Positions 1 to 64,000 of a stretch of DNA of 64,000 nucleotides are shown piece by piece. The notes under the pieces are model-generated. The model was not told where the DNA came from and made no database searches. It was given only the letters and a program-made list of their open reading frames with translations. This stretch comes from Laetmonice hystrix. Lineage: Eukaryota. Made by a program: the position numbers and the translations under genes. Positions within the stretch are counted from its first letter, which is position 1. Each line of letters starts with the position of its first letter. The stretch covers positions 27,654,001-27,718,000 of the forward strand of contig OZ249436.1 in NCBI GenBank assembly GCA_965235115.1, given 5' to 3'.

Positions 1-236
1 CGAGGCCGAGCCGAGGGATTTTAATAGTTCAGACACAACGTTGAATTGGCGTCAACGTGCTTCAGTAATTACATATCGTTGCGGGGGGTCTTTGACTTGC
101 GCTAAAGGTTTAATGTCCCATTTAAGCACGTTTATAGGGCAGTTTAACTTATGCGATATACACCTCATACAATAATGGGAGATATGCCTTCATTATTATT
201 TAATTATGGCTTGTGTCGGAACAAACTTAACGACTA

Positions 237-269
237 CAAGAAGAAGAAGAAGAAGAAGAAGAAGAAGAA
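237..269. repeat. (AAG)n microsatellite
   Basis: About 10 direct AAG units read from the sequence. Confidence 0.95.
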
Positions 270-2357
270 AATGATGATGATCAATGGTTGGGGCATAAAA
301 AACTAGGCAGTCATGCATGCAGAACTTCATTATCATCGTTTCCTGCAATCACAGGCTATACTGCAATATTATAACATATAGACCCAGACCTACTTTAATT
401 GTGGCTATACAAATAACACCATGGCAGCAGGTGGCACGGGTCAGTTCGAGCACTCTCCCACCCATCATCAGTATGGATGGAACGATTTGCAGACAGGGAC
501 CAATAAGTTAATTATTGTGTCGCCTACTGCCGCCATCACGCCTGTGTTTTGGTCACATTAATTTGGAGCGAGGTTGGATGGGGGTCTGGGAAACCAATCA
601 GCATTATTCAGGTACATAACTGAATAATGACCCTGCCGCACGGCATGCATGCCCGGACTGAATGGGGCTTCTTGTCCCTGGGGACGGCAGTGGTGACCTG
701 CCCTCCCCTCGCTCTTGGTGGACTGGTTGTTGAGCTGTCGGGTCTTCTATTTTTTTAAAATATATTTTTATCTTTTATCGCTTTGACTCGTATCTTTCAC
801 GAAACGCAATACACCACCCAGGTAACGGACAACACCAATATTAAGGTAGCGCGCTGTTAACTTTTGATGATGCCTTAATTCCTGAAATCTTATAGGCTTC
901 GCGTATGAACCCATGTCACCGGGAAAGGTGTCAACGGTTGGCCTAATTTAACATAATAAAGAGAACTTCACCAAAAGATTGGAGGCCATAAGAGTATCCT
1001 GTTCTCATGTATATTGGCTTTTATTCCGTGTGCATTGTGCATTGTATGTACAATTAGTAGCATAGACATAATCTATCGTGTTACATCAGCATATCGTGTT
1101 ACATCAACATTGTCGTTTCGTCGTCCTATACCTGTATGTAAGTCATAAAACCATGCGTGACGTTTTGTCATATATTTATAGAGATTTGTCGCATCCATTG
1201 CGTCCGCCTCGCCCCACGCGCCTCCCGTTATGAGAAAATGGACCCTGGCCGACGTGGGGGGTCGCTGCCAGGGACAACGTCGACTCGAGGGAGCTCGGCA
1301 CTCGGGAAATGAAGATCGATGTGACCAATACGAACACAAGATGTTCCTTAATCAGAGCCTGCTTCCACATTCAGCTCAAACTGAACATTTAATGTATAGC
1401 TGGCCACTTCACGGAGACTCCTGTGGTATTGCCATTAAGACACCTAGGATTACATGTAATACTGTTGTAAGACGCCCTCAAGCTTCAATTCTCGCAGCAA
1501 GAAGATGGACCACTTTAGCAATGAGAAGTAGTGAGATTTTCCTCTCGATCCTCAGGCCTAGTTCAATCTCCGAGCAGTGAATAGAAATTTCAGTACAGTC
1601 CGTCTTAAAGAAGGAATGGTGAGAGGCGGCGCAAGCATGAAGATGCTAAGCATACTAATTAGGGGCCTATAGTGATAATTGCTGTACGTATAATGGACCT
1701 ACCAGATAGGATGTCCTTTTTTGTATTTTTTTTTACCCTCAGCCACAGACCATTGACCACATTTATATCTATAGTCAAGCACACATCTGAAATATAGAAA
1801 TGAAAATAAGAAAATAAATAAAGTTATGCAGCAGTAGGATATAGGGATATTAACATTAGAACAAGTCCAGTGTAAGCTTTGTGAGAAAATACATGATTGG
1901 TTTGTTAACTATTTACTCCTCATGGCTTCCATTATAGTCAGCCCATTTCATGCACTCCTTATTGTTATTTGAGAAGAGCTGTCATGTCCCTATCATTATC
2001 AGCGGACAGTAATTGGTGGACATCATGCCCTGTCGGAGGTGTCAACTCGGCGGATATCCTTGCCAAGGTTAACACTCTCCCAGCACTAACTACCCATGAC
2101 ATGGTGAGTAATCACAATGGCAGACTGTGGGGGACATGACGGGGCTATACGGCCGTCGTCTATCTGATTTGTGTTAATAAAACCTTCGTAGGTTTTATAT
2201 ATCATTCGGGATATTTTATGGTAGAGATTGTCTGAAAGCATAAGCATAATATTGTAGGCCTACAGCGACTAAACCATAGACCCAGGCTTAACATGCCTAA
2301 CGAGGAGAGAAGAAGGAAGAAGCGACTAGCCATTGTTGTTACAATGTTTGGGTTTTT

Positions 2358-2451
2358 GAAGAAGAAGAAGAAGAAGAAGAAGAAGAAGAAGAAGAAGAAG
2401 AAGAAGAAGAAGAAGAAGAAGAAGAAGAAGAAGAAGAAAAAAAAGAAGAAG
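2358..2451. repeat. (GAA)n microsatellite
   Basis: About 27 uninterrupted GAA units, then an A-run and further GAA. Confidence 0.97.
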
Positions 2452-2700
2452 ACTTAGCTAACGATATATCGTTATTACGACTTAGTATGTCGTTATTACG
2501 ACATAGCTATCTCGTTATTACGACTTAGTATGTCGTTATTACGACATAACTATCTCGTTATTACGACTTAGTATGTCGTTATTACGACTTAGCTATATCG
2601 TTATTACGACTTAGTATGTCGTTATTACGACTTAGCTATATCGTTATTACGACTTAGTATGTCGTTATTACGACTTAGCTATATCGTTATTAGACTTAGT
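2452..2700. repeat. Minisatellite of alternating 21/22-bp units (43-bp dimer)
   Basis: GTTATTACGACTTAGTATGTC alternates with GTTATTACGAC(T/A)TAGCTAT(A/C)TC; about 11 monomers. Confidence 0.93.
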
Positions 2701-3386
2701 AGAAGAAGGAGAAGAAGGAGGGTGGGCAAAGAAAGCTACTAAAGATAAATTGATAAGAAGAAGTTAATGGACGTTCTCGAACAAGGATGACACTACAGAG
2801 TCGTCTTGACCTATGTCGTCAACTGCAGTAGGTACTGCCAGATGGCAGCACCTATCGGCACGCACGAGACTCTATGCACTATTCCCACCAACACGGAAAC
2901 AGCCGACCTGAATTAGTTTGACTAATTATAGACACGAAACAATATGTTTGGGTTAGGGTAAAGGTTAGGCCTAGGGTTAGTGTTAGTTTATAGTCCCAAA
3001 ATTGTTGTTAAATAGGCTAGACACTAATTGAGCAGTGGATCTTGATGTCGGTGTCAATCAGAAACATCTAGGCCCTATGTGTGCTATTGACACTGCTCGG
3101 TGTCAATTAAGAAACATTCTGTAAACTATTGACATTGGCGTCGGTGTCAATACCCTCGGCCATTCTGTTTTGCCCCATGGGTTCAATAATGCCCCACTTT
3201 ACCGGCCTAATGCATCATGCTGCCATTTATACGTTTGTTGTGAACTTATAACCTATAAATAGGCTGCTAGAGTTTCCTTAGACGGCTGTATAAATATGGC
3301 ACGGAGTTACTTAGGATGGTGGCGTATACTCTGACCAGGAGACATGGGTCATGGTGCTAGCAATGTTAATTAGAAGCTCAGACCAA

Positions 3387-3568
3387 GGGTGTAGCCAGGG
3401 GGGTTTCCGGGTTGCCTGGAACCCCCCCCCCCAAAAGGTAATTAATAACTAATTAAATAACTAAATAGATCTAAATGAATTACTAATATTACGGTTGTGA
3501 CCCCCCCCCCGCCCCACCCCGGCCATCTCAGTCGGAAACCCCCACTTATATCAGTTCTGCCTACACCC
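3387..3568. mobile_element. Small G/C-run MITE-like element
   Basis: Termini GGGTGTAGCCAG ... CTGCCTACACCC form imperfect inverted repeats around poly-C/G tracts. Similar elements occur near 16.5 kb, 17.1 kb, 44.4 kb, 55.3 kb and 61.7 kb. Confidence 0.5.
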
Positions 3569-5700
3569 CATGCAGACCATCCGGAGTTTCAATGACATGG
3601 TCTTTGTTAGGCCTAAGTTTAAGACTATTCCATCCGTTGTTTAAGCCTACGCCTGTCATGATGTGTAGCCTAGTTTCTCCATGTTTAGTATACAAATGTC
3701 TCACCGACGTCTGAATGAAGATGGAAAGCTCATTAACTAGTCCTGGCACCAGCAAAATAAGTATTACTTAAACCGCTGACGTCAGGCCATCATTTCACCA
3801 CTTTCATGGTCGCAAAGCGAAATGGTGCTGCCCTCTTGTGTTAGCTCGATACACTATAGCGCAATCATCACTTCGTCGACGAGAATTTCAGCAATTTTTG
3901 AACCTGTGCAAAACAGAGCGCGTCGGCAATCTCAACTGCCTGACCTACCCTGTAGGCCTAAATTAATGTGGAATATTGCAGTGGTCGGCATTGGCGACTC
4001 CAAGATTTAGGTCCATTGAAGTGGGCACTGAAAAGGGAGGGATTATCAGGCGGGGGGTGGGGGGTGGTAACTTATCCGGCCAGGGAATGATTTAAAACGC
4101 TAAATAGGCTACATCTGTTTTACATAATATTAGGTCACGTTTGCAATGTTTGTATTCATATCTGGTATTGTAGTTCGCTATATGCCCCTATAGGCCTACT
4201 GGAATTTTCGCCTCAGTAGCCTATTCGCCACGTAGGCCTACGTACGCTCACAGAAAAGAGAGCACTCAGTCTTCACTGTTTAAGGGGTATCAAAGTATTT
4301 CTCTATAAAAACCATGTATTATGACTACTTCCATCTGTTGGCATTGTATAAATATCGTGTGGTTCTTGAAAGTATTCAAAATCACTGTAAATATTATATT
4401 CCGTCACCTACATTCGCCACAGATAAATGGTTGTGAAATGTATACTTCCCATTTGAGTATCTTCTCCAAATTTTAACAGTAGATGCCCTCGGTTATAGGC
4501 TACCGTTCATTTCCACCACTTGCACCCCCCCCCCCCATCAAGATGTATTTTTATGGCTTAGAATTGCAGAATGCTATCTCTCCGTGAAGGGCCGCAGGTG
4601 CCCGGCGGCCCGGCCAGGGAAACGTGGTGATTCCATCGGAAGCCGGAAGGTGGCAGTGCAGTCGGAGGCGCCGCTTTAGGTTATGATCCACTATTTATTT
4701 TCTTCTATAATTTAATGTAATGTTTTGGCCATTTTCAATGTTTAAAATAATTTCTGCGAATGTCTGCTTGGCATGGCAGGTTAGATATGCATGTTTCCGA
4801 CAATAAAAACTCAATTTACGTATAGGTTGAATGATTAGATTTTATTTTATCGGAGCTTCTGTTACATGACCCCAGGTGGCACCACCAAATCGACCAGAAT
4901 ACAGGCCTGTGATACATAACATATTGGCTAAGATTTTCCAAGGAAAGTTAAGCAGATATTCTCTAATAATACACTGATATTATTGATCATATAGTGAACT
5001 TTTTCTCTGTGGTATTTGATGAGCACATTCAGGGGGGTTATATCCATTCTTGGCCCTAGATACATTCACTCCATACCATTTTGAGGGACAACCAGCAGCC
5101 CATTGGCTAAATAGGGGGTCATGACCTTTAGTACAGCACGGCGGCGTTTGCCTGCAACATCTCTGTAACCTTTATACTTGGGGATGGGATATCTGATGTA
5201 GAAAAGGCGTACGACCACTTCATTTGCCATTGCTAATTTAACCTTTACGGCAAACTGCCATTGGGACTAGCCTACTTGCCAACGTAGTGGGACGCTTAGT
5301 CTACAGACGGTCTGTCTGTAGGGGAAACAGATTAGGCTGGCCTAGGCCTACGTGACCTGTGATGTCATAACGACATAAGGATGGCATTCATCATATTTTC
5401 TTAGGGCGATAACTTGTAGGCCTAAATGGTTGAGGTTAGAACCAGAGTTACTATTAGATCTAAACACTAAAAGGATGGTCTTTCATTTGTCATATTGACA
5501 TAATTTGCATCTTCTAATGCGTATTAGTCGTTCGGGTGCATGATAGCACCATTGTTCTCATACATAACATGTCGGACGGGACAACCCTTCAAAGGCGGAT
5601 CCAGAGGGGGGGGGGGGGCACAGGGGGCACGTGCTGCCCCTTTAGCTTCACTAATTATAGGCCTAGGCCTACACGGCTATAGCCTACTCATTTTTAATTA

Positions 5701-6688
5701 GGGGAGAGTGGGGCAGGTTGAAACATTTTTCACAAAAAGTCATTTTTACAAAAATCTAAAAATACCTATTTATTATCTTCATGCTGTTTTAATACTTACA
5801 TTATGTGTGTTACAAATTTATCATAAAAGTTCAGTACACGAATTGCGCAATACCGAGAAAAAAATATATTTCTGACCCTGGTCAAAATGCGGGGCCATAG
5901 CGGGGCAGGTTGGAACACACAGGTAAAGCAGGGATAGAGTCTATTCAAGATTTATGACGGCTTTTCTCCTTTTACCAGTCGCTTCTTGGTTCTTTTAGTA
6001 TATTTGATGTGAAGGAATGAATGGTTGGGATCAATTTGATTCGGACATCACCCAGTCACACTGCATAATTCTTGAATAACCCATCATAACCCTCAGTGAG
6101 GTTGACAAAAAATAATGTCATTTAAATACAACAACACTTTATGACACAAATTTGGCCCTGTCTCTTTTGTTGAGATCTGCGCATTAAGACTAAAAAACCA
6201 ATAAGTGTAGCACCTACTTTTTTTTCTAAAAATAACAAATGCCTAAAAAAATGTATGTAGGGGCCTATATAAACACTGTTCCAACTTGCCCCATCAATCT
6301 TGTTTCAACCTGCCCGACACACATTTTTTACATATGCATGCAATGTACACAGCACACAGTGAGATTGACACAATCTTTTATATTGCATCCTAACTAGTTA
6401 TGGTCATGTAATCCACAGACTATATGGTTTATTTTTGGCTACTGCAGTTAGGCCTACTGAAAAAAATAAACATTCGTGACTTGAAAAAAGTTTACTCAAA
6501 CATGCAAAAATCAAACAAACCTTTCTCAAAATATCGTTGTTTCCTAAAGGGTTCTTTATTCAATATGGTGGATGGGTAATGTGAGAGGCTATCATAGGGT
6601 GGCAGCACCACCTCTAGCAGCTTCCTTGTTTTTGCAAAAAATCCAATGTTTCAACCTGCCCCACGTTCCAACCTGCCCCACTCTCCCC
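5701..6688. mobile_element. Non-autonomous Tc1/mariner-pogo-like DNA transposon (TA TSD)
   Basis: Perfect 20-bp TIRs GGGGAGAGTGGGGCAGGTTG / CAACCTGCCCCACTCTCCCC, TA on both flanks, internal reiterations of the GGGGCAGGTTG motif, no ORF. Confidence 0.85.
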
Positions 6689-7346
6689 TAATTTTAACAC
6701 TGACGGTGTGTCTCAGGGAAACCCCGAGCTATTATGTAGGCCTATAGGCCTAGGCCTACCTCTAAAACTCTCATTCAAGAGCATGAGCTTTAGATGCTCT
6801 CGGCTATAGATTCTAGGCCTACCTTTCTTTTCCACCACTTGCACCCCCCCCCCCCGATTCAGATGTAGGCTAGATCTAGGCTAATGTTTTGGCTTAGCAT
6901 TGCAGAATCCTATCACTCCGCGATATAGGCCTTTGTAATCTATCAGCAGAGTAAGTCAGATCTTTTATTGGAGAACTGTTGGCCGAGGCAGGACCGCCCA
7001 CCCGAAACAGTTGAAATGGTCGGTGGTTGGCATTGCTACCCCCTTTATAGGCTAGGCTAGTGGTGACATCTGGTGTAAAACAGATCCATTATAGTACCGC
7101 AGTTTTCGATTGTATTGCAAATCGATTTTATTATGTAGCGTTGCCTCCAAAGACATGCGGTCATGCTGCGTTCTCCGGAATGTTATCGGTAGTCAATAAA
7201 GTGGTACTGTTTTATTAGAGTCCTAATTTATCGTTGATATAGGGTGGTATATAAATAATCTATATATAATCCACTTAGTTTCAGCATAAGTATTTTTCAA
7301 ATATAGAACAACTGAGACCTGCACACATATGAACGCATTCATGAAA

Positions 7347-7370
7347 TCACATGCTGACAGCATCACATGA
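7347..7370 (+). promoter_or_regulatory. Tandem CACATG E-boxes (M-box/CLEAR-like) just upstream of the GLMP ATG
   Basis: TCACATG at 7347 and TCACATGA at 7363 (reverse complement TCATGTGA, the MiT/TFE M-box core), 10-30 nt before the ATG of a lysosomal gene. Function is inferred. Confidence 0.4.
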
Positions 7371-7379
7371 TCAGACAAA

Positions 7380-10300
7380 ATGGCGCTGTGTCGGTATGGT
7401 TTGGTGTTTGGCGTAACTCTTCTCGTCGTGCAGATCTGTTTATTTAGTTGTTTAACGGACTCGAAATTTACCAGAAAGGTTCGTAGTCTACATTCAGTTA
7501 TTTGAGTTCGATAAGATGGCTGACCTACAAATACTTTTTCAAATCAAGCTCAGAATCAGTCTCTACTCAGCTTGGGCCTTGGCCGCAGCGCAGGGCAGAC
7601 ATTCCTGGGCCCGGTTTTTTGGTTGAGCTTGAGTCAAGTTTGAGACGAAAACCTCGTCTCAAGCTCACGGCCCTATGAGTCGACTCCTATAGGGCCGTGA
7701 GCTTGAGACGAGGTTTTCGTCTCAAGCTCAACCAAAAAACCGGGCCCTGGCACTGCCCTGCTGCAGACTGCAGCAGTCGGAGACTCGTAACTCGCGCGTG
7801 ACTGCTACTAGTGCTAGGCCTAGGTCATGTGCTACAGTCAAAGCCACTACATATCATATCAATAGAAAGAACAAGTGTATTTGATTTTAAAAAGGTAAAA
7901 ATATCCATATTCAGGCCTGTAAAAATCGCATAAAAAAGTGGTTGTCCTGAGGACAACCACTTTTCAAAATATGGTTGTCCCCACATAATATTTGGTTGTC
8001 CTCACACAAAAAAGAATGTTGGCTTCCTAGGGATATTATTAAATGTTTACTACATTTTGTAGTGCCTATGACTGCACAATGTACGTCTGAAGCATTATGA
8101 CCATAATACAGATAGAGAAAACATGCAATATATATACAATAATCTCATTACATCAGCTGAATGAGGTAAATCTATACAAATGTAGATCTATGGGTCACCG
8201 GAACATAAAGTTTTATACATGTATAATACAAAACATGACTGGGTGCATTTTCACTAATTATATTTTTTTGAATGTCCTTTTATGTGTCTGGAACTTTTGC
8301 AGTTATCAAGCCAGGACAGAATGGCCTCATCTGAATTGAACTCTGCAAGGGAGGGTCCATTAATCTTAATCTGCATCAGCTAATTGAGACAGTCCTGCTC
8401 CAGTGTAGGCCTACTCATTGGTGTGGTTCATTGCCACGACTTCGCCAAATGAGCGATAATGAATTACCTATGATCGTCTGCTTTTTAACAAAATTGGAAA
8501 ATAGTAATTCACTGTCAACCTTTTGCTGGAATGGCGCCAATCCAATACGTATACAGAGTGCTGTTCCGTTTATAACGCACCGGTGCATATTTTGAGTTGA
8601 CTGGACGTGTCCCCTGCTTGTACCATGCTTCATTATAATATTCAATGGCTAGGGGACCCGTCGAAACAACATAACATGCCGACAAGATGGCGCCGACACA
8701 CGAGTACCTGACGATTTTTGATCGATTTGTCTTTATTTAACTGCCATTAAACGATAAAATAAGCGTCGTTTTCGGGATTTAAAAGGTGGTTGTCCGCGTG
8801 TACGCCCAGATATTTATTTTTGGTTGTCCGCACGGCTGACATAGGCGTCTGGGACACGCGGACACGCGATTTTTACAGGCCTGATATTACCATGCTGACT
8901 TTTGTGTTGGCTGAAAATGCACGTTACGGTAGGCCTACTGTTATTAGTGTTAATTTGAGTGGAATGCCAGTGAAAACGTCCCCATGCAAGGATGTCCCTA
9001 AGTGAAAACGTCCCCAACCGCCAGGTATATGTCTGCCCCTCCGCATGTACGCCGGCCTGCCGCCGTACATACGCCTGCCGCCCGTGCTCACCTTGCATGG
9101 GCCTTGGGCTGCCGCTGATCCACTGCTTGGAAATGTATTCCATGAAAAGAATGATGGTGCTGTGGGTCTGTGCCGTAAAGCAAATGATGTCTCCCTTTCT
9201 GAAATATAATGATAATCATGGAACACTCAATTGCAGGCCTTCCAGCAGTCCTACTTTTCCTACTTTTTCCTACTTTTTTGGCCTTGCTCCTACTTTTTTC
9301 TTGAAATTCCTTCTTTTTCCTACTTTTTCGTGATACATCTCAATTTTTAGCTCTGCTGACTATAGTATAGTCAGAGCTTAATGTAAATGCAAGGCTATAA
9401 TGTGCAGAAGTGGTGAGTAGTTACTGCAGGTCCAAAGCTGTAGACTGGCTGCACCACAACTTCACCTGGGCCCGGTTTTTAGTTCGTCACTTTACCAATC
9501 TTAAGACTGGAATTTTAAGACTGACTTGTGTTATGGGCTCTCATTGGCTGACTTCATTCGAAGGACCAATCAGAAGCTCTGAAACAAGAGTTCAGTCTTA
9601 AGATTTGAATCTTAAGACTGAGTTTGCAAACTAAAAACCGGGGCCAGGGCCGAAAACTAGGACTCTGCATCGTACAGCACCAAGCCTGAAGAGGTCTCTG
9701 TTTCCTGTGAAGCCATACTACTCCTGCAAGCCTGCAAAACTCCTACTTTTATCCTACTTTTTATCCCCAATTCCTACTTTTCTCCTGCTTTTTCCAAAAT
9801 TGTGGTCCTATTTTTCTCCTACTTTTTCATCAGGGTCTGCTGGAAGGCCTTTTAATGTAACAAAGTAACATTTTAGACAGGAGAGCAAATCACTCTCATG
9901 GGCATTTTTATGAGGAATGTTAATAGCTCTCCACCATTTTTCAAACTGCGAGGCCTGCCGAAATGCTAATTTTTAAATTTTTTGTTTGGGGGGGGGGGGG
10001 GGGGCAGGGGGGGCTTACTTTACATTTTATTACAACTGGTTGATCAGGGATAGGCCTACATAAAGTTAATGATGTCCCAGACGGGATTGTAGAGTCACAT
10101 ACCAGGGTATGCCTATATGCACTAACGAGTCCCATGAATGTGTGTGATACAGTGACGTCAATTAGTGAGGGTGGCAGAAGAAGTGCAGAAAAAGTGACAA
10201 ATACTACAACTTCTACTGTGCAGCAGGAGTCGAAATTCTTTGGTCAAGGGGCACAACAATTTTTGTCTTAATAGTTTTGATCTATGAGGCCACCACTGCA

Positions 10301-13220
10301 TTTCTGATTACTGCCTAGGGGCACCATGATAAATAAAAAAAATTAAAGCCTTGGCATCATGGCAAAGTATGCCTTCACCAACCATCACTTGACAAGTCAC
10401 AGTCTTGAATGAATTTAAGGACAGATGCACAGTTGAATGAAAAGGGATGGATCCATTGCATGTTTGGCTCCCTGACCAAGGGGTAGGTGTGTTCACCCAA
10501 AGGCACCCATTGTGGGGGGGGGGGGGGGGGATAGGGAACACAACGCCAGTGTATAGTGTATGTCACTCAGAATTCTTTAAACATTACTTCATTTCAGGGC
10601 AAGTTGCATCTGTAATGACTAAATGTTCTACATGGGATATTTCAGCTGTCCACTGAGGTGTTGTGTAAGAATGAGACGTCGAGTGAGGTTGGAGGTTTGG
10701 TCCACACCACAGCAGTGGGACAGAACGACACGTTACATTATACCTTCAGTACCCATGGAGTACCCTCAATACTTGTTACAAGAACAGACAACGAGGAAAC
10801 ACTCAGTGTAGATTGCGAGAAATTTTTCTCTCACAATGTCAACGATTCAAAACACAGCCTCGTCTTCAAAAAAGCTCACTACTCCTATGCCATTCTTTTC
10901 CAGCAGGTGAGTTGTATTTCAAGGCAAAGATTTATTGATGAGTAATAAAAGATAACAAGTGTCTCTGAATACCTTTTACATTTAATTCAAACTGGTCCAG
11001 TTTGAAATACAACACAAAATAAGCTTTGGTTTTATACTTTCAGTGTGCTTTAATTGTTTCAGCTGATAGAATATAATGACACCAATGATGTGGCCAATTT
11101 AGAAAAGGTCCCTCAAGACAACAGTACTGGATGGAATTTTTACGACCTGAGTAATGTGACCTGGATGGACATTGGAGAGGCAGGCGACCTTGACAACAAT
11201 GAGGTGGTGTTCAAAGTCAGTGATGAGTTTCAGGGTTTGTCCTTCAGGGACAATGGATCTCTGTCAATACAGGTAAGGAGAAAAATAAGTTGTATGCATC
11301 AGAATATATCATATATAACAATGTTAACTTACATTATTCTTGGACCTAAACTTGGTCCAGGCATAGTAAATCTTATATAATTTTTCTTAAATTCCTCCAT
11401 TTTTTTGATCCCAAACAATTTGATTGTAGGTAGTGATATTATTTTAATTACAATTTGAGGACTTGGTGTCAATCATATGACAACAATTTTATAGCAAATG
11501 CTAGATGCACAAATGGGTAAAGCCATCAGGCTTCCAATGAAACTGTTGCTGAGGACTTGTCACTCCTATAGCTGCAGGTGTTTGGTCACGAGGACCGGGC
11601 TACCAATCTACCACATCTAGAACACAATGCTAACATCACTCAGCTCAACCTCATCCTTGACAACATCAACACCAGCTTCAGCAACGCACGCTTTGCTGTC
11701 GAGATCGCCATGGTATCCACAGATCATGTTCCAGACAAGATGGCACTTAATGATGATGTTTACATTGACGATGAACACACCCCAGGAGTGTTTGAGGTGA
11801 GAGGGCTGGTGGGACACCACTCCATGTCATCAAGTTTATACCGGATTCATCACAGTGCTAGAACTGCCAAGGATGACCAATTCCTAGTGCCTGACACTGG
11901 AAAAGTTCCTCACACTCAGTAGCCCAGTAGCAAGTCCCCCGACTCTAACATAAGTTGAAACCTACCCACAATCCATGTTTAAGTACATGCATGTATATTA
12001 AAAATTCACATTAATTTCAGCTGATTGCACAGAATTTATTATTGTGTTTCAGATGATAGACTGGACTGCCAATGGACCAGCAAAGGAGAGATCTGGATAC
12101 TTCCAGTTCAAACCAGTTTGTTATACTGAACAGAAGAGGTACAGAATTATATTTCAAAATCTTCATTGCAGAAGTTGTATATCAGTCCTTAGATCGTCAG
12201 TACTCAGTTTACCCACGTCCGTTACCATGGGGACATTGCTGAGTCACATCAAAATCTATCAAGTATGCCTTGATGATACTTTGCGGCCAGTAATCAATGA
12301 CTTTACTATTATAAAGGAAATTTGAAGTATTTCTGTGTTTGATATAACATTAGTTTCTGCTATGGACAAATCTTGATAGGATACTAATGTTTTGTGTCTC
12401 CTTCAGGTCTCTAAATGTAGGGACTCGCGCCACTTACTATGCCCTTCAGCGTCCTAACCTGACTGAGGCAGCACAGACGACAAGTTTGGTTAATGCTTAT
12501 TTTGGTGACAAGTTGTACGAAGGCAAACTGTCCTTCACAATGACCAACATATCCTTTGGGCTCAGTCGGGACAAGTTCTATACAAACACATATTATACTG
12601 TTTGGTATGTATACATGTCTGAAGTCTCAATAATCTAATTTCTAATTTAAACATTGAGACATACATTGTACTATGTTTTTGTTTAAATTTTATATGAAGA
12701 GTAAAAGTTTGTGGAATTTGCAAATATGAAATATCTGCTTAATTTCTTCAGACGAACCTGCCACAGGCTAAAAGTAGGCCTAGTATAAATGTATACACAT
12801 TTTCGAGCTTACTCCCTATACTTGTAATTAGATTAATAAAAGTGTTTGTGTTTAACTTGTTTCTCAGATATTTCGTTCAACAACAAGAGTTGGTCTTACA
12901 GATAATAGTTCTTGAGATAGCACATCTTTAAAATTCCAAGTGTCACCGATGTCTTATCATATCTTGATGTTGAATGATCGTAATACCTAGTAACATAGGT
13001 CTGTGACAACATGAACTCTGCTTGTTCTAGGGTCGCGTCCATAGGATTTGGCATCCCGCCATCTGACAAGATCTCGACTATGATCATCATCATCCTGTCG
13101 GTGGGACTCGGTCTGCCCATCGTCCTTATTCTCTTCGGAGGTCTCGGGGTCTGTGTCAGGAGGAGGAAGAAAAAGTATGCTGCATATGAAGAAATCACTA
13201 GCGACCCTGTCATCAACTGA
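7380..13220 (+). CDS. GLMP: Glycosylated lysosomal membrane protein (NCU-G1/GLMP family), 7 coding exons, ~420 aa
   Basis: Exons 7380-7478, 10646-10906, 11063-11272, 11578-11796, 12053-12138, 12407-12604, 13031-13220; all GT-AG with matching phases (1263 nt). N-terminal signal peptide; AVGQNDTLHY, NGSLSIQV, IDDEHTPGVF and SGYFQFKPVCY match GLMP motifs; many N-glycosylation sequons; C-terminal TM helix, basic stop-transfer RRRKKK and YEEI (YxxPhi) lysosomal sorting motif. Confidence 0.93.
7608..7746. mobile_element. Foldback MITE, PIF/Harbinger-like (CTG TSD)
   Basis: TIR GGCCCGGTTTTTTGGTTGAGCTTGAG; almost the whole 139 bp is palindromic; CTG directly repeated on both flanks. Confidence 0.8.
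7912..8883. mobile_element. Non-autonomous DNA transposon with CAGG termini and 5-bp TSD (hAT5-like)
   Basis: Perfect 18-bp TIR CAGGCCTGTAAAAATCGC / GCGATTTTTACAGGCCTG; ATATT on both flanks; subterminal GGTTGTCC motifs at both ends. Confidence 0.8.
9234..9851. mobile_element. Non-autonomous DNA element with TCCTACTTTT subterminal repeats
   Basis: TIR AGGCCTTCCAGCAG / CTGCTGGAAGGCCT; many TCCTACTTTT copies near both ends; no clear TSD. Confidence 0.65.
9469..9644. mobile_element. Harbinger-like MITE nested in the 9234-9851 element
   Basis: TIR GGCCCGGTTTTTAGTT / AACTAAAAACCGGGGC, same terminal motif as the 7608 MITE; CWG flanks. Confidence 0.65.
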
Positions 13221-13386
13221 GGTTGACTTGAAATCACTTAGCGCGTGTTATAATACTGAACTTATAGTACACAAAGATATGGGCAGTCTTAACATTCCAA
13301 ACATGGCTTTGGATTGGCTGGATTTTACTTGACCAGAAAAATCCGAAGCCATATCAAAGATTGGGCATATTTTTGGCATCAGAGAC

Positions 13387-13460
13387 ATTCTTCCCTAGCG
13401 GAAAGCAGCACTAGGACCAATTTATTCTTCCCTAGCGGAAAGCAGCACTAGGACCAATTT
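13387..13460. repeat. Perfect 37-bp tandem duplication in the GLMP 3' region
   Basis: ATTCTTCCCTAGCGGAAAGCAGCACTAGGACCAATTT twice. Confidence 0.9.
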
Positions 13461-15927
13461 AGTGGAGTGCAAGCTTTACTCAAAATATTTGGATCTTGGA
13501 TGGGGATTGTGCAACATGGCCAACCAGAATCTTGCCCAGAACAATTATAGCAACCTGTCATAAAGGTACTTGGGGTCAAGAAAAAACTAAACCAGTATTC
13601 TGCCTTGTGGATTATTGGGGGGGGGGGGGAGAGGGACTGAAAATTCTGAGTCGAAATGTCATGTGGGAAGGGGGCGCCGCTCTATACAGGGGTCTGGGTA
13701 TAAAAAAAACATTCTGATAACGTTTCTAAACTTTGACCTGTTCACATTCCCAGTATCTGGGATAAAGAGTCACAGTGTAGATTGAATATGGCAATGAAGC
13801 AATGTTGAAGCAATATGGTGATGAAGCAGTGTTGAACGAATAGAATTCACCAAATGTGTTATGGTCATTTACATAATGTGACTTTTCTGCCATTGGATGT
13901 GTGTGTTGTTGTGTAGAACCAGTCCAGTTCCAAAGGGGGTCAAAGTGCAATAATTCCCTCATTTCAGTATGACTGGATTAAGTACTTGTAAATCTTCAGC
14001 AGCCATAAAAAACATTGCTCGTCACAACCTTTATCTGGCATGCGCTTTTCTGGGTTTGGGTGGTCATATTTTGGTAATGTTACCGGTGGGTAGATTTGGA
14101 AAGTATAAAAAGTTGCAATCAGAAAACGGGAGTAACCACTGGGCAGCAACATTCAAACACTGTCTATGGTTATGAAAAACTGGAATGAACTACACGTATG
14201 TAACCACCAAAACACAGAACCAGTTATCTTGTGAAACAACAGGACCACTGCTGGTCGATACCAGGGTGCCGACCGAGGAATTTCTCAGTTTATGGGTTAT
14301 ATTACAGCAACAGATTTTGAGCTTGAGGGGTGAGTTTGTCTAGAAGCATATTTTATGTCTGACGCAAATTTCTTTTTCCTTTAAGAAACTTCTGAAACGT
14401 TCTTAAATTCGTGTACACAGACTGCTAAAAAGATCTTGCTGAAAAATTGTTGCACCACAGAAAAGTAGGAGGGCCTAGCTGATCAATTCGTATAACAGGT
14501 TAGGATCTTTTCTGCTCACCTAGTCATTGATCTCTTGTTGATATAAGGCGTTGGCTAAATATAGTTTGCCTACAGACAGATGTAAGGTACAACGGTAACT
14601 CTGGTGTGTCGGTATCTCTTGTCTAAGACTATTGACCAAATCAGCTGGCTTGAGTCTTTCTTGGATATCTTTAATTGGAGTACCGTATTTGCCAAGCCCA
14701 CCGCCCGTATTTGTGATGTACCGTTTGAGGGTGATTAGCCGATGACCATGCCTTGATACATTCAAACTCTAACTGTTCCGTTCAGTTTAGACCTAATAAT
14801 AATGGTATTTTGGGTAACCATGCATTTCCTTTGAGGTCATTGGTGGGAGTTTGGTTATCATTCTTAGGCAAGAGCATTTTGTTAAATTTACAGAGATGGG
14901 TTCACTTATCACAGTTTTAGGAATTTTGGAATTATTTTGAAGTTTTTCATGGCAACAAAAGACTTTAGAATTATTCATTAATACTAAACATTTTGTATTG
15001 TGAAAAGCGAATAACAAACCACAGCTAGAACGGATGGTCAATGTTTCGTAGAACTAAAGAAGGTTTAGTAAGGCCTTGAAGCGCCCTCATCATCCGCCAC
15101 TGAAAGGGTTACGGTAATTGTTAAGATACGTTTTACTCCATCTGTGTGAGGGTAAGCATGTTTGAAGAAAGAAAAAGGTTTTCATAGTTCCGGATGCATA
15201 GTGCATTTAGTTTTTTAAAAGATCAGAATAATAAAAATCTGTATATTTTTATATACATGTATGTAAATAGTGCTTGAACAGATTCAACGAATCACTTTAT
15301 GTGATAACTGTACTATGCTATCGAGTGTAAAATATACGAATGTGCAATGGAACATTTCTAGTAGATTGCACAAATGGCATTTTTCATAAGTTTCAGAGAT
15401 ATCATAAATTGGTCAAATCATCGGGATGAGTGAGTCGTTGAATGAATTGTAGACATCGTTTTAAGGACACTTTCTCTGTGGGAATGACCTTATTAAACAT
15501 TGCGGTGTATGGTTGTAACTCATTATGCCATCCTTGCTTCCTCCTGCTAAATGTTGTCACGGTGAAATTGAAGATGTAAAATAAAAAAATATATTCTTGT
15601 CTTGGGCATTGTGTGTGTTTATACATCGTGAAAACCCGTGTAAAAACGCTGGTATTTTAGATACAGGTTGAGGACGAATTAATTTTAGAGTAAGAAAGCA
15701 ACCATTTTAACTTACCCAGTACGATAATATTTTTATTATTTGCTGTCAATTGGTATTCTCAAAATTGGGCTGCCTTATGCCACTGAACTTGAAAGAAAAT
15801 GGCAACTTTGATTTGCCGCGATGGAGTTATCGATTTTGTTTGATTTACCCTGTATATTTGTCATACATTTGTGGTTAAACATGCATGATGTCACGGCACA
15901 TGTTGGCACGGTTTATCTTGTCGTTAA

Positions 15928-16455
15928 AGGTAATATGTCACGAATTTCAAATAATACATCGTGTTTCAGCAAAAATATGTCTGCATTGCGGTTCTCCGAT
16001 ATGCCTCAAAGGTCCCCTACCTGTTTATGTATCTTTGGCCGGTATTTTGTAAAAGAAAATCGCCAGTTTTTAATTCAGTCACTGAAAATGACACACTTAG
16101 ATTCCAAGCCTTCGGGATTTGCAGCCGGCTGTGTTTTGCACCCATTTCACACGATCGCCTGATGGGCCATTATAGTCCCACTATCATTTTATAGATTTGT
16201 TATTTACTTATTTATTTATTTGTTTATTTATTTATTTGTTATTTACTTAGATGACGGATTTACCGCACTTTGCAGACAATGCAGCTAGTTTTATTGATTT
16301 TTCCACATTAGGGAGAATTTCACAGCTGTCTACTCGTAGTACTCGTAGTATGTGTTAACAATATGAAAAACAATCAGTGCCATAAAGTACGTCAGTGGTG
16401 AGCAGGTAAGCAGAAAACTGAAGATTTCGGTCGATATCCCCCGTGACATATTTTT
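15928..16455. mobile_element. Degenerate TTAA/Kolobok-like non-autonomous element
   Basis: Left end TTAA-AGGTAATATGTCACG; right end CGTGACATATT is its partial reverse complement; the right TTAA is lost. Confidence 0.4.
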
Positions 16456-17704
16456 CGAGGCCTACAATAGAAAACTATCCACTGGCGTAGGCACCTGGGG
16501 AGGGGGCAATGGGGGCATGTGCCTCCACTTTTTTTTTTTTTTTTTTTTGGGGGGGGGGGTACTTCACCTAAATGCTTTGAGAAACTTTACAAGAATTTCT
16601 GTCTCCAGATGCCGAAAAATATCGGTTTTTTGGCCTTCTAAATTCAGAAGTTTTCAGAAGTTCATCTCGTACCGTCGGTGCTCGAGGGCGCCCCCTTTTG
16701 TGCAGTGCTAGATCCGCGTCTGAGATGTGCCCTTACACATTTTGTCACGTTCTTTACCGTTACGCCGTTGCTATCGTCTTGCATATGGCTACATGAACAC
16801 GCGGCATGATAACTAAGGTTTAGTATGGATTCATGGTGACAGAAGAGGGCTCACAGTGTGATAAAAGAGACAAACGTAGGAGCACTCAGATATTATATCA
16901 GGACCAGCTGTTCCCGATATCGAATATTTTCTTAAACATTTTGGTGTCAAAGAATTCTGATAGGCCTATCTTAAAAGTGGCAAATAAGGTGATAGATGTC
17001 AATGCATTATGCCCTGTATAGTCAGTTATGGCTTGACGTCTTGCCTCCCACATCTATAATGGTCCTATAATGGCCTTGTCTCGAAACCTAGAAGAGGGGC
17101 GTAGGAAGGTCTTAAAAATAAGGGGGCGCCAAACTCAACCCGCGGGCGCCGACATTTATGCAGGCGCGAACGCGCGATTAGACAGCGGGGTTTGGGCGCC
17201 TCCCCCGGGGGCCTCGCCATGGCAGGAAAGTTTTACAATTTTTCGACAATCCCCCCCCCCCGCTATTTCCCGTCATTTGGAGATCAAAACTGTGACTGGA
17301 CTATAGATTTAAGAAAGTTTCTCTGAGTTTTATGATTCCTTGGACTTCGAGGTCTACAACAACATGCTTTTCCTGAGCCCAACAATAGGGGCGGGAGCAA
17401 AACATACTATGTCCCCCGCTCATTTCAAAGTGGGGGATTGCCCCCCTACGAGTTACGGTACCGTCAGTGTTAACTTACGGTACGGCATAAGATGTCCGAT
17501 GAAACGCGCGGGAGAGTATAAGGGGAGAGGGTGGAGCACAATCTCAATCTTAAGGGTCTGAATGGCCTACATCAAAGGTCCTTTATCAGCTTTTACCGTG
17601 GTCCAGTAATCGGACACCTTAGCCATACCCAACAACAATTAGAGGTCTAATCATTTCCTAACGGACCAATACAACCGCCCCTTTTTAAGATACCCTTGCC
17701 GACA

Positions 17705-19077
17705 TATAGATTACAGCTAGGGACAAAGGTTTACATACACCTATAGATTACAGCTGGGGACAAAGGTTTACATACACCTATAGATTAAAGCTGGGGACAA
17801 AGGTTTACATACACCTATAGATTACAGCTGGGGACAAAGGTTTACATACACCTATAGATTACAGCTGGGGACAAAGGTTTACATACACCTATAGATTACA
17901 GCTAGGGACAAAGGTTTACATACACCTATAGATTACAGCTGGGGGCAAAGGTTTACATACACCTATAGATTACTGCTGGGGACAAAGGTTTACATACACC
18001 TATAGATTACAGCTGGGGACAAAGGTTTACATACACCTATAGATTACAGCTGGGGACAAAGGTTTACATACACCTATAGATTACAGCTAGGGACAAAGGT
18101 TTACATACACCTATAGATTAAAGCTGGGGACAAAGGTTTACATACACCTATAGATTACAGCTGGGGACAAAGGTTTACATACACCTATAGATTACAGCTG
18201 GGGACAAAGGTTTACATACACCTATAGATTACAGCTAGGGACAAAGGTTTACATACACCTATAGATTACAGCTAGGGACAAAGGTTTACATACACCTATA
18301 GATTACAGCTAGGGACAAAGGTTTACATACACCAATAGATTACAGCTAGGGACAAAGGTTTACATACACCTATAGATTACAGCTGGGGACAAAGGTTTAC
18401 ATATACCAATAGATTACAGCTGGGGACAAAGGTTTACATACACCTATAGATTACAGCTAGGGACAAAGGTTTACATACACCTATAGATTACAGCTAGGGA
18501 CAAAGGTTTACATACACCAATAGATTACAGCTAGGGACAAAGGTTTACATACACCTATAGATTACAGCTGGGGACAAAGGTTTACATACACCTATAGATT
18601 ACAGCTGGGGACAAAGGTTTACATACACCAATAGATTACAGCTAGGGACAAAGGTTTACATACACCTATAGATTACAGCTGGGGACAAAGGTTTACATAC
18701 ACCTATAGATTACAGCTGGGGACGAAGGTTTACATACACCTATAGATTACAGCTGGGGACAAAGGTTTACATACACCTATAGATTACAGCTAGGGACAAA
18801 GGTTTACATACACCTATAGATTACAGCTAGGGACAAAGGTTTACATACACCTATAGATTACAGCTAGGGACAAAGGTTTACATACACCTATAGATTACAG
18901 CTGGGGACAAAGGTTTACATACACCTATAGATTACAGCTAGGGACAAAGGTTTACATACACCTATAGATTACAGCTGGGGACAAAGGTTTACATACACCT
19001 ATAGATTACAGCTGGGGACGAAGGTTTACATACACCTATAGATTACAGCTGGGGACAAAGGTTTACATACACCTAGA
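17705..19077. repeat. 37-bp minisatellite, ~37 copies
   Basis: Unit CTATAGATTACAGCT(G/A)GGGACAAAGGTTTACATACAC, highly homogeneous, with no spacers. Confidence 0.97.
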
Positions 19078-19369
19078 CTGAAAACATTTAACTCAAATTT
19101 TCATGACTCCAACCAGTTCGTGCAACCATATTTTTCATGTGATATACGTCATGGAGGATTTCTTCTATATTTACATCAGAGATAGGTTTAAAACAATGGG
19201 TTACAATGATAGATTTATTGCATATTGTATGCAATATGTCAGAATGTCAGTCTTTAATTTGGGGATATTTCGAATGTACTCTGCAGGCTCTTTCATACGA
19301 GGTATGACACGCTCAGATCTGACCATTGGTCATTTTAGTCAAATAAATATGACCGTTTTCTAATCTTAA

Positions 19370-19883
19370 AGGGGCATATTATGAGTAAACGTTAAAAAAT
19401 CGGTATTTCATATAACTTTTGCTGTTTTCATAAAGAGATCCTTCATTAAAATTGCTTGGTAAACAAAGACAGACTTATCAGTTTCATTTTGCGTGAGAAA
19501 TCGAAGTTTATTAAGCTCCCTTGTCCGCTTCTCTGCCGATTTCGTAAAATATTTTTTGGGTGGCATTCTGATGCCGGGCGATCGAGTGCCACTGCTGAAT
19601 TGTTTACAACTAAGCAAAGCACGTGACTAAGCACATGCAGAGAGTGCACACACAGGATGTGACACAGTATGCAATTACACGGGTTGATGGGAGGTTGTCC
19701 GCCAAATTATGGCAGGAGAAATCTATAGGTTTGGTCATATAGAACCTACTTGTGCTCCATACGCAGCGAAAACACGTCGGAGGACAAGATGCTGTGGTAG
19801 GATTATTTACTTGGATTCCTAGTACACGGTCATGTTGGATAATTGCTGGAAATCCTCAAAAACGTGTTTCATAGCATGCCCCT
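19370..19883. mobile_element. Kolobok-like non-autonomous DNA transposon (TTAA TSD)
   Basis: TTAA-AGGGGCATATTATGA ... TCATAGCATGCCCCT-TTAA (13/15 TIR match). Confidence 0.75.
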
Positions 19884-20312
19884 TTAAGGACACCCTAAAA
19901 TAAATAGGCATAATAAAATGACATGAAATTGAAGGCAGCAGGTGGTGTAGGGCCAAGTGAAACGCATTTTCCATGACAGGAATTCTTCATTAAATTACAA
20001 CGAAAGAAAAAAGGCCAAAGAAGTCAAACTGTACGTATTTATTTCCGTACCGTATGCAATAAGTTGAATAATCTAAGTACATTGTTTTGTCCGTTGATGA
20101 ACTACCGCGCTCACTGTCTATGTCCGGCCTTCGACCTGTGCTTTTCCTGCATCCTCTAATCGTTGCCGAGATCCAGGCATTTAAATCTATTCAGTCAATC
20201 TCATTCCAAAGCAGTGGTATTTTCGTATATGGCAATCACTGGCAATGCTGCTGATGGTGATGCTGGCTTCGCAAGTTTCCCCGAGTCCTCTCAAGTCCTT
20301 CCTCTTTACAGG

Positions 20313-23300
20313 TTACACTTTACCTGACAAGCGTGAAGACCGCCTCAAATGTCCTGTTGCTCCTGCAAAGAAGAAGCAGCGTTGCAATAGACCTAAATAA
20401 GGGTGTACAATGTATAACATATTTCCACTTAAAACTCACTCCCTTGACCTATACATGACGTTTGTAATAATCTTCAATCACAAACGTAATTGGATCCAAG
20501 ATGGCGCAAGCCAATGTATAACTTACTGTAAAGGATGAAGATTCTCTACTGATAAACTGGAACATTTTATTTTTTTTATGAACATACATATTTATTATGT
20601 TAGATGTCAATCTAATTTTTCAGTTACCCCTTTACATGCCTTGAACATTTGTGAGAACTATATGGAAAGTTGCTGGATTAACATTTGCTATAAGTATTCT
20701 AGACCTTTGACACTGGGGATAATATACAGGCGGCCCTCTGGTTCCCTTGAAAACTGCCTAGAGGCACTTCATGAGATGCTTAATTCTATTCCATCGGGTA
20801 ATGATATTATGATGATTGGAGACTTTAACATTGATTTTGCTAAAAATAATAACAATTCTAGGAAACTTAAAGAATTAGCACGCGAGAGATCTCTGAAACA
20901 GTTGATTAAAACACCTACCAGAGGAACACATTATACAAGTACAACTATTGACCTAATATTCGTAAAGGCCGATCACATTGTCCAGAGTGGCACAATTCCC
21001 TGTGGATTAAGTGATCATAATATAATTTTTGTTATCAAAAAGAAAATACAACCTACACATACGAGTGCAACCTTTCAAGGACGAAGCTACAAACACTTGG
21101 ACATTCCTAACTTACAAGCACGTATATCAGCCTTGGACTGGTCACCTTTCTATGAATGCTGTGATCCTACACTTAGTTGGGATATTATGCTAGGTAATAT
21201 AATGTCCGTCACCGATCTGCTATGTCCCCTCAAAGAAATAAAGATAAAAAAGGTTAAACAACCGTGGATTAACAACCTTTTACTTGAACTAATGAATGAT
21301 AGAGATGCTGTTCTGAAGCGACATGAGCAGACAAAAGACTCGGCTGACTGGGACTTGTATAAAAGGCTGAGAAACGAGGCTAAGAGAGGAGTCCGTGAAG
21401 CTAAAGAAGAGTTCATAATTGACAATCTTGTGAAACACGAAGGTGACCACAAAAAGTTCTGGAAACAGATAAATGATCTATTTCCTCGCTCTGGTAAGAA
21501 CAATGCTACTTTCAGACTGATTGAGCCAAATGGCAATACTGAAGTTGATGAAAGTAAGACTGCTGATTATATCAACTCATTTTTTGTGAATATTGGTCCT
21601 AACCTTGCCCAGCACTTCAGAGAACCCTGGGATACGGATATGGTCAGGTCAAACCTAGAACTGCCAACTATGGTTACCACTGAAGAGGAGGTTAAGAAGC
21701 TAGTTAAAGAAATTAACATATACAAATCCTCTGCTATTAAGAACATTTCATCGAAAATTCTTAAACCTGCATTCCTAATCCTAATACCTCAACTCACACA
21801 CTTGTTCAATCTATGCCTTACACATGGATTATTTCCTGATAGCTGGAAGGTTGCTACAGTCATTCCACTACAAAAAGATGGTGATAAGTCGGATGTGGGA
21901 AACCTAAGGCCAATCTCGTTACTTCCTCTGCCAGGGAAGATGTTAGAAAGGGTAATCCATGCAAATTTAATGCTTTTTCTCACAGAAAATAACCTAATAT
22001 CTGAAAAGCAAGGTGGTTTTAGGCCTGGTTTTTCAACCACTAGAAAAATAGCGGACTTAACTGATGACATATACGAAGCTATGAATAATCAAGAAATTAC
22101 TGTGGCAGTCTTTATTGATTTTAAAAAAGCTTTTGATACGGTTGATCACGAAATTCTTCTCAGGAAACTAGACTTACTTGGTATTAGGAATATAAACCTT
22201 AACCTAATAACTAACTATCTATCCAACAGGAAACAACAGACCTTGGCAAATAATGTTATGTCAGATACTGCAAACATCACGTTTGGGGTCCCCCAAGGCT
22301 CTGTTCTCGGTCCGCTATTGTTTCTATTGTACGTGAATGATTTACCAGACTGTATTCAAAACGGACGTTCGCAATTATATGCTGATGACACAACTGTCTA
22401 CCAAAAACACAGTAATGTATATTGTGCGGTTCAGAGCCTTCAAGATGACCTTGACCGTTTAATGCATTGGTGCAACCTGAATAAATTAACGATCAATGTT
22501 AAAAAAACTAAAGCTATGATCTTCACTACTAAACAAAGAAAGAAAAGGCTTCCGCCAATCAATCTGACATTAGGCAATGAGCGACTCGCTATAGTAGACT
22601 CGTATAAGTACCTGGGACTTACTCTAGACAGCACACTTAATTTTGAAAACCATCTTAAAAATATGGTAAAAACCATAAGTCACAAACTATTTATGCTAAC
22701 TAGGCTACGTCGACTGTTAACTCAGGCTGCTGCCGAAAGAGTCTATAAAACAATGATTTTACCATACTTTGACTATGCAGACATCTTCTATGAGGCATGT
22801 TCACAAAACAAACTCGATAAGTTACAAAGGATCCAAAATCGGTCTCTTAGATGCATAGCTGGTGTCAACCAAAAACATCTTTCCACTGATGAATTGCATG
22901 AAAAGTTAAATCTCTGTAAGCTAATTACTAGAAGAAAACAGCATCTTGCGAACTTTATGTTTAAAAGATCATCGGACCCCCACTATATAGACAATAGAAA
23001 CCTAATAACAAGAGAACATAGGAAAAAGCTCATGGTAGTGACTAAACCTAATTTAGAAAAGTTCAAAGACTCCTTGGTGTATAAAGGCTCTAAACTTTGG
23101 AATAGCCTAAGTATGGAACACCAAGTATGTGCATCATATAAACTTTTTAAATCCAAAACAAAGAACTGTATTATAGATTGAAGGAATGTGTATGTTTGTT
23201 CCCTATATTAGCCCTATGAAGTTGACATGTAATTTATGTGTATCATGGCATTTCCCCCCCTGTACAGATGCTATAATCACCCACACATCTCATTATCATC

Positions 23301-23434
23301 TCACTCTTCTATCATACCTATGTAATAGATAGTATCGAGGATAAGGTATTCGGGAAACGCGTGACTATTGTAGGAGGTTTACCAGGAAACAGGCTTATAG
23401 CCTTGTGTATATCTTCTTCAATAAAGATCATCTT

Positions 23435-23467
<33 letters not shown>

Positions 23468-24981
23468 CATCAAGTGGAAGGCCTTTTAGCAATTTTAACT
23501 TTTTGCGAACTCAAAGATGAGACTTTCCAGGATTGTCCATCATAACTTTGCATTTTCAGGCATCCCATACATGTACTTATACTGTATGTAATACGCACCT
23601 CACTGTCATCTGTAGGCATGAACACAAATATACATTGACTTACATAATCTTAAATTGACATCAAATTGCTTGCTTCTCCAAAGTGTCACAAAACATAAGC
23701 TAAGTTACCTACAAAAATGCGAAAGTTCCATAAAGTAGAAGTTCTGTACATGTAAAATAGTATTTCTTTATCTACATATCTTCAAATCTAAGGGGAGGGG
23801 GAAATCTCTTACTTGTTTTGGTAAGACTGTCATCAGAGGAATTTATTTGGCACTTTGCAGATTGTCGATTGGTTGTCTGTCGCTTGGTTCCTTTCTTCGA
23901 CACAGTGCTCTTTTTAGTGAGAACTTTTGGAGATGATACCACAGTTTTAGCATTATGTTTTGGATACAACGTTTTCTTTGGGGCAGAATTTCTTGGCCCT
24001 TTCTCTTCATTTGCTGATTCTTCTGACTCCTGAGCAGCAAAACACAGACAATTTGTGGGAAATGCGACTGGTAAAGGTTAATCCTGATCAAATCTATAGA
24101 GGTTATGTGGTGACGTCATTTGGAGGAAAATAGCATGGGCTTCTGTTTACAGTTATTTTAAATCGATTCTCTACAGCTCTTTACCTTCTCTTTCTCCTTG
24201 GGAGCACTTCTTTTCCTTTCAACTCTCCCTCTGGTTTTATGATCTGGAATGATTCATAATTAAGAAGTTAGAACCATGTAGAAATTACGTTCTCATGGAA
24301 ATCTGATCTAAAATACATTGTAGGTGTGTATATCATTATATGGCACATACCTAATTTTACTAATACTAATTTTTGCACCAATGAATGGTGGCGTGTTTAA
24401 TACCTTTTGTTCATTTAATTCATTTGTTCAACTGTGTATGGAAAGGTGGACCTTACGTCACATCCTTTTGTTGAATTGTTACCATGAACGATGTTGTCAA
24501 AAACTGTGACGTACCTACTTGAAAGACCTACGTCATAATTCGTCGTCATATTTAACAAGAGAACATAGGAAAAAGCTCATGGTAGTGACTAAACCTAATT
24601 TAGAAAAGTTCAAAGACTCCTTGGTGTATAAAGGCTCTAAACTTTGGAATAGCCTAAGTATGGAACACCAAGTATGTGCATCATATAAACTTTTTAAATC
24701 CAAAACAAAGAACTGTATTATAGATTGAAGGAATGTGTATGTTTGTTCCCTATATTAGCCCTATGAAGTTGACATGTAATTTATGTGTATCATGGCATTT
24801 CCCCCCCTGTACAGATGCTATAATCACCCACACATCTCATTATCATCTCACTCTTCTATCATACCTATGTAATAGATAGTATCGAGGATAAGGTATTCGG
24901 GAAACGCGTGACTATTGTAGGAGGTTTACCAGGAAACAGGCTTATAGCCTTGTGTATATCTTCTTCAATAAAGATCATCTT

Positions 24982-25014
<33 letters not shown>

Positions 25015-28000
25015 CATCAAGTGGAAGGCCTTTTAGCAATTTTAACTTTTTGCGAACTCAAAGATGAGACTTTCCAGGATTGTCCATCATAACTTTGCAT
25101 TTTCAGGCATCCCATACATGTACTTATACTGTATGTAATACGCACCTCACTGTCATCTGTAGGCATGAACACAAATATACATTGACTTACATAATCTTAA
25201 ATTGACATCAAATTGCTTGCTTCTCCAAAGTGTCACAAAACATAAGCTAAGTTACCTACAAAAATGCGAAAGTTCCATAAAGTAGAAGTTCTGTACATGT
25301 AAAATAGTATTTCTTTATCTACATATCTTCAAATCTAAGGGGAGGGGGAAATCTCTTACTTGTTTTGGTAAGACTGTCATCAGAGGAATTTATTTGGCAC
25401 TTTGCAGATTGTCGATTGGTTGTCTGTCGCTTGGTTCCTTTCTTCGACACAGTGCTCTTTTTAGTGAGAACTTTTGGAGATGATACCACAGTTTTAGCAT
25501 TATGTTTTGGATACAACGTTTTCTTTGGGGCAGAATTTCTTGGCCCTTTCTCTTCATTTGCTGATTCTTCTGACTCCTGAGCAGCAAAACACAGACAATT
25601 TGTGGGAAATGCGACTGGTAAAGGTTAATCCTGATCAAATCTATAGAGGTTATGTGGTGACGTCATTTGGAGGAAAATAGCATGGGCTTCTGTTTACAGT
25701 TATTTTAAATCGATTCTCTACAGCTCTTTACCTTCTCTTTCTCCTTGGGAGCACTTCTTTTCCTTTCAACTCTCCCTCTGGTTTTATGATCTGGAATGAT
25801 TCATAATTAAGAAGTTAGAACCATGTAGAAATTACGTTCTCATGGAAATCTGATCTAAAATACATTGTAGGTGTGTATATCATTATATGGCACATACCTA
25901 ATTTTACTAATACTAATTTTTGCACCAATGAATGGTGGCGTGTTTAATACCTTTTGTTCATTTAATTCATTTGTTCAACTGTGTATGGAAAGGTGGACCT
26001 TACGTCACATCCTTTTGTTGAATTGTTACCATGAACGATGTTGTCAAAAACTGTGACGTACCTACTTGAAAGACCTACGTCATAATTCGTCGTCATATTT
26101 ATGTTACATAACGTAATCGCTTCCCTACCCAGCCTCACATAAAATAGTCCCCAATACAGCGCATTTTTACTAAGTTAGAAACAATTAATCCAACCCAAAT
26201 AAATAATTAACTCTCTTTATATTACCATTAATTAATTTAGGAAAGAGCGCAGAGATTCACATCAGCACTCGTGCTTCCCACTCGTGCTGATATTACTCCG
26301 CACATGCCACCTCGTCTGATACACAATCCTGTATCACACACTCGGTCGTTCCCGTGTCAGGGATGTGCCCCAAAAAAATGAGTGTTGGTCAGTGAGAAAT
26401 TAATATGTACCGGTACACACATTTTATCAGATGAGAGGCCTGATAAAAATTCCTGCCGGGCAGCACTTGAACCTTTTTAGTTTTGTCGGTGCCGGGCAGG
26501 CCCGCCCAGCGCCGCCCAGCGTGGGCACATCCCTGCTGTGTATTTCCGCACATCTGACCACAGTTCTATGATCTGACAGTACATGTATAAGCTAACAGTG
26601 CGAGCCCAAAGTGTCTCAAACTACTAGTTACCTACTACAATTAAAAGGCACCAATTTTCGAACATCAAACTGGGGAGTGGTCTTCAATCTTGAGTCACAC
26701 AACCAAGAAATATGGTAACAAGTTAATGTATTTACTTGACAATACCTTTAGGTTTCAATGGTCCTGCCTGTCCAATAAACCACATTGTTCTACCGTTGTG
26801 ATCCACCATGTTGTTCATACCATCTTTATAGTAACACTGAAGCCAGTCCAGGAATGATGCAAAGCCTTCCTTGTCATCGCGTGGGTCATACACGTGTCCT
26901 CTTCCACCATCTGTCAACATGTAAAATCAGCTGACACGCCGGGTAGGCATACTTTGTCAGGTTGAAGACGTATACATGTACAGTATAATTACAGTATAAC
27001 TCTTACGTAGACGGCTATATATCCTGCTATAAATTAAGTTCTAAAATAAAAATAAATTGTTGGTGGGAAATACAAACTCTAAAACCCCCTGCTGGATAGC
27101 AAACTGGATGTACAAGTTTTACTCAATCAGTGCCAGGACTTCCATTGGGAGATCATGACAGAGTTGTAGGATGCCAGTGTTTAAACTGGATGTACAAGTT
27201 TTACTCAATCAGTGCCAGGACTTCCATTGGGAGATCATGACAGAGTTGTAGGATGCCAGTGTTTAAACTGGATGTACAAGTTTTACTCAATCAGTGCCAG
27301 GACTTCCATTGGGAGATCATGACAGAGTTCTAGGATGCCAGTGTTTTTAAACAGGATGTACAAGTTTTACTTAATCAGTGCCAGGACTTCCATTGGGAGA
27401 TCATGACAGAGTTGTAGGATGCCAGTGTTTAGGCAAAAAAGAAATCCCGGTTTCTGGTCCGCGCGCACGTCACTTCAAATGCCGCGCATCAGTGCTTTTT
27501 TTTTTCTTCCCCTCACCTTGGATGACTGTGAATTGCGCTGCCACCTAGTGGTAAGGCCAAAAAAAAAAATAGATTCGTTTCTTGTCCCCGCGCGCGTCAC
27601 CTAAAAACCCCCGCGTCAAGTCTTTTTTTTTCAAATCCGACTGCTTCATATGGTGGGCAGTGTAGCGCTGGGACAGAACGTTGCAACGGTTCTTTGGCGT
27701 TGGCGCCTTTCTGTTAGTCTTATTGCTTTTTATGCGAGTTTTACACATTCTAAAACATTGAACATCATTGCATTAGTCTTTTCTTCAAGATTTATGTACC
27801 CAACAGCAATTGCATTCGAAGAATCGGCCGTTGTCTAGTTGCATCCAAAAAAAAAAAAGAAAGATGAAAAAAAAAGAAGCCGCGTCACCGCACCATTTTT
27901 TTTATATGAAAGGACAAGAAACGAAACTTTTTTTTTTTTGGCCTAAGGCTTGAAACTAACCATTGTTGTAATGGATATTTCAGTAACATTGCAACGGAAG

Positions 28001-31000
28001 TGTGTTGTATGCAAAGCGATGACAACAAAGGTCATGGTCCTTGTTTATGAGTTCATTTTACATGATATCGTATGAGGCCCGCTCTCACCCAAAAAAAAAT
28101 CTTTAACAAAAAAAACAAAACGCGTCACCGCACCACTTTTGAAATGTTCTTCGGACCAGAAACCGGGAATTTCTTTTTTTGGCCTTAAACTTGATGTACA
28201 AGTTTTACTCAATCAGTGCCAGGACCTCCATTGGGAGATCATGACAGAGTTGTAGGAGGTCAGGGCTTGAATAGGATATACAGACTGTACTCAATCAGAC
28301 TTCCATTTGGAAGTCATGAGTAGCATGTCTGAGTTTGAACAGCATGCAGGTTTTTCCTACTCAGTACCAGGACTTCCATTGGGAGGTCATGAGTTGTAGC
28401 ATGTCTGGGTTTGAACAGCATGCAGGTTTTTCCTACTCAGTACCAGGACTTCCATTGGGAGGTCATGAGTTTTAGCATGTCTGGGTTTGAACAGCATGCA
28501 GGTTTTTCATACTCAGTACCAGGACTTCCCTTGCCATTGGGAGGTCATGAGTTGTAGCATGTCTGAGTTTGAACAGCATGCAGGTTTTTCCTACTCAGTA
28601 CCAGGACTTCCATTGGAAGGTCATGAGTTGTAGCATGTCTGGGTTCGAACAGCATGCAGGTTTTTCCTACTCAGTACCAGGACTTCCATTGGGAGGTTAT
28701 GAGTTGTAGGATGTCTGGGTTTGAACAGCATGCAGGTTTTCCCTACTCAGTACCAGGACTTCCCTTGCCATTGGGAGGTCATGAGTTGTAGCATGTCTGG
28801 GTTTGAACAGCATGCAGGTTTTTCCTAGTCAGTACCAGGACTTCCATTGGGAGGTCATGAGTTGAAGCATGTCTGGGTTTGAACAGCATGCAGGTTTTCC
28901 CTACTCAGTACCAGGACTTCCCTTGCCATTGGGAGGTCATGAGTTGTAGCATGTCTGGGTTTGAACAGCATGCAGGTTTTTCCTACTCAGTACCAGGACT
29001 TCCATTGCCATTGGGAGGTCATGAGTTGTAGCATGTCTGAGTTTGAACAGCATGCAGATTTTTCCTACTCAGTACCAGGACTTCCATTGGGAGGTCATGA
29101 GTTGTAGCATGTCTGGGTTTGAACAGCATGCAGGTTTTTCCTAGTCAGTACCAGGACTTCCATTGGGAGGTCATGAGTTGTAGCATGTCTGGGTTTGAAC
29201 AGCATGCAGGTTTTCCCTACTCAGTACCAGGACTTCCCTTGCCATTGGGAGGTCATGAGTTGTAGCATGTCTGGGTTTGAACAGCATGCAGGTTTTTCCT
29301 ACTCAGTACCAGGACTTCCATTGCCATTGGGAGGTTATGAGTTGTAGCATGTCTGAGTTTGAACAGCATGCAGATTTTTCCTACTCAGTACCAGGACTTC
29401 CATTGGGAGGTCATGAGTTGTAGCATGTCTGGGTTTGATCAGCATGCAGGTTTGACTTTGACTCACTCAGTGCCAGGACTTCCATTGGGACATCATGACA
29501 GAGTTGTAGGATGTTTGGATTTGAACAGCATGCAGGTTTTTCCTACTCAGTACCAGGACTTCCCTTGCCATTGGGAGGTCATGAGTTGTAGCATGTCTGA
29601 GTTTGAACAGCATGCAGGTTTTTCCTACTCAGTACCAGGACTTCCATTGGGAGGTCATAAGTTGTAGCATGTCTGGGTTTGAACAGCATGCAGGTTTTTC
29701 CTACTCAGTACCAGGACTTCCATTGGGAGGTCATGAGTTGTAGCATGTCTGGGTTTGAACAGCATGCAGGTTTTTCCTTCTCAGTACCAGGACTTCCATT
29801 GGGAGGTCATGAGTTGTAGCATGTCTGAGTTTGAACAGCATGCAGGTTTTTCCTACTCAGTACCAGGACTTCCATTGGGAGGTCATGAGTTGTAGCATGT
29901 CTGGGTTTGAACAACATGCAGGTTTTTCCTACTCAGTACTAGGACTTCCATTGGGAGGTCATGAGTTGTAGCATGTCTGGGTTTGAACAGCATGCAGGTT
30001 TTTCCTACTCAGTACCAGGACTTCCCTTGGCATGACAGAGTTGTAGGATGTCAGAGTTTGAACAGGATGTACAGTTCTTACTCACTCAGTGCCAGGACTT
30101 CCATTGGGAGATTATGACAGAGTTGTAGGATGTCAGTGTTTGAACAGGATGTACAGTTCTTACTCACTCAGTGCCAGGACCTCCAATGGGAGATCATGAC
30201 AGGGTTGTAGGATGCCAGTGTTTGAAGACGATGTACAGTTCTTACTCACTCAGTGCCAGGACCTCCAATGGGAGATCATGACAGGGTTGTAGGATGCCAG
30301 TGTTTGAAGAGGATGTACAGTTCTTACTCACTCAGTGCCAGGACTTCCATTGGGAGATCATGACAGAGTTGTATGATGTCAGTGTTTGAAGAGGATGTAC
30401 AGTTCTTACTCACTCAGTGCCAGGACTTCCATTGGGAGATCATGACAGAGTTGTAGGATGTCAGTGTTTGAAGAGGATGTACAGTTCTTACTCACTCAGT
30501 GCCAGGACTTCCATTGGGAGATCATGACAAAGTTGTAAGATGTCGGGTTTCTCTGACTTCACGCCTGCCTTCTGTGCAGCATGCACTGGTTGCAGCACTG
30601 ACTGGGCACTCACAAACGGGGGTATGTTCAACCTACAACATATTGAGAAAAGTCCTTTAATAAATTATTCATTTGGGGTCTGCTGCATCCTAATATCGAA
30701 ATGGCCTTTTTTAGAAAAAAAAAAGTGACAACTGTTTGTTGTTATTTTCAAATCTTTGACTTGATACTCACAAAGTGTCAGGCCTTAGTTCGAGAACATC
30801 TGATCAAGGAACAATAACCTTGAACATACCTGTAAAGTATTTCAGCTCGCAGATAGTTGCCAACTCCATTGAAGTACTTCTGGTCAAGCAAAACCTCACA
30901 TATTGGTTTCTTAAATACCACCCGTTCTACATCATTGAGTATGTTTTCCCTGTAACAGATTGTGATATCCAGGATGATATAAAATCAAGCTTTGACGATT

Positions 31001-32203
31001 TGATTGTTGATGTTACAACAGAAAGTTTGACTTTAGGCCACTTAAAATTAATAAATTGTTTTACATGGCCGGCCGCCTCGATTTTTTTTTATATTTTATA
31101 TTTTTCAAAAAGTCCGTTTTTTTCATCCCCAAAACCGTCTCCCACAGTTCTGTCAGGGTGTTACAGTTGAAGGGACCCTCAAGGTATAGAAGGGCTGTAC
31201 AAAATGTTGAGATATTGAGAAATTAAAAGTATTTTTCCAGTGATCTCTGGTGATCTCTGCTGTCCTTCTTGTCGAGGCAAAATATAAAATATAAAATATA
31301 AAATGCCCTACTCACCAACATTTCAGAAGTTGGAGTCATGTAAAACAATTTATTAATTTTAAGTGGCCTTATTTGGCATTGAAAAATTTATTTATAACTG
31401 CACTGGACCTGTCTGCCCTTCCTGCAGTGCTGACCAACATGCTCTGAATTATGAGACAATCTAACTGGTTTCAGACAATAGGTGCACAATTTTTGAATGA
31501 CACTGCCAGTTTTATAAGCATTGTATTCATGTTACTGGCAATGTTTACTTTCAAAGTTGCCACTTCCAAATAAGAACTGTGTCTTCATCATTTTTGATGA
31601 GGTTCAATGATATGTATTTTGAGTATTACCATAGACCTAGTCCTAGAGTAGATCTACTCTAGGTCTATGGTATTACCAACTTGGACGGCAATAAGTACCG
31701 TACCTGAAGAGATCATATTCGAGTATAACACAAGGTCCTCGGTTTTTACCCCATTCGTCTGTCAACTCCCACCGACCAAAACGGCGGTAGTCGTTAAAAC
31801 TCAAACAATAATCGTCTGTATCCGTGAAGAAATTCAGATGGCAGTGTTTGTCCATGTCGTCCTTGTGCACAAACTTGAATTTTCCCGACATGCCAAAACG
31901 AAAGAGAATTTCAATTTTCTTCCCCTGATATTCCCCATTTTTAGACTTTTGTTTTTGAATGTCATTGGCTTTCATTTTCACCCCGGAAGGATCTGTCGCC
32001 TCCGTGGGATGCACCGCTGTCAGGGTCAGCTTGACTTCCTTGCCGCGGGTTGTAGCGGAGATTTTATAGGCGGGCTCCTCCCATGGGATGTCGGGGTTCT
32101 TTGTGGAGACGGCGGATTTCAGAACTTTACCGGTGAAGATCCTATTCTCACAAACTCTGTTAATGAAAAGGCCTGCAACGTGAAGTTCGGGTCCTTCTGG
32201 CAT
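20313..32203 (-). CDS. NEIL1: Endonuclease VIII-like 1 DNA glycosylase (Fpg/Nei family)
   Basis: Starts MPEGPELH (catalytic Pro2/Glu3); RGKE, FRFGMSG, RRFGRW, RGPCV, LLDQKYFNGVGNYLRAEILYR (H2TH) and DHNGRTMWF match NEIL1. Exons (minus): 32203-31704, 30949-30830, 30632-30496, 26910-26746, 25790-25732, 25576-25360, [duplicated 24243-24185, 24029-23813], 20362-20313; all GT-AG and phase-consistent (415 aa without, 507 aa with the duplicate pair). The last exon is inferred; an unspliced alternative reads to a stop at 25319. Confidence 0.92.
20578..23181 (+). CDS. LINE ORF2 (partial APE endonuclease plus reverse transcriptase), CR1/L2 group
   Basis: 867-aa ORF with GIIYRRP, IGDFNID, TTIDLIF and SDHN (APE), then LRPISLL, KQGGFRPG, FIDFKKAFDTVDH, GVPQGSVLGP and YADDT (RT); the APE N-terminus is missing. 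Confidence 0.92.
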   Translation: MNIHIYYVRCQSNFSVTPLHALNICENYMESCWINICYKYSRPLTLGIIYRRPSGSLENCLEALHEMLNSIPSGNDIMMIGDFNIDFAKNNNNSRKLKELARERSLKQLIKTPTRGTHYTSTTIDLIFVKADHIVQSGTIPCGLSDHNIIFVIKKKIQPTHTSATFQGRSYKHLDIPNLQARISALDWSPFYECCDPTLSWDIMLGNIMSVTDLLCPLKEIKIKKVKQPWINNLLLELMNDRDAVLKRHEQTKDSADWDLYKRLRNEAKRGVREAKEEFIIDNLVKHEGDHKKFWKQINDLFPRSGKNNATFRLIEPNGNTEVDESKTADYINSFFVNIGPNLAQHFREPWDTDMVRSNLELPTMVTTEEEVKKLVKEINIYKSSAIKNISSKILKPAFLILIPQLTHLFNLCLTHGLFPDSWKVATVIPLQKDGDKSDVGNLRPISLLPLPGKMLERVIHANLMLFLTENNLISEKQGGFRPGFSTTRKIADLTDDIYEAMNNQEITVAVFIDFKKAFDTVDHEILLRKLDLLGIRNINLNLITNYLSNRKQQTLANNVMSDTANITFGVPQGSVLGPLLFLLYVNDLPDCIQNGRSQLYADDTTVYQKHSNVYCAVQSLQDDLDRLMHWCNLNKLTINVKKTKAMIFTTKQRKKRLPPINLTLGNERLAIVDSYKYLGLTLDSTLNFENHLKNMVKTISHKLFMLTRLRRLLTQAAAERVYKTMILPYFDYADIFYEACSQNKLDKLQRIQNRSLRCIAGVNQKHLSTDELHEKLNLCKLITRRKQHLANFMFKRSSDPHYIDNRNLITREHRKKLMVVTKPNLEKFKDSLVYKGSKLWNSLSMEHQVCASYKLFKSKTKNCIID
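20600..23467 (+). mobile_element. 5'-truncated non-LTR retrotransposon with poly(A) tail, antisense within the last NEIL1 intron
   Basis: Uninterrupted ORF2, ~255-nt 3' UTR with AATAAA near 23419, and A29 at 23439-23467. The 5' boundary is approximate and no TSD was found. Confidence 0.88.
23006..26101. repeat. 1547-bp direct tandem duplication (23006-24552 / 24553-26099)
   Basis: Identical ORF translations at a 1547-nt offset; both copies carry an A29 tail; junction at 24553 with TA microhomology. Confidence 0.95.
24553..25014 (+). mobile_element. Duplicated 3' fragment of the LINE (end of ORF2, 3' UTR, A29)
   Basis: TREHRKKL...KNCIID is identical to the C-terminus of the 20578 ORF; part of the tandem duplication. 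Confidence 0.9.
27432..28184. mobile_element. Harbinger-like MITE (TTA TSD) inserted into the satellite
   Basis: TIR GGC(C)AAAAAAGAAAT(T)CCCGGTTTCTGGTCCG; TTA duplicated, splitting the satellite motif GTGT-TTA-AAC. Confidence 0.8.
27555..27943. mobile_element. Related Harbinger-like MITE (TAA TSD) nested in the previous element
   Basis: TIR GGCCAAAAAAAAAAA..TTCGTTTCTTGTCC / GGACAAGAAACGAA..TTTTTTTTTTTGGCC, with TAA on both flanks. Confidence 0.8.
31036..31368. mobile_element. Harbinger-like MITE (TTA TSD) in NEIL1 intron 1
   Basis: Perfect 32-bp TIR GGCCACTTAAAATTAATAAATTGTTTTACATG; TTA on both flanks. Confidence 0.85.
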
Positions 32204-32723
32204 GATGATCGGTAAAAACTATAAGGCCAAAGAGTCGGTGAAGACGCGGATGCTATGCCTATGGCTATACCGTGCTCTCCACGTGTTTTGTTGTTGTGTA
32301 AGCATGGTACAGCAATAGAATTGGGTCAAAAGGACCCCTATATCATTTCGAAAGGAGCATAGCGCCGACAGTGTTTATTACTGTGACAGTTATAGACTCT
32401 ATGTATTGACAAATTCCATAGTGTTTATCGTTGAAAAGAATGGACAATAATGTCCTCATCGGTTGCCGACGCCAATGTTAGTCCTACCAGGCACTCGGCC
32501 TATATCTTTTTGTTGCATGGCGGGGCCAGGGAAGGTCAGGGGTCAGGTGCACGCTCACATTCGCGCCCATTTGCTGAAATGAACGCTCATAGATCCTGCA
32601 CGGGACTCTGGGCAAACCGCAGGGGGTAACGAGGACACCGGGGCGAACTATAATTATAGTTTCACCGCAGTACATGGAAGACATGGCTTCCCGCATGACA
32701 CTAGTCAAACCGGCGGCGGTTAA

Positions 32724-34244
32724 AGATGTACCGTCAACTGTCATTTAGAAGGCATCTCATGATATGTACTGAATGTAATACGATAGAGGAATAAAATTCG
32801 TTAATTGCGTTTTATTATGTCCACCCGTTAATTAGAACGGCCCATAGCAACGGCCCTAGAAACGAAATGCCATCAAAACCCGCACCAGATAATGACGTCA
32901 AATCGAGAACGGTCTTTGTGACGTTTTGGGATTCCCCTGTGTGTGCCACTGCTCGAGGCGTTACGTAGCCTGTGATCTAGAGTGATATTCATTTTATAAA
33001 ATACATTTTAAGTTAGAAAAATGTCCCGACGGTGTGTAGCTATGTTCTGTGACCACCAGGGCAACAAATTATTTGAGTTTCCTTGGAGTAATCAGCACTC
33101 AGCAGCATCCGAAAAATATTTGTCAAGGCCAGAGACTGAGAGAGCGCTCTGCCACTGGGTGCCACCGCCCACAACTTGGCACAAGTCTGTTGTACGTTGT
33201 GCTGCCGATTGTTCCGACAACTGGGCAAAATACAAGTTGGGTTTAGCCTAATCTTTATAGGTTTGTAGGAGGGGCGGACCCAAAGTCAAGACAAACTCGC
33301 CATGGCAGCCTGACTGTAGCTCATGCCTGACTGTAACGGCAGTGTAGCTGCGAGGGTGACGGTCGGAAGCCGCGAACAGCCGCAAACAAAGCAATGACTG
33401 CCGCTCAAGCTACCTGAGACTGAGTGACAGTCAGGATCCGCCACCGTTTACCTAGGCTATAGGCCTAGGCCTAGATCTAGTTGTCACGAAAAGCCTAGAT
33501 CTCGTCTATATAGGAGCCTACTCTATGGGCCATGGATGTCATTCCCGTTTCACTCAGACTCAGTGTGTGTGTGGCCACGGATCGGTCGGTGTTTGTAAAC
33601 AAAGCATGGAAACGCATCGTCATCGGCGATGATTTCATGCCGACTGGTGACAATTCTTAAACTTGTTATCTGATCGAAAGAGCAATCAGAATTTGTGTAA
33701 TTTCCGCTATTTGGTGGACTTGGTGGACAGGCCCCGTCAGCAACTGCATGCAGTTGACAGACTAGTCCGGCCATGCCCCCTCCCCCTCCCCCGTCAGCCA
33801 GTGACACTGCCCCATCCACCGGCCTCGATCAGGTTCGAACCGTGATGTACGGCCCAAACTGCAGTGGTTCTGCCTGTTGTTGGTGATAATCTTTACTGAC
33901 TTCAGTCTTATCCTGCTACTCTGGTACGGTAGTACAAAATCTTCAAAGTTAGACAAGGACCTAAACGAGGAGGAGTGCACTGTCCTCACTCGTGTAGGCC
34001 TAACTGTTTACGACTGTGGCCGCCATTTTCCTCTCGGCAAGTGTTCTCGATTTGACGTCAAAATCTCATTAACATAATTCGCGCGCAATTTGAACCTTTC
34101 TGTGTCCATTTTGCAAAAAAAAGGCCATAAAGTGCTTGTGGAAATTTTTTTCCCCCGTGAGCAGCCTGGAATGTATTATGTGCATGAAATAAGACATGTG
34201 TATGCCACTATTCCACATTTTAACACATCAATGACGGTTCCTGT
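32724..34244 (+). mobile_element. Kolobok-like deletion derivative carrying a degenerate THAP domain
   Basis: TTAA-AGATGTACCGTCA ... TGACGGTTCCTGT-TTAA (10/13 TIR match); internal THAP-like ORF at 33021. Confidence 0.6.
33021..33251 (+). pseudogene. Degenerate THAP zinc-finger (transposase N-terminus) remnant
   Basis: MSRRCVAMFC...LFEFP...WVPP...SVVRCAAD follows the THAP pattern (MxxxCxxxxC, FxFP, WxP, CxxH) with the His lost and an early stop. Confidence 0.55.
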
Positions 34245-34795
34245 TTAAGTCTCGTGACCTGCATATGCAAATGACGTTAAATAGCCTCAAACCAGCTCAC
34301 GATAGCACCGAAAGTGCGCCAAGCGATTGTGACGTCAAAAATTTTCCCATAGGATTAACATTGACAGGGCCCACAGGTTTACAAAGACCAGCCTGTATAT
34401 TCACAATATAACTTTCTAAACTATAAAACAAACTTTATCCTAGAGTAAACATCCCGGTAATCATGTATTGTAACGCTCAACATTAACAGCGACTTGACTA
34501 CAGAATGAAAATATTTCAAAGTTGACTGTCACTGTTCCCTATGGCCATCCCAGTGTTAAACCAGCGAGGCTATTTGCTCCTTGTCCCGCTAACGCAAAAT
34601 CTCTTGAATTCTCGTGACATACTTAAACGCCCTATAGGGAGCCGAAGTCTCGTGACACAGTTATGGATTTTCTGGATAGGAGGTACAAATGGAGCGTCAA
34701 TGTTAGTAGTAGTAGTAGTAGTAGTTTCAGCTTCACTAGGAGCGGATTGCTCCTTTACAGCCAGCTGCTCCAACGTTGATGTTTGCGGTTTTGTG

Positions 34796-37750
34796 TTATT
34801 GATGAAGGTAGCGCATGCTTGTAGGGTTCGGTTTGTCGGCCCACTTGTAGTCTATTTTAGCTGGGTGGTCCTTGTGGTACCTGTCCAATGCGTTCTTAAA
34901 ACCGTTGACTGTGGATTTTGATACTATTTCATCAGGTAGTTCGTTCCACCAATTTGCTACTCTTTGGGTGAAAAAGTTTTGTCTGATATTTGTCCTATTT
35001 AATGACTTGTTTAACTTGTAGTTGTGTCCCCTTAGTCCAGGAGTTGTTGTGCTCAGGTTGTTGGTCAGTAAGTCTGTGTCCATAAATCCATGTAACATTT
35101 TGTAAACATTTATTAAATCGCCACGTATCCTTCTGTATGTCAAGGTTGGAATGTTCAACTCTTTAAGTCTATTTTCATAGCTCAGATCCTTAAGTGCTGG
35201 TATCATTTTGGTTGCCCGCCTTTGGATGTTTTCCACTTCCTCAATTAATTTCCATAAACTTGGAGTCCATACAGGTGCGGCATACTCTAGTATGGGTCTG
35301 ATGATGGATTTATATAGTAATTTAAATGTGTGTTTGTCCAGGTAATCGAAGGATCTCCAGATCATGCCGGTTATGCTATTCGCTTTTTTGGTAATGAGGT
35401 GGATATGGTTTTCAAAACTGAGGTTCTTGTCGATTTGTACTCCGAGGTCCCTTTCTACGTCTGATAATGTGAGTTCAATAAGTGAGTCATCTGACCTCAT
35501 TTTGTATATAAATTCGGGTTGACCTTTATATATTCTGAGCACTACGCATTTGTTTGGGTGAAAACGCAGCTGCCATTTCTTCTCCCATTCTTCCAGATTC
35601 CTGATGTCTTGCTGTATTCTTTGGCATTGGTCTATGGTTTTGGCGCTTCCATACAATTTTGAGTCGTCTGCGAATAGTTTAATATTTGATGCTGCTATTT
35701 GAGGCATATCGTTGATGAAGATTGCGAATAGAACGGGGCCCATCACACTGCCCTGTGGGATTCCACTTTTCATGGCCTTCCATTGAGATGTTGCCCCATC
35801 CACTAGTGTTCTTTGTTTTCGCTTTGTAAGGAAGGTCTTTAGCCACATGAGGAGTTCGCCATTTATACCGTAGCTTCTTAATTTAGATATTAGTCTCATA
35901 TGTGGCACTGAGTCAAAAGCCTTCATGAAGTCGAGCATTATGACGTCGACCGGCATATTGTTGTCTATGGATTGGGTTACAAAATCCAGGTATTCTAGTA
36001 GTTGGGTTACGGTAGATCGCCCCGACATAAATCCATGTTGGTGCTTGGAGTATAGGTTATTACTTATCATGTGGTGATTGACACTGGCTCTGATTATTTT
36101 TTCTAAAATTTTGCAACATACTGATGTGAGACTTACTGGCCGATAGTTTTGCGCCAATCTCCTCGACCCTTTCTTGTGGATGGGTGTTATGTTGGCCACT
36201 CTCCAGTCCTCCGGTAGTTCGCCAGATTTCAAAGATTCATTGAAGATATGGGTTAATGGTGCTGCCAGCACTGAAGCGGTTTCCTTAAGGACCCTGGGGT
36301 GGAGGTCGTCCGGTCCCGCACTCTTGTATTGATTTAGTTCCTTTAATAATTTTTCTACCTCCTCCTTTGTCACCGGCACTCTGTTTAGTGGCTCATGGAA
36401 AGGTATTGTGGGTAGTTTCGGTATGACCTCAGTGTCTTCAGTGGTGAAGGTTGATGCAAAAAAGTCATTCATCAGCTCTGCTTTACCTACTCCATCTGTT
36501 ATTGTTTCTTCCTTTTCATTTTCCAGGTCTGCTATGCCTTGTCTTGTGTTTAGTTTATTGTTCACATATTTCCAGAAGCTCTTGGGGTCTACCTTTGCCT
36601 GTCTGGCGACTTGTTTTTCCAGATTTTTTTTTGCTTTTCTGGTCATCCCCTTGAGTTGATTTCTTATTTTGGCATATTGTAAGTAGTCTTTACCTAGTTT
36701 TGTATCCAGGTATCTTTTCCATAATTTTTCTTTCCTTCTTATGTGGCGTCTAGTTGCCCCCGTCATCCAAGCCGGCTTACGCCTGAGGTCGGGGCCACGG
36801 CTGACCGGTATATTCCTTCGCACTGACTCCTGTACCCTATTTTTGAAGATGTTCCAACATTCTGCCGCTGGTTTCCCTTGTAGAAGACTAATCCAGTCAA
36901 TCCCAAGCTCCTTGATTATTGCGTCATAGTTCCCTTTATGGTATTGGAAAGACTCCCTCCTTGGACCCTGCACTGCAGTATTGATGTTGAAATCGAAGGT
37001 TATACATATATGGTCGCTTTTTCCTAATGGCTGAAGTGGCTTGATGTTTCCTACCCTCTGGTCTTCGTTGGTTAGTACGAGGTCTAGGGTGTGTGGTTCC
37101 TGGTTACACCTGTACCTAGTTGGGAAGCTTATCATCTGCTGAAGGAAGGCATCATTTGTGGCTTCTATAAAGTCTGCCTCAGCCCTTGTGTTTCCTACAG
37201 GCGTGTCTTGACTTAACCAGTCTATTCCTGGATAATTAAAGTCCCCTAGTACCAATTGGAATGCCGATTTCTCCTTCTGTAGGTTACTGATCATTTTGTT
37301 TATGTTACCTGTGTTATCAGCTTGTGAGTTTGGGCTCCTATACATGCATATTACGTTTAGGGGCACATTTGAGATTGTTTTTAACTGGATGCCTAGTGCC
37401 TCTTTAGTGTCCTTGTGGTTTGACAATTTTAATTCACTGGCCTTTAGATTCTGGTTTACTAGTATAGCCACCCCTCTTGTGTCGTTTTCCTTGATATTAG
37501 TGAACAGGTCATATCCTGGTATTGCTATTTCATTGGCTTGTAGCTCAAATCTGGAGTTTTTTGGCTTTACTTCAGTTAGTGCAATAATGTCTGGTTGATG
37601 CTCCTCCACCATCACTGCTAATTCCCCTCTTTTATTTAGGACACCGTCTGCGTTTGTGTATAATATCGTTAATTTGTCCTTTTTTCTCTGACCTGTGCTT
37701 GCAGAGTTTGCTACTCTCTGCGTTTCATCCTCACTATCCTCAAGTTCCAT
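34796..37750 (-). CDS. CR1 LINE ORF2: APE endonuclease plus reverse transcriptase (984 aa)
   Basis: YTNADG, DIIALTE, MYRSP, LGDFNYP, LDLVLT and KSDH (APE); YRPVSLTS, QHGFMSGRS, LDFMKAFDSVPH, GIPQGSVMGP and FADDSK (RT); CR1-type C-terminus RRIRGDLI, LRGHNYKL, FFTQRVANWWNELP. Confidence 0.96.
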   Translation of the reverse strand: MELEDSEDETQRVANSASTGQRKKDKLTILYTNADGVLNKRGELAVMVEEHQPDIIALTEVKPKNSRFELQANEIAIPGYDLFTNIKENDTRGVAILVNQNLKASELKLSNHKDTKEALGIQLKTISNVPLNVICMYRSPNSQADNTGNINKMISNLQKEKSAFQLVLGDFNYPGIDWLSQDTPVGNTRAEADFIEATNDAFLQQMISFPTRYRCNQEPHTLDLVLTNEDQRVGNIKPLQPLGKSDHICITFDFNINTAVQGPRRESFQYHKGNYDAIIKELGIDWISLLQGKPAAECWNIFKNRVQESVRRNIPVSRGPDLRRKPAWMTGATRRHIRRKEKLWKRYLDTKLGKDYLQYAKIRNQLKGMTRKAKKNLEKQVARQAKVDPKSFWKYVNNKLNTRQGIADLENEKEETITDGVGKAELMNDFFASTFTTEDTEVIPKLPTIPFHEPLNRVPVTKEEVEKLLKELNQYKSAGPDDLHPRVLKETASVLAAPLTHIFNESLKSGELPEDWRVANITPIHKKGSRRLAQNYRPVSLTSVCCKILEKIIRASVNHHMISNNLYSKHQHGFMSGRSTVTQLLEYLDFVTQSIDNNMPVDVIMLDFMKAFDSVPHMRLISKLRSYGINGELLMWLKTFLTKRKQRTLVDGATSQWKAMKSGIPQGSVMGPVLFAIFINDMPQIAASNIKLFADDSKLYGSAKTIDQCQRIQQDIRNLEEWEKKWQLRFHPNKCVVLRIYKGQPEFIYKMRSDDSLIELTLSDVERDLGVQIDKNLSFENHIHLITKKANSITGMIWRSFDYLDKHTFKLLYKSIIRPILEYAAPVWTPSLWKLIEEVENIQRRATKMIPALKDLSYENRLKELNIPTLTYRRIRGDLINVYKMLHGFMDTDLLTNNLSTTTPGLRGHNYKLNKSLNRTNIRQNFFTQRVANWWNELPDEIVSKSTVNGFKNALDRYHKDHPAKIDYKWADKPNPTSMRYLHQ

Positions 37751-38955
37751 GGGGGGCCTCTCACCTTGTGTACATACAGGCCTCCCTCGGTTTCGTTTTT
37801 TGCTTTAGCCTCGTCCACTAGTTTTTTGACCTCAATCCGTTCTTCCCTAGTGAGGTCATGGCTGACACTGATATTCTTAAATATTCTATCAGCATCTTGG
37901 AGTTTGTGAAGCCTTTGCATGATTTTAGTCTTGTCATCGGTGCTTTCCATAGTAACTTTAGTTGGTCTGTCCCTGCCTTCTTGCCTTTTGCCCAGTCGGG
38001 CTATGTTTGTAATTTTCAAGTTAGTTAGTTCAAGCACTTCATTAGTTAGGCGTTGTATCAGATCATGGTCATATTTTCTCCTGTCTTCCACTCTTTCTTC
38101 CTCACTCTCCTTTAGTCTGTAGATTATAATATTTTGCTCTCTGACTTCTTTATCCTTTACTTCAATCTGATTTCTTTTCATTAGTTGGTCCACTTTATCT
38201 ACTACGACATTTGTCAACTGTTTGGTCTGGTCTGAGATATTCCTGGCTGCTATTTGGGCCCAGCTAGTTGGGGGGGTGTCTGCCTCTTGTTCTGGGTCTA
38301 TTATTATCGCGGGTTTATCGAGTTCTTTCATGATCTCTTTTGCCGTCTGCTTCGCTGCCACGGCACAAGATTCTTTGATGCTATCCTTACCTTCCTGGAT
38401 TATATCCCCCAGCTGTCTAGCTACGCCTTCTAGCATCTTATCCATGCGCTTCTCAAGGGCTCCTACGTGTGAGATTTTACCCCCTGTCTTAGATGTACAT
38501 ACTGCCTCCATCGCGATGGGGTCACATACTGTGCAAAACCAGTGTAGGTTGGGCCACATGTCAAGCGCTTCCATCATCTCCAACGGTACATTCTGGCATG
38601 AGCCACAACACCATTTAGTACACCTCTCACACTGGATCACACCGGTAGTGTCTTTCCCACACCTCTCGCACTCATACAGTTCCTCACCTGGATCACCGGG
38701 GTCTCTTGAATCATCACCTCTTACCTCTTCTTCGATCAGGGACTGGCTGGCAGACTTGGTGGCCGTGGATTTCTTCCCCCTCCTACCTTTCTTACCAGCC
38801 GCCAGTGGCGGCAGATCCGTTGCGGCCTTTGCTCTATCCGTGACCTTGACCTTCCTCGTGGGCTCACTTGCGGTAGTTGGTAGCTCACTTCTGTCACCAC
38901 TGCCAATTCCCAAAAGCTTGTCTCGCAGGGGAGAGAGCTTCGTTTTGAGTGACAT
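37711..38955 (-). CDS. CR1 LINE ORF1: PHD finger, coiled coil and RRM/CTD-like region (414 aa)
   Basis: CERC..CERCTKWCCGSC..WFCTVC PHD-like finger; NIIIYRLKE, RLGKR..RP and SHDLTREER motifs typical of LINE ORF1; overlaps the ORF2 start by 40 nt. Confidence 0.9.
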   Translation of the reverse strand: MSLKTKLSPLRDKLLGIGSGDRSELPTTASEPTRKVKVTDRAKAATDLPPLAAGKKGRRGKKSTATKSASQSLIEEEVRGDDSRDPGDPGEELYECERCGKDTTGVIQCERCTKWCCGSCQNVPLEMMEALDMWPNLHWFCTVCDPIAMEAVCTSKTGGKISHVGALEKRMDKMLEGVARQLGDIIQEGKDSIKESCAVAAKQTAKEIMKELDKPAIIIDPEQEADTPPTSWAQIAARNISDQTKQLTNVVVDKVDQLMKRNQIEVKDKEVREQNIIIYRLKESEEERVEDRRKYDHDLIQRLTNEVLELTNLKITNIARLGKRQEGRDRPTKVTMESTDDKTKIMQRLHKLQDADRIFKNISVSHDLTREERIEVKKLVDEAKAKNETEGGLYVHKVRGPPWNLRIVRMKRRE

Positions 38956-41581
38956 ACTCTATTGTGATTATTTGTTGCTTGACATCCTAGTAGGGCGTAA
39001 GGGAAGGTGTGTTGGTTGTCGCGAAAACTTGGAGGGTGGCAACAGCAATGGCGGCGACCGCTTGGGTAGCAACCAGCCTAGAGGGTGTTGGGACCCCTTG
39101 TTGTTGAGACCTCGCGGAGCGCCAAACTGGGATTTCCACTGGTTAAACGTTGTCACTGGGTTTTCATTTTACTCCTATGCTATTTTTTTCCTCCTGTGGA
39201 TCGGTGATCGTATTTTTTTCCAGAAAGACACTGGGAGAGCATAAACACCTGTTGACACACAATTGTTGCGTCACAAATTTCCCCATTGGTTTAACATAGG
39301 ATGAAGAGACATCGTTCCAAAGATCGGCCTAGTCTTGAAGATTTTTGTGTTGTTATGTATAACAGTTATTTATTCGAGTATAAAACAGGTTGATACAAAT
39401 ATCTGGGAAGGTTTCATTACAATGGGCAGCATAATTACAGAGAAATCACGAGTTGAAGTTGGCAGTCGCCGTTCCCTATGGCCAGCGCAATGCTAAACAC
39501 GCGTGAGCGATAATGACGTTAGCCTCGATCCCATGACCCTTTGCGCGCAGAGCCTTGCACATAGGGCCACGCAGTGGCCACCATTATGGATGGGGCTGGC
39601 CGAGTGTTGCCATGCAGATCGGCGGGGGCGCGTGATGGGCCGACCTCTGACCATGGCAACTAGGCCAAGTTTTTTCCACTTCTGAGGGTAGAAGCTCAGA
39701 TCGATCCTATATATTTACATCTATTAACGCGTTATTATATTTAGAAATAATGACTTTAGATTTTAGGCCTAGTTTAGTCGTTAGGCTAGAGGACGCGCAT
39801 GCGCAAACCACCAGTCGCGCTTGCTGCCACCTAGCGACTAAAGAGAGTACTACTTGCTGTCTGTCAGCCCCTTGTGATAACGGGGCGGGTGTTCGGCCTA
39901 TAATGACGTGTCAACAAAATCGACGTTTATCGCGTTGTAACGCAACATCTCGTGACCTACTTCGGCTCCCTATTCTGACGTCAAAAAAAAAAGACAACCG
40001 GAACGACAGATCACTTAGCAACAGGCCGTACGACCATGGTGATATTGTCACGTCACAATCAGTAGACTTAGGAACCATGGTGATATTATCGCGTCACAAT
40101 ACACCAGTTTATAGTTCGAACACAGCGCATGCGCACGGAAGCCTCGTTTCGAAGTTGCGAGTAAACAAACCGTCTCCCTATCTATTTCTATGTTAAATAC
40201 ACGATTTTTGTGTCGGGATTACGTCTCTTTTCCAAACAATATCTGTACAGCTAATGTTCGAATGTGTAAAACTTGTATTAGACTTGACAAAAAAAAACGG
40301 TTTAAACCTCGACATTGGCGTAATAGTAAAGTTAAACGGTTCGCTGGCGACACTGACTCGGCGGCCTCCCCAGGCCTGACGGCCGGCGTAGCGCTTGGGG
40401 GAGACGGTCTCCACACCGTTGGTTCTCAACTCATACGGGATAGATATTGGGGGGCAGTCGGATGTTGATTGACACTTTATGCGCTGGATTGGAGGGGGAA
40501 GGGTCAGTTAAACCGGGTTTGGCCCCCAAATGCCCGCGTGCTGACACACTGACAGTCTGCGAACACTGCCGAAACGTGCACTTTTCCGAGGGGCAGCTCA
40601 CGCCCAGTTCGACAGCCTGTGGACGGAATTATCCAGGCCTAACACATTGTTTGACGCTCTGTGCATGTCGGCCTACCCTCCATGTGTCTAAGATCACAGC
40701 CAGAAAAATTTGTCACAACTTCGCGGTGATGGAATAGTGGCTTCTTTCAGCGGTAAAACCCCGTTGACAGCAATGCTAATGGCGCGCCGCTGGCTTTGTT
40801 TACTCGCAACTTCAAAACGAGGCTCCGATTCTGACGAACTATAAACTCGTAGTAGACGTAGAAAAAACAATTTGGCATCGGTGTGCGCCAATGAGAGCGA
40901 GTCGCTCTTCGGCCAATGAAATGGGCTAACGCGCTGCTGTGTACCGGTCTCTCATTCTCTCCCAGGGTTCACCGCGCCGGGGACGATGGCGCGGATTTAA
41001 TCCGCCCGCGCGGTGAACCCTGGGAGAGATTGCCGGTCTCTATCTCCGATAGGAGTTGAGCAGGGAACCAGTCAGAGGTGCAGTGTCGGTGTACAATATC
41101 TAGGTGCCGCTCTACCCGTGGGTGGAGCCGTAGGCTGGTTCCCTCAGTGGCGCTGGGAATTTGCACCTACATTTTAATGGCAAAACTTTGAACTGCTTGA
41201 CTGATTTCGATGTGGGTTTACTTTTGGTTGATACTCTGTAACAGACACTGATATGTCTATATTTAGACTGAGATGTAAATGGGGACATCTGGTGTAGGGG
41301 CCTAGAGATTGTAAACTATGATGGCCAACACTCACGAGACAATATTTCCTGTGACACGGCCGGAAATGGGTCCACAGACCACAACAAACGATCAGCTGTG
41401 GGTGGGTGTCTCAGACTGTGAGAAACACGATTAGATGTGAAGATAAACTGATGTGACTGCCGATCCTGGGCTACATTTTCCAGCAGATCATGGCGTTATA
41501 ACTCCAACGATTACCACGGTACCGTTTTGAAATCTGCAACGACCAATATAGTTGCGTTGTAATATGATGTAGGTGCTACCT

Positions 41582-41930
41582 AGCTAGAGGGCGAGCGCAG
41601 CGACGGGAGGCCTACAACTATAACAATATACGATGTCAGGACTGGTCACTTAGCAGCACGGACGTCGGGATATTGTGGCGTCACAGTGAACAAACACTCA
41701 CGCGACTGTTTGTTCACTGTGACGTCACAAATCACACACGCTCTGAAAGGGTCACATGACCCTCCATGGATTTCTCCATGGATTTGCTCCATGGTTTTTC
41801 CGGTTCCGGTTTTACGTGACAAAATTTTTTGGTGAGACAGTATGTGTCACCTTGGCAACCCTTTCACACGTGTTAATCATAGAGCTCGCTTCGCGAGCCG
41901 CTGCGCGGCTCGCTTGCGCTCGCTATAATA
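41582..41930 (+). mobile_element. Possible non-autonomous Helentron/Helitron-like element
   Basis: Subterminal inverted motif GCGAGCGCA (41591) / TGCGCTCGC (~41915), 3' GC hairpin GCGAGCCGC-T-GCGCGGCTCGC, and an internal ~24-bp-stem hairpin at 41673-41730. Confidence 0.4.
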
Positions 41931-43373
41931 CTAATATTTACTATACTAGCCATAGCATAGGCTAGCCACCACGCTGACCTTTTTTTTATTGTTGGAGTAG
42001 GCCTACGACACACACAGTACTCGGTCACGGGCACAGGGACTCGATTCCTCATCTCTCACCCCCTCCCCCGCGTTCATCATGATGTCATGTGACATATTGA
42101 ATCAGTGTGTGTGCCTGTGCTGTGCATATATAGGGCCATATTATAAATAGCATAAAGGCTTGGATTTGTTTATTGGTTTAATTTTGAAACCCCCAGTGAT
42201 CTGTGGGGTTTTCTCAGCAAGCAATTAGGCCTAAGCCTAAGGCCAAGGGTTGTTTTGGGGGCAAACACCACAATTGGGCCATTCCAAGATAAAGCGCGAT
42301 ACTGTCGCCAGGACATTGCTGCTCTTACTACATAGACTGGCTTTTTATCTGCCAATATTAAGGAAAGCATTGGTTTTGAAAAATTACACAAGGGTTTTAC
42401 GCGTATCTAATCCTAGGAATAAGAGAAATTCGATGTCAAAGTGGCGAAAAACGGCATTTTCATGATGTTGCCAGCAATGTGATGTTCAGGAAAGGCCACC
42501 GCAGTATATGACAGTATCTGGGAATAATCTGTTTATTCATAAACATGGATGAAAGGAAAATAAAACTTACACTGAACGCCTCACATTAACCTCACCAGAA
42601 CTACTCGCCCACCAATAACCTCATGTCGTCAAATCTGGGTCAGATATGTTACCAATTTTAAATATTGATCTATAAAAATAGTTGTACTTGGTAAAATTAT
42701 CTGTTATATAGTTTTATATTAGGGCGTTAGCTTCTTTAAAAATAAATAGCTATGGGGAATTATCTCTATGAATGAAAAGTTCAGGACCCATTAACAGCTG
42801 TGTTGTGGCACTGAATTAGTATCAGATACGTTACCAGTACTTGGGAAATCATGGCGAGAATAAGGACCAGTACAGTCGAGACATCTATACAAAGTTGAAG
42901 GTACTAAATATAGTGACCGATCACGCCTAGAAGAAACTGGCTAAACAGATAAGTTTTTCAATGGTGGCATTTTAGAAGTGAGGGTTAGATATGTTCCCCT
43001 CAGATACGATATGAAGTTGGATCAACATTTTCTTGTGATGTAGGCCTACATCAAAATAATGTACATGTAGATGCTGCATGTTTTTTTTTATTAGGTCTAC
43101 AGCATTTTATATGGACCATTTGTCGTCTTACATGGCATTGGGACGAGATAAATAAAGTTCTTGAGCAGCTGACTAACTAATGTTTGTGGAGAGTTTAAAG
43201 ATTTTTAGTCGGAAAAACGACTAAAGAATGTGACAAAGTAGTATGCTGAAAGTTAGGGTACAAAAGGGTATAGATCTACCAAAGTTCAGGCTGTTTTTTT
43301 TTAATTTTTTTATTATGATTAGAATTTACTCATAATATATGTGTTCTCTCGTAAACAATTCTCTTTGAGACAG

Positions 43374-44487
43374 ATGGATAGAAGCAAGTACAAGTACCAA
43401 CAAGTAGGTGTCGAAGGCCGTCCAGTGGTTCAAGTTGATACTGGAAAAAGCCAGTTGTTATGGCGGAGCATCAATGCTATTATGGTGATATTCTTTCTCC
43501 TGGCAGCTGTTGTGCAGGTAATTAAGGCAACATTAATGTTGTCCAAATTAAAATGCTGAATGTAATTGAAATGTTTCAGCCTCAGTATGTGGCTGAAGTA
43601 GTACACAAAATACAAGATTGTTGAGAGTAAGAAATATCCACGCCCCGTGTTCGTTAATTACAACTTGACATCCTGCCAACACGTCGAGAGGTATTAGATT
43701 CATCTACAAAATGTATTCTACACCATAACAATTCATGTATACTGATATTATTTTTCTAAATTTGTTATAGATAAATGATCCAGACCCAGGAATTTGGATA
43801 GTAAGTATCATTCAATGAGTTACAGAGAACCAATCATTCTAATGAAAAAGATGACTGATAGATATTTGGCTTAATTATCTGTGTGAAAATAGGAACGAGA
43901 CTTAGAATTGAGATACCCACTCATTAACATCTGGGATATGTTAGGGGATAAGTATCGTCCATTGTTGTCTTTAATGTATTTTATTTGATTCCATGATATT
44001 GACACATGTACATGTAGTAATTATTTGTAAGAGGTCAGAGGCATACCTGTCTGTAGACAAAAGAAAAACAACCCAAAAAACGACATACACATTGTTTCAG
44101 TTCAGTTCTCACCCAGTTACCTGTATAATGAATCATATGTTTTAATATATATTTTTATATAAAACAATAATTGTGGTTCATTAAAAAAAGGTTTCATACA
44201 GTTATGAACTTCTAGATATGCTAATATCTGTAGTTTACATAGGGGTTCTTACACAACAATAAATAGATACGCTCTGGACGTTGTCATAACATTCTTGCTA
44301 AGTCTCGTGATGGCCTAGAAACGCCTAACACAAACACCAGGGGGCAGCATCGGTATTGAACCCACACGTTGGGCCTTGTAGGGCTTTGGCTTGATGTGTG
44401 ATGTCGGTTAAAAACTATGTTATACGTTACATAGGCGTAGGAACCGGGGAGCAGGGGGGGAGGGGGGCGTCAGCCCCCCAATATCAA

Positions 44488-44522
<35 letters not shown>

Positions 44523-46167
44523 GGGGGGGGGCTGGAGTGTGTTTCAGCCCCCCCCCCCCCCAACATTTGGGTGCTTTCTTGGTCGAGGTTCGAGGTGGGT
44601 TTCATGCCGATTTTCTATGTATCGCACATAAAAATAATGGAATTTTGTTGATAGATTTGAGAGAATTTTGCCCCGAGATGCTCAGAAAACGCGTCTCCGG
44701 CATTCCTGAAAAATAATTTCTGGGGGAGGACCCCCAGACCCCCCCCCCCCACGGCCCGCTTCGGTGGCCAGGAATTATCCCCCCAACCTTCAGCCCCCCC
44801 CCCCCCCCAACCAAAAAGAGCTTCCTACGCCTATGTGTTATACATGTATTACAAGGGTTATAAATTGGCATTGTTCTTTGTTCGTACTTCATTGGTACGT
44901 ATGTTTGACTGTATTGATCTCCTCTAAATGTATCGGTATGGATGTTTCAACCATTGCCTCATCTTTTTTCTGTTATGAAGTGGTGTATCATTTTCAGTAA
45001 TCACCTTGTTCTAGTTTCGAGGCAATAAAACATGATGTAATATAGGATTATGTTGTGATCGACACATGTGTAAAAAAATAACATTATGATGGAAACATAA
45101 TACATTTTGGTGACTGGAGGTTTGAAAGACTCATTACAATGGTCACAATTGGTTCACGTTGAGCTTATAAATTTAAAGAGAATTTTGCTGTTTTATTGAA
45201 CGGTTAAAAGATCTTATTATCTTATCCTGCTGATGTGCGTGCAATCTCCCACAACATGTAAGAAAATAATAAAGTTATCAGATTGGTTTTATTTCTTTCT
45301 TTTTTCATTCTAGCCTGCCTACGTTGTACCAGCCTTGCTAAGCCTGGCTGTTACTGTGAGTCCGTCGGTAACCCAGGCGACATGGTGGAGACTTGTAACA
45401 GTGGGCCACATGGCCTTGTGTTTGGCCAGCAGTATCTACCTGACTGGCGTTGTCGTGGAACATCTGGCCAGCAAAGTGGTCAACCCCCTAGAGCATGAGG
45501 AGGGAAGGTAATGTCAAGGGTAGTCAGGGCAGACGGGCTCTGTGTGGGGGCCGCGGTAGCACTTAGTGGTCTAAGGTTCCGGCTGGTCACCAGAGGGCCT
45601 TTCATTTTTTAGAGCTGTATGCGGGAAGCTTGGATGTGGCCATTGCTGGTGCGGAGGCGTCTATGCCAATTCAGAATGGTTCTGCCTTCAGCCTTTGTGA
45701 TATGAGAAGTTTTGCCCTATAACATCTTTGTTGCGCATTAAAATCCAGAATGGGGTCAAGAATTTTCAATAGTTTAAATATGATTGAGAGGTTATGAAAT
45801 CACTTGAATACGTTCACCTATTTTTGTTTTTCAGGGAGCTAGCCGGGTTGGTCATCATTATGGTGTGGCTTGGTATAGGCAGATTTACAACCCTCGGAAC
45901 GTACGTATTTGGCGAGAGTTAGAAAACGGAATTATTTATTTATTTAATGATATAAGTGAAAATTTCATGGTGATTTACTAGTTATAATTTTTGTTCCACC
46001 ACAGGCCGGATCCGGAGCGAGGTTCGATGAGCGCCCTGCTGTTAGTGACCTGTATCCTGGGCCTTCTTCCCCTTGTTTTCTGGGGAGTGTGCTTAGTGGA
46101 TGAGTTAACACCCCACCTGGGCCACTGCAAAGACATGTTTAAAGGAGGCATTTTCAGCAAGGGCTGA
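43374..46167 (+). CDS. TMEM220: Transmembrane protein 220 homolog, 5 coding exons (~198 aa)
   Basis: Exons 43374-43517, 43771-43800, 45314-45507, 45835-45900, 46005-46167, GT-AG and phase-consistent. LWRSINAIMVIFFLLAAVVQ-INDPDPGIW-..YVVPA, HEEGRELAGLVII and a C-terminal HCK match the TMEM220 family. Confidence 0.9.
44430..44835. mobile_element. G/C-run MITE containing (TG)n in TMEM220 intron 2
   Basis: 14-bp TIR CATAGGCGTAGGAA / TTCCTACGCCTATG. Confidence 0.7.
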
Positions 46168-48079
46168 GTTATAGAAATAATTTTGACCTACAGTTTTATT
46201 TATGATTACGAAAGTGACTTGCTGTTATTTTTAACTGCCAGTCAGCAACTGTATAATTTTTCGTAAATGTCATACTTAGGTGAAGAACTCGTATTAGACA
46301 TCAGAATGGTCAAAGATGCCAGATGGTGGTACTCTCACATTTGTGCCAATTTTCCGTCTTTTTCTAAGTCTATTAATTATTCAATATGAGCCATGTATGA
46401 TAAGAGTAAAAGATATTTTAATAATGTTACGCTTTCCTTCCTCCGCCCAAAGAAAAAAATCGTGACGCAAATTCTATTTTATCGTACTGCATACGAAACC
46501 AAAGGAGACATGGGTCAAAACCTTTCGTGATTACCATTTTGACACGAGTTAAGTCGTTTTGCTCAGGCGTGGTTTTTGCAGTTCTACGTAATCTTTCACC
46601 AGAGAATGTGTGGGCGTCGGACAACGTACAATCAGTAAAAATATCTCCGTTTTGACGAGGCTTGAACATGTGACCTTTGTGGATGGTATAGGTCGTGTTA
46701 CTGGCGCCCAATAATGCAGTTATGGATTACACTGCACTAATTACTAATGGCACTGAAACTGAAAGGTAAGAATGTGGAACTTTTAAGACGGGCCGAAGCT
46801 ATTAAGAGAATGTTATGCCTGTATCTTATTGAGAGCGCTTAAATACATAATCATAATGTAGCTTCAACGAGGGAAGGGCCCCAAGAACATAGATTAGGGG
46901 TTAGACTCTAACTTGAACAAAATATAAACATTATTTTATTTTTACAAACAGACCACCTGAGTTTGTCACTTTGATTCACTAGTTGACGTTTGAAAATTAA
47001 AATACTCTTGAAAGCTGTGCAAAGGGCAGGAGATTCTCTAAGGCAGGGTCAAATGTCAACCGGTGTGTCAGATATTATGAGGGTAAAATGCTCCACCAAG
47101 GCCCTAAACATAGACTGGTAGTTTGGGTCATCTCATTGCATTGTATTTCGAAAAGCCTCTCTAAACCATCGGCATGAAACGACGAACTAACACGTCTTCG
47201 ATGACCCTACATGATACATTACAAACGGCAACATGCTGACCGAACGTAATATAGCCAGCGTTCGACAAGCCGGGTTTCCAATGACGTCGTTACCGAAAAT
47301 GCTTCAGACGCAGATGGCGTTGGCGTTCTTCCGATTTGTTCCGGAAATTGGACCGAGTTGAGCCGGAAGTGTCTTGGACTCAGTGGTTTCTTCCGACAGC
47401 GCGTGTCTCTATGGTTCTACAAAGGCAGCAGGTTATTTTAACCCAAACGACTGCTTCTAATTGGAAGGGGACCGCTATTAGATAACGCTGCAGTCGGAGC
47501 GAGCTTGCTCCCCGGAATAACCAGTGGAATGTTGCCGTAATTGAATTACAACGCAATCTTCTCGCCCGACATGTATGGCAGTATTCTCCGCCAAGGTCAG
47601 TTTAGCCACCAGCGATTATTTAGCTCAGATAATGTGGAAAGGACAGTGGAGGGGAGCTATGCGAGCGTACGGCCTGAGTGGTGTATAGGTAGGGTACTGA
47701 TACCCCCACAGGCCCTGCAGAAGGCAACAGTCCACATATATCAGAGATAAGATAGAGGATGAATCAAAGAGCTAGTAAATGATACATAATTATACACGTA
47801 AGCCTTTTTTTGGCCGGGCGATACATAATGGAAAGAAGCTCGTACGAAACATGTACGCAGAAGATGTTTAGTAAACAGTTGGTTGCTGATGACAAGATAA
47901 GTCTCTCCAAACAGGCTGGTGCACAGAAAGAATTTGCAGAAGAAGTCGAGAGAAATTTGAGGATCGTGAGTAAATCGGTGGGGGAGGGTATGCACTATAG
48001 ACAATATTCAGGGTCATATGAACCATTTAGTTTAGTCAAGGGCCTCCCCCCGAGTCCTATAGGGTGGGAGAGGATGAAG

Positions 48080-48230
48080 TAAGAAAGCACCCTGCCACCG
48101 GCAGGCAATCTCCTCTTTTTCGAAAAATGGCAAGGGTCCATTTTTTTTTAGGCCCAGTCGAACTGTCGTACAGCTGGACATACCAAAGCCTTTGACGACC
48201 CAGTTGCGGGGTACTGGGGAGGGCCAGTAA
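48080..48230. mobile_element. Probable SINE fragment
   Basis: CTCTTTTTCGAAAAATGGCAAGGG motif is also found as CTCTTTTCGATAGATTCCAAGGG at ~49832, which suggests a dispersed repeat; the family is not determined. Confidence 0.3.
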
Positions 48231-49534
48231 GACAAGTGGTATTGGAAGGCTGTAAATCCATCTGTGCCCCACACAGACGATAGTTATACTACGTACACGG
48301 GGTTGGAATAGGGACACCAAGAAAAAGTGCTGATCATGCAAGAAACGTATACATTGAGGAAATTGGCTTTAAGACAACATGGTTTACGTCTACCTTTGCT
48401 GTACCCGTAGGCCTACACTTTATTCTTAATTGAAGCGCCCTGAATAATTATTACGAAGTCGCATCTAGCGCGTCTTAAATTTCTTTATTTCCCCAGCTGC
48501 AGTGTTATATCCTCTATAGGCCTTATTGGAATATTCCCGATGACAGAATAGTCCATAACGGTGACTATAGGAAGTTATCAACTAGGTCGAAACCACCTGC
48601 ATATACATACGTACATACATTAGGAGCGGACTGGGTCTTCAAACCGCCCCTGATGTACATCGATTATAATTGCGTAACAGCTGGGAAATGTTCAATGTAG
48701 TCTTGAAATAAGTGGTGCTCAATTGTCACTCAATGGAAATGCGTTGTACAAAATTAATGATGAATAGGTGTGAATAATTCATTAAGTTCTGAAGCAGCTA
48801 TCATTGCCTATAAGCCATTCATCAGTTGTGTAATAAGCCTCAATCGCTTTCTATTGAACTGATCCTCCAAACCTAATTGTAGAAAATTGCATTTGAAGGT
48901 GTCTTTAACTATCTTTTTCCATGCCGTCCGTCCTCGTAGAGTTGTGCCATTAATCTTGTGGCGTAGTTGGTATTCACGTCGGTCATACCATCTGCACACA
49001 TCCCATCATAGTAAATTATAAACAAGTATTGAGAACAACACCTTTCATTTCTAGAGAGAATATAATTTCATTTTAATTGGTTTGAAACCGCGCCTTGCTG
49101 CAAAGAAGAGAGGCATCGAGGCATGCAGTAAATGTGCACCAGGCTAATGTCTTTTTAAGTTCTCTATTAAGACTAGATATGAATGTAGCCCCCTCCTTGA
49201 TATTAATATTAAAACACGCGCCCCACCTGTCATCAAATTAAAGGGGATCTATCACGGCAGAATCGACTGGAATCTCCAGATTTATGCTTACCCCTCCTCA
49301 ACAGTGGTGGTAGTGAGTGGGTGGGCGGGTGAGGGGGGGGGGGTGAGGGGGTGATTTTCTTTTTTTAAATGCACGGGCATCAGGCGTAGCCCAGTTACTT
49401 TGAGAATGTTAGGAAAGAGAAAAGTTGTCTAGTCTACTAACCCAGTTACTTTGAGAATGTCCGGAAAGAGAAAAGTTATATAGTCCTCCATTGGAATTGA
49501 ACCACAGAGTACCCACATATCTACATATCTATCT

Positions 49535-49625
49535 GTGATTGAACCCCGGCCCCAAGATTACTGCACCCATTCGCATAGCATAAGGTATCAACGCCCATGC
49601 CCACTCGGCCACCGCCACTTCCCTA
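49535..49625 (-). mobile_element. tRNA-derived SINE head (degenerate)
   Basis: Minus strand reads GGCGGTGGCCGAGTGG (Pol III A-box) ... GGGGTTCAATC (B-box-like); no complete cloverleaf. Confidence 0.4.
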
Positions 49626-50631
49626 AAAAGGAAGCTTTGGTGGTCGAGCAGGACAATGGACCCTCCCCTTACACACATCTTTCGAGATGAGACGGAATCC
49701 ATGCTTTTAGTTGGTGTTTAACGCCCAGTCAGCAGTATTTCAGTAGTACTTTCAGCAGTGTTTAATAGAAATCTATTGGGTGATAATGATGAGATGATAG
49801 GAAGAAACCCGAGCACCGGGGCGAACCCCTACTCTTTTCGATAGATTCCAAGGGAGCTTTAACGTGCCCCTCCACATCGACGTATCGTGACAGGTTTGAA
49901 AGGAATCCAAGTCTCCCTGAAATATGCAGGCCGTTATATGACGGGAAAATGTTAAATGTGGAAAGTAATAAAATATCGTAGGAAGTTACCACCGCTGTAC
50001 TAAGTATAAATTGTTCAGGAAGGTTGCAGCTGTACCTGTGTTATTACCCGGAGCTGATTCCGAGCTCATTCTAATTAAGGAATATTTTTTCCTCGTTTAA
50101 GATTATTACTCTAGGCATGGGATATATAGAGACTCAGGGCGTGAATGGATAACACATGTGTGGTATCTCATTCTCCTGATTAATTCATACAAGAGTACAA
50201 TTCTTCCAGGAGGTTTTCTGTTTAATTTCGAAGATTTTATTTTAATTGCCTTCATTTTCTCAAATGAAGTGTTCCGGAGACCACATTCTGATAGACCGGT
50301 GAAACTGGAGTGCGGGTTTGTAGGTTTCGCGACACATTATACACGTCTAACGTTACAGTATTAGCCTTGCCTTATCCCAGGGGCGGATTGAGAATTGTGG
50401 TAAGGGGTTGGGGTTAGGGGAAGAATTTGCTAAGGGTGGGGTTGGGGTGGGGGTGGGGGTGGGGTGGGGTTCAGCACAGTCAATTCAGAAAGTTCTTTAA
50501 AAAAGAAACATTGGTTGCCAAGGGAACTGTTTAAGTCCCCTACACCCCCTGGACCTGCCACTGTATCCCATGTGCCTAGTATGGTAACGACAATTCAGGG
50601 GCTGCTGTTGTCGTCGACAATTCGTCGTTAA

Positions 50632-51082
50632 AGGGATGGAAAACACACACGGCAAATAAGGTTTCGCAGACCAAATGAAACACCAGCATTTACCTCAGGG
50701 CAATAAATGCCACAATTACGTTGTCTGAATGAAGTAATTAACGTGTAACTGCCCGATGTGTGACGCCGCTGGTTCTAACCTTGCTCTGCTTGTGTGTTCA
50801 TCACCTCGGACTTTTACAAACGTTAGGACTCCAAACATCGTGTAGACAAGGTCTGTGAGCAGAGTAACACGTAATGTTACGCAATACGCCGTGGTATGCA
50901 GCATTCGGCTCTGATGAACACACAAGCAGGTCAAGGTCAGGAACCAGCGGCGTCACACATCGGGCAGTTATACACGTTAATTACTTCATTCAGACAACGT
51001 AATTGTGGCATTTATTGCCCTGAGGTAAATGCTGGTGTTCCATTTGGTCTATGAAACCGTGCCGTGTGTGTTTTCCATCCCT
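50632..51082. mobile_element. Long-TIR foldback MITE with TTAA TSD
   Basis: ~170-bp near-identical inverted arms starting AGGGATGGAAAACACACACGGCA; TTAA on both flanks; ~110-bp spacer. Confidence 0.88.
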
Positions 51083-52798
51083 TTAACACTCCCAGAGTCG
51101 GGTCCCGGATTTTGATAAGGGGGGGGGGGAGGGTCAACATGGTCAATGCAGAAAGTTTTATAGCGGGAAAAAAGAAAAATCGGTTGCCAAGGGAGGTTAA
51201 ACCACCCCAAGCTTGCGGCAAGCGTTTGCGTCTATTTTGTCGGTCGGTCGGATAATGCCAATATCTATACATAGTTATAAAGTAAAATAAATTGTAGGAA
51301 AATCAGCACTTCGGGATTCATATGCAAAATAAAATATTCGGGAGACTATGTATGTAAGCCTGTAGATCTATACGTGGCACATGTGCCACCAGTGAATATT
51401 TTATGGGATCATTACCGGATCGTCTGCAAAGCGAATGTTGTAACAGGTTTCAGAATCGATACATAGATCTATTGATGTTGGCAGGATAAAAACATTTCGG
51501 TGTGAAAATGTAAAAGGGTTGGCATGTCGGAGAGAAATATATTCTAATCGTATGAGTAACACAACCTAATTCCGCGACCAGGACAATAAAAATGCTAACG
51601 GTTTTTGATTAATCAGGCCTCTTTTGCTGCAGCATTTTCCAATATGATCAATTTATTGATCCAGAATGAAGGTATGCTCACCAGTGTGCCTACCACTAAT
51701 ATAGCCTACGGAAGAGATTAGACGTCAGTGAGGCTGCTTTAAAACCACTCTGATGAAATATGTGCATCCAACGTTAAAGGATTTACATTGTATGTCAATC
51801 TGGTTGAGCGTCATTGGAATCCAGTTCGGCCGGGTTTCATGCTTACCTCGTCAAAAGCCTTCTGTCAAATATGTTTAATATACATTGTACATAGGTTTTG
51901 TGAACAGACTGCGACGAAATGCACTGTCACCCTCACATTCTACATTTCTGGTCAGGATCGCTCGAAAGCAAGGCTGGGGCCATACTGCTTCTTTAGCGGA
52001 ACCGTAGTGCACACTGCATGCGAACAACGATATAGTTCTCCTACGAAACCGTTCTGTTTCTGAACATCTTTACGCCATAGCTATTTAACAGTACATCGCT
52101 ACTTAAGTCACCATTGCCAATTTGTCCATTGTATATGAAATAGTTGACTTAAATCCTTCCATAAAATAAAACTGCTTCCATATACGCCTACAGTAAACAC
52201 GTCCATATATCACGCATATGAAGTGAAGGTTGGCAAAAATTTGCGCTCAAAATAGGGTAGTTTTCCATTGAACTGAAAAAGACGCTCGTCTTTTGGCGGT
52301 TTGTTTTCACATATAAGAGGTAGAAGGAATTATTTTCAATACTTGCTGTACATTATCGGGTTTTACATTCACGGTTAGGGTTAAGTTAAGAATCGTAGAT
52401 CTACAGGGTGTCTCCCCCAAAAAGTAGTCCATGTTCAAAGGGTCATTATGACTAAACATCAATTCACATGTCATGTGAAATCCTGCTTGGGACAGTTTCA
52501 ATGCCTTCAACGCTTACACGAAATGTTCCCAATTTCTCCGGTTCGGGGATCCCCAGACCCAGTGTTGCGTCTCATAGTGGAACTTTCCAGCGCGGGGAGA
52601 ACAGAACGTTCACTTCTGTGAGGTGTTGCTTGGCTATGACGCTCCCGTTTGGCCGCCTGATCCCTTGTCTGCACGCAGACTTCTTTCCATCCAAAGCCGA
52701 TTTGAGAGTTAGTCAGGGTCGTATTGATAATTTATTGAAGTCAAATTCTATTTAGTTGAGGGGACGAGAGGTCGTGTAGGTTTCATCGGCCTACCTAT

Positions 52799-53358
52799 GG
52801 CTGAGTTCACATAGGAGTATACGGTATACGGTATTCGCAAGCGCTACTCGGTATTCGCTATACGCTATACGGGCACGGCGAGTCACATACAACGAAAGCA
52901 CACGTGCCAATTCCCCTACATATCTGCCCATAGATCTAAAAATCTGGTTAAAAAATACAAAGAACTGTATGAGGCTAAACTTTTAAACACAGGCACCCCA
53001 GACTGAGATATACAAGCCGCCTGCCGCCCGCCAGTGTCTTAATTCCCGACATGAATTGAAAGGTGCCCCCTGCCCCTCCCCTTGAACCGATTTCTTTGAA
53101 ATTTTTTGAACCAATACCCCTATATATCGGCCCTTAGATCTGAAAATTTAGTTAAAAATATCAGGAACTGTGTAAATGCTGAACTTTTAAACACAGGCAC
53201 CCCAAGGTATACGCTGCACTAAAATCGAACAAGCACGATTCCCACTATACAGTACTATACTATACGCAGCTATACGGCCTTTTCGAATAGTGCCCTCTGA
53301 TGTGACTCGGTATTATAAGATCCTATGTTCCTATGTGAACTCCTATGTGAACTCGGCC
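52799..53358. mobile_element. Harbinger-like MITE
   Basis: TIR GGCTGAGTTCACATAGGAGT / ACTCCTATGTGAACTCGGCC (19/20); internal direct repeats containing AACTTTTAAACACAGGCACCCCA. Confidence 0.7.
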
Positions 53359-54507
53359 TAAACGAATCAGAACTTTGGCGTACGCCGGGAGGGGCAGCGG
53401 CCAAGAGCCGCCAATGGGCTGCCCGCGGTGAGGTGCGAGTTGACTATAAAAAAATATTAGAGTCAGTCGCCTGGGTGCGGGTTGACCTGTTACCGTTTGG
53501 GTTGTGAGGCGATCGGCGCCGAACTAATATCAAACTTTTTTATATTGAATCGGGGGGCGATCGGGAGTTGTTCGTGGCGGCTGGATCCCGACTGACCAGA
53601 TGTACTTACAAGTGTCAGATCCACTGGCGCCGGATCACGTCCAGAATTTTTCAGGCAATCAGGACGTGATCGACCCCGATTTTGTCCAGTGCGTCATAGC
53701 CTTAAAAAACCTGATATTTCGGCCGCTGGTTATGATAAAAAGTACTACACAATGGTAGCATAGTAAACCATGATTTTCAAGACAGCTCCGAAACTGTCAG
53801 TGTCAGATACACGTTCGTTACCACACCTACTTCCGGTAAGCAAAACGTCACTTTTGGTGGGGGAATCTGAAGGAATAATTCAGCACCTCACCCATCAAGG
53901 TTCAGGATTTCTTTACCCGTATTCAACATGAAGTCAACTTCTTCCCTTGGCTCTTTGCTCCTCACGGGAGAAGTTGACTTCATGTTGAATACATGCCATT
54001 TTCAAAACAATGGTGCTCAGTGATAAATGGCTGGAGTAAGATAACTGGAAAACTCACCACCTCTACTTTATGCTGAATGTTAATGTGAATTAAAATATAG
54101 TTTGGCCATAATGGCCCTTTGAACGTGGATTACCTTTTTTGAGACACGCTGTAAATATATGGTTAGAATGAGCATCTGGTCTCGCCCCCTTGATGACGTC
54201 AGAGCCAGTTGCTGACTTGAGCCATCGGGGTTATTTATCAAGTTACCGTATCAAGACTGAACCATTGACAAGTTTACACAAACATCAGACCCTATTATTT
54301 TTAAATAACTGACTTTTTTAAAAGCCGGATTGTAATTCTGGCCGCGTTCTGGCATGCAACATAGGCGGTTTCTCCTCGACAGTGTCCGTGAGTTTCCGAC
54401 CTTCGAGAAATTCGAGAAATACCGTATAATACACGTTACCCCTGAATATGGGAATATCAAGGAAAAATAACTAAACAAACAAAATATTTATCAGCTAGAT
54501 AAGTTAA

Positions 54508-54851
54508 AGGGAATAGAAAAGTTCCTCACTAACGTAGGCCTACCTTTGAACACCAGTAACACATATATAAAGTGTCTAAGGTCACACCGAAAAGTGGAAT
54601 ACTGTCAACGGCGACTTTTTAAAAAAACCGCCGGGGTCATTCGCTATTTCCCACGCGAGACAGCGGAGCTATATCTATTAATAGATTGAGGTAAGGGCCA
54701 AATAGGGTAAACAAACCGACGAAGCCCACGGGAGAATGTCTCTACATTTCGGTTGATTATTCCTTTATTAAAGATCAGATAATCACAGAATTGTAGGTAC
54801 AAGCTTGTTCATGCTGAACACCCTTATATAGTTTGAACTTTTCTATTCCCT
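54508..54851. mobile_element. Kolobok-like MITE (TTAA TSD)
   Basis: Perfect 17-bp TIR AGGGAATAGAAAAGTTC / GAACTTTTCTATTCCCT flanked by TTAA. Confidence 0.82.
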
Positions 54852-57800
54852 TTAAGTCTGCATCTCTATACAAACAATCGATGCCCCACAGCGCCACCTA
54901 TATCTCTGTACCCCGGTCCGGCGCACTCGGTCAGAACACGCGCATGCCATCTCAGTCCAAGGTCCCTGAAGACTGTGGAGCGCACTCCGCTCTTCATCTC
55001 AGTCCGGCATCCTACTGGTCACGGTCCACACGTCGTGTGACCGACACCCACCCGTGGAGCTAACACCAAGCACACACAAACACATACGACTCACGCCGCT
55101 TTTCTCTGTAACTTTTGGGCTCGATCCTAACTTGTGGTAAATGTGGGCGACGTGAAACAGACGTGAAAGCAGCGCAGGGAAGAAAACCGACGATATAACA
55201 GAGCAATTGAGGTAAGTAGGCCGGCGCAATAATAATTAGTATTTTCTATATCGTCGGCGGGGAGAGGGGAAGGGGCGCGATTGCCCCCCCCCCCCAACTT
55301 GGGAATAGTAGAAGATCTAGTCCCCACCCCATTATTTGCCAGTTATATTCTATTAATTGAGATGCCAATGCCAGGAGATCAAAAATCACGAAACCGAAAG
55401 TCACACTTAGCTTTGGACCACAGAAGCCTCTGGATGCTTGGCATTGTCTTTTTTTTGACATTTAGCTTATTTAGTAAAGTTCTTATCTATTTTAGGGATT
55501 CCAGGCATCACTATTTCAATATGATGTCCTATTCAGTGGCAGCAGTAACGAGACAAAGTTTACCTGTTGATACATATTTGATGAAGAATTTTTCAGTGGT
55601 AGAATTTGCTAAAGGGAGATGGGGGGCGGGGTCAGCATGGTCATTTCATAAAGTTCTAGGGAGGGGGGGGGGGGAGAGAAAAATTGGTTGTCAAGAGGGG
55701 GTTCGCTTTGCGCCGACGCCGCATGGCCCTTAGGGTCATATCTCAGCCTGCCTTCCGCCCCCCCCCCCAATGAAAATATGCTTCCCACGCCTATACACCA
55801 TGTGTGCCACAGACGCCTGCTTTTCGTTTACGTAGGGAGCGATTTGCCGCGTATAAACTAAGGTAGGTCCATGAAAGGTCAAAGTCGCAAATTAAACCTT
55901 GCGGCCATGTCGATATTTTGTTTCGTCTTGGGAGTTGAAAATGAAGGATGCCTCTGTTAACAACACGTATAACCCACCGAGACACGAAATGGATGTGAAT
56001 AACTGGGGAAATGTTTCCCAATTGTTCCAGCTTGTCCCATGGGAGTTCCCTGGAGGGTTCCTGTATAATAGTATATAGTCGTCCTTTCAAAGTGGTCATG
56101 TATCTTTGGGGTTCTCGTAATTTATATAAGGAAGTTTTCTGTCTATGCTTAAAATTCACACTTTACCCTGATGTTCTTGGTTAATGGTGAGCTCATGGCA
56201 TGGAATCTCACGTGTAACTAGTAGGCGATATAACAATAACCAGCAGTAAATTGACAACCAGGGTTTATTTACTTTATACAGTGGTGTTTTCAGACTTTTG
56301 GTCTGTGGCGGTGTCGGATTAAATTATGAGTGTGTAGAAGTATACAACCTCAACGAAACCATGTTTTGTACCAGAATGACGTTCCCAGCCAAATCTAAAG
56401 TATTCTGGACTCTAATTACAAACAACCATTATTTAGAACCTTGGACCTTGAGGGATTCCTGCAGACATTCACTCATTATGTCATTAAGTACCCTTTGAAA
56501 ACATTAATTAATTACAGAGAGTAGCCAGCGTGTTCCTGCAGGGTATGGCAGTAAGACGTTTCATGTGTCAGGATTAATTTGTTATTCTCTCACCTTGCGG
56601 GGGATCCATGTGGCATGGAGTAATGAGCTTGGCGGGGACCAGATGACGTCAGCCAGATGACGTCACCAATATATATCAAGATCTACATTTGCCAGTTTAT
56701 CGAATGTATTTAAGTAAGTTTTATTCGAAGTAGAGTTTCCCGCGACTGTGAAGTGCAGGTTTCAGAAATAAACTTATATGCTCATACTGGTCTCCGGATG
56801 CCGTCAGAAATATGGGCAGTCAAACGAAGGACCGGCCCATGTTGTCAACCTAATTAAATAGATGCGTTTTATAGGATGGACGTATTTTGTTAAACCGGTT
56901 TTAATTAACGGAGCGTTACAAGAGCGGACGTTTAATTTCAAAGAGAGATATTGGTTTCTGAAGAAAAAACATATTCCTGAAAGGATATAGAAACCAAATG
57001 TTGGCCTATTGAAAGCCTGTAAAGAGTGATTAGTTTAATGCGGTTTGCATTCCCATTCAACATCAACAAAATGCAAAAACCATTATAGACATATACCTGT
57101 CAAATGTTTAAAGTTCATGACAGGAACTTTATTGTATATCATTTTAGTCAAGGATGGAAACCATGCGGAATATGCGAATACCTATGTATGATATTGAAAT
57201 ATATGTTCACCTGAGAAATAGGAAATTCATTAATTGGTTTAAAGACAAAGATAACTTTGTTATCGACCCTTTTACCCTCGTTTCTGCGAGGACGAAGGAA
57301 TGCAACCAGTACCTGCCACTGTCGATCGATCTATTCATATCGACTCCAGCAGGTAAAACTTCCCATGTTGGTCCAATACGCGATTGATAGAGCCTTTATT
57401 GGGGACTCCAAACTGTAAGAAAACACAGAAGGGGCAAGCAAATATAATAATACGCCGGAGAGAGGCCCCAAATTGGGGCGTATTTATCAAATGACTCGAT
57501 AATGGCCATTCTTTTAAGGGCAACAATTTCGCTAGGCGTTCACACATGCAATATTGACGCCCCTCGGGGCTTTGCAAAAACCAATCAATCGCTTGGACCA
57601 ATAGCTGGCACTTCTGCTTTCATCAGCAGGAACGAAGTTCACCATCGCTTTACGACCGGATCATGGTGACGGCCTCGAGTTATTGCCGAAGTGCAACAAT
57701 ACAGGATTTCAATGCCATGGGATATACCGCGAATATTGGCTTCGGCTCTGTACAAGTACTAAACAGATGGACACTTGACAAAATGGCTAGGATACAATCC

Positions 57801-58410
57801 TATATTACAAAGGTTGCAGATGCCTGCCAAAATATCTGTATTCCCATACAAAAGAAGATAAGAAAATTACTGAGCATTCATTCCACCATCCAATTCGTGT
57901 GCACGGGTATTCAATGCACGAAGTGGGATCCTGTTCGCGACTGCTCTTCGGGCAATCGGTAAAAAATATGATTTAAAAGATTGATTAGGGGGTATGGGTC
58001 CGTCAGCAATGAACCAGTGAAGAGGGAAACCTAAGATTGCCATGCTCGTCTGAGACGTTTGACCAATAATCTCACATATTGAATACCAGCCCTTCCTAAA
58101 TGTTGTCTTCCAAGTGTTGAACTATTGCTGCAGTCAATCACCATGAAATTGTGGGATAATGTTCTTACCACGGCACCTGTCACTGAAGCTTTGTTACTGA
58201 CGCTTAGAGAAGAGGGTATCTGTACCCCCCCCAAGGTGCAATAGACAACGAGATGAACAACAAATGAGCAACTATATCAAGTGGATAACAAAGGAACATG
58301 AGTAGCTGTTCTAGATTGCACCATGCGGAATGCATCATTTCAAATGTGGAACCCCATATTTTCCTGGAGAGTATGCAATGCGTGCAGCTTCGGAACAAGC
58401 TGCATAACCG

Positions 58411-59302
58411 CCTTGTACCAACCTCTGGGCATCTTCGAACTGTTCCCTTGTACCAACATCTGGGCATCTTCGAACTGTTCCCTTGTACCAACCTCTTGGC
58501 AATATCTTCGAACTGTTCCCTTGTACCAACATCTGGGCATCTTCGAACTGTTCCCTTGTACCAACCTCTTGGCAATATCTTCGAACTGTTCCCTTGTACC
58601 AACCTCTTGGCAATATCTTCGAACTGTTCCCTTGTACCAACCTCTTGGCAATATCTTCGAACTGTTCCCTTGTACCAACCTCTTGGCAATATCTTCGAAC
58701 TGTTCCCTTGTACCAACCTCTTGGCAATATCTTCGAACTGTTCCCTTGTACCAACATCTGGGCATCTTCGAACTGTTCCCTTGTACCAACCTCTTGGCAA
58801 TATCTTCGAACTGTTCCCTTGTACCAACCTCTTGGCAATATCTTCGAACTGTTCCCTTGTACCAACCTCTTGGCAATATCTTCGAACTGTTCCCTTGTAC
58901 CAACCTCTTGGCAATATCTTCGAACTGTTCCCTTGTACCAACCTCTTGGTAATATCTTCGAACTGTTCCCTTGTACCAACCTCTTGGCAATATCTTCGAA
59001 CTGTTCCCTTGTACCAACCTCTTGGCAATATCTTCGAACTGTTCCCTTGTACCAACCTCTTGGCAATATCTTCGAACTGTTCCCTTGTACCAACCTCTTG
59101 GCAATATCTTCGAACTGTTCCCTTGTACCAACCTCTTGGCAATATCTTCGAACTGTTCCCTTGTACCAACCTCTTGGCAATATCTTCGAACTGTTCCCTT
59201 GTACCAACCTCTTGGCAATATCTTCGAACTGTTCCCTTGTACTAACCTCTGGGCATCTTCGAACTGTTCCCTTGTACTAACCTCTTGGCAATATCTTCGA
59301 AC
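58411..59302. repeat. 38-bp (35-bp variant) minisatellite, ~24 copies
   Basis: Unit CCTTGTACCAACCTCTTGGCAATATCTTCGAACTGTTC; variant CCTTGTACCAACATCTGGGCATCTTCGAACTGTTC. Confidence 0.97.
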
Positions 59303-60277
59303 GGTTTCCACAACTTTCTGCTTTGTGTTTTTCCATTTGAAAAAAACTCGATTCGTTGCCGCCCTAACGGCAATTTCATCTTCGGACTCTATGTGACCCT
59401 TCATTTCCTCAGTGGACTCGGGTCATTTGTCAGGACGGCCTTCAAATAGTGGCCAACCAATAATTCATTGCATGCAACCCAACGCCCCACCTAAGCCCGG
59501 ACGATAGGTTATCTTCTATAGCGTTGACCAGTAGACCGCATTCAGGTCAGAATAAATTACCCTGTAAAGTGCACCAGCATTATGAAATATTTATACTGAC
59601 CATTCCAAGTCCTGCATGTGTACCTGCGATGAAAAGGTATTCAGAATTATTCGGTTTTTATATGCTACTGTAGCTTTAATGTTGTGAGTGGGTTTTGCCG
59701 TAGACGTATACACACGTATGGAAATAGTGCCCTGTCGGTCGTGCTGCAGGCAATCGACTTAATCCACCGAAACAGCTCCCAGAGTCCGACTGATCCGGGG
59801 CGGTAGAGGGCAATCGTTTTGAAAGGCTCGTCAAATTACTGCCCAGCTTATGCCATGCTTCTCTGCTGCCAGCCAACCTCGCTAGATGGGCTTAACCGTA
59901 TCTATGACACCATAACTTTCTACTGCTGATAGAGATCCATTTCAACGACGGGAATCGGAATCTTGGAATCAATATAGGCCCCTTAATATAGTGTTGTTTT
60001 CTTTTCTTTTTACCGTGGTTTAACCGAGGTCAAATGAATAGGAGGGGCATTGGTGATTACATGTATTTGGTTTCGTATAAGAAGGATCGTAAATGTTACC
60101 GAAGACATCTGTTAGGGGCGATAAGATTGTCCCCTCCATAAGCCTATGTTCGTACTTTGGCTGGCTCGTAAATTTACCTATTTTGGAGTTAATTTGCGAA
60201 GTCACATACGAATTACATTCAGACCGGCGCCTCGCCTCTATGGCGCTGGTTTAAAACACTAGCGACGTCAACCCCCT

Positions 60278-60819
60278 CACGGCCTGTAGACGGTCTTACG
60301 TCTCTATGCGCCGACCGTTCGTGCATTTCGATGAGGAGTTCGTGCATCTCGACGTGCCAGTCGGCCCCTGTCACGTCAGAAAACCACACCGTAAAGTTAA
60401 AGTATTAATGATTACGTCTCTTTAACTACACCACGGAATGCCTGAACATGTTAGGAGTGTGTGGACATCAACTTTCCGGCATGTTTTTCTCTGCTTATAG
60501 GCCACACGAATGCACACAGTGCAAAGCAAACCCCGACGTGTTTTTCCCATCATAGGGTGTCTGAACTGTGGAGGCTTACACACAAAAATTATCGTGTTAA
60601 TCAAGATGATACCACTGCATATCCAACCAGCAATATCGTACATGTTCCGTGAGCTTGGAAGTTGATGAATAAACATTCTGAGTAACTCACGGGAAGACAT
60701 TTTAGGAAGGCGTGCTGACGTGACAGGGCCGACTGCCACATCGAGATGCACGAATTCCTCATCGAAATGCACGATTTACGGGTCGGCGCATCGAGACGCA
60801 AGATCGTCTACAGGCCGTG
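60278..60819. mobile_element. MITE with CAC...GTG termini, ~100-bp TIRs and 5-bp TSD (Transib/CMC-like)
   Basis: CACGGCCTGTAGACG / CGTCTACAGGCCGTG; imperfect arms extend to GTCACGTCAG; CCCCT on both flanks. Confidence 0.8.
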
Positions 60820-61655
60820 CCCCTGCCATCCTTTCAGCAATGGTGCAACTCCGTCCAGCAAGTTTGTGTTGGCTGAAGCAGCGGAAGCAAGAGACACATT
60901 TTCCTCCAAACATTTGGATCGGTGTCTACTTCGAGAAAGATTTTGTTAGAAATATCAGAGAGTAAGCTGAGGAGAATCTGTACAGTATATAACTATAAGT
61001 ATAACCCGAGTGCGGGATGGACCGATCTCAGTACGCGTCAGGATAGTTCAGGCCGAGCCTTTAGCCCTGAACTGGCTCCCATCAACTGACTTTCCTTAAA
61101 TCTAGTGAAATCCGAACTTACAAGATGTAACTTATAAGTCGAACAGTTGGCCTCAGTGTCAGGATACATGCAGTCTTCCATGGTTCGCAACTTTGATGTC
61201 AAAATCACTTGGCTCACGATGCGATACATCATGCACAAGTTCAGAGGTTATGTAATCTAGGCACCGGAAACTTTTTAAACCCAGTAGCCGCTGGTCTGCT
61301 CTCTGTGACTATCCATCATCCGCGTGTTGGCCTGCCAATTTTTGATGGTGGTGTATAAGTACTGGCCATTGAGCTGAACGGTTAGGTCCTGACCCTTATA
61401 AAAGCGCTGGAAGTCAGGGAGGCTGGGGTCGCTATTAAAGGCCTCAGCGTATAATGTTGTTGGTCACGATATTAGAGCTTACTCCCCGATATGAAGTGTG
61501 TTGATATACCTTGGTTATCTGAACAACCACCAAATCCCAGTCTCTTTCTTTTGGTAACTATAAGGATCCATGAAACGGTTAGACAACGCAAGGGAGTAAA
61601 GAGAGGAAGTCGGCAGTTAATTTGAAGATCAAAGTCAAGGAAGGTTAGGTGATTG

Positions 61656-61938
61656 CAGGCGCGTGTCCAGGATTTTAGCGGGGGGGGGGGGGGGGCTCAG
61701 GAAATCTTGAAAATTAGAAGCTCTGAGACGAGATTCTCCGCCATTTAGGGGCCATTTTAAGGCATTATATTTTGTGGATTCATCGCTCAATTGTTTCAAA
61801 ACGGCGGGAATGCTTAGAATAAATCGCTCAACGGGTTCAAAACGGCGGGAATGCTTAGAAAAAAAATCTACGTTCTGTGGGAGCAGGGGGGGGGGGGGGG
61901 GTCCGGACCCCCTGGACCCCCCCCCAGACACGCGCCTG
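61656..61938. mobile_element. G/C-run MITE with 5-bp TSD
   Basis: TIR CAGGCGCGTGTC / GACACGCGCCTG; GATTG on both flanks. Confidence 0.75.
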
Positions 61939-64000
61939 GATTGGAAAATGACCAACATTCTATATCTATATTGAGCTGGTCTATGGAGGTTCCAGCCTCC
62001 TCTCGAGATCAGACGTATATTGTAGAAAAGTCTGCCGTCATCAGCCTCTAAAAACAATTCAGAACATGGGTATATGACATCGGTGTTACGCATAGCGCCA
62101 TCTGGCGTGCCGACAAGGCAATGATTCTCGGATGTAGGGAAATACTACACATAGAGAGGTGACAGATCCATTTTTATTCCTCCCGGGGGGTGTTTGAAAA
62201 ATCAGAATAAAAACATCGTAATATATGTCCCTACGCATGGATTTGTGTTGCTCTAGGCCGATATAATAAGCCCAAGATATAGTTAGGCCCTCCCTCTGAT
62301 CTATCGCAGTAAAATTTCTTCAAATGGTAAGTGTAATTCGTTCTGTCTATTTTAAATTTTCATTTAACGTATTAAATCTGGAGATTGTATGTGCTCATAT
62401 TGCATTAAGTATGAGAATGATAGTGTCTATTACAGAGTTTGGGTGCGATTTCTATGAGTGCATGGATTCCACTAGGAGACGTTCTTTAGCCATTGTGCAC
62501 ACACACAAATTATACACAAACGTAGGGGCGCGTCTTGTCGTGCCTCACATGCTTGTCGTGTCGATAGAAAAACGTGTAGTGTGAGGCAGGCTTTATGTGA
62601 CGATTGAAAAACTCCTCCGACTCAGCATATGAATGCCAAGAATAACAAACCAGATTTACACAATTCTAACTGGACAGCAGGTCGATAGCGGTACAGATGG
62701 GGCTGGTCATCCTCCCGGACAATAAAAGGGGGAAGGGGCGCACTGGGCAGAGGGCCGCCAACTGTTCTCGATGGAAGAAGACAAAATATGGATTTCACTC
62801 CACAGCTTCAAACGAAGTTACAGAAGAAGTGTTTCCCTCAGGGCTCAGCTGTCTCACTGTATTATTGGAAGAAGGTGGGCCAACTTTCCTGTCATAACGC
62901 TGTGGGCAAAGCAAGGGCATAATCAAATTGACGTGGTTCATCTCATCTGAAATCGGATGGTAGTCTGGCGTAAGCTGCGTGGGAAACCTACTTGCTGACG
63001 TAGGCTTAGCTAAAGATTATCACTCATTACTGACACGATCTCCGCCTCATCCATGGCCAACCACTTATAGAGCTTTCAGGGCAGAGTCGGTATGACGAAA
63101 TACAGCAAGTCGAGATACGACAAAAGCCTAGGCCAAAACGTACAACGCTGAACAACTCAGTATACAAAACACAATAAAGCTATGCCATCACGTCGAAGAA
63201 TCGTTTGATGTGTCGGTCTGGGAGCATTTGACCCAACGCGAGCTATTACAATATAGGCAACTCTTATCCGGTTCCTGTCAATGCAGTCGAGCTACCGCCA
63301 AATACTGAAGAGGCACCCGGTACGAATGTTCTCTCCTTCTTCAAGAAGAGAGAAATCTGTTTGTCTCTTCTTCTTCAAGAAGAGAGTTTTCACCGAGCAT
63401 CATCCCCCCGACCTTCGGATAGTTATATGGTGGAAAACTTCTATTTTATCATTGTTACTGTAGGTATACTGCTGAACGATTTAACTACTGAATGACTGAA
63501 ATATATTTGGTCCAAACTAGAGGTGTCCGAAAGGTCTGGAGTCACAGAAAATGCAGGAACTTACTATAGGAGCACCTATCCCATCTCCAAGTCTGCCAAT
63601 CCATTACAGCAGATCTGCTGCAAAACATTGAAAACAATGTTTTGTCTGTAAACAAGTCTTGTGATAGTGGTGGACATATTGAACACATTTTCACATTTTG
63701 AGAATAAATTGGTAAATAAAGTATTCCCCAAAGATTCCCGACTCTCGGACATCCTGTACAACTTGATAAAAACGGTTGAGCATTACGAAGTGTGATGACG
63801 GCGAGAGAGGATTCTGGGATGAGGGACCCCCAGTGGGGGATGAGGCGATTAGGGTAGCCAGGAGGCGACCTATTGTGGGAATTAAGAAAACGTGTCCGAG
63901 TTCCCTTGCATAAAATCCGTTGAACCTGCATCCCTTTAGAAGATTCGTATCGCATTTTTTTCAGCCTTGCACCCTCCCGGATCCAAGTGGACACTGTGTG

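Follow-up and report, generated by a model that had tools for sequence, protein, structure and literature searches.

The window, by which we mean the whole 64,000-nucleotide stretch of Laetmonice hystrix DNA that was analysed, carries exons of GLMP/NCU-G1, NEIL1 and TMEM220, all above the Pfam cut-offs, with the first exons of GLMP and TMEM220 deduced from open frames. A frame at 33021 was considered as a THAP gene and rejected, as it has no Pfam match. Scattered among these genes are three 8-bp palindromes bounded by TA, TAGGCCTA, TAGATCTA and TACATGTA, which the original prediction had singled out as strongly over-represented (Table 1). Exact counting gave 30 TAGGCCTA, the number estimated by eye, and included all 27 positions listed in the prediction, together with 11 TAGATCTA and 13 TACATGTA where about ten of each had been claimed; the chains of words sharing a TA at 6737 and 33460 were as described. 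The prediction had overlooked the 7-mers TAGGCTA and TAGCCTA, as well as longer forms with runs of G. These 7-mers occur 19 times in the window against 6.2 expected.

Table 1. Palindromic words, chains and associated elements in the window (positions counted from its first nucleotide).
Feature	Position	Description
Main cluster	2255..10058	19 TAGGCCTA, 4 TAGATCTA and 11 copies of TAGGCTA/TAGCCTA flanking the GLMP start codon inferred at 7380
TAGGCCTA of main cluster	2255, 2966, 3608, 3953, 4191, 4233, 5343, 5417, 5658, 5664, 6449, 6737, 6745, 6751, 6814, 7815, 8406, 8930, 10051	
TAGATCTA of main cluster	3466, 5455, 6871, 8183	
TAGGCCTA, two alleles	3608..3615	X3 and X4 contigs lack exactly 6 bases; X5 has them
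7-mer words (putative scars)	4105..4502	TAGGCTA at 4105 and 4496, TAGCCTA at 4217; same repeat as the word at 4233; plain TA in most copies
TAGGCCTA in high-copy repeat	4233..4240	Plain TA in the commonest forms among 26 homologous alignments
Non-autonomous element, 988 bp (5701-6688)	5699..6690	GGGG...CCCC tips between two TA; GGGGAGAG family
TAGGGGCCTA, 4+2 form	6258..6267	At a TA within the 5701-6688 element; absent in 6 homologous alignments (commonest forms listed)
TAGGCCTA in 5701-6688 element	6449..6456	Plain TA in 6/6 homologous alignments
TAGGCCTA chain of three	6737..6758	Begins 47 bases from the right-hand TA of the 5701-6688 element
Mixed chain	6866..6883	TAGGCTA + TAGATCTA + TAGGCTA; single TA in other repeat copies
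Two isolated TAGGCCTA	12775..16968	12775 in a GLMP intron; the other at 16961
Chain and neighbouring word	33453..34002	TAGGCTA/TAGGCCTA/TAGGCCTA/TAGATCTA at 33453-33479; TAGGCCTA at 33995
Words 5' of inferred TMEM220 start codon (43374)	39764..43278	TAGGCCTA 39764, 41998, 42226, 43041; TACATGTA 43062; TAGATCTA 43271
Further TAGGCCTA and TAGATCTA	48408..54542	TAGGCCTA 48408, 54535; TAGATCTA 51363, 51464, 52396, 52931
13 TACATGTA	1451..60065	1451, 8216, 15254, 23568, 23747, 25115, 25294, 26580, 26973, 43062, 44009, 44841, 60058

The layout agrees with the prediction, with 19 of the 30 TAGGCCTA around the GLMP start and further words upstream of NEIL1 and TMEM220, those near NEIL1 lying 1.2-1.8 kb upstream of its start codon (32203, minus strand). 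Altogether 26 of the 30 lie within -5.2 to +3.0 kb of the three start codons, an interval that takes up 38% of the window and whose boundaries were set post hoc. TACATGTA shows no such concentration, with 4 of 13 at gene starts, and two sites copied through local duplication account for four of its 13 copies. The two LINE bodies, said to be free of the words, do lack all three 8-mers; this absence is not significant on its own because just two or so TAGGCCTA would be expected there.

An order-2 Markov model predicts 1.0 TAGGCCTA, 0.8 TAGATCTA and 2.1 TACATGTA in the window, the first figure matching the earlier estimate of about one copy per 64 kb. The excess of TAGGCCTA persists against the higher-order backgrounds proposed as a check, which give expectations of 4.8 (order 4) and 13.2 (order 5), both from models trained on the motif itself. 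With the motifs collapsed from the training set, the order-4 ratios of observed to expected in 1.05 Mb of random genome were 14.1 for TAGGCCTA, 6.0 for TAGATCTA and 3.4 for TACATGTA. The genome holds 168,757 TAGGCCTA compared with 3,469 of its reversed control, and 37,955 TAGATCTA compared with 9,864 for the control. Five of the 16 possible words of the form TA-XY-Y'X'-TA are enriched more than twofold: GG (14x), GA (6x), CA (3.4x), CC (2.4x) and GT (2.4x). An origin of TAGATCTA by double mutation of TAGGCCTA was ruled out, as the single-change form is too rare (61 vs 29 expected).

Where a homologous copy or a second allele is readable, the words are six-base insertions at TA, and the claim that they are polarised micro-insertions was thereby upheld. 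The polarity test took words covered by at least two homologues; 46 of 112 TAGGCCTA inside repeats were extra relative to the majority of copies, against 0 of 83 for five control palindromes, and the other covered TAGGCCTA were mixed (44), common to the majority (15) or formed by substitution (7). Insertion was also scored for 6/23 covered TAGATCTA, 3/13 TACATGTA and 16/38 7-mers. Counted from the other side, the 34 independent 6-bp insertions in repeats comprise 12 TAGGCCTA, 4 TAGATCTA and 2 TACATGTA, and TAGCCTA makes up 7 of 21 independent 5-bp insertions; word-class insertions are 25 of the 55 in all. Two loci duplicating the window were removed before the all-against-all counts and the flank test described below, and copies of one element nested in a host repeat were entered once per variant. 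Several words in the window itself can be read in this way (Table 1), including the TAGGCCTA at 54535, which lies within a MITE and is absent from 7/7 covering copies. The TAGGCCTA at 3608 is both present and absent within one sample, from which the X3, X4 and X5 runs all derive, and these contigs show no further difference across 3540-4083; reads aligned over 17.5 kb were swamped by repeats. The proposal that words accumulate with age stood in part: from 0.11 per kb in repeats at least 97% alike, their density rises to 0.41 (92-97%) and 0.62 (85-92%), yet the small bin below 85% again has 0.11.

The four inserted letters are made up of the opening two and the closing two letters of TA-flanked elements resident in this genome (GG, GA, CA and CC), and each of the five words enriched more than twofold has an element with those tips. 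The third base tracks the tip as well, both for GG (GGG+CC 6.3x vs GGA+CC 1.35x) and for GA (GAG+TC 2.65x vs GAA+TC 1.26x). It does not fit for CA, where CAG+TG is depleted (0.52x) and TACAATGTA enriched (2.3x), and GGGT+CC is not enriched (1 vs 1.0) though four families begin GGGT. Enrichment along the G-run series is 2x for GG+C, 6-7x for GGG+CC and 6-11x for GGGG+CC, forms that could also be explained by slippage. A GGC...GCC tip with 3-base overhangs was ruled out, TAGGCGCCTA showing no enrichment (2 vs 0.7-0.8 expected) whereas GGG+CC and GGGG+CC are enriched.

The flanks preferred by GG and by CA elements are those of their own word. At 56 GG ends the TAGGCCTA flank profile gives the better fit (lnLR 16.1 vs 3.5 for TACATGTA), and 50 CAGT ends show the reverse (TACATGTA 12.5 vs TAGGCCTA 5.5), with a G preceding the TA at 33/56 GG ends vs 12/50 CAGT ends (p=4e-4). 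The 21 GA-end flanks (G7 A7 T6 C1, one of them being a GG end) gave no clear match to those of TAGATCTA. Beside GG elements, TAGGCCTA is enriched just 1.7x (p=0.09) and the 7-mers 3.3x (p=0.0005).

The search for a transposon with a TA target-site duplication and suitable termini, suggested in the prediction, yielded GG, GA and CA elements whose tips fit each word. The 5701-6688 MITE in the window is a candidate donor type for TAGGCCTA, and a relative of its family (L276) carries a broken pogo-type transposase. Seven pogo families were sampled from partial DDE_1 matches, and TA/GG was found at one or both ends in six and TA/CC in one. In trees built with a quick method and FastTree, which contained only this genome's proteins, these families group together in a single clade, separate from 13 CA-ended pogo elements. 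Intact frames of 655 to ~945 aa occur in several GG donors (L297, L294/L295 and others), of which L294 and L295 are 99.9% alike, their open frames running to 945 and 946 aa. The CA donors are Tc1 and pogo elements with TA/CAGT ends, Tc1/Tigger-like, and have intact transposases in L040-L043, L213-L215 and others; CA-ended transposases are numerous, yet TACATGTA is rarer than TAGGCCTA.

The match between words and tips led to a GA-tipped family being looked for and found. All nine facing pairs fetched were TA/GAGTAG.../TA elements, eight of them one MITE family, 94-99% alike with perfect terminal repeats of at least 25 bp; the family surfaced with a looser tip pattern, was absent among the matches listed for a stricter one, and de novo terminal-repeat scans of 1.7-2.0 Mb gave no convincing GA family. 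The search returned GA MITEs and L300 but no intact transposase element tipped by GA on both sides. One tip of L300 is GG and the other GA, and its transposase, with HTH_psq and DDE_1, is interrupted by a nested element. Both GG and GA donors belong to a single pogo clade (HTH_psq, DDE_1, DD35/36D). HTH_psq was detected in 7/8 elements, L290 having DDE_1 without a DNA-binding domain at E 0.001, and the spacing is DD35 in L292, L296, L297 and L298 and DD36 in L290, L294, L299 and L300; in CA-ended pogo elements it is 29-30 (12/13). Members of the clade have perfect terminal stretches of 18-29 bp plus subterminal repeats and are 3-4.2 kb long where both ends were seen, or 5.2 kb for L300 including the nested element.

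The prediction had also placed the insertions in open chromatin. This received strong support within the window and from two of five hot clusters elsewhere, but no trend appeared with the CpG and YY1 proxies. Across 1,172 1-kb windows the density of TAGGCCTA was unrelated to CpG o/e (rho 0.03, p=0.32), just the lowest bin being lower. TAGGCCTA was found 100-130 bases before a YY1-like motif 325 times against ~187 expected, an excess that vanishes because 48-49 of the 100 matches listed belong to one repeat family; TACATGTA showed no excess before such motifs (61 vs ~67 expected). An association with ETS is probably confounded by a motif-carrying repeat. A Pfam scan of 150 frames, all from hot loci, found L091 to sit between two gene starts that diverge, L099 to lie upstream of a GPCR and L151 downstream of one, and gave no match at L070/L071 or L114; the frames scanned were 26/35 for L091, 25/27 for L114, 24/30 for L099, 3/29 for L151 and 1/26 for L161, with L196 and L198 left out. 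The sample contained a single tRNA.

Taken together, the palindromes are likely excision footprints (2+2 bases) of TA-targeting cut-and-paste transposons, as judged from the products rather than from excision seen directly. The transposase would cut two bases inside each tip and leave 2-base 3' overhangs on the host DNA, which end joining would fill in and ligate. GG tips would then give TA+GG+CC+TA, their GA-tipped sisters TA+GA+TC+TA and the CA-tipped Tc1/Tigger-like elements TA+CA+TG+TA, with minor forms arising from trimmed (2+1) or deeper (3+2, 4+2) cuts. Every scar would provide two new TA targets, leading to chains. Scars exceed elements by some hundreds to one, presumably because few elements exist at any time and near-neutral scars persist. 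The pogo clade of GG and GA donors likely prefers the same regions, often near gene starts.

The same transposases could instead leave scars without completing a transposition: integration that aborts, or re-excision straight from the target, would deposit the two tip bases, and most scar sites would never have carried a settled element. We regard this as unlikely. Scars do far outnumber ends (44 TAGGG-type ends among 89 C1 matches listed, or ~370 genome-wide by scaling, vs 168,757 words), and no element/scar pair was seen at one site, all 11/11 host-repeat copies being filled in the one nested case; but a rough steady-state sum closes without this route, needing ~0.004-0.013 new scars in each genome every generation (1e-5 to 6e-5 for each element) at an assumed substitution rate between 3e-9 and 1e-8 per site and generation, and settled near-identical elements exist. 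A transposon-free process, in which a host nuclease and repair pathway breaks the DNA at TA and extends it with untemplated or slipped G-biased bases, is very unlikely. It would accommodate the G-run series and the lack of GGGT+CC enrichment, but leaves the fixed symmetric GATC, CATG and CCGG words unexplained and fails on the excess of GAG+TC over GAA+TC, the agreement of words with tips and the crossed flank signatures.

That the words are selected transcription-factor sites clustering at promoters, GGCCTA being ZFX-like, appears more improbable still, although the concentration of TAGGCCTA near the three start codons and of the L091 cluster between two divergent gene starts would suit it. 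Irx has been proposed as the factor for TACATGTA in the available text of PMC3520976. As an origin this is refuted by the appearance of the words through TA-duplicating insertion into old repeats, at many separate TA sites, by their scattered rather than fixed spacing to start codons and by the lack of excess beside YY1-like motifs when one repeat family is disregarded. Some scars may have been co-opted later. Least probable of all is an excess inherited from a repeat or satellite consensus, or produced by slippage and hairpin repair. The 15 of 112 words common to the majority of copies would be of this kind, and a tandem array at the start of C1, with TAGGCCTA every ~850 bases, and one dispersed repeat family both add to the genome count; against this, 250/356 TAGGCCTA sit in DNA without a homologue in the sample, and 81/120 random loci contain the word. 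Hairpin repair, one of the mechanisms offered in the prediction, is not supported because the inserted bases stay constant whatever the flank, with two exceptions, independent TAGATG to TAGATCTATG events in which the 4-base gain is the reverse complement of the left flank. Inserts elsewhere do not mirror their flanks, and GGCC cannot come by slippage from a bare TA. Inheritance and slippage are refuted as the main source; they contribute to the genome count and perhaps to homotypic chains.

If the words are excision footprints, then such footprints would be a main class of natural short insertion here, one word alone reaching ~169,000 copies, with segregation continuing. The word-to-tip code, with three matched donors, would make donor ends predictable from word counts alone. 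What resembles a control motif close to genes is likely a trace of earlier jumps, and palindromic 'motifs' that abound there may be mutational in origin. The view expressed in the accessible part of PMC3520976, that the Phytophthora TACATGTA is too abundant and conserved for a footprint, becomes testable. We suggest tentatively, as a possibility that we would not yet favour, that a gene-start-homing pogo clade is a leading germline source of 5-6 bp insertions in this animal, writing its tip code (GG, GA, CC) into regulatory DNA, and that palindromic promoter motifs in other eukaryotes, such as the Phytophthora TACATGTA, have the same origin, some having later been adopted by transcription factors. 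If true, a genome's spectrum of such words would document its past transposons and the regions of open chromatin in its germline.

Transposon footprints are textbook by-products, seen in assays, and our literature search found no paper that counts them as a genome-wide natural class. It gave no match to TAGGCCTA as a whole word, in a set with few subscription papers and no supplements, and its 16 matches to TAGATCTA, judged by title, concerned unrelated topics. Published footprints, in the portion of PMC6943129 at hand, consist of 2-4 bases from the beginning or end of the element, bracketed by two TA. For Sleeping Beauty, ZB and Passer, the last a pogo-superfamily element, 0-4 terminal bases stay behind between the TA copies after end joining (PMC6943129, PMC7913693 and PMC9976928, in the parts available); these are assay results on single elements, unlike the natural words described here, and the Sleeping Beauty words TACAGTA/TACTGTA are depleted in this genome (0.69x). 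By their domains only, the GG and GA donors would be a Fot-like pogo clade. As far as the available sections of PMC7386202 go, Fot-like elements are recorded in protists and algae but not in animals; they share with our elements HTH_psq and/or HTH_Tnp_Tc5 with DDE_1 and a TA duplication (their spacing is DD35D, here DD35D in 4/8 and DD36D in 4/8), but most have terminal repeats of 40-60 bp rather than the perfect ~25 bp found here.

The nearest parallels to the words themselves are Tc1 and a Phytophthora promoter motif. Tc1 leaves 2-nt 3' overhangs (PMC4490562) and its C. elegans footprint, taCATGta, is called rare (PMC3520976), both according to the passages available; it resembles our case in the TA duplication around the first and last two bases, in the same word, TACATGTA, and in CAGT-tipped elements being present here. 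It differs in that the 2+2 form dominates here and three tip types occur side by side, whereas Tc1 breaks in C. elegans germ cells are described in the same part of PMC4490562 as repaired with varied deletions and no single uniform scar, so that a precise repair route must be assumed for this genome. Phytophthora motif-1 is TACATGTA and, in the accessible text of PMC3520976, was read as a transcription-factor site, the idea of a footprint being dropped on grounds of conservation and abundance. Like the words studied here it is a very abundant TA-bounded palindrome upstream of genes, but in this genome the word class arises by insertion.

The 8-bp palindromes TAGGCCTA, TAGATCTA and TACATGTA (GG, GA and CA words, after the bases following the first TA) were found 30, 11 and 13 times in the window, where an order-2 model predicts 1.0, 0.8 and 2.1 copies, and the 7-mers TAGGCTA/TAGCCTA 19 times against 6.2 expected. 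The excess of TA-bounded palindromes claimed in the original prediction is real, and in the 627 Mb (35 contigs) counted genome-wide there were 168,757 copies of TAGGCCTA against 3,469 of the reversed control word, and 37,955 of TAGATCTA against 9,864 of its control. Copies of TAGGCCTA were present in 81 of 120 random 10-kb loci (331 copies) and are clumped, with 69% lying in the top 10% of 1-kb windows. When all 16 TA-XY-Y'X'-TA words were compared in 1.05 Mb, five were enriched more than 2-fold: GG (14.1x), GA (6.0x), CA (3.4x), CC (2.4x) and GT (2.4x). One-change derivatives of the exact word are also in excess, at approximately half its level, and the scar process (a scar being a candidate excision footprint at TA) is therefore both old and ongoing. 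In many copies of one dispersed repeat family (for example at C1:15641351, on a contig of this genome), a single fixed site upstream of a YY1-like word holds TAGGCCTAGGCCTA or TAGGCCTA.

Copies of repeats show the words as insertions. Across 30 copies of the repeat at window 4440-4600, GGCCTA, GGCTA, GCCTA or GATCTA had been gained after many different TA sites, and these gains were mostly private to a single copy. All-against-all alignment of 1.68 Mb, with tandem repeats masked and insertions polarised by the majority of copies, yielded 328 independent insertions; the 34 of length 6 included 12 TAGGCCTA, four TAGATCTA and two TACATGTA, and seven of the 21 of length 5 were TAGCCTA. Relative to the majority of homologues, 46 of 112 covered TAGGCCTA copies were extra, 15 shared, seven due to substitution and 44 mixed; 6 of 23 TAGATCTA and 3 of 13 TACATGTA were extra, and five control palindromes were insertions in 0 of 83 cases. 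Window sites with plain-TA homologues are 4105, 4217, 4233, 4496, 6258, 6449, 6866-6883 and 54535. At 3608 the contig of sequencing run X5 has six bases, exactly those absent from the contigs of runs X3 and X4, all three being otherwise identical across 3540-4083; as all three runs derive from one sample, which may be that used for the assembly, these are two alleles and not independent individuals. Two independent events (loci L030 and L139) converted TAGATG to TAGATCTATG, a gain of four bases instead of six, either by a scar and then a 2-base loss or by a hairpin-type addition. The 30 loci around copies of the repeat at ~4090-5560 hold 61 TAGGCCTA in 95 kb, more than twice the genome mean.

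Resident elements were found with the tips of all five words enriched more than 2-fold. The 17-letter end of the GG-tipped element in the window occurs 55 times in the genome, and a relative (L276) has a broken transposase similar to intact GG-family transposases. The best DDE_3 and DDE_1 matches were mostly Tc1 and pogo elements ending in CAGT after the flanking TA. Ten loci chosen from partial DDE_1 matches represent seven families, whose proteins carry DDE_1, mostly with HTH_psq, and a DD35D or DD36D triad; in a quick tree they form one branch (support 99) apart from 13 CA-ended pogo proteins. L294 (open frame 945 aa) and L295 (946 aa) are two copies that match at 99.9%; the transposase frame of each includes a long 54-bp tandem array that does not disrupt the reading frame. 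GT tips were seen at L117 and at one end of a 2.27-kb family (L051-L054, L059, L060; 97-99.6% alike, 490-aa frame, weak DDE_3 match, unequal tips), which is likely to have been recently active and is a candidate donor for TAGTACTA.

The GA-tipped donor was absent from the results of de novo scans and was revealed by a pattern based on the common end layout. By our count, 47 of 92 pattern matches have GAGTAGAGCGGGG directly after TA, with nine facing pairs within 2 kb; all nine, when fetched, were TA-flanked elements, and eight, 1.0-1.65 kb long and 94-99% alike, belong to a single family whose ends resemble those of L297. A further element, L300, is tipped by GG at one end and by GA at the other; its HTH_psq and DDE_1 transposase, which a nested element interrupts, groups within the branch of GG/CC-tipped pogo proteins.

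Flanking bases and longer forms were used to test the link between scars and donors. G precedes the TA at 33 of 56 GG ends and in 41% of TAGGCCTA copies, against a background of 23%; A precedes it at 25 of 50 CAGT ends and in 46% of TACATGTA copies, against a background of 31%. GG ends match the TAGGCCTA flank profile better than that of TACATGTA (lnLR 16.1 v 3.5), and CAGT ends the reverse (12.5 v 5.5); GA ends gave no clear match to the TAGATCTA profile. Longer forms track the third tip base for GG (GGG+CC 6.3x, GGA+CC 1.35x) and GA (GAG+TC 2.65x, GAA+TC 1.26x) but not for CA (CAG+TG 0.52x, TACAATGTA 2.3x), and GGGT+CC was not enriched. The hybrid word expected from L300, TAGGTCTA, is enriched 2.2x, but decay of a scar by one change would also yield it, and other one-change products are equally enriched. 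Beside GG elements TAGGCCTA was at 1.7x (p=0.09) and the 7-mers at 3.3x (p=0.0005); beside CA elements TAGGCCTA was at 0.6x.

An excision-footprint origin is likely. In the accessible parts of PMC6943129, PMC7913693, PMC9976928 and PMC2874221, known footprints of the group consist of 2-4 bases from the start or end of the element between two TA and arise from end joining of 3' overhangs; the text available of PMC4490562 gives 2-base overhangs for Tc1 excision. Excision here would have a Tc1-like geometry with 2-base 3' overhangs, and overhang fill-in and ligation would be the main repair route. No element and scar were seen at one and the same site. Scars outnumber elements: TAGGG-type ends made up 44 of 89 matches on C1, or ~370 genome-wide by scaling (other GG families lie outside the pattern), against the genome-wide TAGGCCTA count. 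If substitutions are assumed to occur at a rate of 3e-9 to 1e-8, then by our own arithmetic a steady state requires each element to leave a scar by excision ~1e-5 to 6e-5 times per generation, which we judge plausible. Chains in 1.46 Mb (GGCC-GGCC 6, GGCC-GATC 6, GGCC-CATG 3) join like and unlike words and fit repeated hits on a TA that belongs to an older scar, although like-word chains could partly stem from slippage.

Spliced GLMP, NEIL1 and TMEM220 genes lie in the window and indicate animal DNA. Of its 30 TAGGCCTA, 26 sit between -5.2 and +3.0 kb relative to the start codon of one of the three genes, a zone covering 38% of the window (binomial p=7e-8, with limits set post hoc), against 4 of 13 TACATGTA. 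Outside the window, two of five hot clusters examined, with no control set, were upstream of a gene start. As CpG and YY1-like proxies for promoters were flat, the proposed targeting of open chromatin is only suggested by this clustering. TAGGCCTA, the 7-mers and TAGATCTA co-vary over windows (rho 0.14-0.18), as expected if all three come from one clade, and TACATGTA does not. The predicted accumulation with age is seen in the density, which is 0.11 per kb where repeats are at least 97% alike and climbs to 0.41 and then 0.62 in older ones, but not in the 27-kb bin below 85%, where it drops to 0.11.

Coordinates of elements, repeats and sampled families (L, loci sampled from the same genome; G000, the genome; C1, one of its contigs)
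Feature	Location	Size or unit	Remarks
GGGG...CCCC-tipped element	window 5701-6688	988 bp	between two TA
Families with GG after TA at one or both ends (6/7)	L290/291, L292/293, L294/295, L296, L297, L299
Family with CC after TA (1/7)	L298
GG-tipped pogo transposase	L299:2078-4594		C-terminal OTU-like protease domain
Non-coding repeat	window ~4090-5560		very high copy; contig depth ~ten thousand times single-copy
Element breaking this repeat	window ~4675-5127	~450 bp	between TTTA repeats
Element with CAGGCCTG ends	window 7911-8885	~975 bp	just past inferred GLMP first exon; contigs span its absence
Hairpin, short and perfect	window 31627-31676		NEIL1 intron; TAGATCTA at centre, 7-base direct repeats either side; looks like a minimal MITE
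Element upstream of NEIL1	window 32887-34066	1.2 kb	24-bp terminal inverted repeats; contains 33453-33479 chain; no Pfam match for the short frame at 33021
Minisatellite array	window 17705-19075	37 bp
Minisatellite array	window 27101-30550	76/82 bp
Minisatellite array	window 58411-59306	38 bp
Local duplication		1,547-bp offset	copies 3' end of LINE at 20539-23467
Dense scar cluster	L091:3121-7337		between divergent genes, amino-acid permease (minus) and Fringe/CHGN (plus)
Tandem array	G000:C1:19565-90405	~850-bp units	one TAGGCCTA in nearly every unit; probably a scar spread through satellite amplification

Neither TAGGCCTA nor footprints as a genome-wide class of insertion were the subject of any paper in our search, outside which most subscription papers lay; PMC11134190, in its accessible part, concerns a Phytophthora factor. 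The donor elements belong to pogo and resemble Fot/Fot-like elements in their domains alone (compared with the available text of PMC7386202). Four of six features of excision footprints are seen in the scars, which work like the Tc1 footprint, taCATGta in the part available of PMC3520976.

Follow-up and report, generated by a model that had tools for sequence, protein, structure and literature searches.

In this study, which was based on a 64,000-nt stretch of Laetmonice hystrix DNA (assembly GCA_965235115.1, contig OZ249436.1, positions 27,654,001-27,718,000 of the forward strand; hereafter the window), an exact tandem repeat was found within the NEIL1 gene. With a probability of about 0.55, we read it as the product of a very recent event on a single haplotype, in which exons 5 and 6 were duplicated together with the end of a LINE by microhomology; the duplication would be near-neutral and yield mostly a single-module message. 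A self-comparison of the window showed that the two unit copies (Table 1) are the same letter for letter over 1549 nt, with 0 mismatches and a period of 1547 nt, and for an exact match of this length chance is excluded by a wide margin. Each unit holds the LINE 3' end and NEIL1 exons 5 and 6 including their splice sites, i.e., the assembly contains head-to-tail copies of whole NEIL1 exons. The units overlap by the 2 nt TA, and the A-tail in each of them measures 29 nt. These results align well with a first-pass annotation of the same DNA, which had described an apparently identical 1547-bp repeat with the LINE end and both exons, TA microhomology as the only homology at the junction and matching A29 tails.

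Judged by its domains, the predicted protein is a NEIL1 DNA glycosylase. The Fpg/Nei N-terminal domain (Fapy_DNA_glyco, PF01149; E 5.7e-13) and the Neil1-specific DNA-binding domain (Neil1-DNA_bind, PF09292; E 1.5e-20, whole profile covered) were both matched, and named matches were to 'endonuclease 8-like 1'. Pro2, Glu3 and Lys55 are present and presumably have the roles that an N-terminal Pro2-Glu3 and a conserved lysine play in NEIL1-type glycosylases. The H2TH profile (PF06831), searched with the exon-2 fragment alone as query, scored 24.1 bits (E 3.5e-5), with the cut-off at 34.7. Exons 5 and 6 have AG/GT sites in all copies and form a module of 276 nt, phase 1-1, that is divisible by 3 and codes for 92 aa. 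The models with a single and a double module encode 415 and 507 aa with one terminal stop in each, in agreement with the earlier statement that this symmetric module keeps the frame when it is doubled. In the 507-aa model the tail reaches 201 aa, and the predicted net charge rises from +22 to +37 with doubling. The new intron between the modules is a composite: old intron 6 contributes 345 nt, the antisense end of the LINE 462 nt and old intron 4 309 nt.

Table 1. Features of the duplicated NEIL1 locus (positions within the window)
Feature	Position	Strand	Basis
NEIL1 exon 1, 500 coding nt, Fpg/Nei N-terminal domain	31704..32203	-	domain and homolog matches, exon model
NEIL1 exon 2, 120 nt, part of H2TH	30830..30949	-	exon model; Pfam E 3.5e-5, below cut-off on fragment
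NEIL1 exon 3, 137 nt; 3' end seeds minisatellite	30496..30632	-	exon model; boundaries inferred
NEIL1 exon 4, 165 nt, Neil1 DNA-binding domain	26746..26910	-	Pfam and exon model; donor inferred
High-copy repeat stretch in intron 4, holds distal breakpoint 26101	25979..26587	.	limits are bin edges
Unit copy A, first in transcription order	24553..26101	.	identity; window allele about 2x depth of other allele
Exon 5 copy A, 59 nt, phase 1 to 0	25732..25790	-	exon model; RNA joint to exon 6
Exon 6 copy A, 217 nt, phase 0 to 1	25360..25576	-	exon model; RNA depth 287, copies A/B indistinguishable
New intron between modules, 1116 nt	24244..25359	-	sequence; splicing predicted only
Duplicated LINE 3' end, 462 nt with A29	24553..25014	+	unit identity
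Duplication junction, 2-nt TA microhomology	24553..24554	.	sequence; unbridged by contigs of DNA runs
Unit copy B, second in transcription order	23006..24554	.	identical to 24553-26101
Exon 5 copy B	24185..24243	-	identity to copy A, exon model
Exon 6 copy B	23813..24029	-	identity to copy A, exon model
5'-truncated LINE, antisense in last intron	20620..23467	+	endonuclease and reverse transcriptase; 5' limit approximate
Exon 7, coding part up to stop	20313..20362	-	loose RNA end maps here; R[RS]SxR motif

Both breakpoints lie in repeats. The proximal one falls within the ORF of the LINE, whose frame is open to 23181 and which has an A29 tail and a reverse transcriptase match (RVT_1, E 4.2e-36); its family reaches about 12 times the one-copy depth. 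The distal one lies in the intron-4 stretch, where the summed contig depth in three DNA runs is about 1,000 to 39,000 per bin. The LINE would have been inserted first; a 1547-bp segment from the LINE interior to the intron-4 repeat would then have been copied within one haplotype and joined at 2 nt, by a microhomology-mediated template switch or by end-joining. Non-allelic homologous recombination between repeats was rejected, as the homology at the breakpoints is only 2 nt long. LINE 3' transduction was likewise rejected because there is no A-run at 26101 and the flank copy sits in place. A second LINE insertion, which would require a separate insertion site, does not fit either: both LINE ends share five substitutions and a 1-nt gap relative to the majority contig.

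The three DNA runs and the RNA run (X4) come from one sample in one study and are possibly the source of the assembly. Contig depth is in general no measure of copy number; here, the comparison was between single contigs that represent the two alleles of the same place. With allele rows from 26000 on left out as mixed with high-copy repeats, and with one of the three bubbles visible in run X2, the ratio of the window's allele to the other allele in the unit was 2.43, 2.43, 2.33, 2.64, 2.28, 1.69 and 1.60, i.e., above 1.5 at all seven bubbles (geometric mean 2.16). This excess was absent from the flank. The pooled unit/flank depth was 1.83, while 1.06-1.25 is predicted for one copy, 1.69-1.88 for two and 2.32-2.50 for three; per-run copy estimates scatter from 1.9 to 3.3. 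Taken together, an allele ratio of about 2:1 and the pooled depth indicate that the duplication is likely real and heterozygous: the sample likely holds three unit copies against two flank copies, with the duplication on one haplotype. The two alleles differ at no fewer than 15 of 1077 positions (1.39%), whereas the 95% upper bound on divergence between the unit copies is 0.19%; the split of the alleles would thus predate the duplication by a factor of at least about 7. The earlier suggestions that the event was very recent and possibly polymorphic are therefore both strengthened.

A single-copy segment written twice by the assembler, which the first-pass annotation had named as its main alternative, would fit the perfect identity, A29 runs included, the location of both breakpoints in multicopy repeats and the lack of a contig across the junction. 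However, under such a false duplication the allele ratio should be 1 and the depth should fall in the one-copy range, and the observed ratios and pooled depth lie above both; run X3 is the weakest of the three (unit/flank 1.23, allele ratio 1.81). The depth was not halved over the two copies, as had been proposed for this case, and we consider such an error very improbable. No contig bridged the 24553 junction in any of the three DNA runs, and the depth of the first bin is fully accounted for by the LINE contig. Relative to the LINE contig next to it, the link is expected at a depth of about 0.08, and the gap likely results from pruning because the junction sits between two multicopy repeats. 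The unbridged junction would also suit an extra copy arranged differently from the assembly, i.e., three copies on the haplotype, a copy elsewhere, or a two-allele pair from unequal crossing-over polished to identity. Allele ratios of 2.4-2.6 in two of three runs, a value of 3.3 against flank depth in one, and a left limit of the extra depth that falls in the LINE point the same way. Nevertheless, the pooled depth is closer to two copies than to three, the differences between the alleles include indels besides substitutions, which an assembler would probably not erase, and the window is without any N, with its long minisatellite arrays gap-free. We regard these arrangements as improbable.

Run X4 was taken as RNA from its spliced joints, and its contigs, which are filtered, leave exon 4 and the start of exon 5 uncovered. 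One contig, at a depth of 287, begins with 27 nt of exon 5, spans exon 6 completely and includes 83 nt from exon 7; it confirms the joints between exons 5 and 6 and between exons 6 and 7, has no differences from the window and bears the window's allele at four exon-6 sites. A cryptic last exon in the unit (acceptor near 25156/23609), with copy B then past the stop, was rejected as the main form because the RNA joins exon 6 to the exon at 20362. If our reading is correct, the duplicated allele would give mostly the 415-aa message, and this same sequence would result from any of three skipping routes: exon 4 to 5B, 5A to 6B, or 6A to 7. Since the RNA contig shows the message with one module and the duplicated region encodes a predicted disordered tail outside the catalytic core, the duplication is likely near-neutral.

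The first-pass annotation had proposed that a doubled 507-aa product is spliced. Its intact sites and frame stand, and the RNA contig, which runs from exon 6 into exon 7 unbroken, points away from the product itself; on our reading, no more than a minority of the protein would have 507 aa. In the opposing account, most transcripts of a real heterozygous duplication hold both modules and encode NEIL1 with a 201-aa tail, and the exon 6-to-5 link was lost in contig simplification or the RNA came from duplication-free material. We consider it possible but rather doubtful. Four splice sites are intact, the new intron is of normal length with a native donor and acceptor, and together with the kept frame this leaves no structural bar to joint inclusion. 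The window's allele at the four exon-6 sites is also what would be expected if that allele were more abundant. Mutually exclusive exons typically have a very short intron between them or a frame clash, and on these two criteria the 1116-nt intron and the kept frame speak against this mode. In human AFF2, both tandem copies of exons 10-12 are reported to be spliced in (PMC11563810), and inclusion of both modules is therefore the default expectation. Skipping of an identical module lacks an explanation, which counts against our single-message view. On the other side, the exon 6-to-5 joint was not listed among the contigs of the one RNA run, although contigs drop minor forms. When a graph was simulated for a 1:1 mixture of the single and the doubled message, the contig broke exactly at the end of exon 6, where the real one is continuous. 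Contig simplification prunes at a depth difference of about fourfold; if both modules were always included and the two alleles contributed equally, the link is computed to be 2.5 times shallower than its neighbours, which is under this cut-off. An origin of the RNA from duplication-free material is at odds with the filing of the runs as one sample. Logan contigs are graph-simplified with minor forms dropped (10.1101/2024.07.30.605881).

Tandem exon duplication affects 7-17% of metazoan genes and is generally tied to mutually exclusive splicing, according to a review (PMC3342872). The NEIL1 case resembles those duplications in that whole exons lie head-to-tail with splice sites inside one gene; however, the cases described there are old, diverged and of a single exon, whereas the NEIL1 copies are identical, on one haplotype and form a two-exon, frame-keeping module. 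Similar observations were made in Drosophila, where 1,415 segregating tandem duplications were reported in D. yakuba and 975 in D. simulans; in that study (PMC4069613) they are likewise polymorphic and local, with breakpoints often in repeats and often unassembled from short reads, but they concern another animal group, and the NEIL1 case rests on one individual. The AFF2 duplication is also an identical, frame-keeping, multi-exon direct tandem that would lengthen the protein. Its doubled transcript is shown in the part of the report seen, whereas none was seen for NEIL1 in one RNA run, and in NEIL1 the doubled part lies outside the catalytic core. Our literature search found no paper on exon duplication in NEIL1.

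Tandem exon duplication has mostly been studied after divergence, and here a heterozygote offers a case in which the copies have not diverged at all. The exon-6 markers (25501, 25524, 25538 and 25561) separate the alleles, so read mapping can tell a once-spliced from a twice-spliced module, which makes this a clean test case. If spliced twice, the module would give a natural NEIL1 with a nearly doubled basic tail, of a length within the range of other animals; if spliced once, it would neatly illustrate a duplicate that does no harm from the outset. We tentatively propose, at rather less than even odds, that a letter-identical newborn module is mostly spliced once and is silent from birth without divergence. 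Should this be true, it would show how tandem exon duplicates survive their first generations and become a later source of internal repeats in the NEIL1 tails of other animals. The duplication itself is ordinary standing variation in a tolerant tail and alters no general view.

The tail is predicted to be a disordered, tolerant region outside the catalytic core. By charge and hydropathy, the 92-aa module is classed as disordered (hydropathy 0.315, boundary 0.468). NEIL1, a member of the Fpg/Nei, H2TH superfamily, has a disordered C-terminal interaction tail according to two reports (PMC3733129, PMC9266487), and the L. hystrix protein likewise has a basic, predicted disordered tail after the DNA-binding domain. 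The 92-aa module has no match at E<=1 among 61 homologs, and human partner-binding sites (residues 312-349) thus cannot be mapped onto the module by sequence. A weak search with exon 6 as query for longer relatives gave none at E<=0.01 among 30 candidates, and the Pfam matches of the exon-6 frame, CENP_C_N and Gp53-like_C, did not reach the cut-off and are attributed to noise from composition. The R[RS]SxR motif of exon 7 is common to 24 of the 61 homolog ends. Tails measured in 46 of these homologs, the 15 without the anchor motif being left out, span 26-204 aa, and seven of the 46 contain internal repeats above 40 shuffles (about 1.1 expected). Two Patella tails of 201 and 204 aa have such repeats, which would be in keeping with a 507-aa form. 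The core was 59% identical to that of Lingula NEIL1 over 308 aligned positions.

The two copies of the repeat unit (23006-24554 and 24553-26101) were found to be identical over 1549 nt with 0 mismatches, at a period of 1547 and with an overlap of TA, in a window containing 0 N; both carry an A-tail of 29 nt. The sequence comparison therefore upholds what the first-pass annotation had described, namely an identical 1547-bp tandem repeat with TA microhomology at its junction and a breakpoint in a LINE, as the proximal breakpoint lies within a 5'-truncated LINE, which is antisense in the last NEIL1 intron and has an open endonuclease and reverse-transcriptase frame. In order to distinguish a real duplication from an assembly artefact, the Logan contigs of four runs from one study and one sample, which may be the source of the assembly, were compared with 24500-27080, a stretch that takes in one unit together with the junction and the right-hand flank. 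Three of these runs (X1-X3) behave as DNA and reveal a second allele inside the unit. The window allele was deeper at 7/7 usable allele bubbles (ratios of 2.43, 2.43 and 2.33 in X1, 2.64 in X2 and 2.28, 1.69 and 1.60 in X3) with a geometric mean of 2.16, the seven ratios being mutually dependent and excluding the rows from 26000 on, which are mixed with high-copy repeats. The pooled depth of the shared unit contigs relative to the flank was 1.83, where 1.06-1.25 is predicted for one window copy, 1.69-1.88 for two and 2.32-2.50 for three; summed contig depth is not a copy number, and these ratios rest on per-contig depths for two alleles at one place. The halved depth that a false duplication would produce was thus not seen in the pooled data, but single runs scatter, with copy estimates from 1.9 to 3.3 and a unit/flank ratio of 1.23 in X3 alone. 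The best reading is that the window haplotype has two unit copies and the other haplotype one, which would bear out the suggested polymorphism as heterozygosity. We put the probability that the tandem duplication is real, as assembled or nearly so, at about 0.9.

No contig bridging 24553 was found in any of the three DNA runs among the 32 of 880 pieces listed, and the LINE contig by itself accounts for all of the first-bin depth there. Because both sides of the junction are multicopy repeats (a LINE at ~12x one-copy depth and a repeat at thousands-fold depth), the junction link is expected at only ~0.08 of the neighbour depth and would likely be pruned. Only 28 31-mers are specific to the junction. 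Logan contigs are reported to be simplified under SPAdes-like rules (10.1101/2024.07.30.605881), and the breakpoints of fly tandem duplications were often unassemblable from short reads (PMC4069613).

Between the alleles, substitutions were listed at 15 of 1077 nt, which sets a lower bound of 1.39%; between the unit copies there are 0 differences in 1549 nt (95% bound 0.19%). Barring gene conversion, the duplication is therefore at least ~7x younger than the allele split, in line with its proposed very recent origin. Since the copies are identical while the alleles differ, a single haplotype was copied rather than two being joined. The duplication is thus likely recent and heterozygous. A second LINE insertion or 3' transduction is disfavoured by the 5 substitutions and a gap that both LINE ends have in common against the majority contig and by the absence of an A-run after the duplicated flank; homologous recombination is disfavoured by an overlap of only 2 nt between unrelated repeats. 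The duplication probably arose via a microhomology-mediated template switch or end-joining. A short inverted repeat with 6-bp arms and a 1-nt loop, read directly from the sequence, starts at the distal breakpoint and could act as a fork-stalling site. In X1 only, a joint that has a 28-nt side and a depth of 27.4, about that of one copy, skips 95 nt across this breakpoint (26039-26135); it may reflect a deletion carried by the other haplotype or else a repeat copy located at another place. Each of the three DNA runs has a contig starting 17 letters before 25025 (25008-25025), which hints at a haplotype difference at the LINE A-tail, with an empty site or a shorter tail on the other haplotype.

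NEIL1 lies on the minus strand. Exon 1 has a Pfam match to the Fpg/Nei N-terminal domain (E 5.7e-13), exon 2 one to H2TH (under cut-off) and exon 4 one to the Neil1 DNA-binding domain (E 1.5e-20). Of 263 candidates searched with exon 1, 61 were relatives; Lingula NEIL1 ranked first among those with a name (58% in this search, 59% over the core), which suggests that the gene comes from a lophotrochozoan-like invertebrate. In the exon model, the product has 415 aa with a single module (exons 5 and 6) and 507 aa with both, and the frame-keeping coding potential that had been claimed holds; the three partial-inclusion forms tested shifted the frame and met a stop at residue 406-424.

Coordinates of the NEIL1 exons (corrected exon model) and of neighbouring features in the window
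Feature	Position	Strand	Remark
NEIL1 exon 1	32203-31704	-	
NEIL1 exon 2	30949-30830	-	
NEIL1 exon 3	30632-30496	-	
NEIL1 exon 4	26910-26746	-	
NEIL1 exon 5, two copies	25790-25732 and 24243-24185	-	
NEIL1 exon 6, two copies	25576-25360 and 24029-23813	-	
NEIL1 exon 7	20362-20313	-	confirmed by RNA contig
Inverted repeat	26090-26120		at distal breakpoint
Short element	25631-25717		exon 5/exon 6 intron
Putative second LINE-like element	34796-38958	-	identified by eye
Minisatellite	2465-2701		43 bp x 5.5
Minisatellite	17705-19075		37 bp x 37
Minisatellite	58411-59306		38 bp x 24

The duplication presents a newborn module that may be spliced once or twice. Run X4 was taken as RNA because it contains spliced joints. 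A single 327-nt contig at a depth of 287 spans the whole of exon 6, preceded by 27 nt of exon 5 and followed by 83 nt of exon 7, and carries the window allele at 4/4 exon-6 marker sites; NEIL1 is therefore transcribed. When a 1:1 mixture of single and doubled messages was simulated as a k=31 graph, it gave a 276-nt contig stopping exactly at the exon 6 end, unlike the observed contig, which continues past it. A pruning cut-off of ~4-fold was assumed for the simplification of Logan contigs. If inclusion were full and both alleles equally expressed, the exon 6-to-5 link would by computation be 2.5x shallower than its neighbours, and 4x shallower only at an inclusion below about 57%; given this cut-off, constitutive doubling is disfavoured, and a minority doubled isoform is possible. 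If the duplication is real, the message is probably mostly single-module. That it is mostly doubled is less probable: inclusion of both tandem copies was the default in a human case, AFF2 exons 10-12 (PMC11563810), but the contig is unbroken at the exon 6 end and the exon 6-to-5 joint is absent among the X4 joints listed. The doubled 507-aa product anticipated in the first-pass annotation was consequently not borne out and is mildly disfavoured. Contig 26 of X4 (25732-25759 + 20280-20362) starts 27 nt before the exon 5 end, the exact cut expected from an exon 5-to-7 branch (exon-6 skipping), as exons 6 and 7 open with an identical three bases. This branch should also end the contig at 30 nt into exon 7, where 83 nt were observed; the start of the contig could be due to an unresolved SNP bubble or to skipping on one allele.

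In the 92-aa module, 25 residues are K or R and 11 are D or E, and a charge-hydropathy line predicts it, and not the NEIL1 core, to be disordered. The C-terminal segment of human NEIL1 was described as disordered and unneeded for excision, whereas partner binding and efficient repair depend on it (PMC3733129, PMC9266487); as none of the 61 homologs matches the module in sequence, these functions transfer by analogy only. The window tail of 109 aa (single) or 201 aa (doubled) compares with 26-204 aa (median 112.5) in the 46 of 61 homologs measured, two of which reach at least 201 aa. Internal repeats above 40 shuffles were present in 7/46 tails vs. ~1.1 expected by chance (homologs P0005, P0007, P0022, P0026, P0034, P0041 and P0045, including two Patella species; period 9-50 residues), and 3/4 exon-6 allele differences alter the amino acid. 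The tail looks weakly constrained and looks to have been internally duplicated earlier in other lineages. Tandem exon duplications were reported in 7-17% of metazoan genes (PMC3342872), and the tandem duplications that segregate in populations of flies number from hundreds into the thousands (PMC4069613). The exon 5-6 duplication is of this well-known kind of variant; in the library searched, we found no earlier paper on a NEIL1 exon duplication.

Further repeats lie in and near the unit. The 155-nt exon 5/exon 6 intron holds a short element with a summed depth of 7,600-12,500 in the DNA runs, and the putative second LINE-like element directly upstream of NEIL1 has two long open frames, of 415 aa and 1002 aa between stops. 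In intron 3 (26911-30550, minus strand), 76/82-bp arrays fill 2529 of 3585 bp. The larger array, which starts within the 3' end of exon 3, repeats the donor of this exon in 6 additional copies (30413-30085, 29466); an in-frame stop lies directly past the first donor. The array is of the 'mirage' type known from amphioxus (PMC3087553).

Follow-up and report, generated by a model that had tools for sequence, protein, structure and literature searches.

In amphioxus, mirages, arrays in which an exon–intron boundary is copied in tandem into the adjoining intron, have been described in Adh3, troponin C, the globins BflGb6 and BflGb9 and PGBD5. In the accessible parts of these papers they are reported to leave splicing undisturbed (PMC3087553, PMC3902484), and the ends of the BflGb6 mirage escape homogenisation (PMC3087553). 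The 37-bp VNTR of human F7 IVS7 carries five to nine identical donors. According to the available extracts of that study, only the most upstream donor is used, the pseudo-sites being unused even at low efficiency unless made perfect (PMC1557585). Donor scanning was demonstrated in mammalian cells. For the 25-bp VNTR of human ABCA7 intron 18, the available part of the report describes use of the second donor, which adds one unit and leads to a frameshift and a premature stop, with truncation or NMD proposed as the outcome (PMC5954066). Finally, the 31-bp VNTR of human CBS, c.1444_1467+7(16_21), comprises by this notation 24 coding and 7 intron bases in 16–21 copies (PMC2630376, as far as its accessible text goes).

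The array examined here lies at the start of intron 3 of a gene of Laetmonice hystrix, within a window (the whole stretch of DNA analysed) of 64 kb. The host gene is NEIL1, on the minus strand. Exons 1, 3 and 4 match chains of human NEIL1 with E values of 6.6e-36, 1.5e-4 and 1.9e-11, and the product carries the Pfam domains Fapy_DNA_glyco and Neil1-DNA_bind, both above their cut-offs. An open frame runs through the first four exons listed below, and the introns between them are all GT..AG. Exon 1 is 58% identical to Lingula and 46–48% to Branchiostoma; a tree of homologs places this NEIL1 outside the chordate rows, with no finer placement, and among 22 homologs the protein looks ordinary. Splicing was followed in contigs of four sequencing runs from one sample and one study, none on record as RNA, compared over 30400–32400; one of them, run X4, is treated as an RNA run, since introns 1 and 2 are missing from its contigs at GT..AG borders. 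The layout of the gene is as follows:

31704..32203, minus strand: coding part of NEIL1 exon 1 (MPEGPE start, Fpg/Nei N-terminal domain), from frame, human match and Pfam; intron 1 is skipped in run X4
30830..30949, minus strand: NEIL1 exon 2, 120 nt, from frame; joint 30630/30828 in run X4
30496..30632, minus strand: NEIL1 exon 3, 137 nt, with donor TGA/GTGAGT after 30496 in phase 1, from frame, homology and an X4 contig
30544–30496, minus strand: exonic portion of unit 0 (the final 49 nt of exon 3), from unit alignment
30488..30490, minus strand: TAA in frame, occupying intron positions +6 to +8, a premature stop for transcripts reading past the first donor, from translation of 34 donor choices
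26746..26910, minus strand: NEIL1 exon 4, 165 nt, with acceptor TTGACAG and the Neil1 DNA-binding motif, from frame, human match and Pfam
25732..25790, minus strand: predicted NEIL1 exon 5, 59 nt, from frame only
25319..25576, minus strand: predicted last coding exon, ending with TAG and giving a 412-aa product, from frame only

Between 30544 and 27101, 34 units follow each other in tandem, namely the true exon end (unit 0) and 33 copies. The unit is built from the exon's closing 49 nt (DILQLCHDLPMEVLAL + A), followed by the donor with 33 nt of intronic sequence, in good agreement with the composition first proposed (about 50 nt of exon, donor, about 32 nt of intron); its boundary is set by frame, homology and the spliced contig. 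The array is thus a boundary-spanning minisatellite of the known class "mirage", which the original prediction had not recognised, as its unit spans the exon–intron boundary of its host and the head-to-tail copies adjoin the authentic one. The original prediction that the repeat arose from the exon end and donor of NEIL1 itself is supported: the motif encoded by the exon part of the unit is also conserved in the human protein and the 22 homologs, which dates the exon before the repeat, and the window holds no other copy. Neither BLAST nor a search with a 28-mer from the unit found A- or B-unit copies outside the array in the 64-kb window; allowing up to 3 mismatches, the 28-mer matches 25 times, in each case within the array, where 100 shuffles predict 0.00, so that chance does not explain it. 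A metagenome scan with this 28-mer gave 0 matches, not an informative outcome for a gene of animal origin. Over the first units, contig depth adds up to 8–19 times the single-copy level in all three unspliced runs, although such depth is no copy number; the same measure over a MITE in intron 1 reaches 239–662 times that level. The low depth over the first units is a weak hint that the array is specific to the NEIL1 locus.

The units fall into three blocks, whose distal part is split by a nested insertion:

30053..30544, minus strand: block A, six 82-bp units (unit 0 and 5 copies), all with TGA/GTGAGT, 91–98% identical to unit 0 (unit alignment)
28328..30052, minus strand: block B, 22 units, mostly of 76 or 82 bp, 70–77% identical to unit 0 (unit alignment)
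28262..28327, minus strand: 66-bp unit u28, degenerate and located where B meets C (unit alignment)
28188..28261, minus strand: first C-type unit u29, donor now TT, interrupted by the MITE at the unit's TAA (unit alignment)
27432..28184, no strand assigned: outer MITE-like insertion, 753 bp including the inner one, with GGCC(A)n ends, inverted repeats of about 27 bp and TAA duplicated at 28187–28185 and 27431–27429 (repeat analysis)
27555..27943, no strand assigned: inner related MITE, 389 bp, with inverted repeats of about 33 bp and TTA duplicated at 27946–27944 and 27554–27552 (repeat analysis)
27101..27423, minus strand: block C, 4 units (84, 82, 82 and 75 bp) with an A-like exon part and donor GT changed to TT (TRF, unit alignment)

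This layout retains the tandem units of the first description, which overlooked the nested MITE in the distal part. What had been presented as a single 3.4-kb satellite is resolved by TRF into two blocks (28298–30550 and 27101–27431), and 756 of the 3444 bp (22%) belong to the nested inverted-repeat insertion. Tourist-like MITEs of the PIF/Harbinger group are short, non-coding elements with terminal inverted repeats and a 3-bp TAA or TTA target duplication. The insertion fits this definition (outer element of 753 bp with TAA, inner element of 389 bp with TTA) and, judging by its target duplications, we take it to be PIF/Harbinger (Tourist)-like. The ends of the inner element are about 75% like those of the outer one, and BLAST found no further copies like the insertion in the 64-kb window.

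The block counts first given were about right, with 6 proximal 82-bp GTGAGT units, 22 middle ones and 5 distal ones with TT for GT, to which one degenerate unit must be added. The middle units, announced as 76 or 81 bp, are mostly of 76 or 82 bp and include one of proximal type (u13). Block B carries 18 weak GT donors, 3 units without GT and this A-like unit (donor 29467), and it contains an internal duplication of 4 units, 316 bp in length (u14–17 and u18–21). Divergence was thought to be graded away from the exon; it follows instead the order A-B-C, and identity to the true exon end does not track copy order (Spearman rho -0.21, p 0.23). Compared with the middle B block, it is the distal C copies that lie nearer to the exon: the exon-like part agrees with the exon at 45–46 of 50 positions in distal copies, 43–47 of 50 in proximal ones and 40–41 of 50 (or of 56) in middle ones. 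Mean unit identity is 0.94 within A, 0.93 within B and 0.90 within C, for 0.84 between A and C, 0.74 between A and B and 0.70 between B and C. Together with the 316-bp internal duplication, these identities reveal concerted evolution inside the cluster, from which the ends are excluded.

Conversion of the coding exon by the array, also envisaged at the outset, is not borne out: at unit positions 7 and 15 the exon has bases found in none of the 11 copies free of indels, and these two exon-private bases argue against recent conversion of exon 3. Positions 16–49 are identical in unit 0 and in units 1, 30, 32 and 33, except position 2 in the last three, and no direction can be read there.

As far as the accessible descriptions allow comparison, the NEIL1 array resembles the amphioxus mirages in that an exon–intron boundary is copied in tandem into the adjoining intron, the splice signal is kept in many but not all units, concerted-evolution blocks leave out the ends, and the unit size lies within their range (10–72 bp in Adh3, 150–160 bp in the globins). 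It differs from them by its non-amphioxus host, by its 34 units (3–6 in BflGb6) and by the nested MITE that splits it; the amphioxus arrays are length-unstable, whereas this one is known from one assembly and short contigs of one sample. In F7 IVS7 too, judging from the same extracts, the first unit crosses the exon end and its donor and pseudo-donors follow; the unit there has 37 bp, with 5–9 identical donors, in contrast to 34 units of 76–82 bp with mostly degraded donors in NEIL1, and use of the first donor was established by mutagenesis in F7, where NEIL1 offers one agreeing contig. The ABCA7 array, from what is available of its report, likewise begins at a donor, and the mechanism proposed in the original prediction is already in print for it; its unit begins at GT and holds no coding sequence, and its leak was detected, whereas that of NEIL1 is only putative. 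The CBS unit, by its notation, spans a donor like the NEIL1 unit. A partial literature search, without supplements, retrieved no report of CBS VNTR splicing, of mirages in lophotrochozoans or of this NEIL1 intron; Lievers 2001, to go by its title, reportedly deals with a splicing effect of the CBS VNTR.

A 257-letter contig of run X4 (record 24) consists of exon 2 joined to exon 3 (30496–30630 and 30828–30949) without spare letters. It ends exactly at 30496, the base that directly precedes the first donor, although this is one contig and exon 4 lies outside the compared 30400–32400. Among the matches listed for the runs against this region, none has a loose end at 30496. No X4 record covers 30400–30495 (the bin depth of 53.1 being record 24 alone), and missing cover proves nothing; rare forms are lost from contigs, and NMD in any case depletes its targets, so that a leak could escape such data. 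A unit variant seen in run X2 (30457) and missing from the assembly hints at a second allele.

The array was credited with dozens of decoy donors, a number that the copies do not sustain: TGA/GTGAGT is kept in 6 of 33, a weaker GT is found in 18 (14 GTAGGA, 3 GTAGGG and 1 GTATGA) and GT is absent from the position in 9. The authentic donor is itself modest, with 5 of 9 consensus letters for 7, 8 and 5 in the three other confirmed donors of the gene, and the 6 copies equal it; this score simply tallies the letters that agree with the donor consensus and does not come from a trained model. A test for selection against decoy donors would lack power, because very few original changes account for the 27 weakened copies. 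The announced in-frame TAA just past the first donor is indeed found (L-S-E-stop, codon 255). When all 33 later donor positions are translated, it is retained in every case, at least 74 nt upstream of the new junction, the nearest later donor giving 74 nt. NMD is expected when a stop lies more than 50–55 nt ahead of a downstream junction, a distance that all later donors provide.

These data strongly favour a locus-born minisatellite of the mirage or F7-IVS7 type that spans the boundary and is tolerated without serving a function itself, and the array is most likely a by-product of minisatellite turnover. Its history could be viewed as follows: an 82-bp stretch across the exon 3 donor was duplicated in tandem, as is visible in the units themselves, and slippage or unequal exchange would then have expanded the array, a derived 76-bp variant filling the middle while the ends kept the older form. 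The resulting A-B-C pattern is observed; the order of events is our inference. Two related MITEs entered the distal block, one within the other, as the sequence shows. The spliceosome would keep the most upstream donor, defining the normal 137-nt exon, as suggested by the accessible F7 and amphioxus data and consistent with the single X4 contig; mRNA and protein would therefore be unchanged. Rare transcripts from later donors would carry the TAA and be cleared by NMD, which would make the array cheap to carry and not a regulator.

An unselected leak, in which some transcripts, a few percent, are spliced from the second GTGAGT donor or from later ones and go to NMD, so that array alleles slightly shift NEIL1 output without adaptive role, as in ABCA7, has a small chance of being correct. 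The 6 copies share the 9-mer of the true donor, units 1 and 2 match its last 34 exon-side bases, and any later junction lies at least 74 nt past the stop; ABCA7 is a precedent, as far as its accessible report goes (PMC5954066), and 9537 human tandem repeats are catalogued as linked to splicing variation. The silence of F7 pseudo-sites short of perfection, in the available text (PMC1557585), speaks against such a leak, as does the continuity of the X4 contig to 30496. Decoy donors selected to tune NEIL1 through regulated unproductive splicing and NMD, as originally predicted, are far less probable still. NEIL1 dosage could matter and the stop/junction geometry would work, but the donor is weakened or lost in 27 of 33 copies, two MITEs sit inside the array, the TAA belongs to an ordinary intron start, and the titles and abstract openings of the literature retrieved contain no hint of such a mechanism for NEIL1. 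Regulation of NEIL1 by NMD via the array is unlikely; it would be possible in principle but finds no support in the present data. Hardly credible is an assembly artefact, or a dispersed repeat resembling the exon by chance: long arrays are hard to assemble, and a nearby 1549-bp duplication, 100% identical, could be an assembly error, but the differences between units are structured (among the 34, just 2 groups have identical members), B-type junction letters turn up as loose ends in all three unspliced runs and the unit encodes a conserved NEIL1 motif.

Taken alone, the NEIL1 minisatellite adds a further clean case to a known kind of oddity, the class being already in print. Its value is that of a data point: first-donor selection can be tested on identical donors spaced 82 nt apart in an animal that is not a chordate, and the A-B-C blocks, together with their nested MITE, document the turnover of an array of this kind. 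The case would gain weight if the level of this DNA glycosylase depended on allele length, of which there is no sign here. A length-dependent dial set by the proximal intact donors is a speculative and improbable extension: longer A blocks would send more NEIL1 pre-mRNA to NMD, selection would favour the expansion of variants that already carry a crippled donor (27 of 33 here), and mirages would be filtered by their splicing cost. If such filtering took place, the genome would be a natural test, at many loci, of 5'-to-3' donor scanning outside mammals.

Elsewhere in the window, two further arrays were considered as possible mirages. The stretch before a 38-bp array (59270–59422) matches no Pfam family and has only low-recognition atlas hits, and the other, a 37-bp array, has no gene assigned to it. 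TRF finds other long tandem arrays in the 64 kb, and tandem expansion is therefore common here.

NEIL1 lies on the minus strand, where four exons share one open frame and are separated by GT..AG introns:

32203-31704 (-), exon 1, in frame; match to the human NEIL1 chain and Pfam Fpg/Nei
30949-30830 (-), exon 2, in frame
30632-30496 (-), exon 3, in frame; match to the human NEIL1 chain
26910-26746 (-), exon 4, in frame; match to the human NEIL1 chain and Pfam Neil1 DNA-binding

Two further exons, predicted from the frame only, complete a 412-aa protein. Among the best 120 of 430 matches to exon 1, the best named relatives are lophotrochozoan (Lingula 58%, Patella and Liolophura 54%, Lineus 53%, Owenia 51%) and Branchiostoma shows 46–48%. 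In a 23-row tree, the window row falls outside the chordate rows, without firm placement.

Intron 3 opens with a real tandem array (34 units including the true exon end, unit 0, from 30544 to 27101). The basic unit combines the final 49 nt of exon 3 with the donor and 33 nt of intron. All 25 matches to a 28-mer taken from this unit fall inside the array (0 expected by chance), and BLAST of one block A unit and one block B unit across the 64-kb window found no match beyond it. The exon part of the unit encodes a motif common to human NEIL1 and 22 aligned homologs, indicating that the exon is older and that the repeat was copied from it. The original prediction thus traced the origin correctly, from NEIL1's own exon end and donor, and mis-described details of an array whose class is already known.

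The units fall into the following groups, in order away from exon 3:

Block A, 6 units, 91–98% identity to unit 0
Block B, 22 units, 70–77% identity to unit 0
One degenerate unit, between blocks B and C
Block C, 5 units, 77–88% identity to unit 0 over the whole unit; exon part 45–46 of 50

Divergence is therefore not graded away from the exon, as had been proposed, but forms a sandwich: identity does not correlate significantly with copy order (rho -0.21, p 0.23) and the unit tree groups A and C apart from B. One A-like unit persists within block B, which also contains a 316-bp duplication of four units. The first C unit is separated from the second by a 753-bp element that has inverted ends and a TAA duplication; nested inside this element is a related one of 389 bp (duplicated TTA). 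The 3.4-kb satellite is thus a tandem array, but 22% of the span first assigned to it consists of these two elements. The predicted dozens of decoy donors are not confirmed: the authentic TGA|GTGAGT is kept in 6/33 copies and a weaker GT in 18/33, but 9/33 have no GT.

As predicted, intron positions +6 to +8 form an in-frame TAA, which any later donor would retain at least 74 nt ahead of the junction. A stop codon well before a downstream junction usually marks a transcript as an NMD target; transcripts from later donors should therefore be such targets. Contigs from four sequencing runs of one sample, none of them recorded as RNA, were compared over 30400-32400 (exon 4 lies outside); such contigs omit rare forms and show neither ends nor levels. 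One run, X4, behaves as RNA, since introns 1 and 2 are missing from its contigs. The 257 letters of X4 record 24 correspond precisely to exons 2 and 3 joined and end at 30496, immediately ahead of the first donor; this fits use of that donor without proving it. The authentic donor (30495-30486) is itself a tandem site, GTGA|GTAAGA, in which another GT lies four bases further along and has nearly the same score by a count of consensus letters; use of this second site would shift the frame.

In the three unspliced runs, summed contig depth is 8–19x the single-copy level over the first units versus 239–662x over the intron-1 MITE, which speaks weakly against the unit being a dispersed family. Contigs of all three break at 30508, and run X2 has, at 30457, a variant form of the unit whose depth is roughly half that of single-copy sequence. 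Each of these signs hints at another allele with units missing from the assembly.

Boundary-spanning minisatellites of amphioxus, to which the NEIL1 array is alike in that the unit spans an exon-intron boundary, were named 'mirages' and reportedly leave splicing undisturbed (PMC3087553, PMC3902484). Intron 7 of human F7 has five to nine identical donors, of which the most upstream alone is reported to be used, by a scanning-type mechanism (PMC1557585). The CBS VNTR, judged by its notation, spans a donor (PMC2630376), and human repeats with links to splicing have been catalogued (PMC10078293).

Taken as a whole, the array is most probably a tolerated product of minisatellite turnover. A single duplication of the exon-3 boundary would have started it; it would then have expanded, been homogenised block by block and received a MITE insertion, while splicing would go on from the first donor. 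The unit anatomy, the origin, the blocks, the insertion and the position of the stop are established, whereas the sequence of events, exclusive use of the first donor and neutrality are inferred. A small leak of splicing to later donors, without selection, appears unlikely, although six copies keep the authentic donor. That the array is a selected regulator tuning NEIL1 through NMD, as originally proposed, is very improbable, even if the idea has a precedent in the ABCA7 intron-18 VNTR, where some transcripts are reported to use the next donor and acquire a premature stop (PMC5954066). Conversion of the coding exon by the array was also proposed; at unit positions 7 and 15 the exon differs from all 11 indel-free copies, so no recent overwrite is visible there, and at least one amino acid would change with 10 of these 11.

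Other features of the gene were observed. Human NEIL1 is edited from Lys to Arg at position 242; the codon aligned with that residue, the third full one of exon 4 (26902-26900), is AGA and specifies Arg at the DNA level, and several homologs have Lys there. In one X4 contig, a loose end at the exon-2 acceptor (30949) matches the minus strand from 41336 upward and is followed by a GTGAGT donor; the pattern suggests an alternative exon some 10 kb upstream, whose use would skip exon 1 with the catalytic N-terminus. Every frame of this putative exon is interrupted by stops within the 198 nt examined. The highly covered intron-1 MITE (31033-31369) has perfect 33-bp inverted repeats starting GGCC; all three unspliced runs show a joint across it, therefore an empty allele probably exists. 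Contigs of the same runs skip a 47-bp near-palindromic stretch of intron 1 (31623-31670), a probable polymorphic insertion. A perfect 1549-bp tandem duplication (23006-24554 and 24553-26101, period 1547), which includes both predicted exons, 5 and 6, together with the stop codon, is either very recent or an assembly artefact.

Elsewhere in the window, a 38-bp x 24 array (58411-59306, -), preceded by a stop-free stretch and with a donor-like GAG|GTTGGT in its unit, is possibly another mirage, a candidate without an assigned gene. Further arrays occur at 17705-19075 (37-bp x 37) and 2465-2701 (43-bp x 5.5), with 96–97% matches. NEIL1 is flanked by two long LINE-like endonuclease and reverse-transcriptase frames (20539-23178, +; 34799-37804, -), and an NCU-G1/GLMP gene lies farther away (11054-13217, +).
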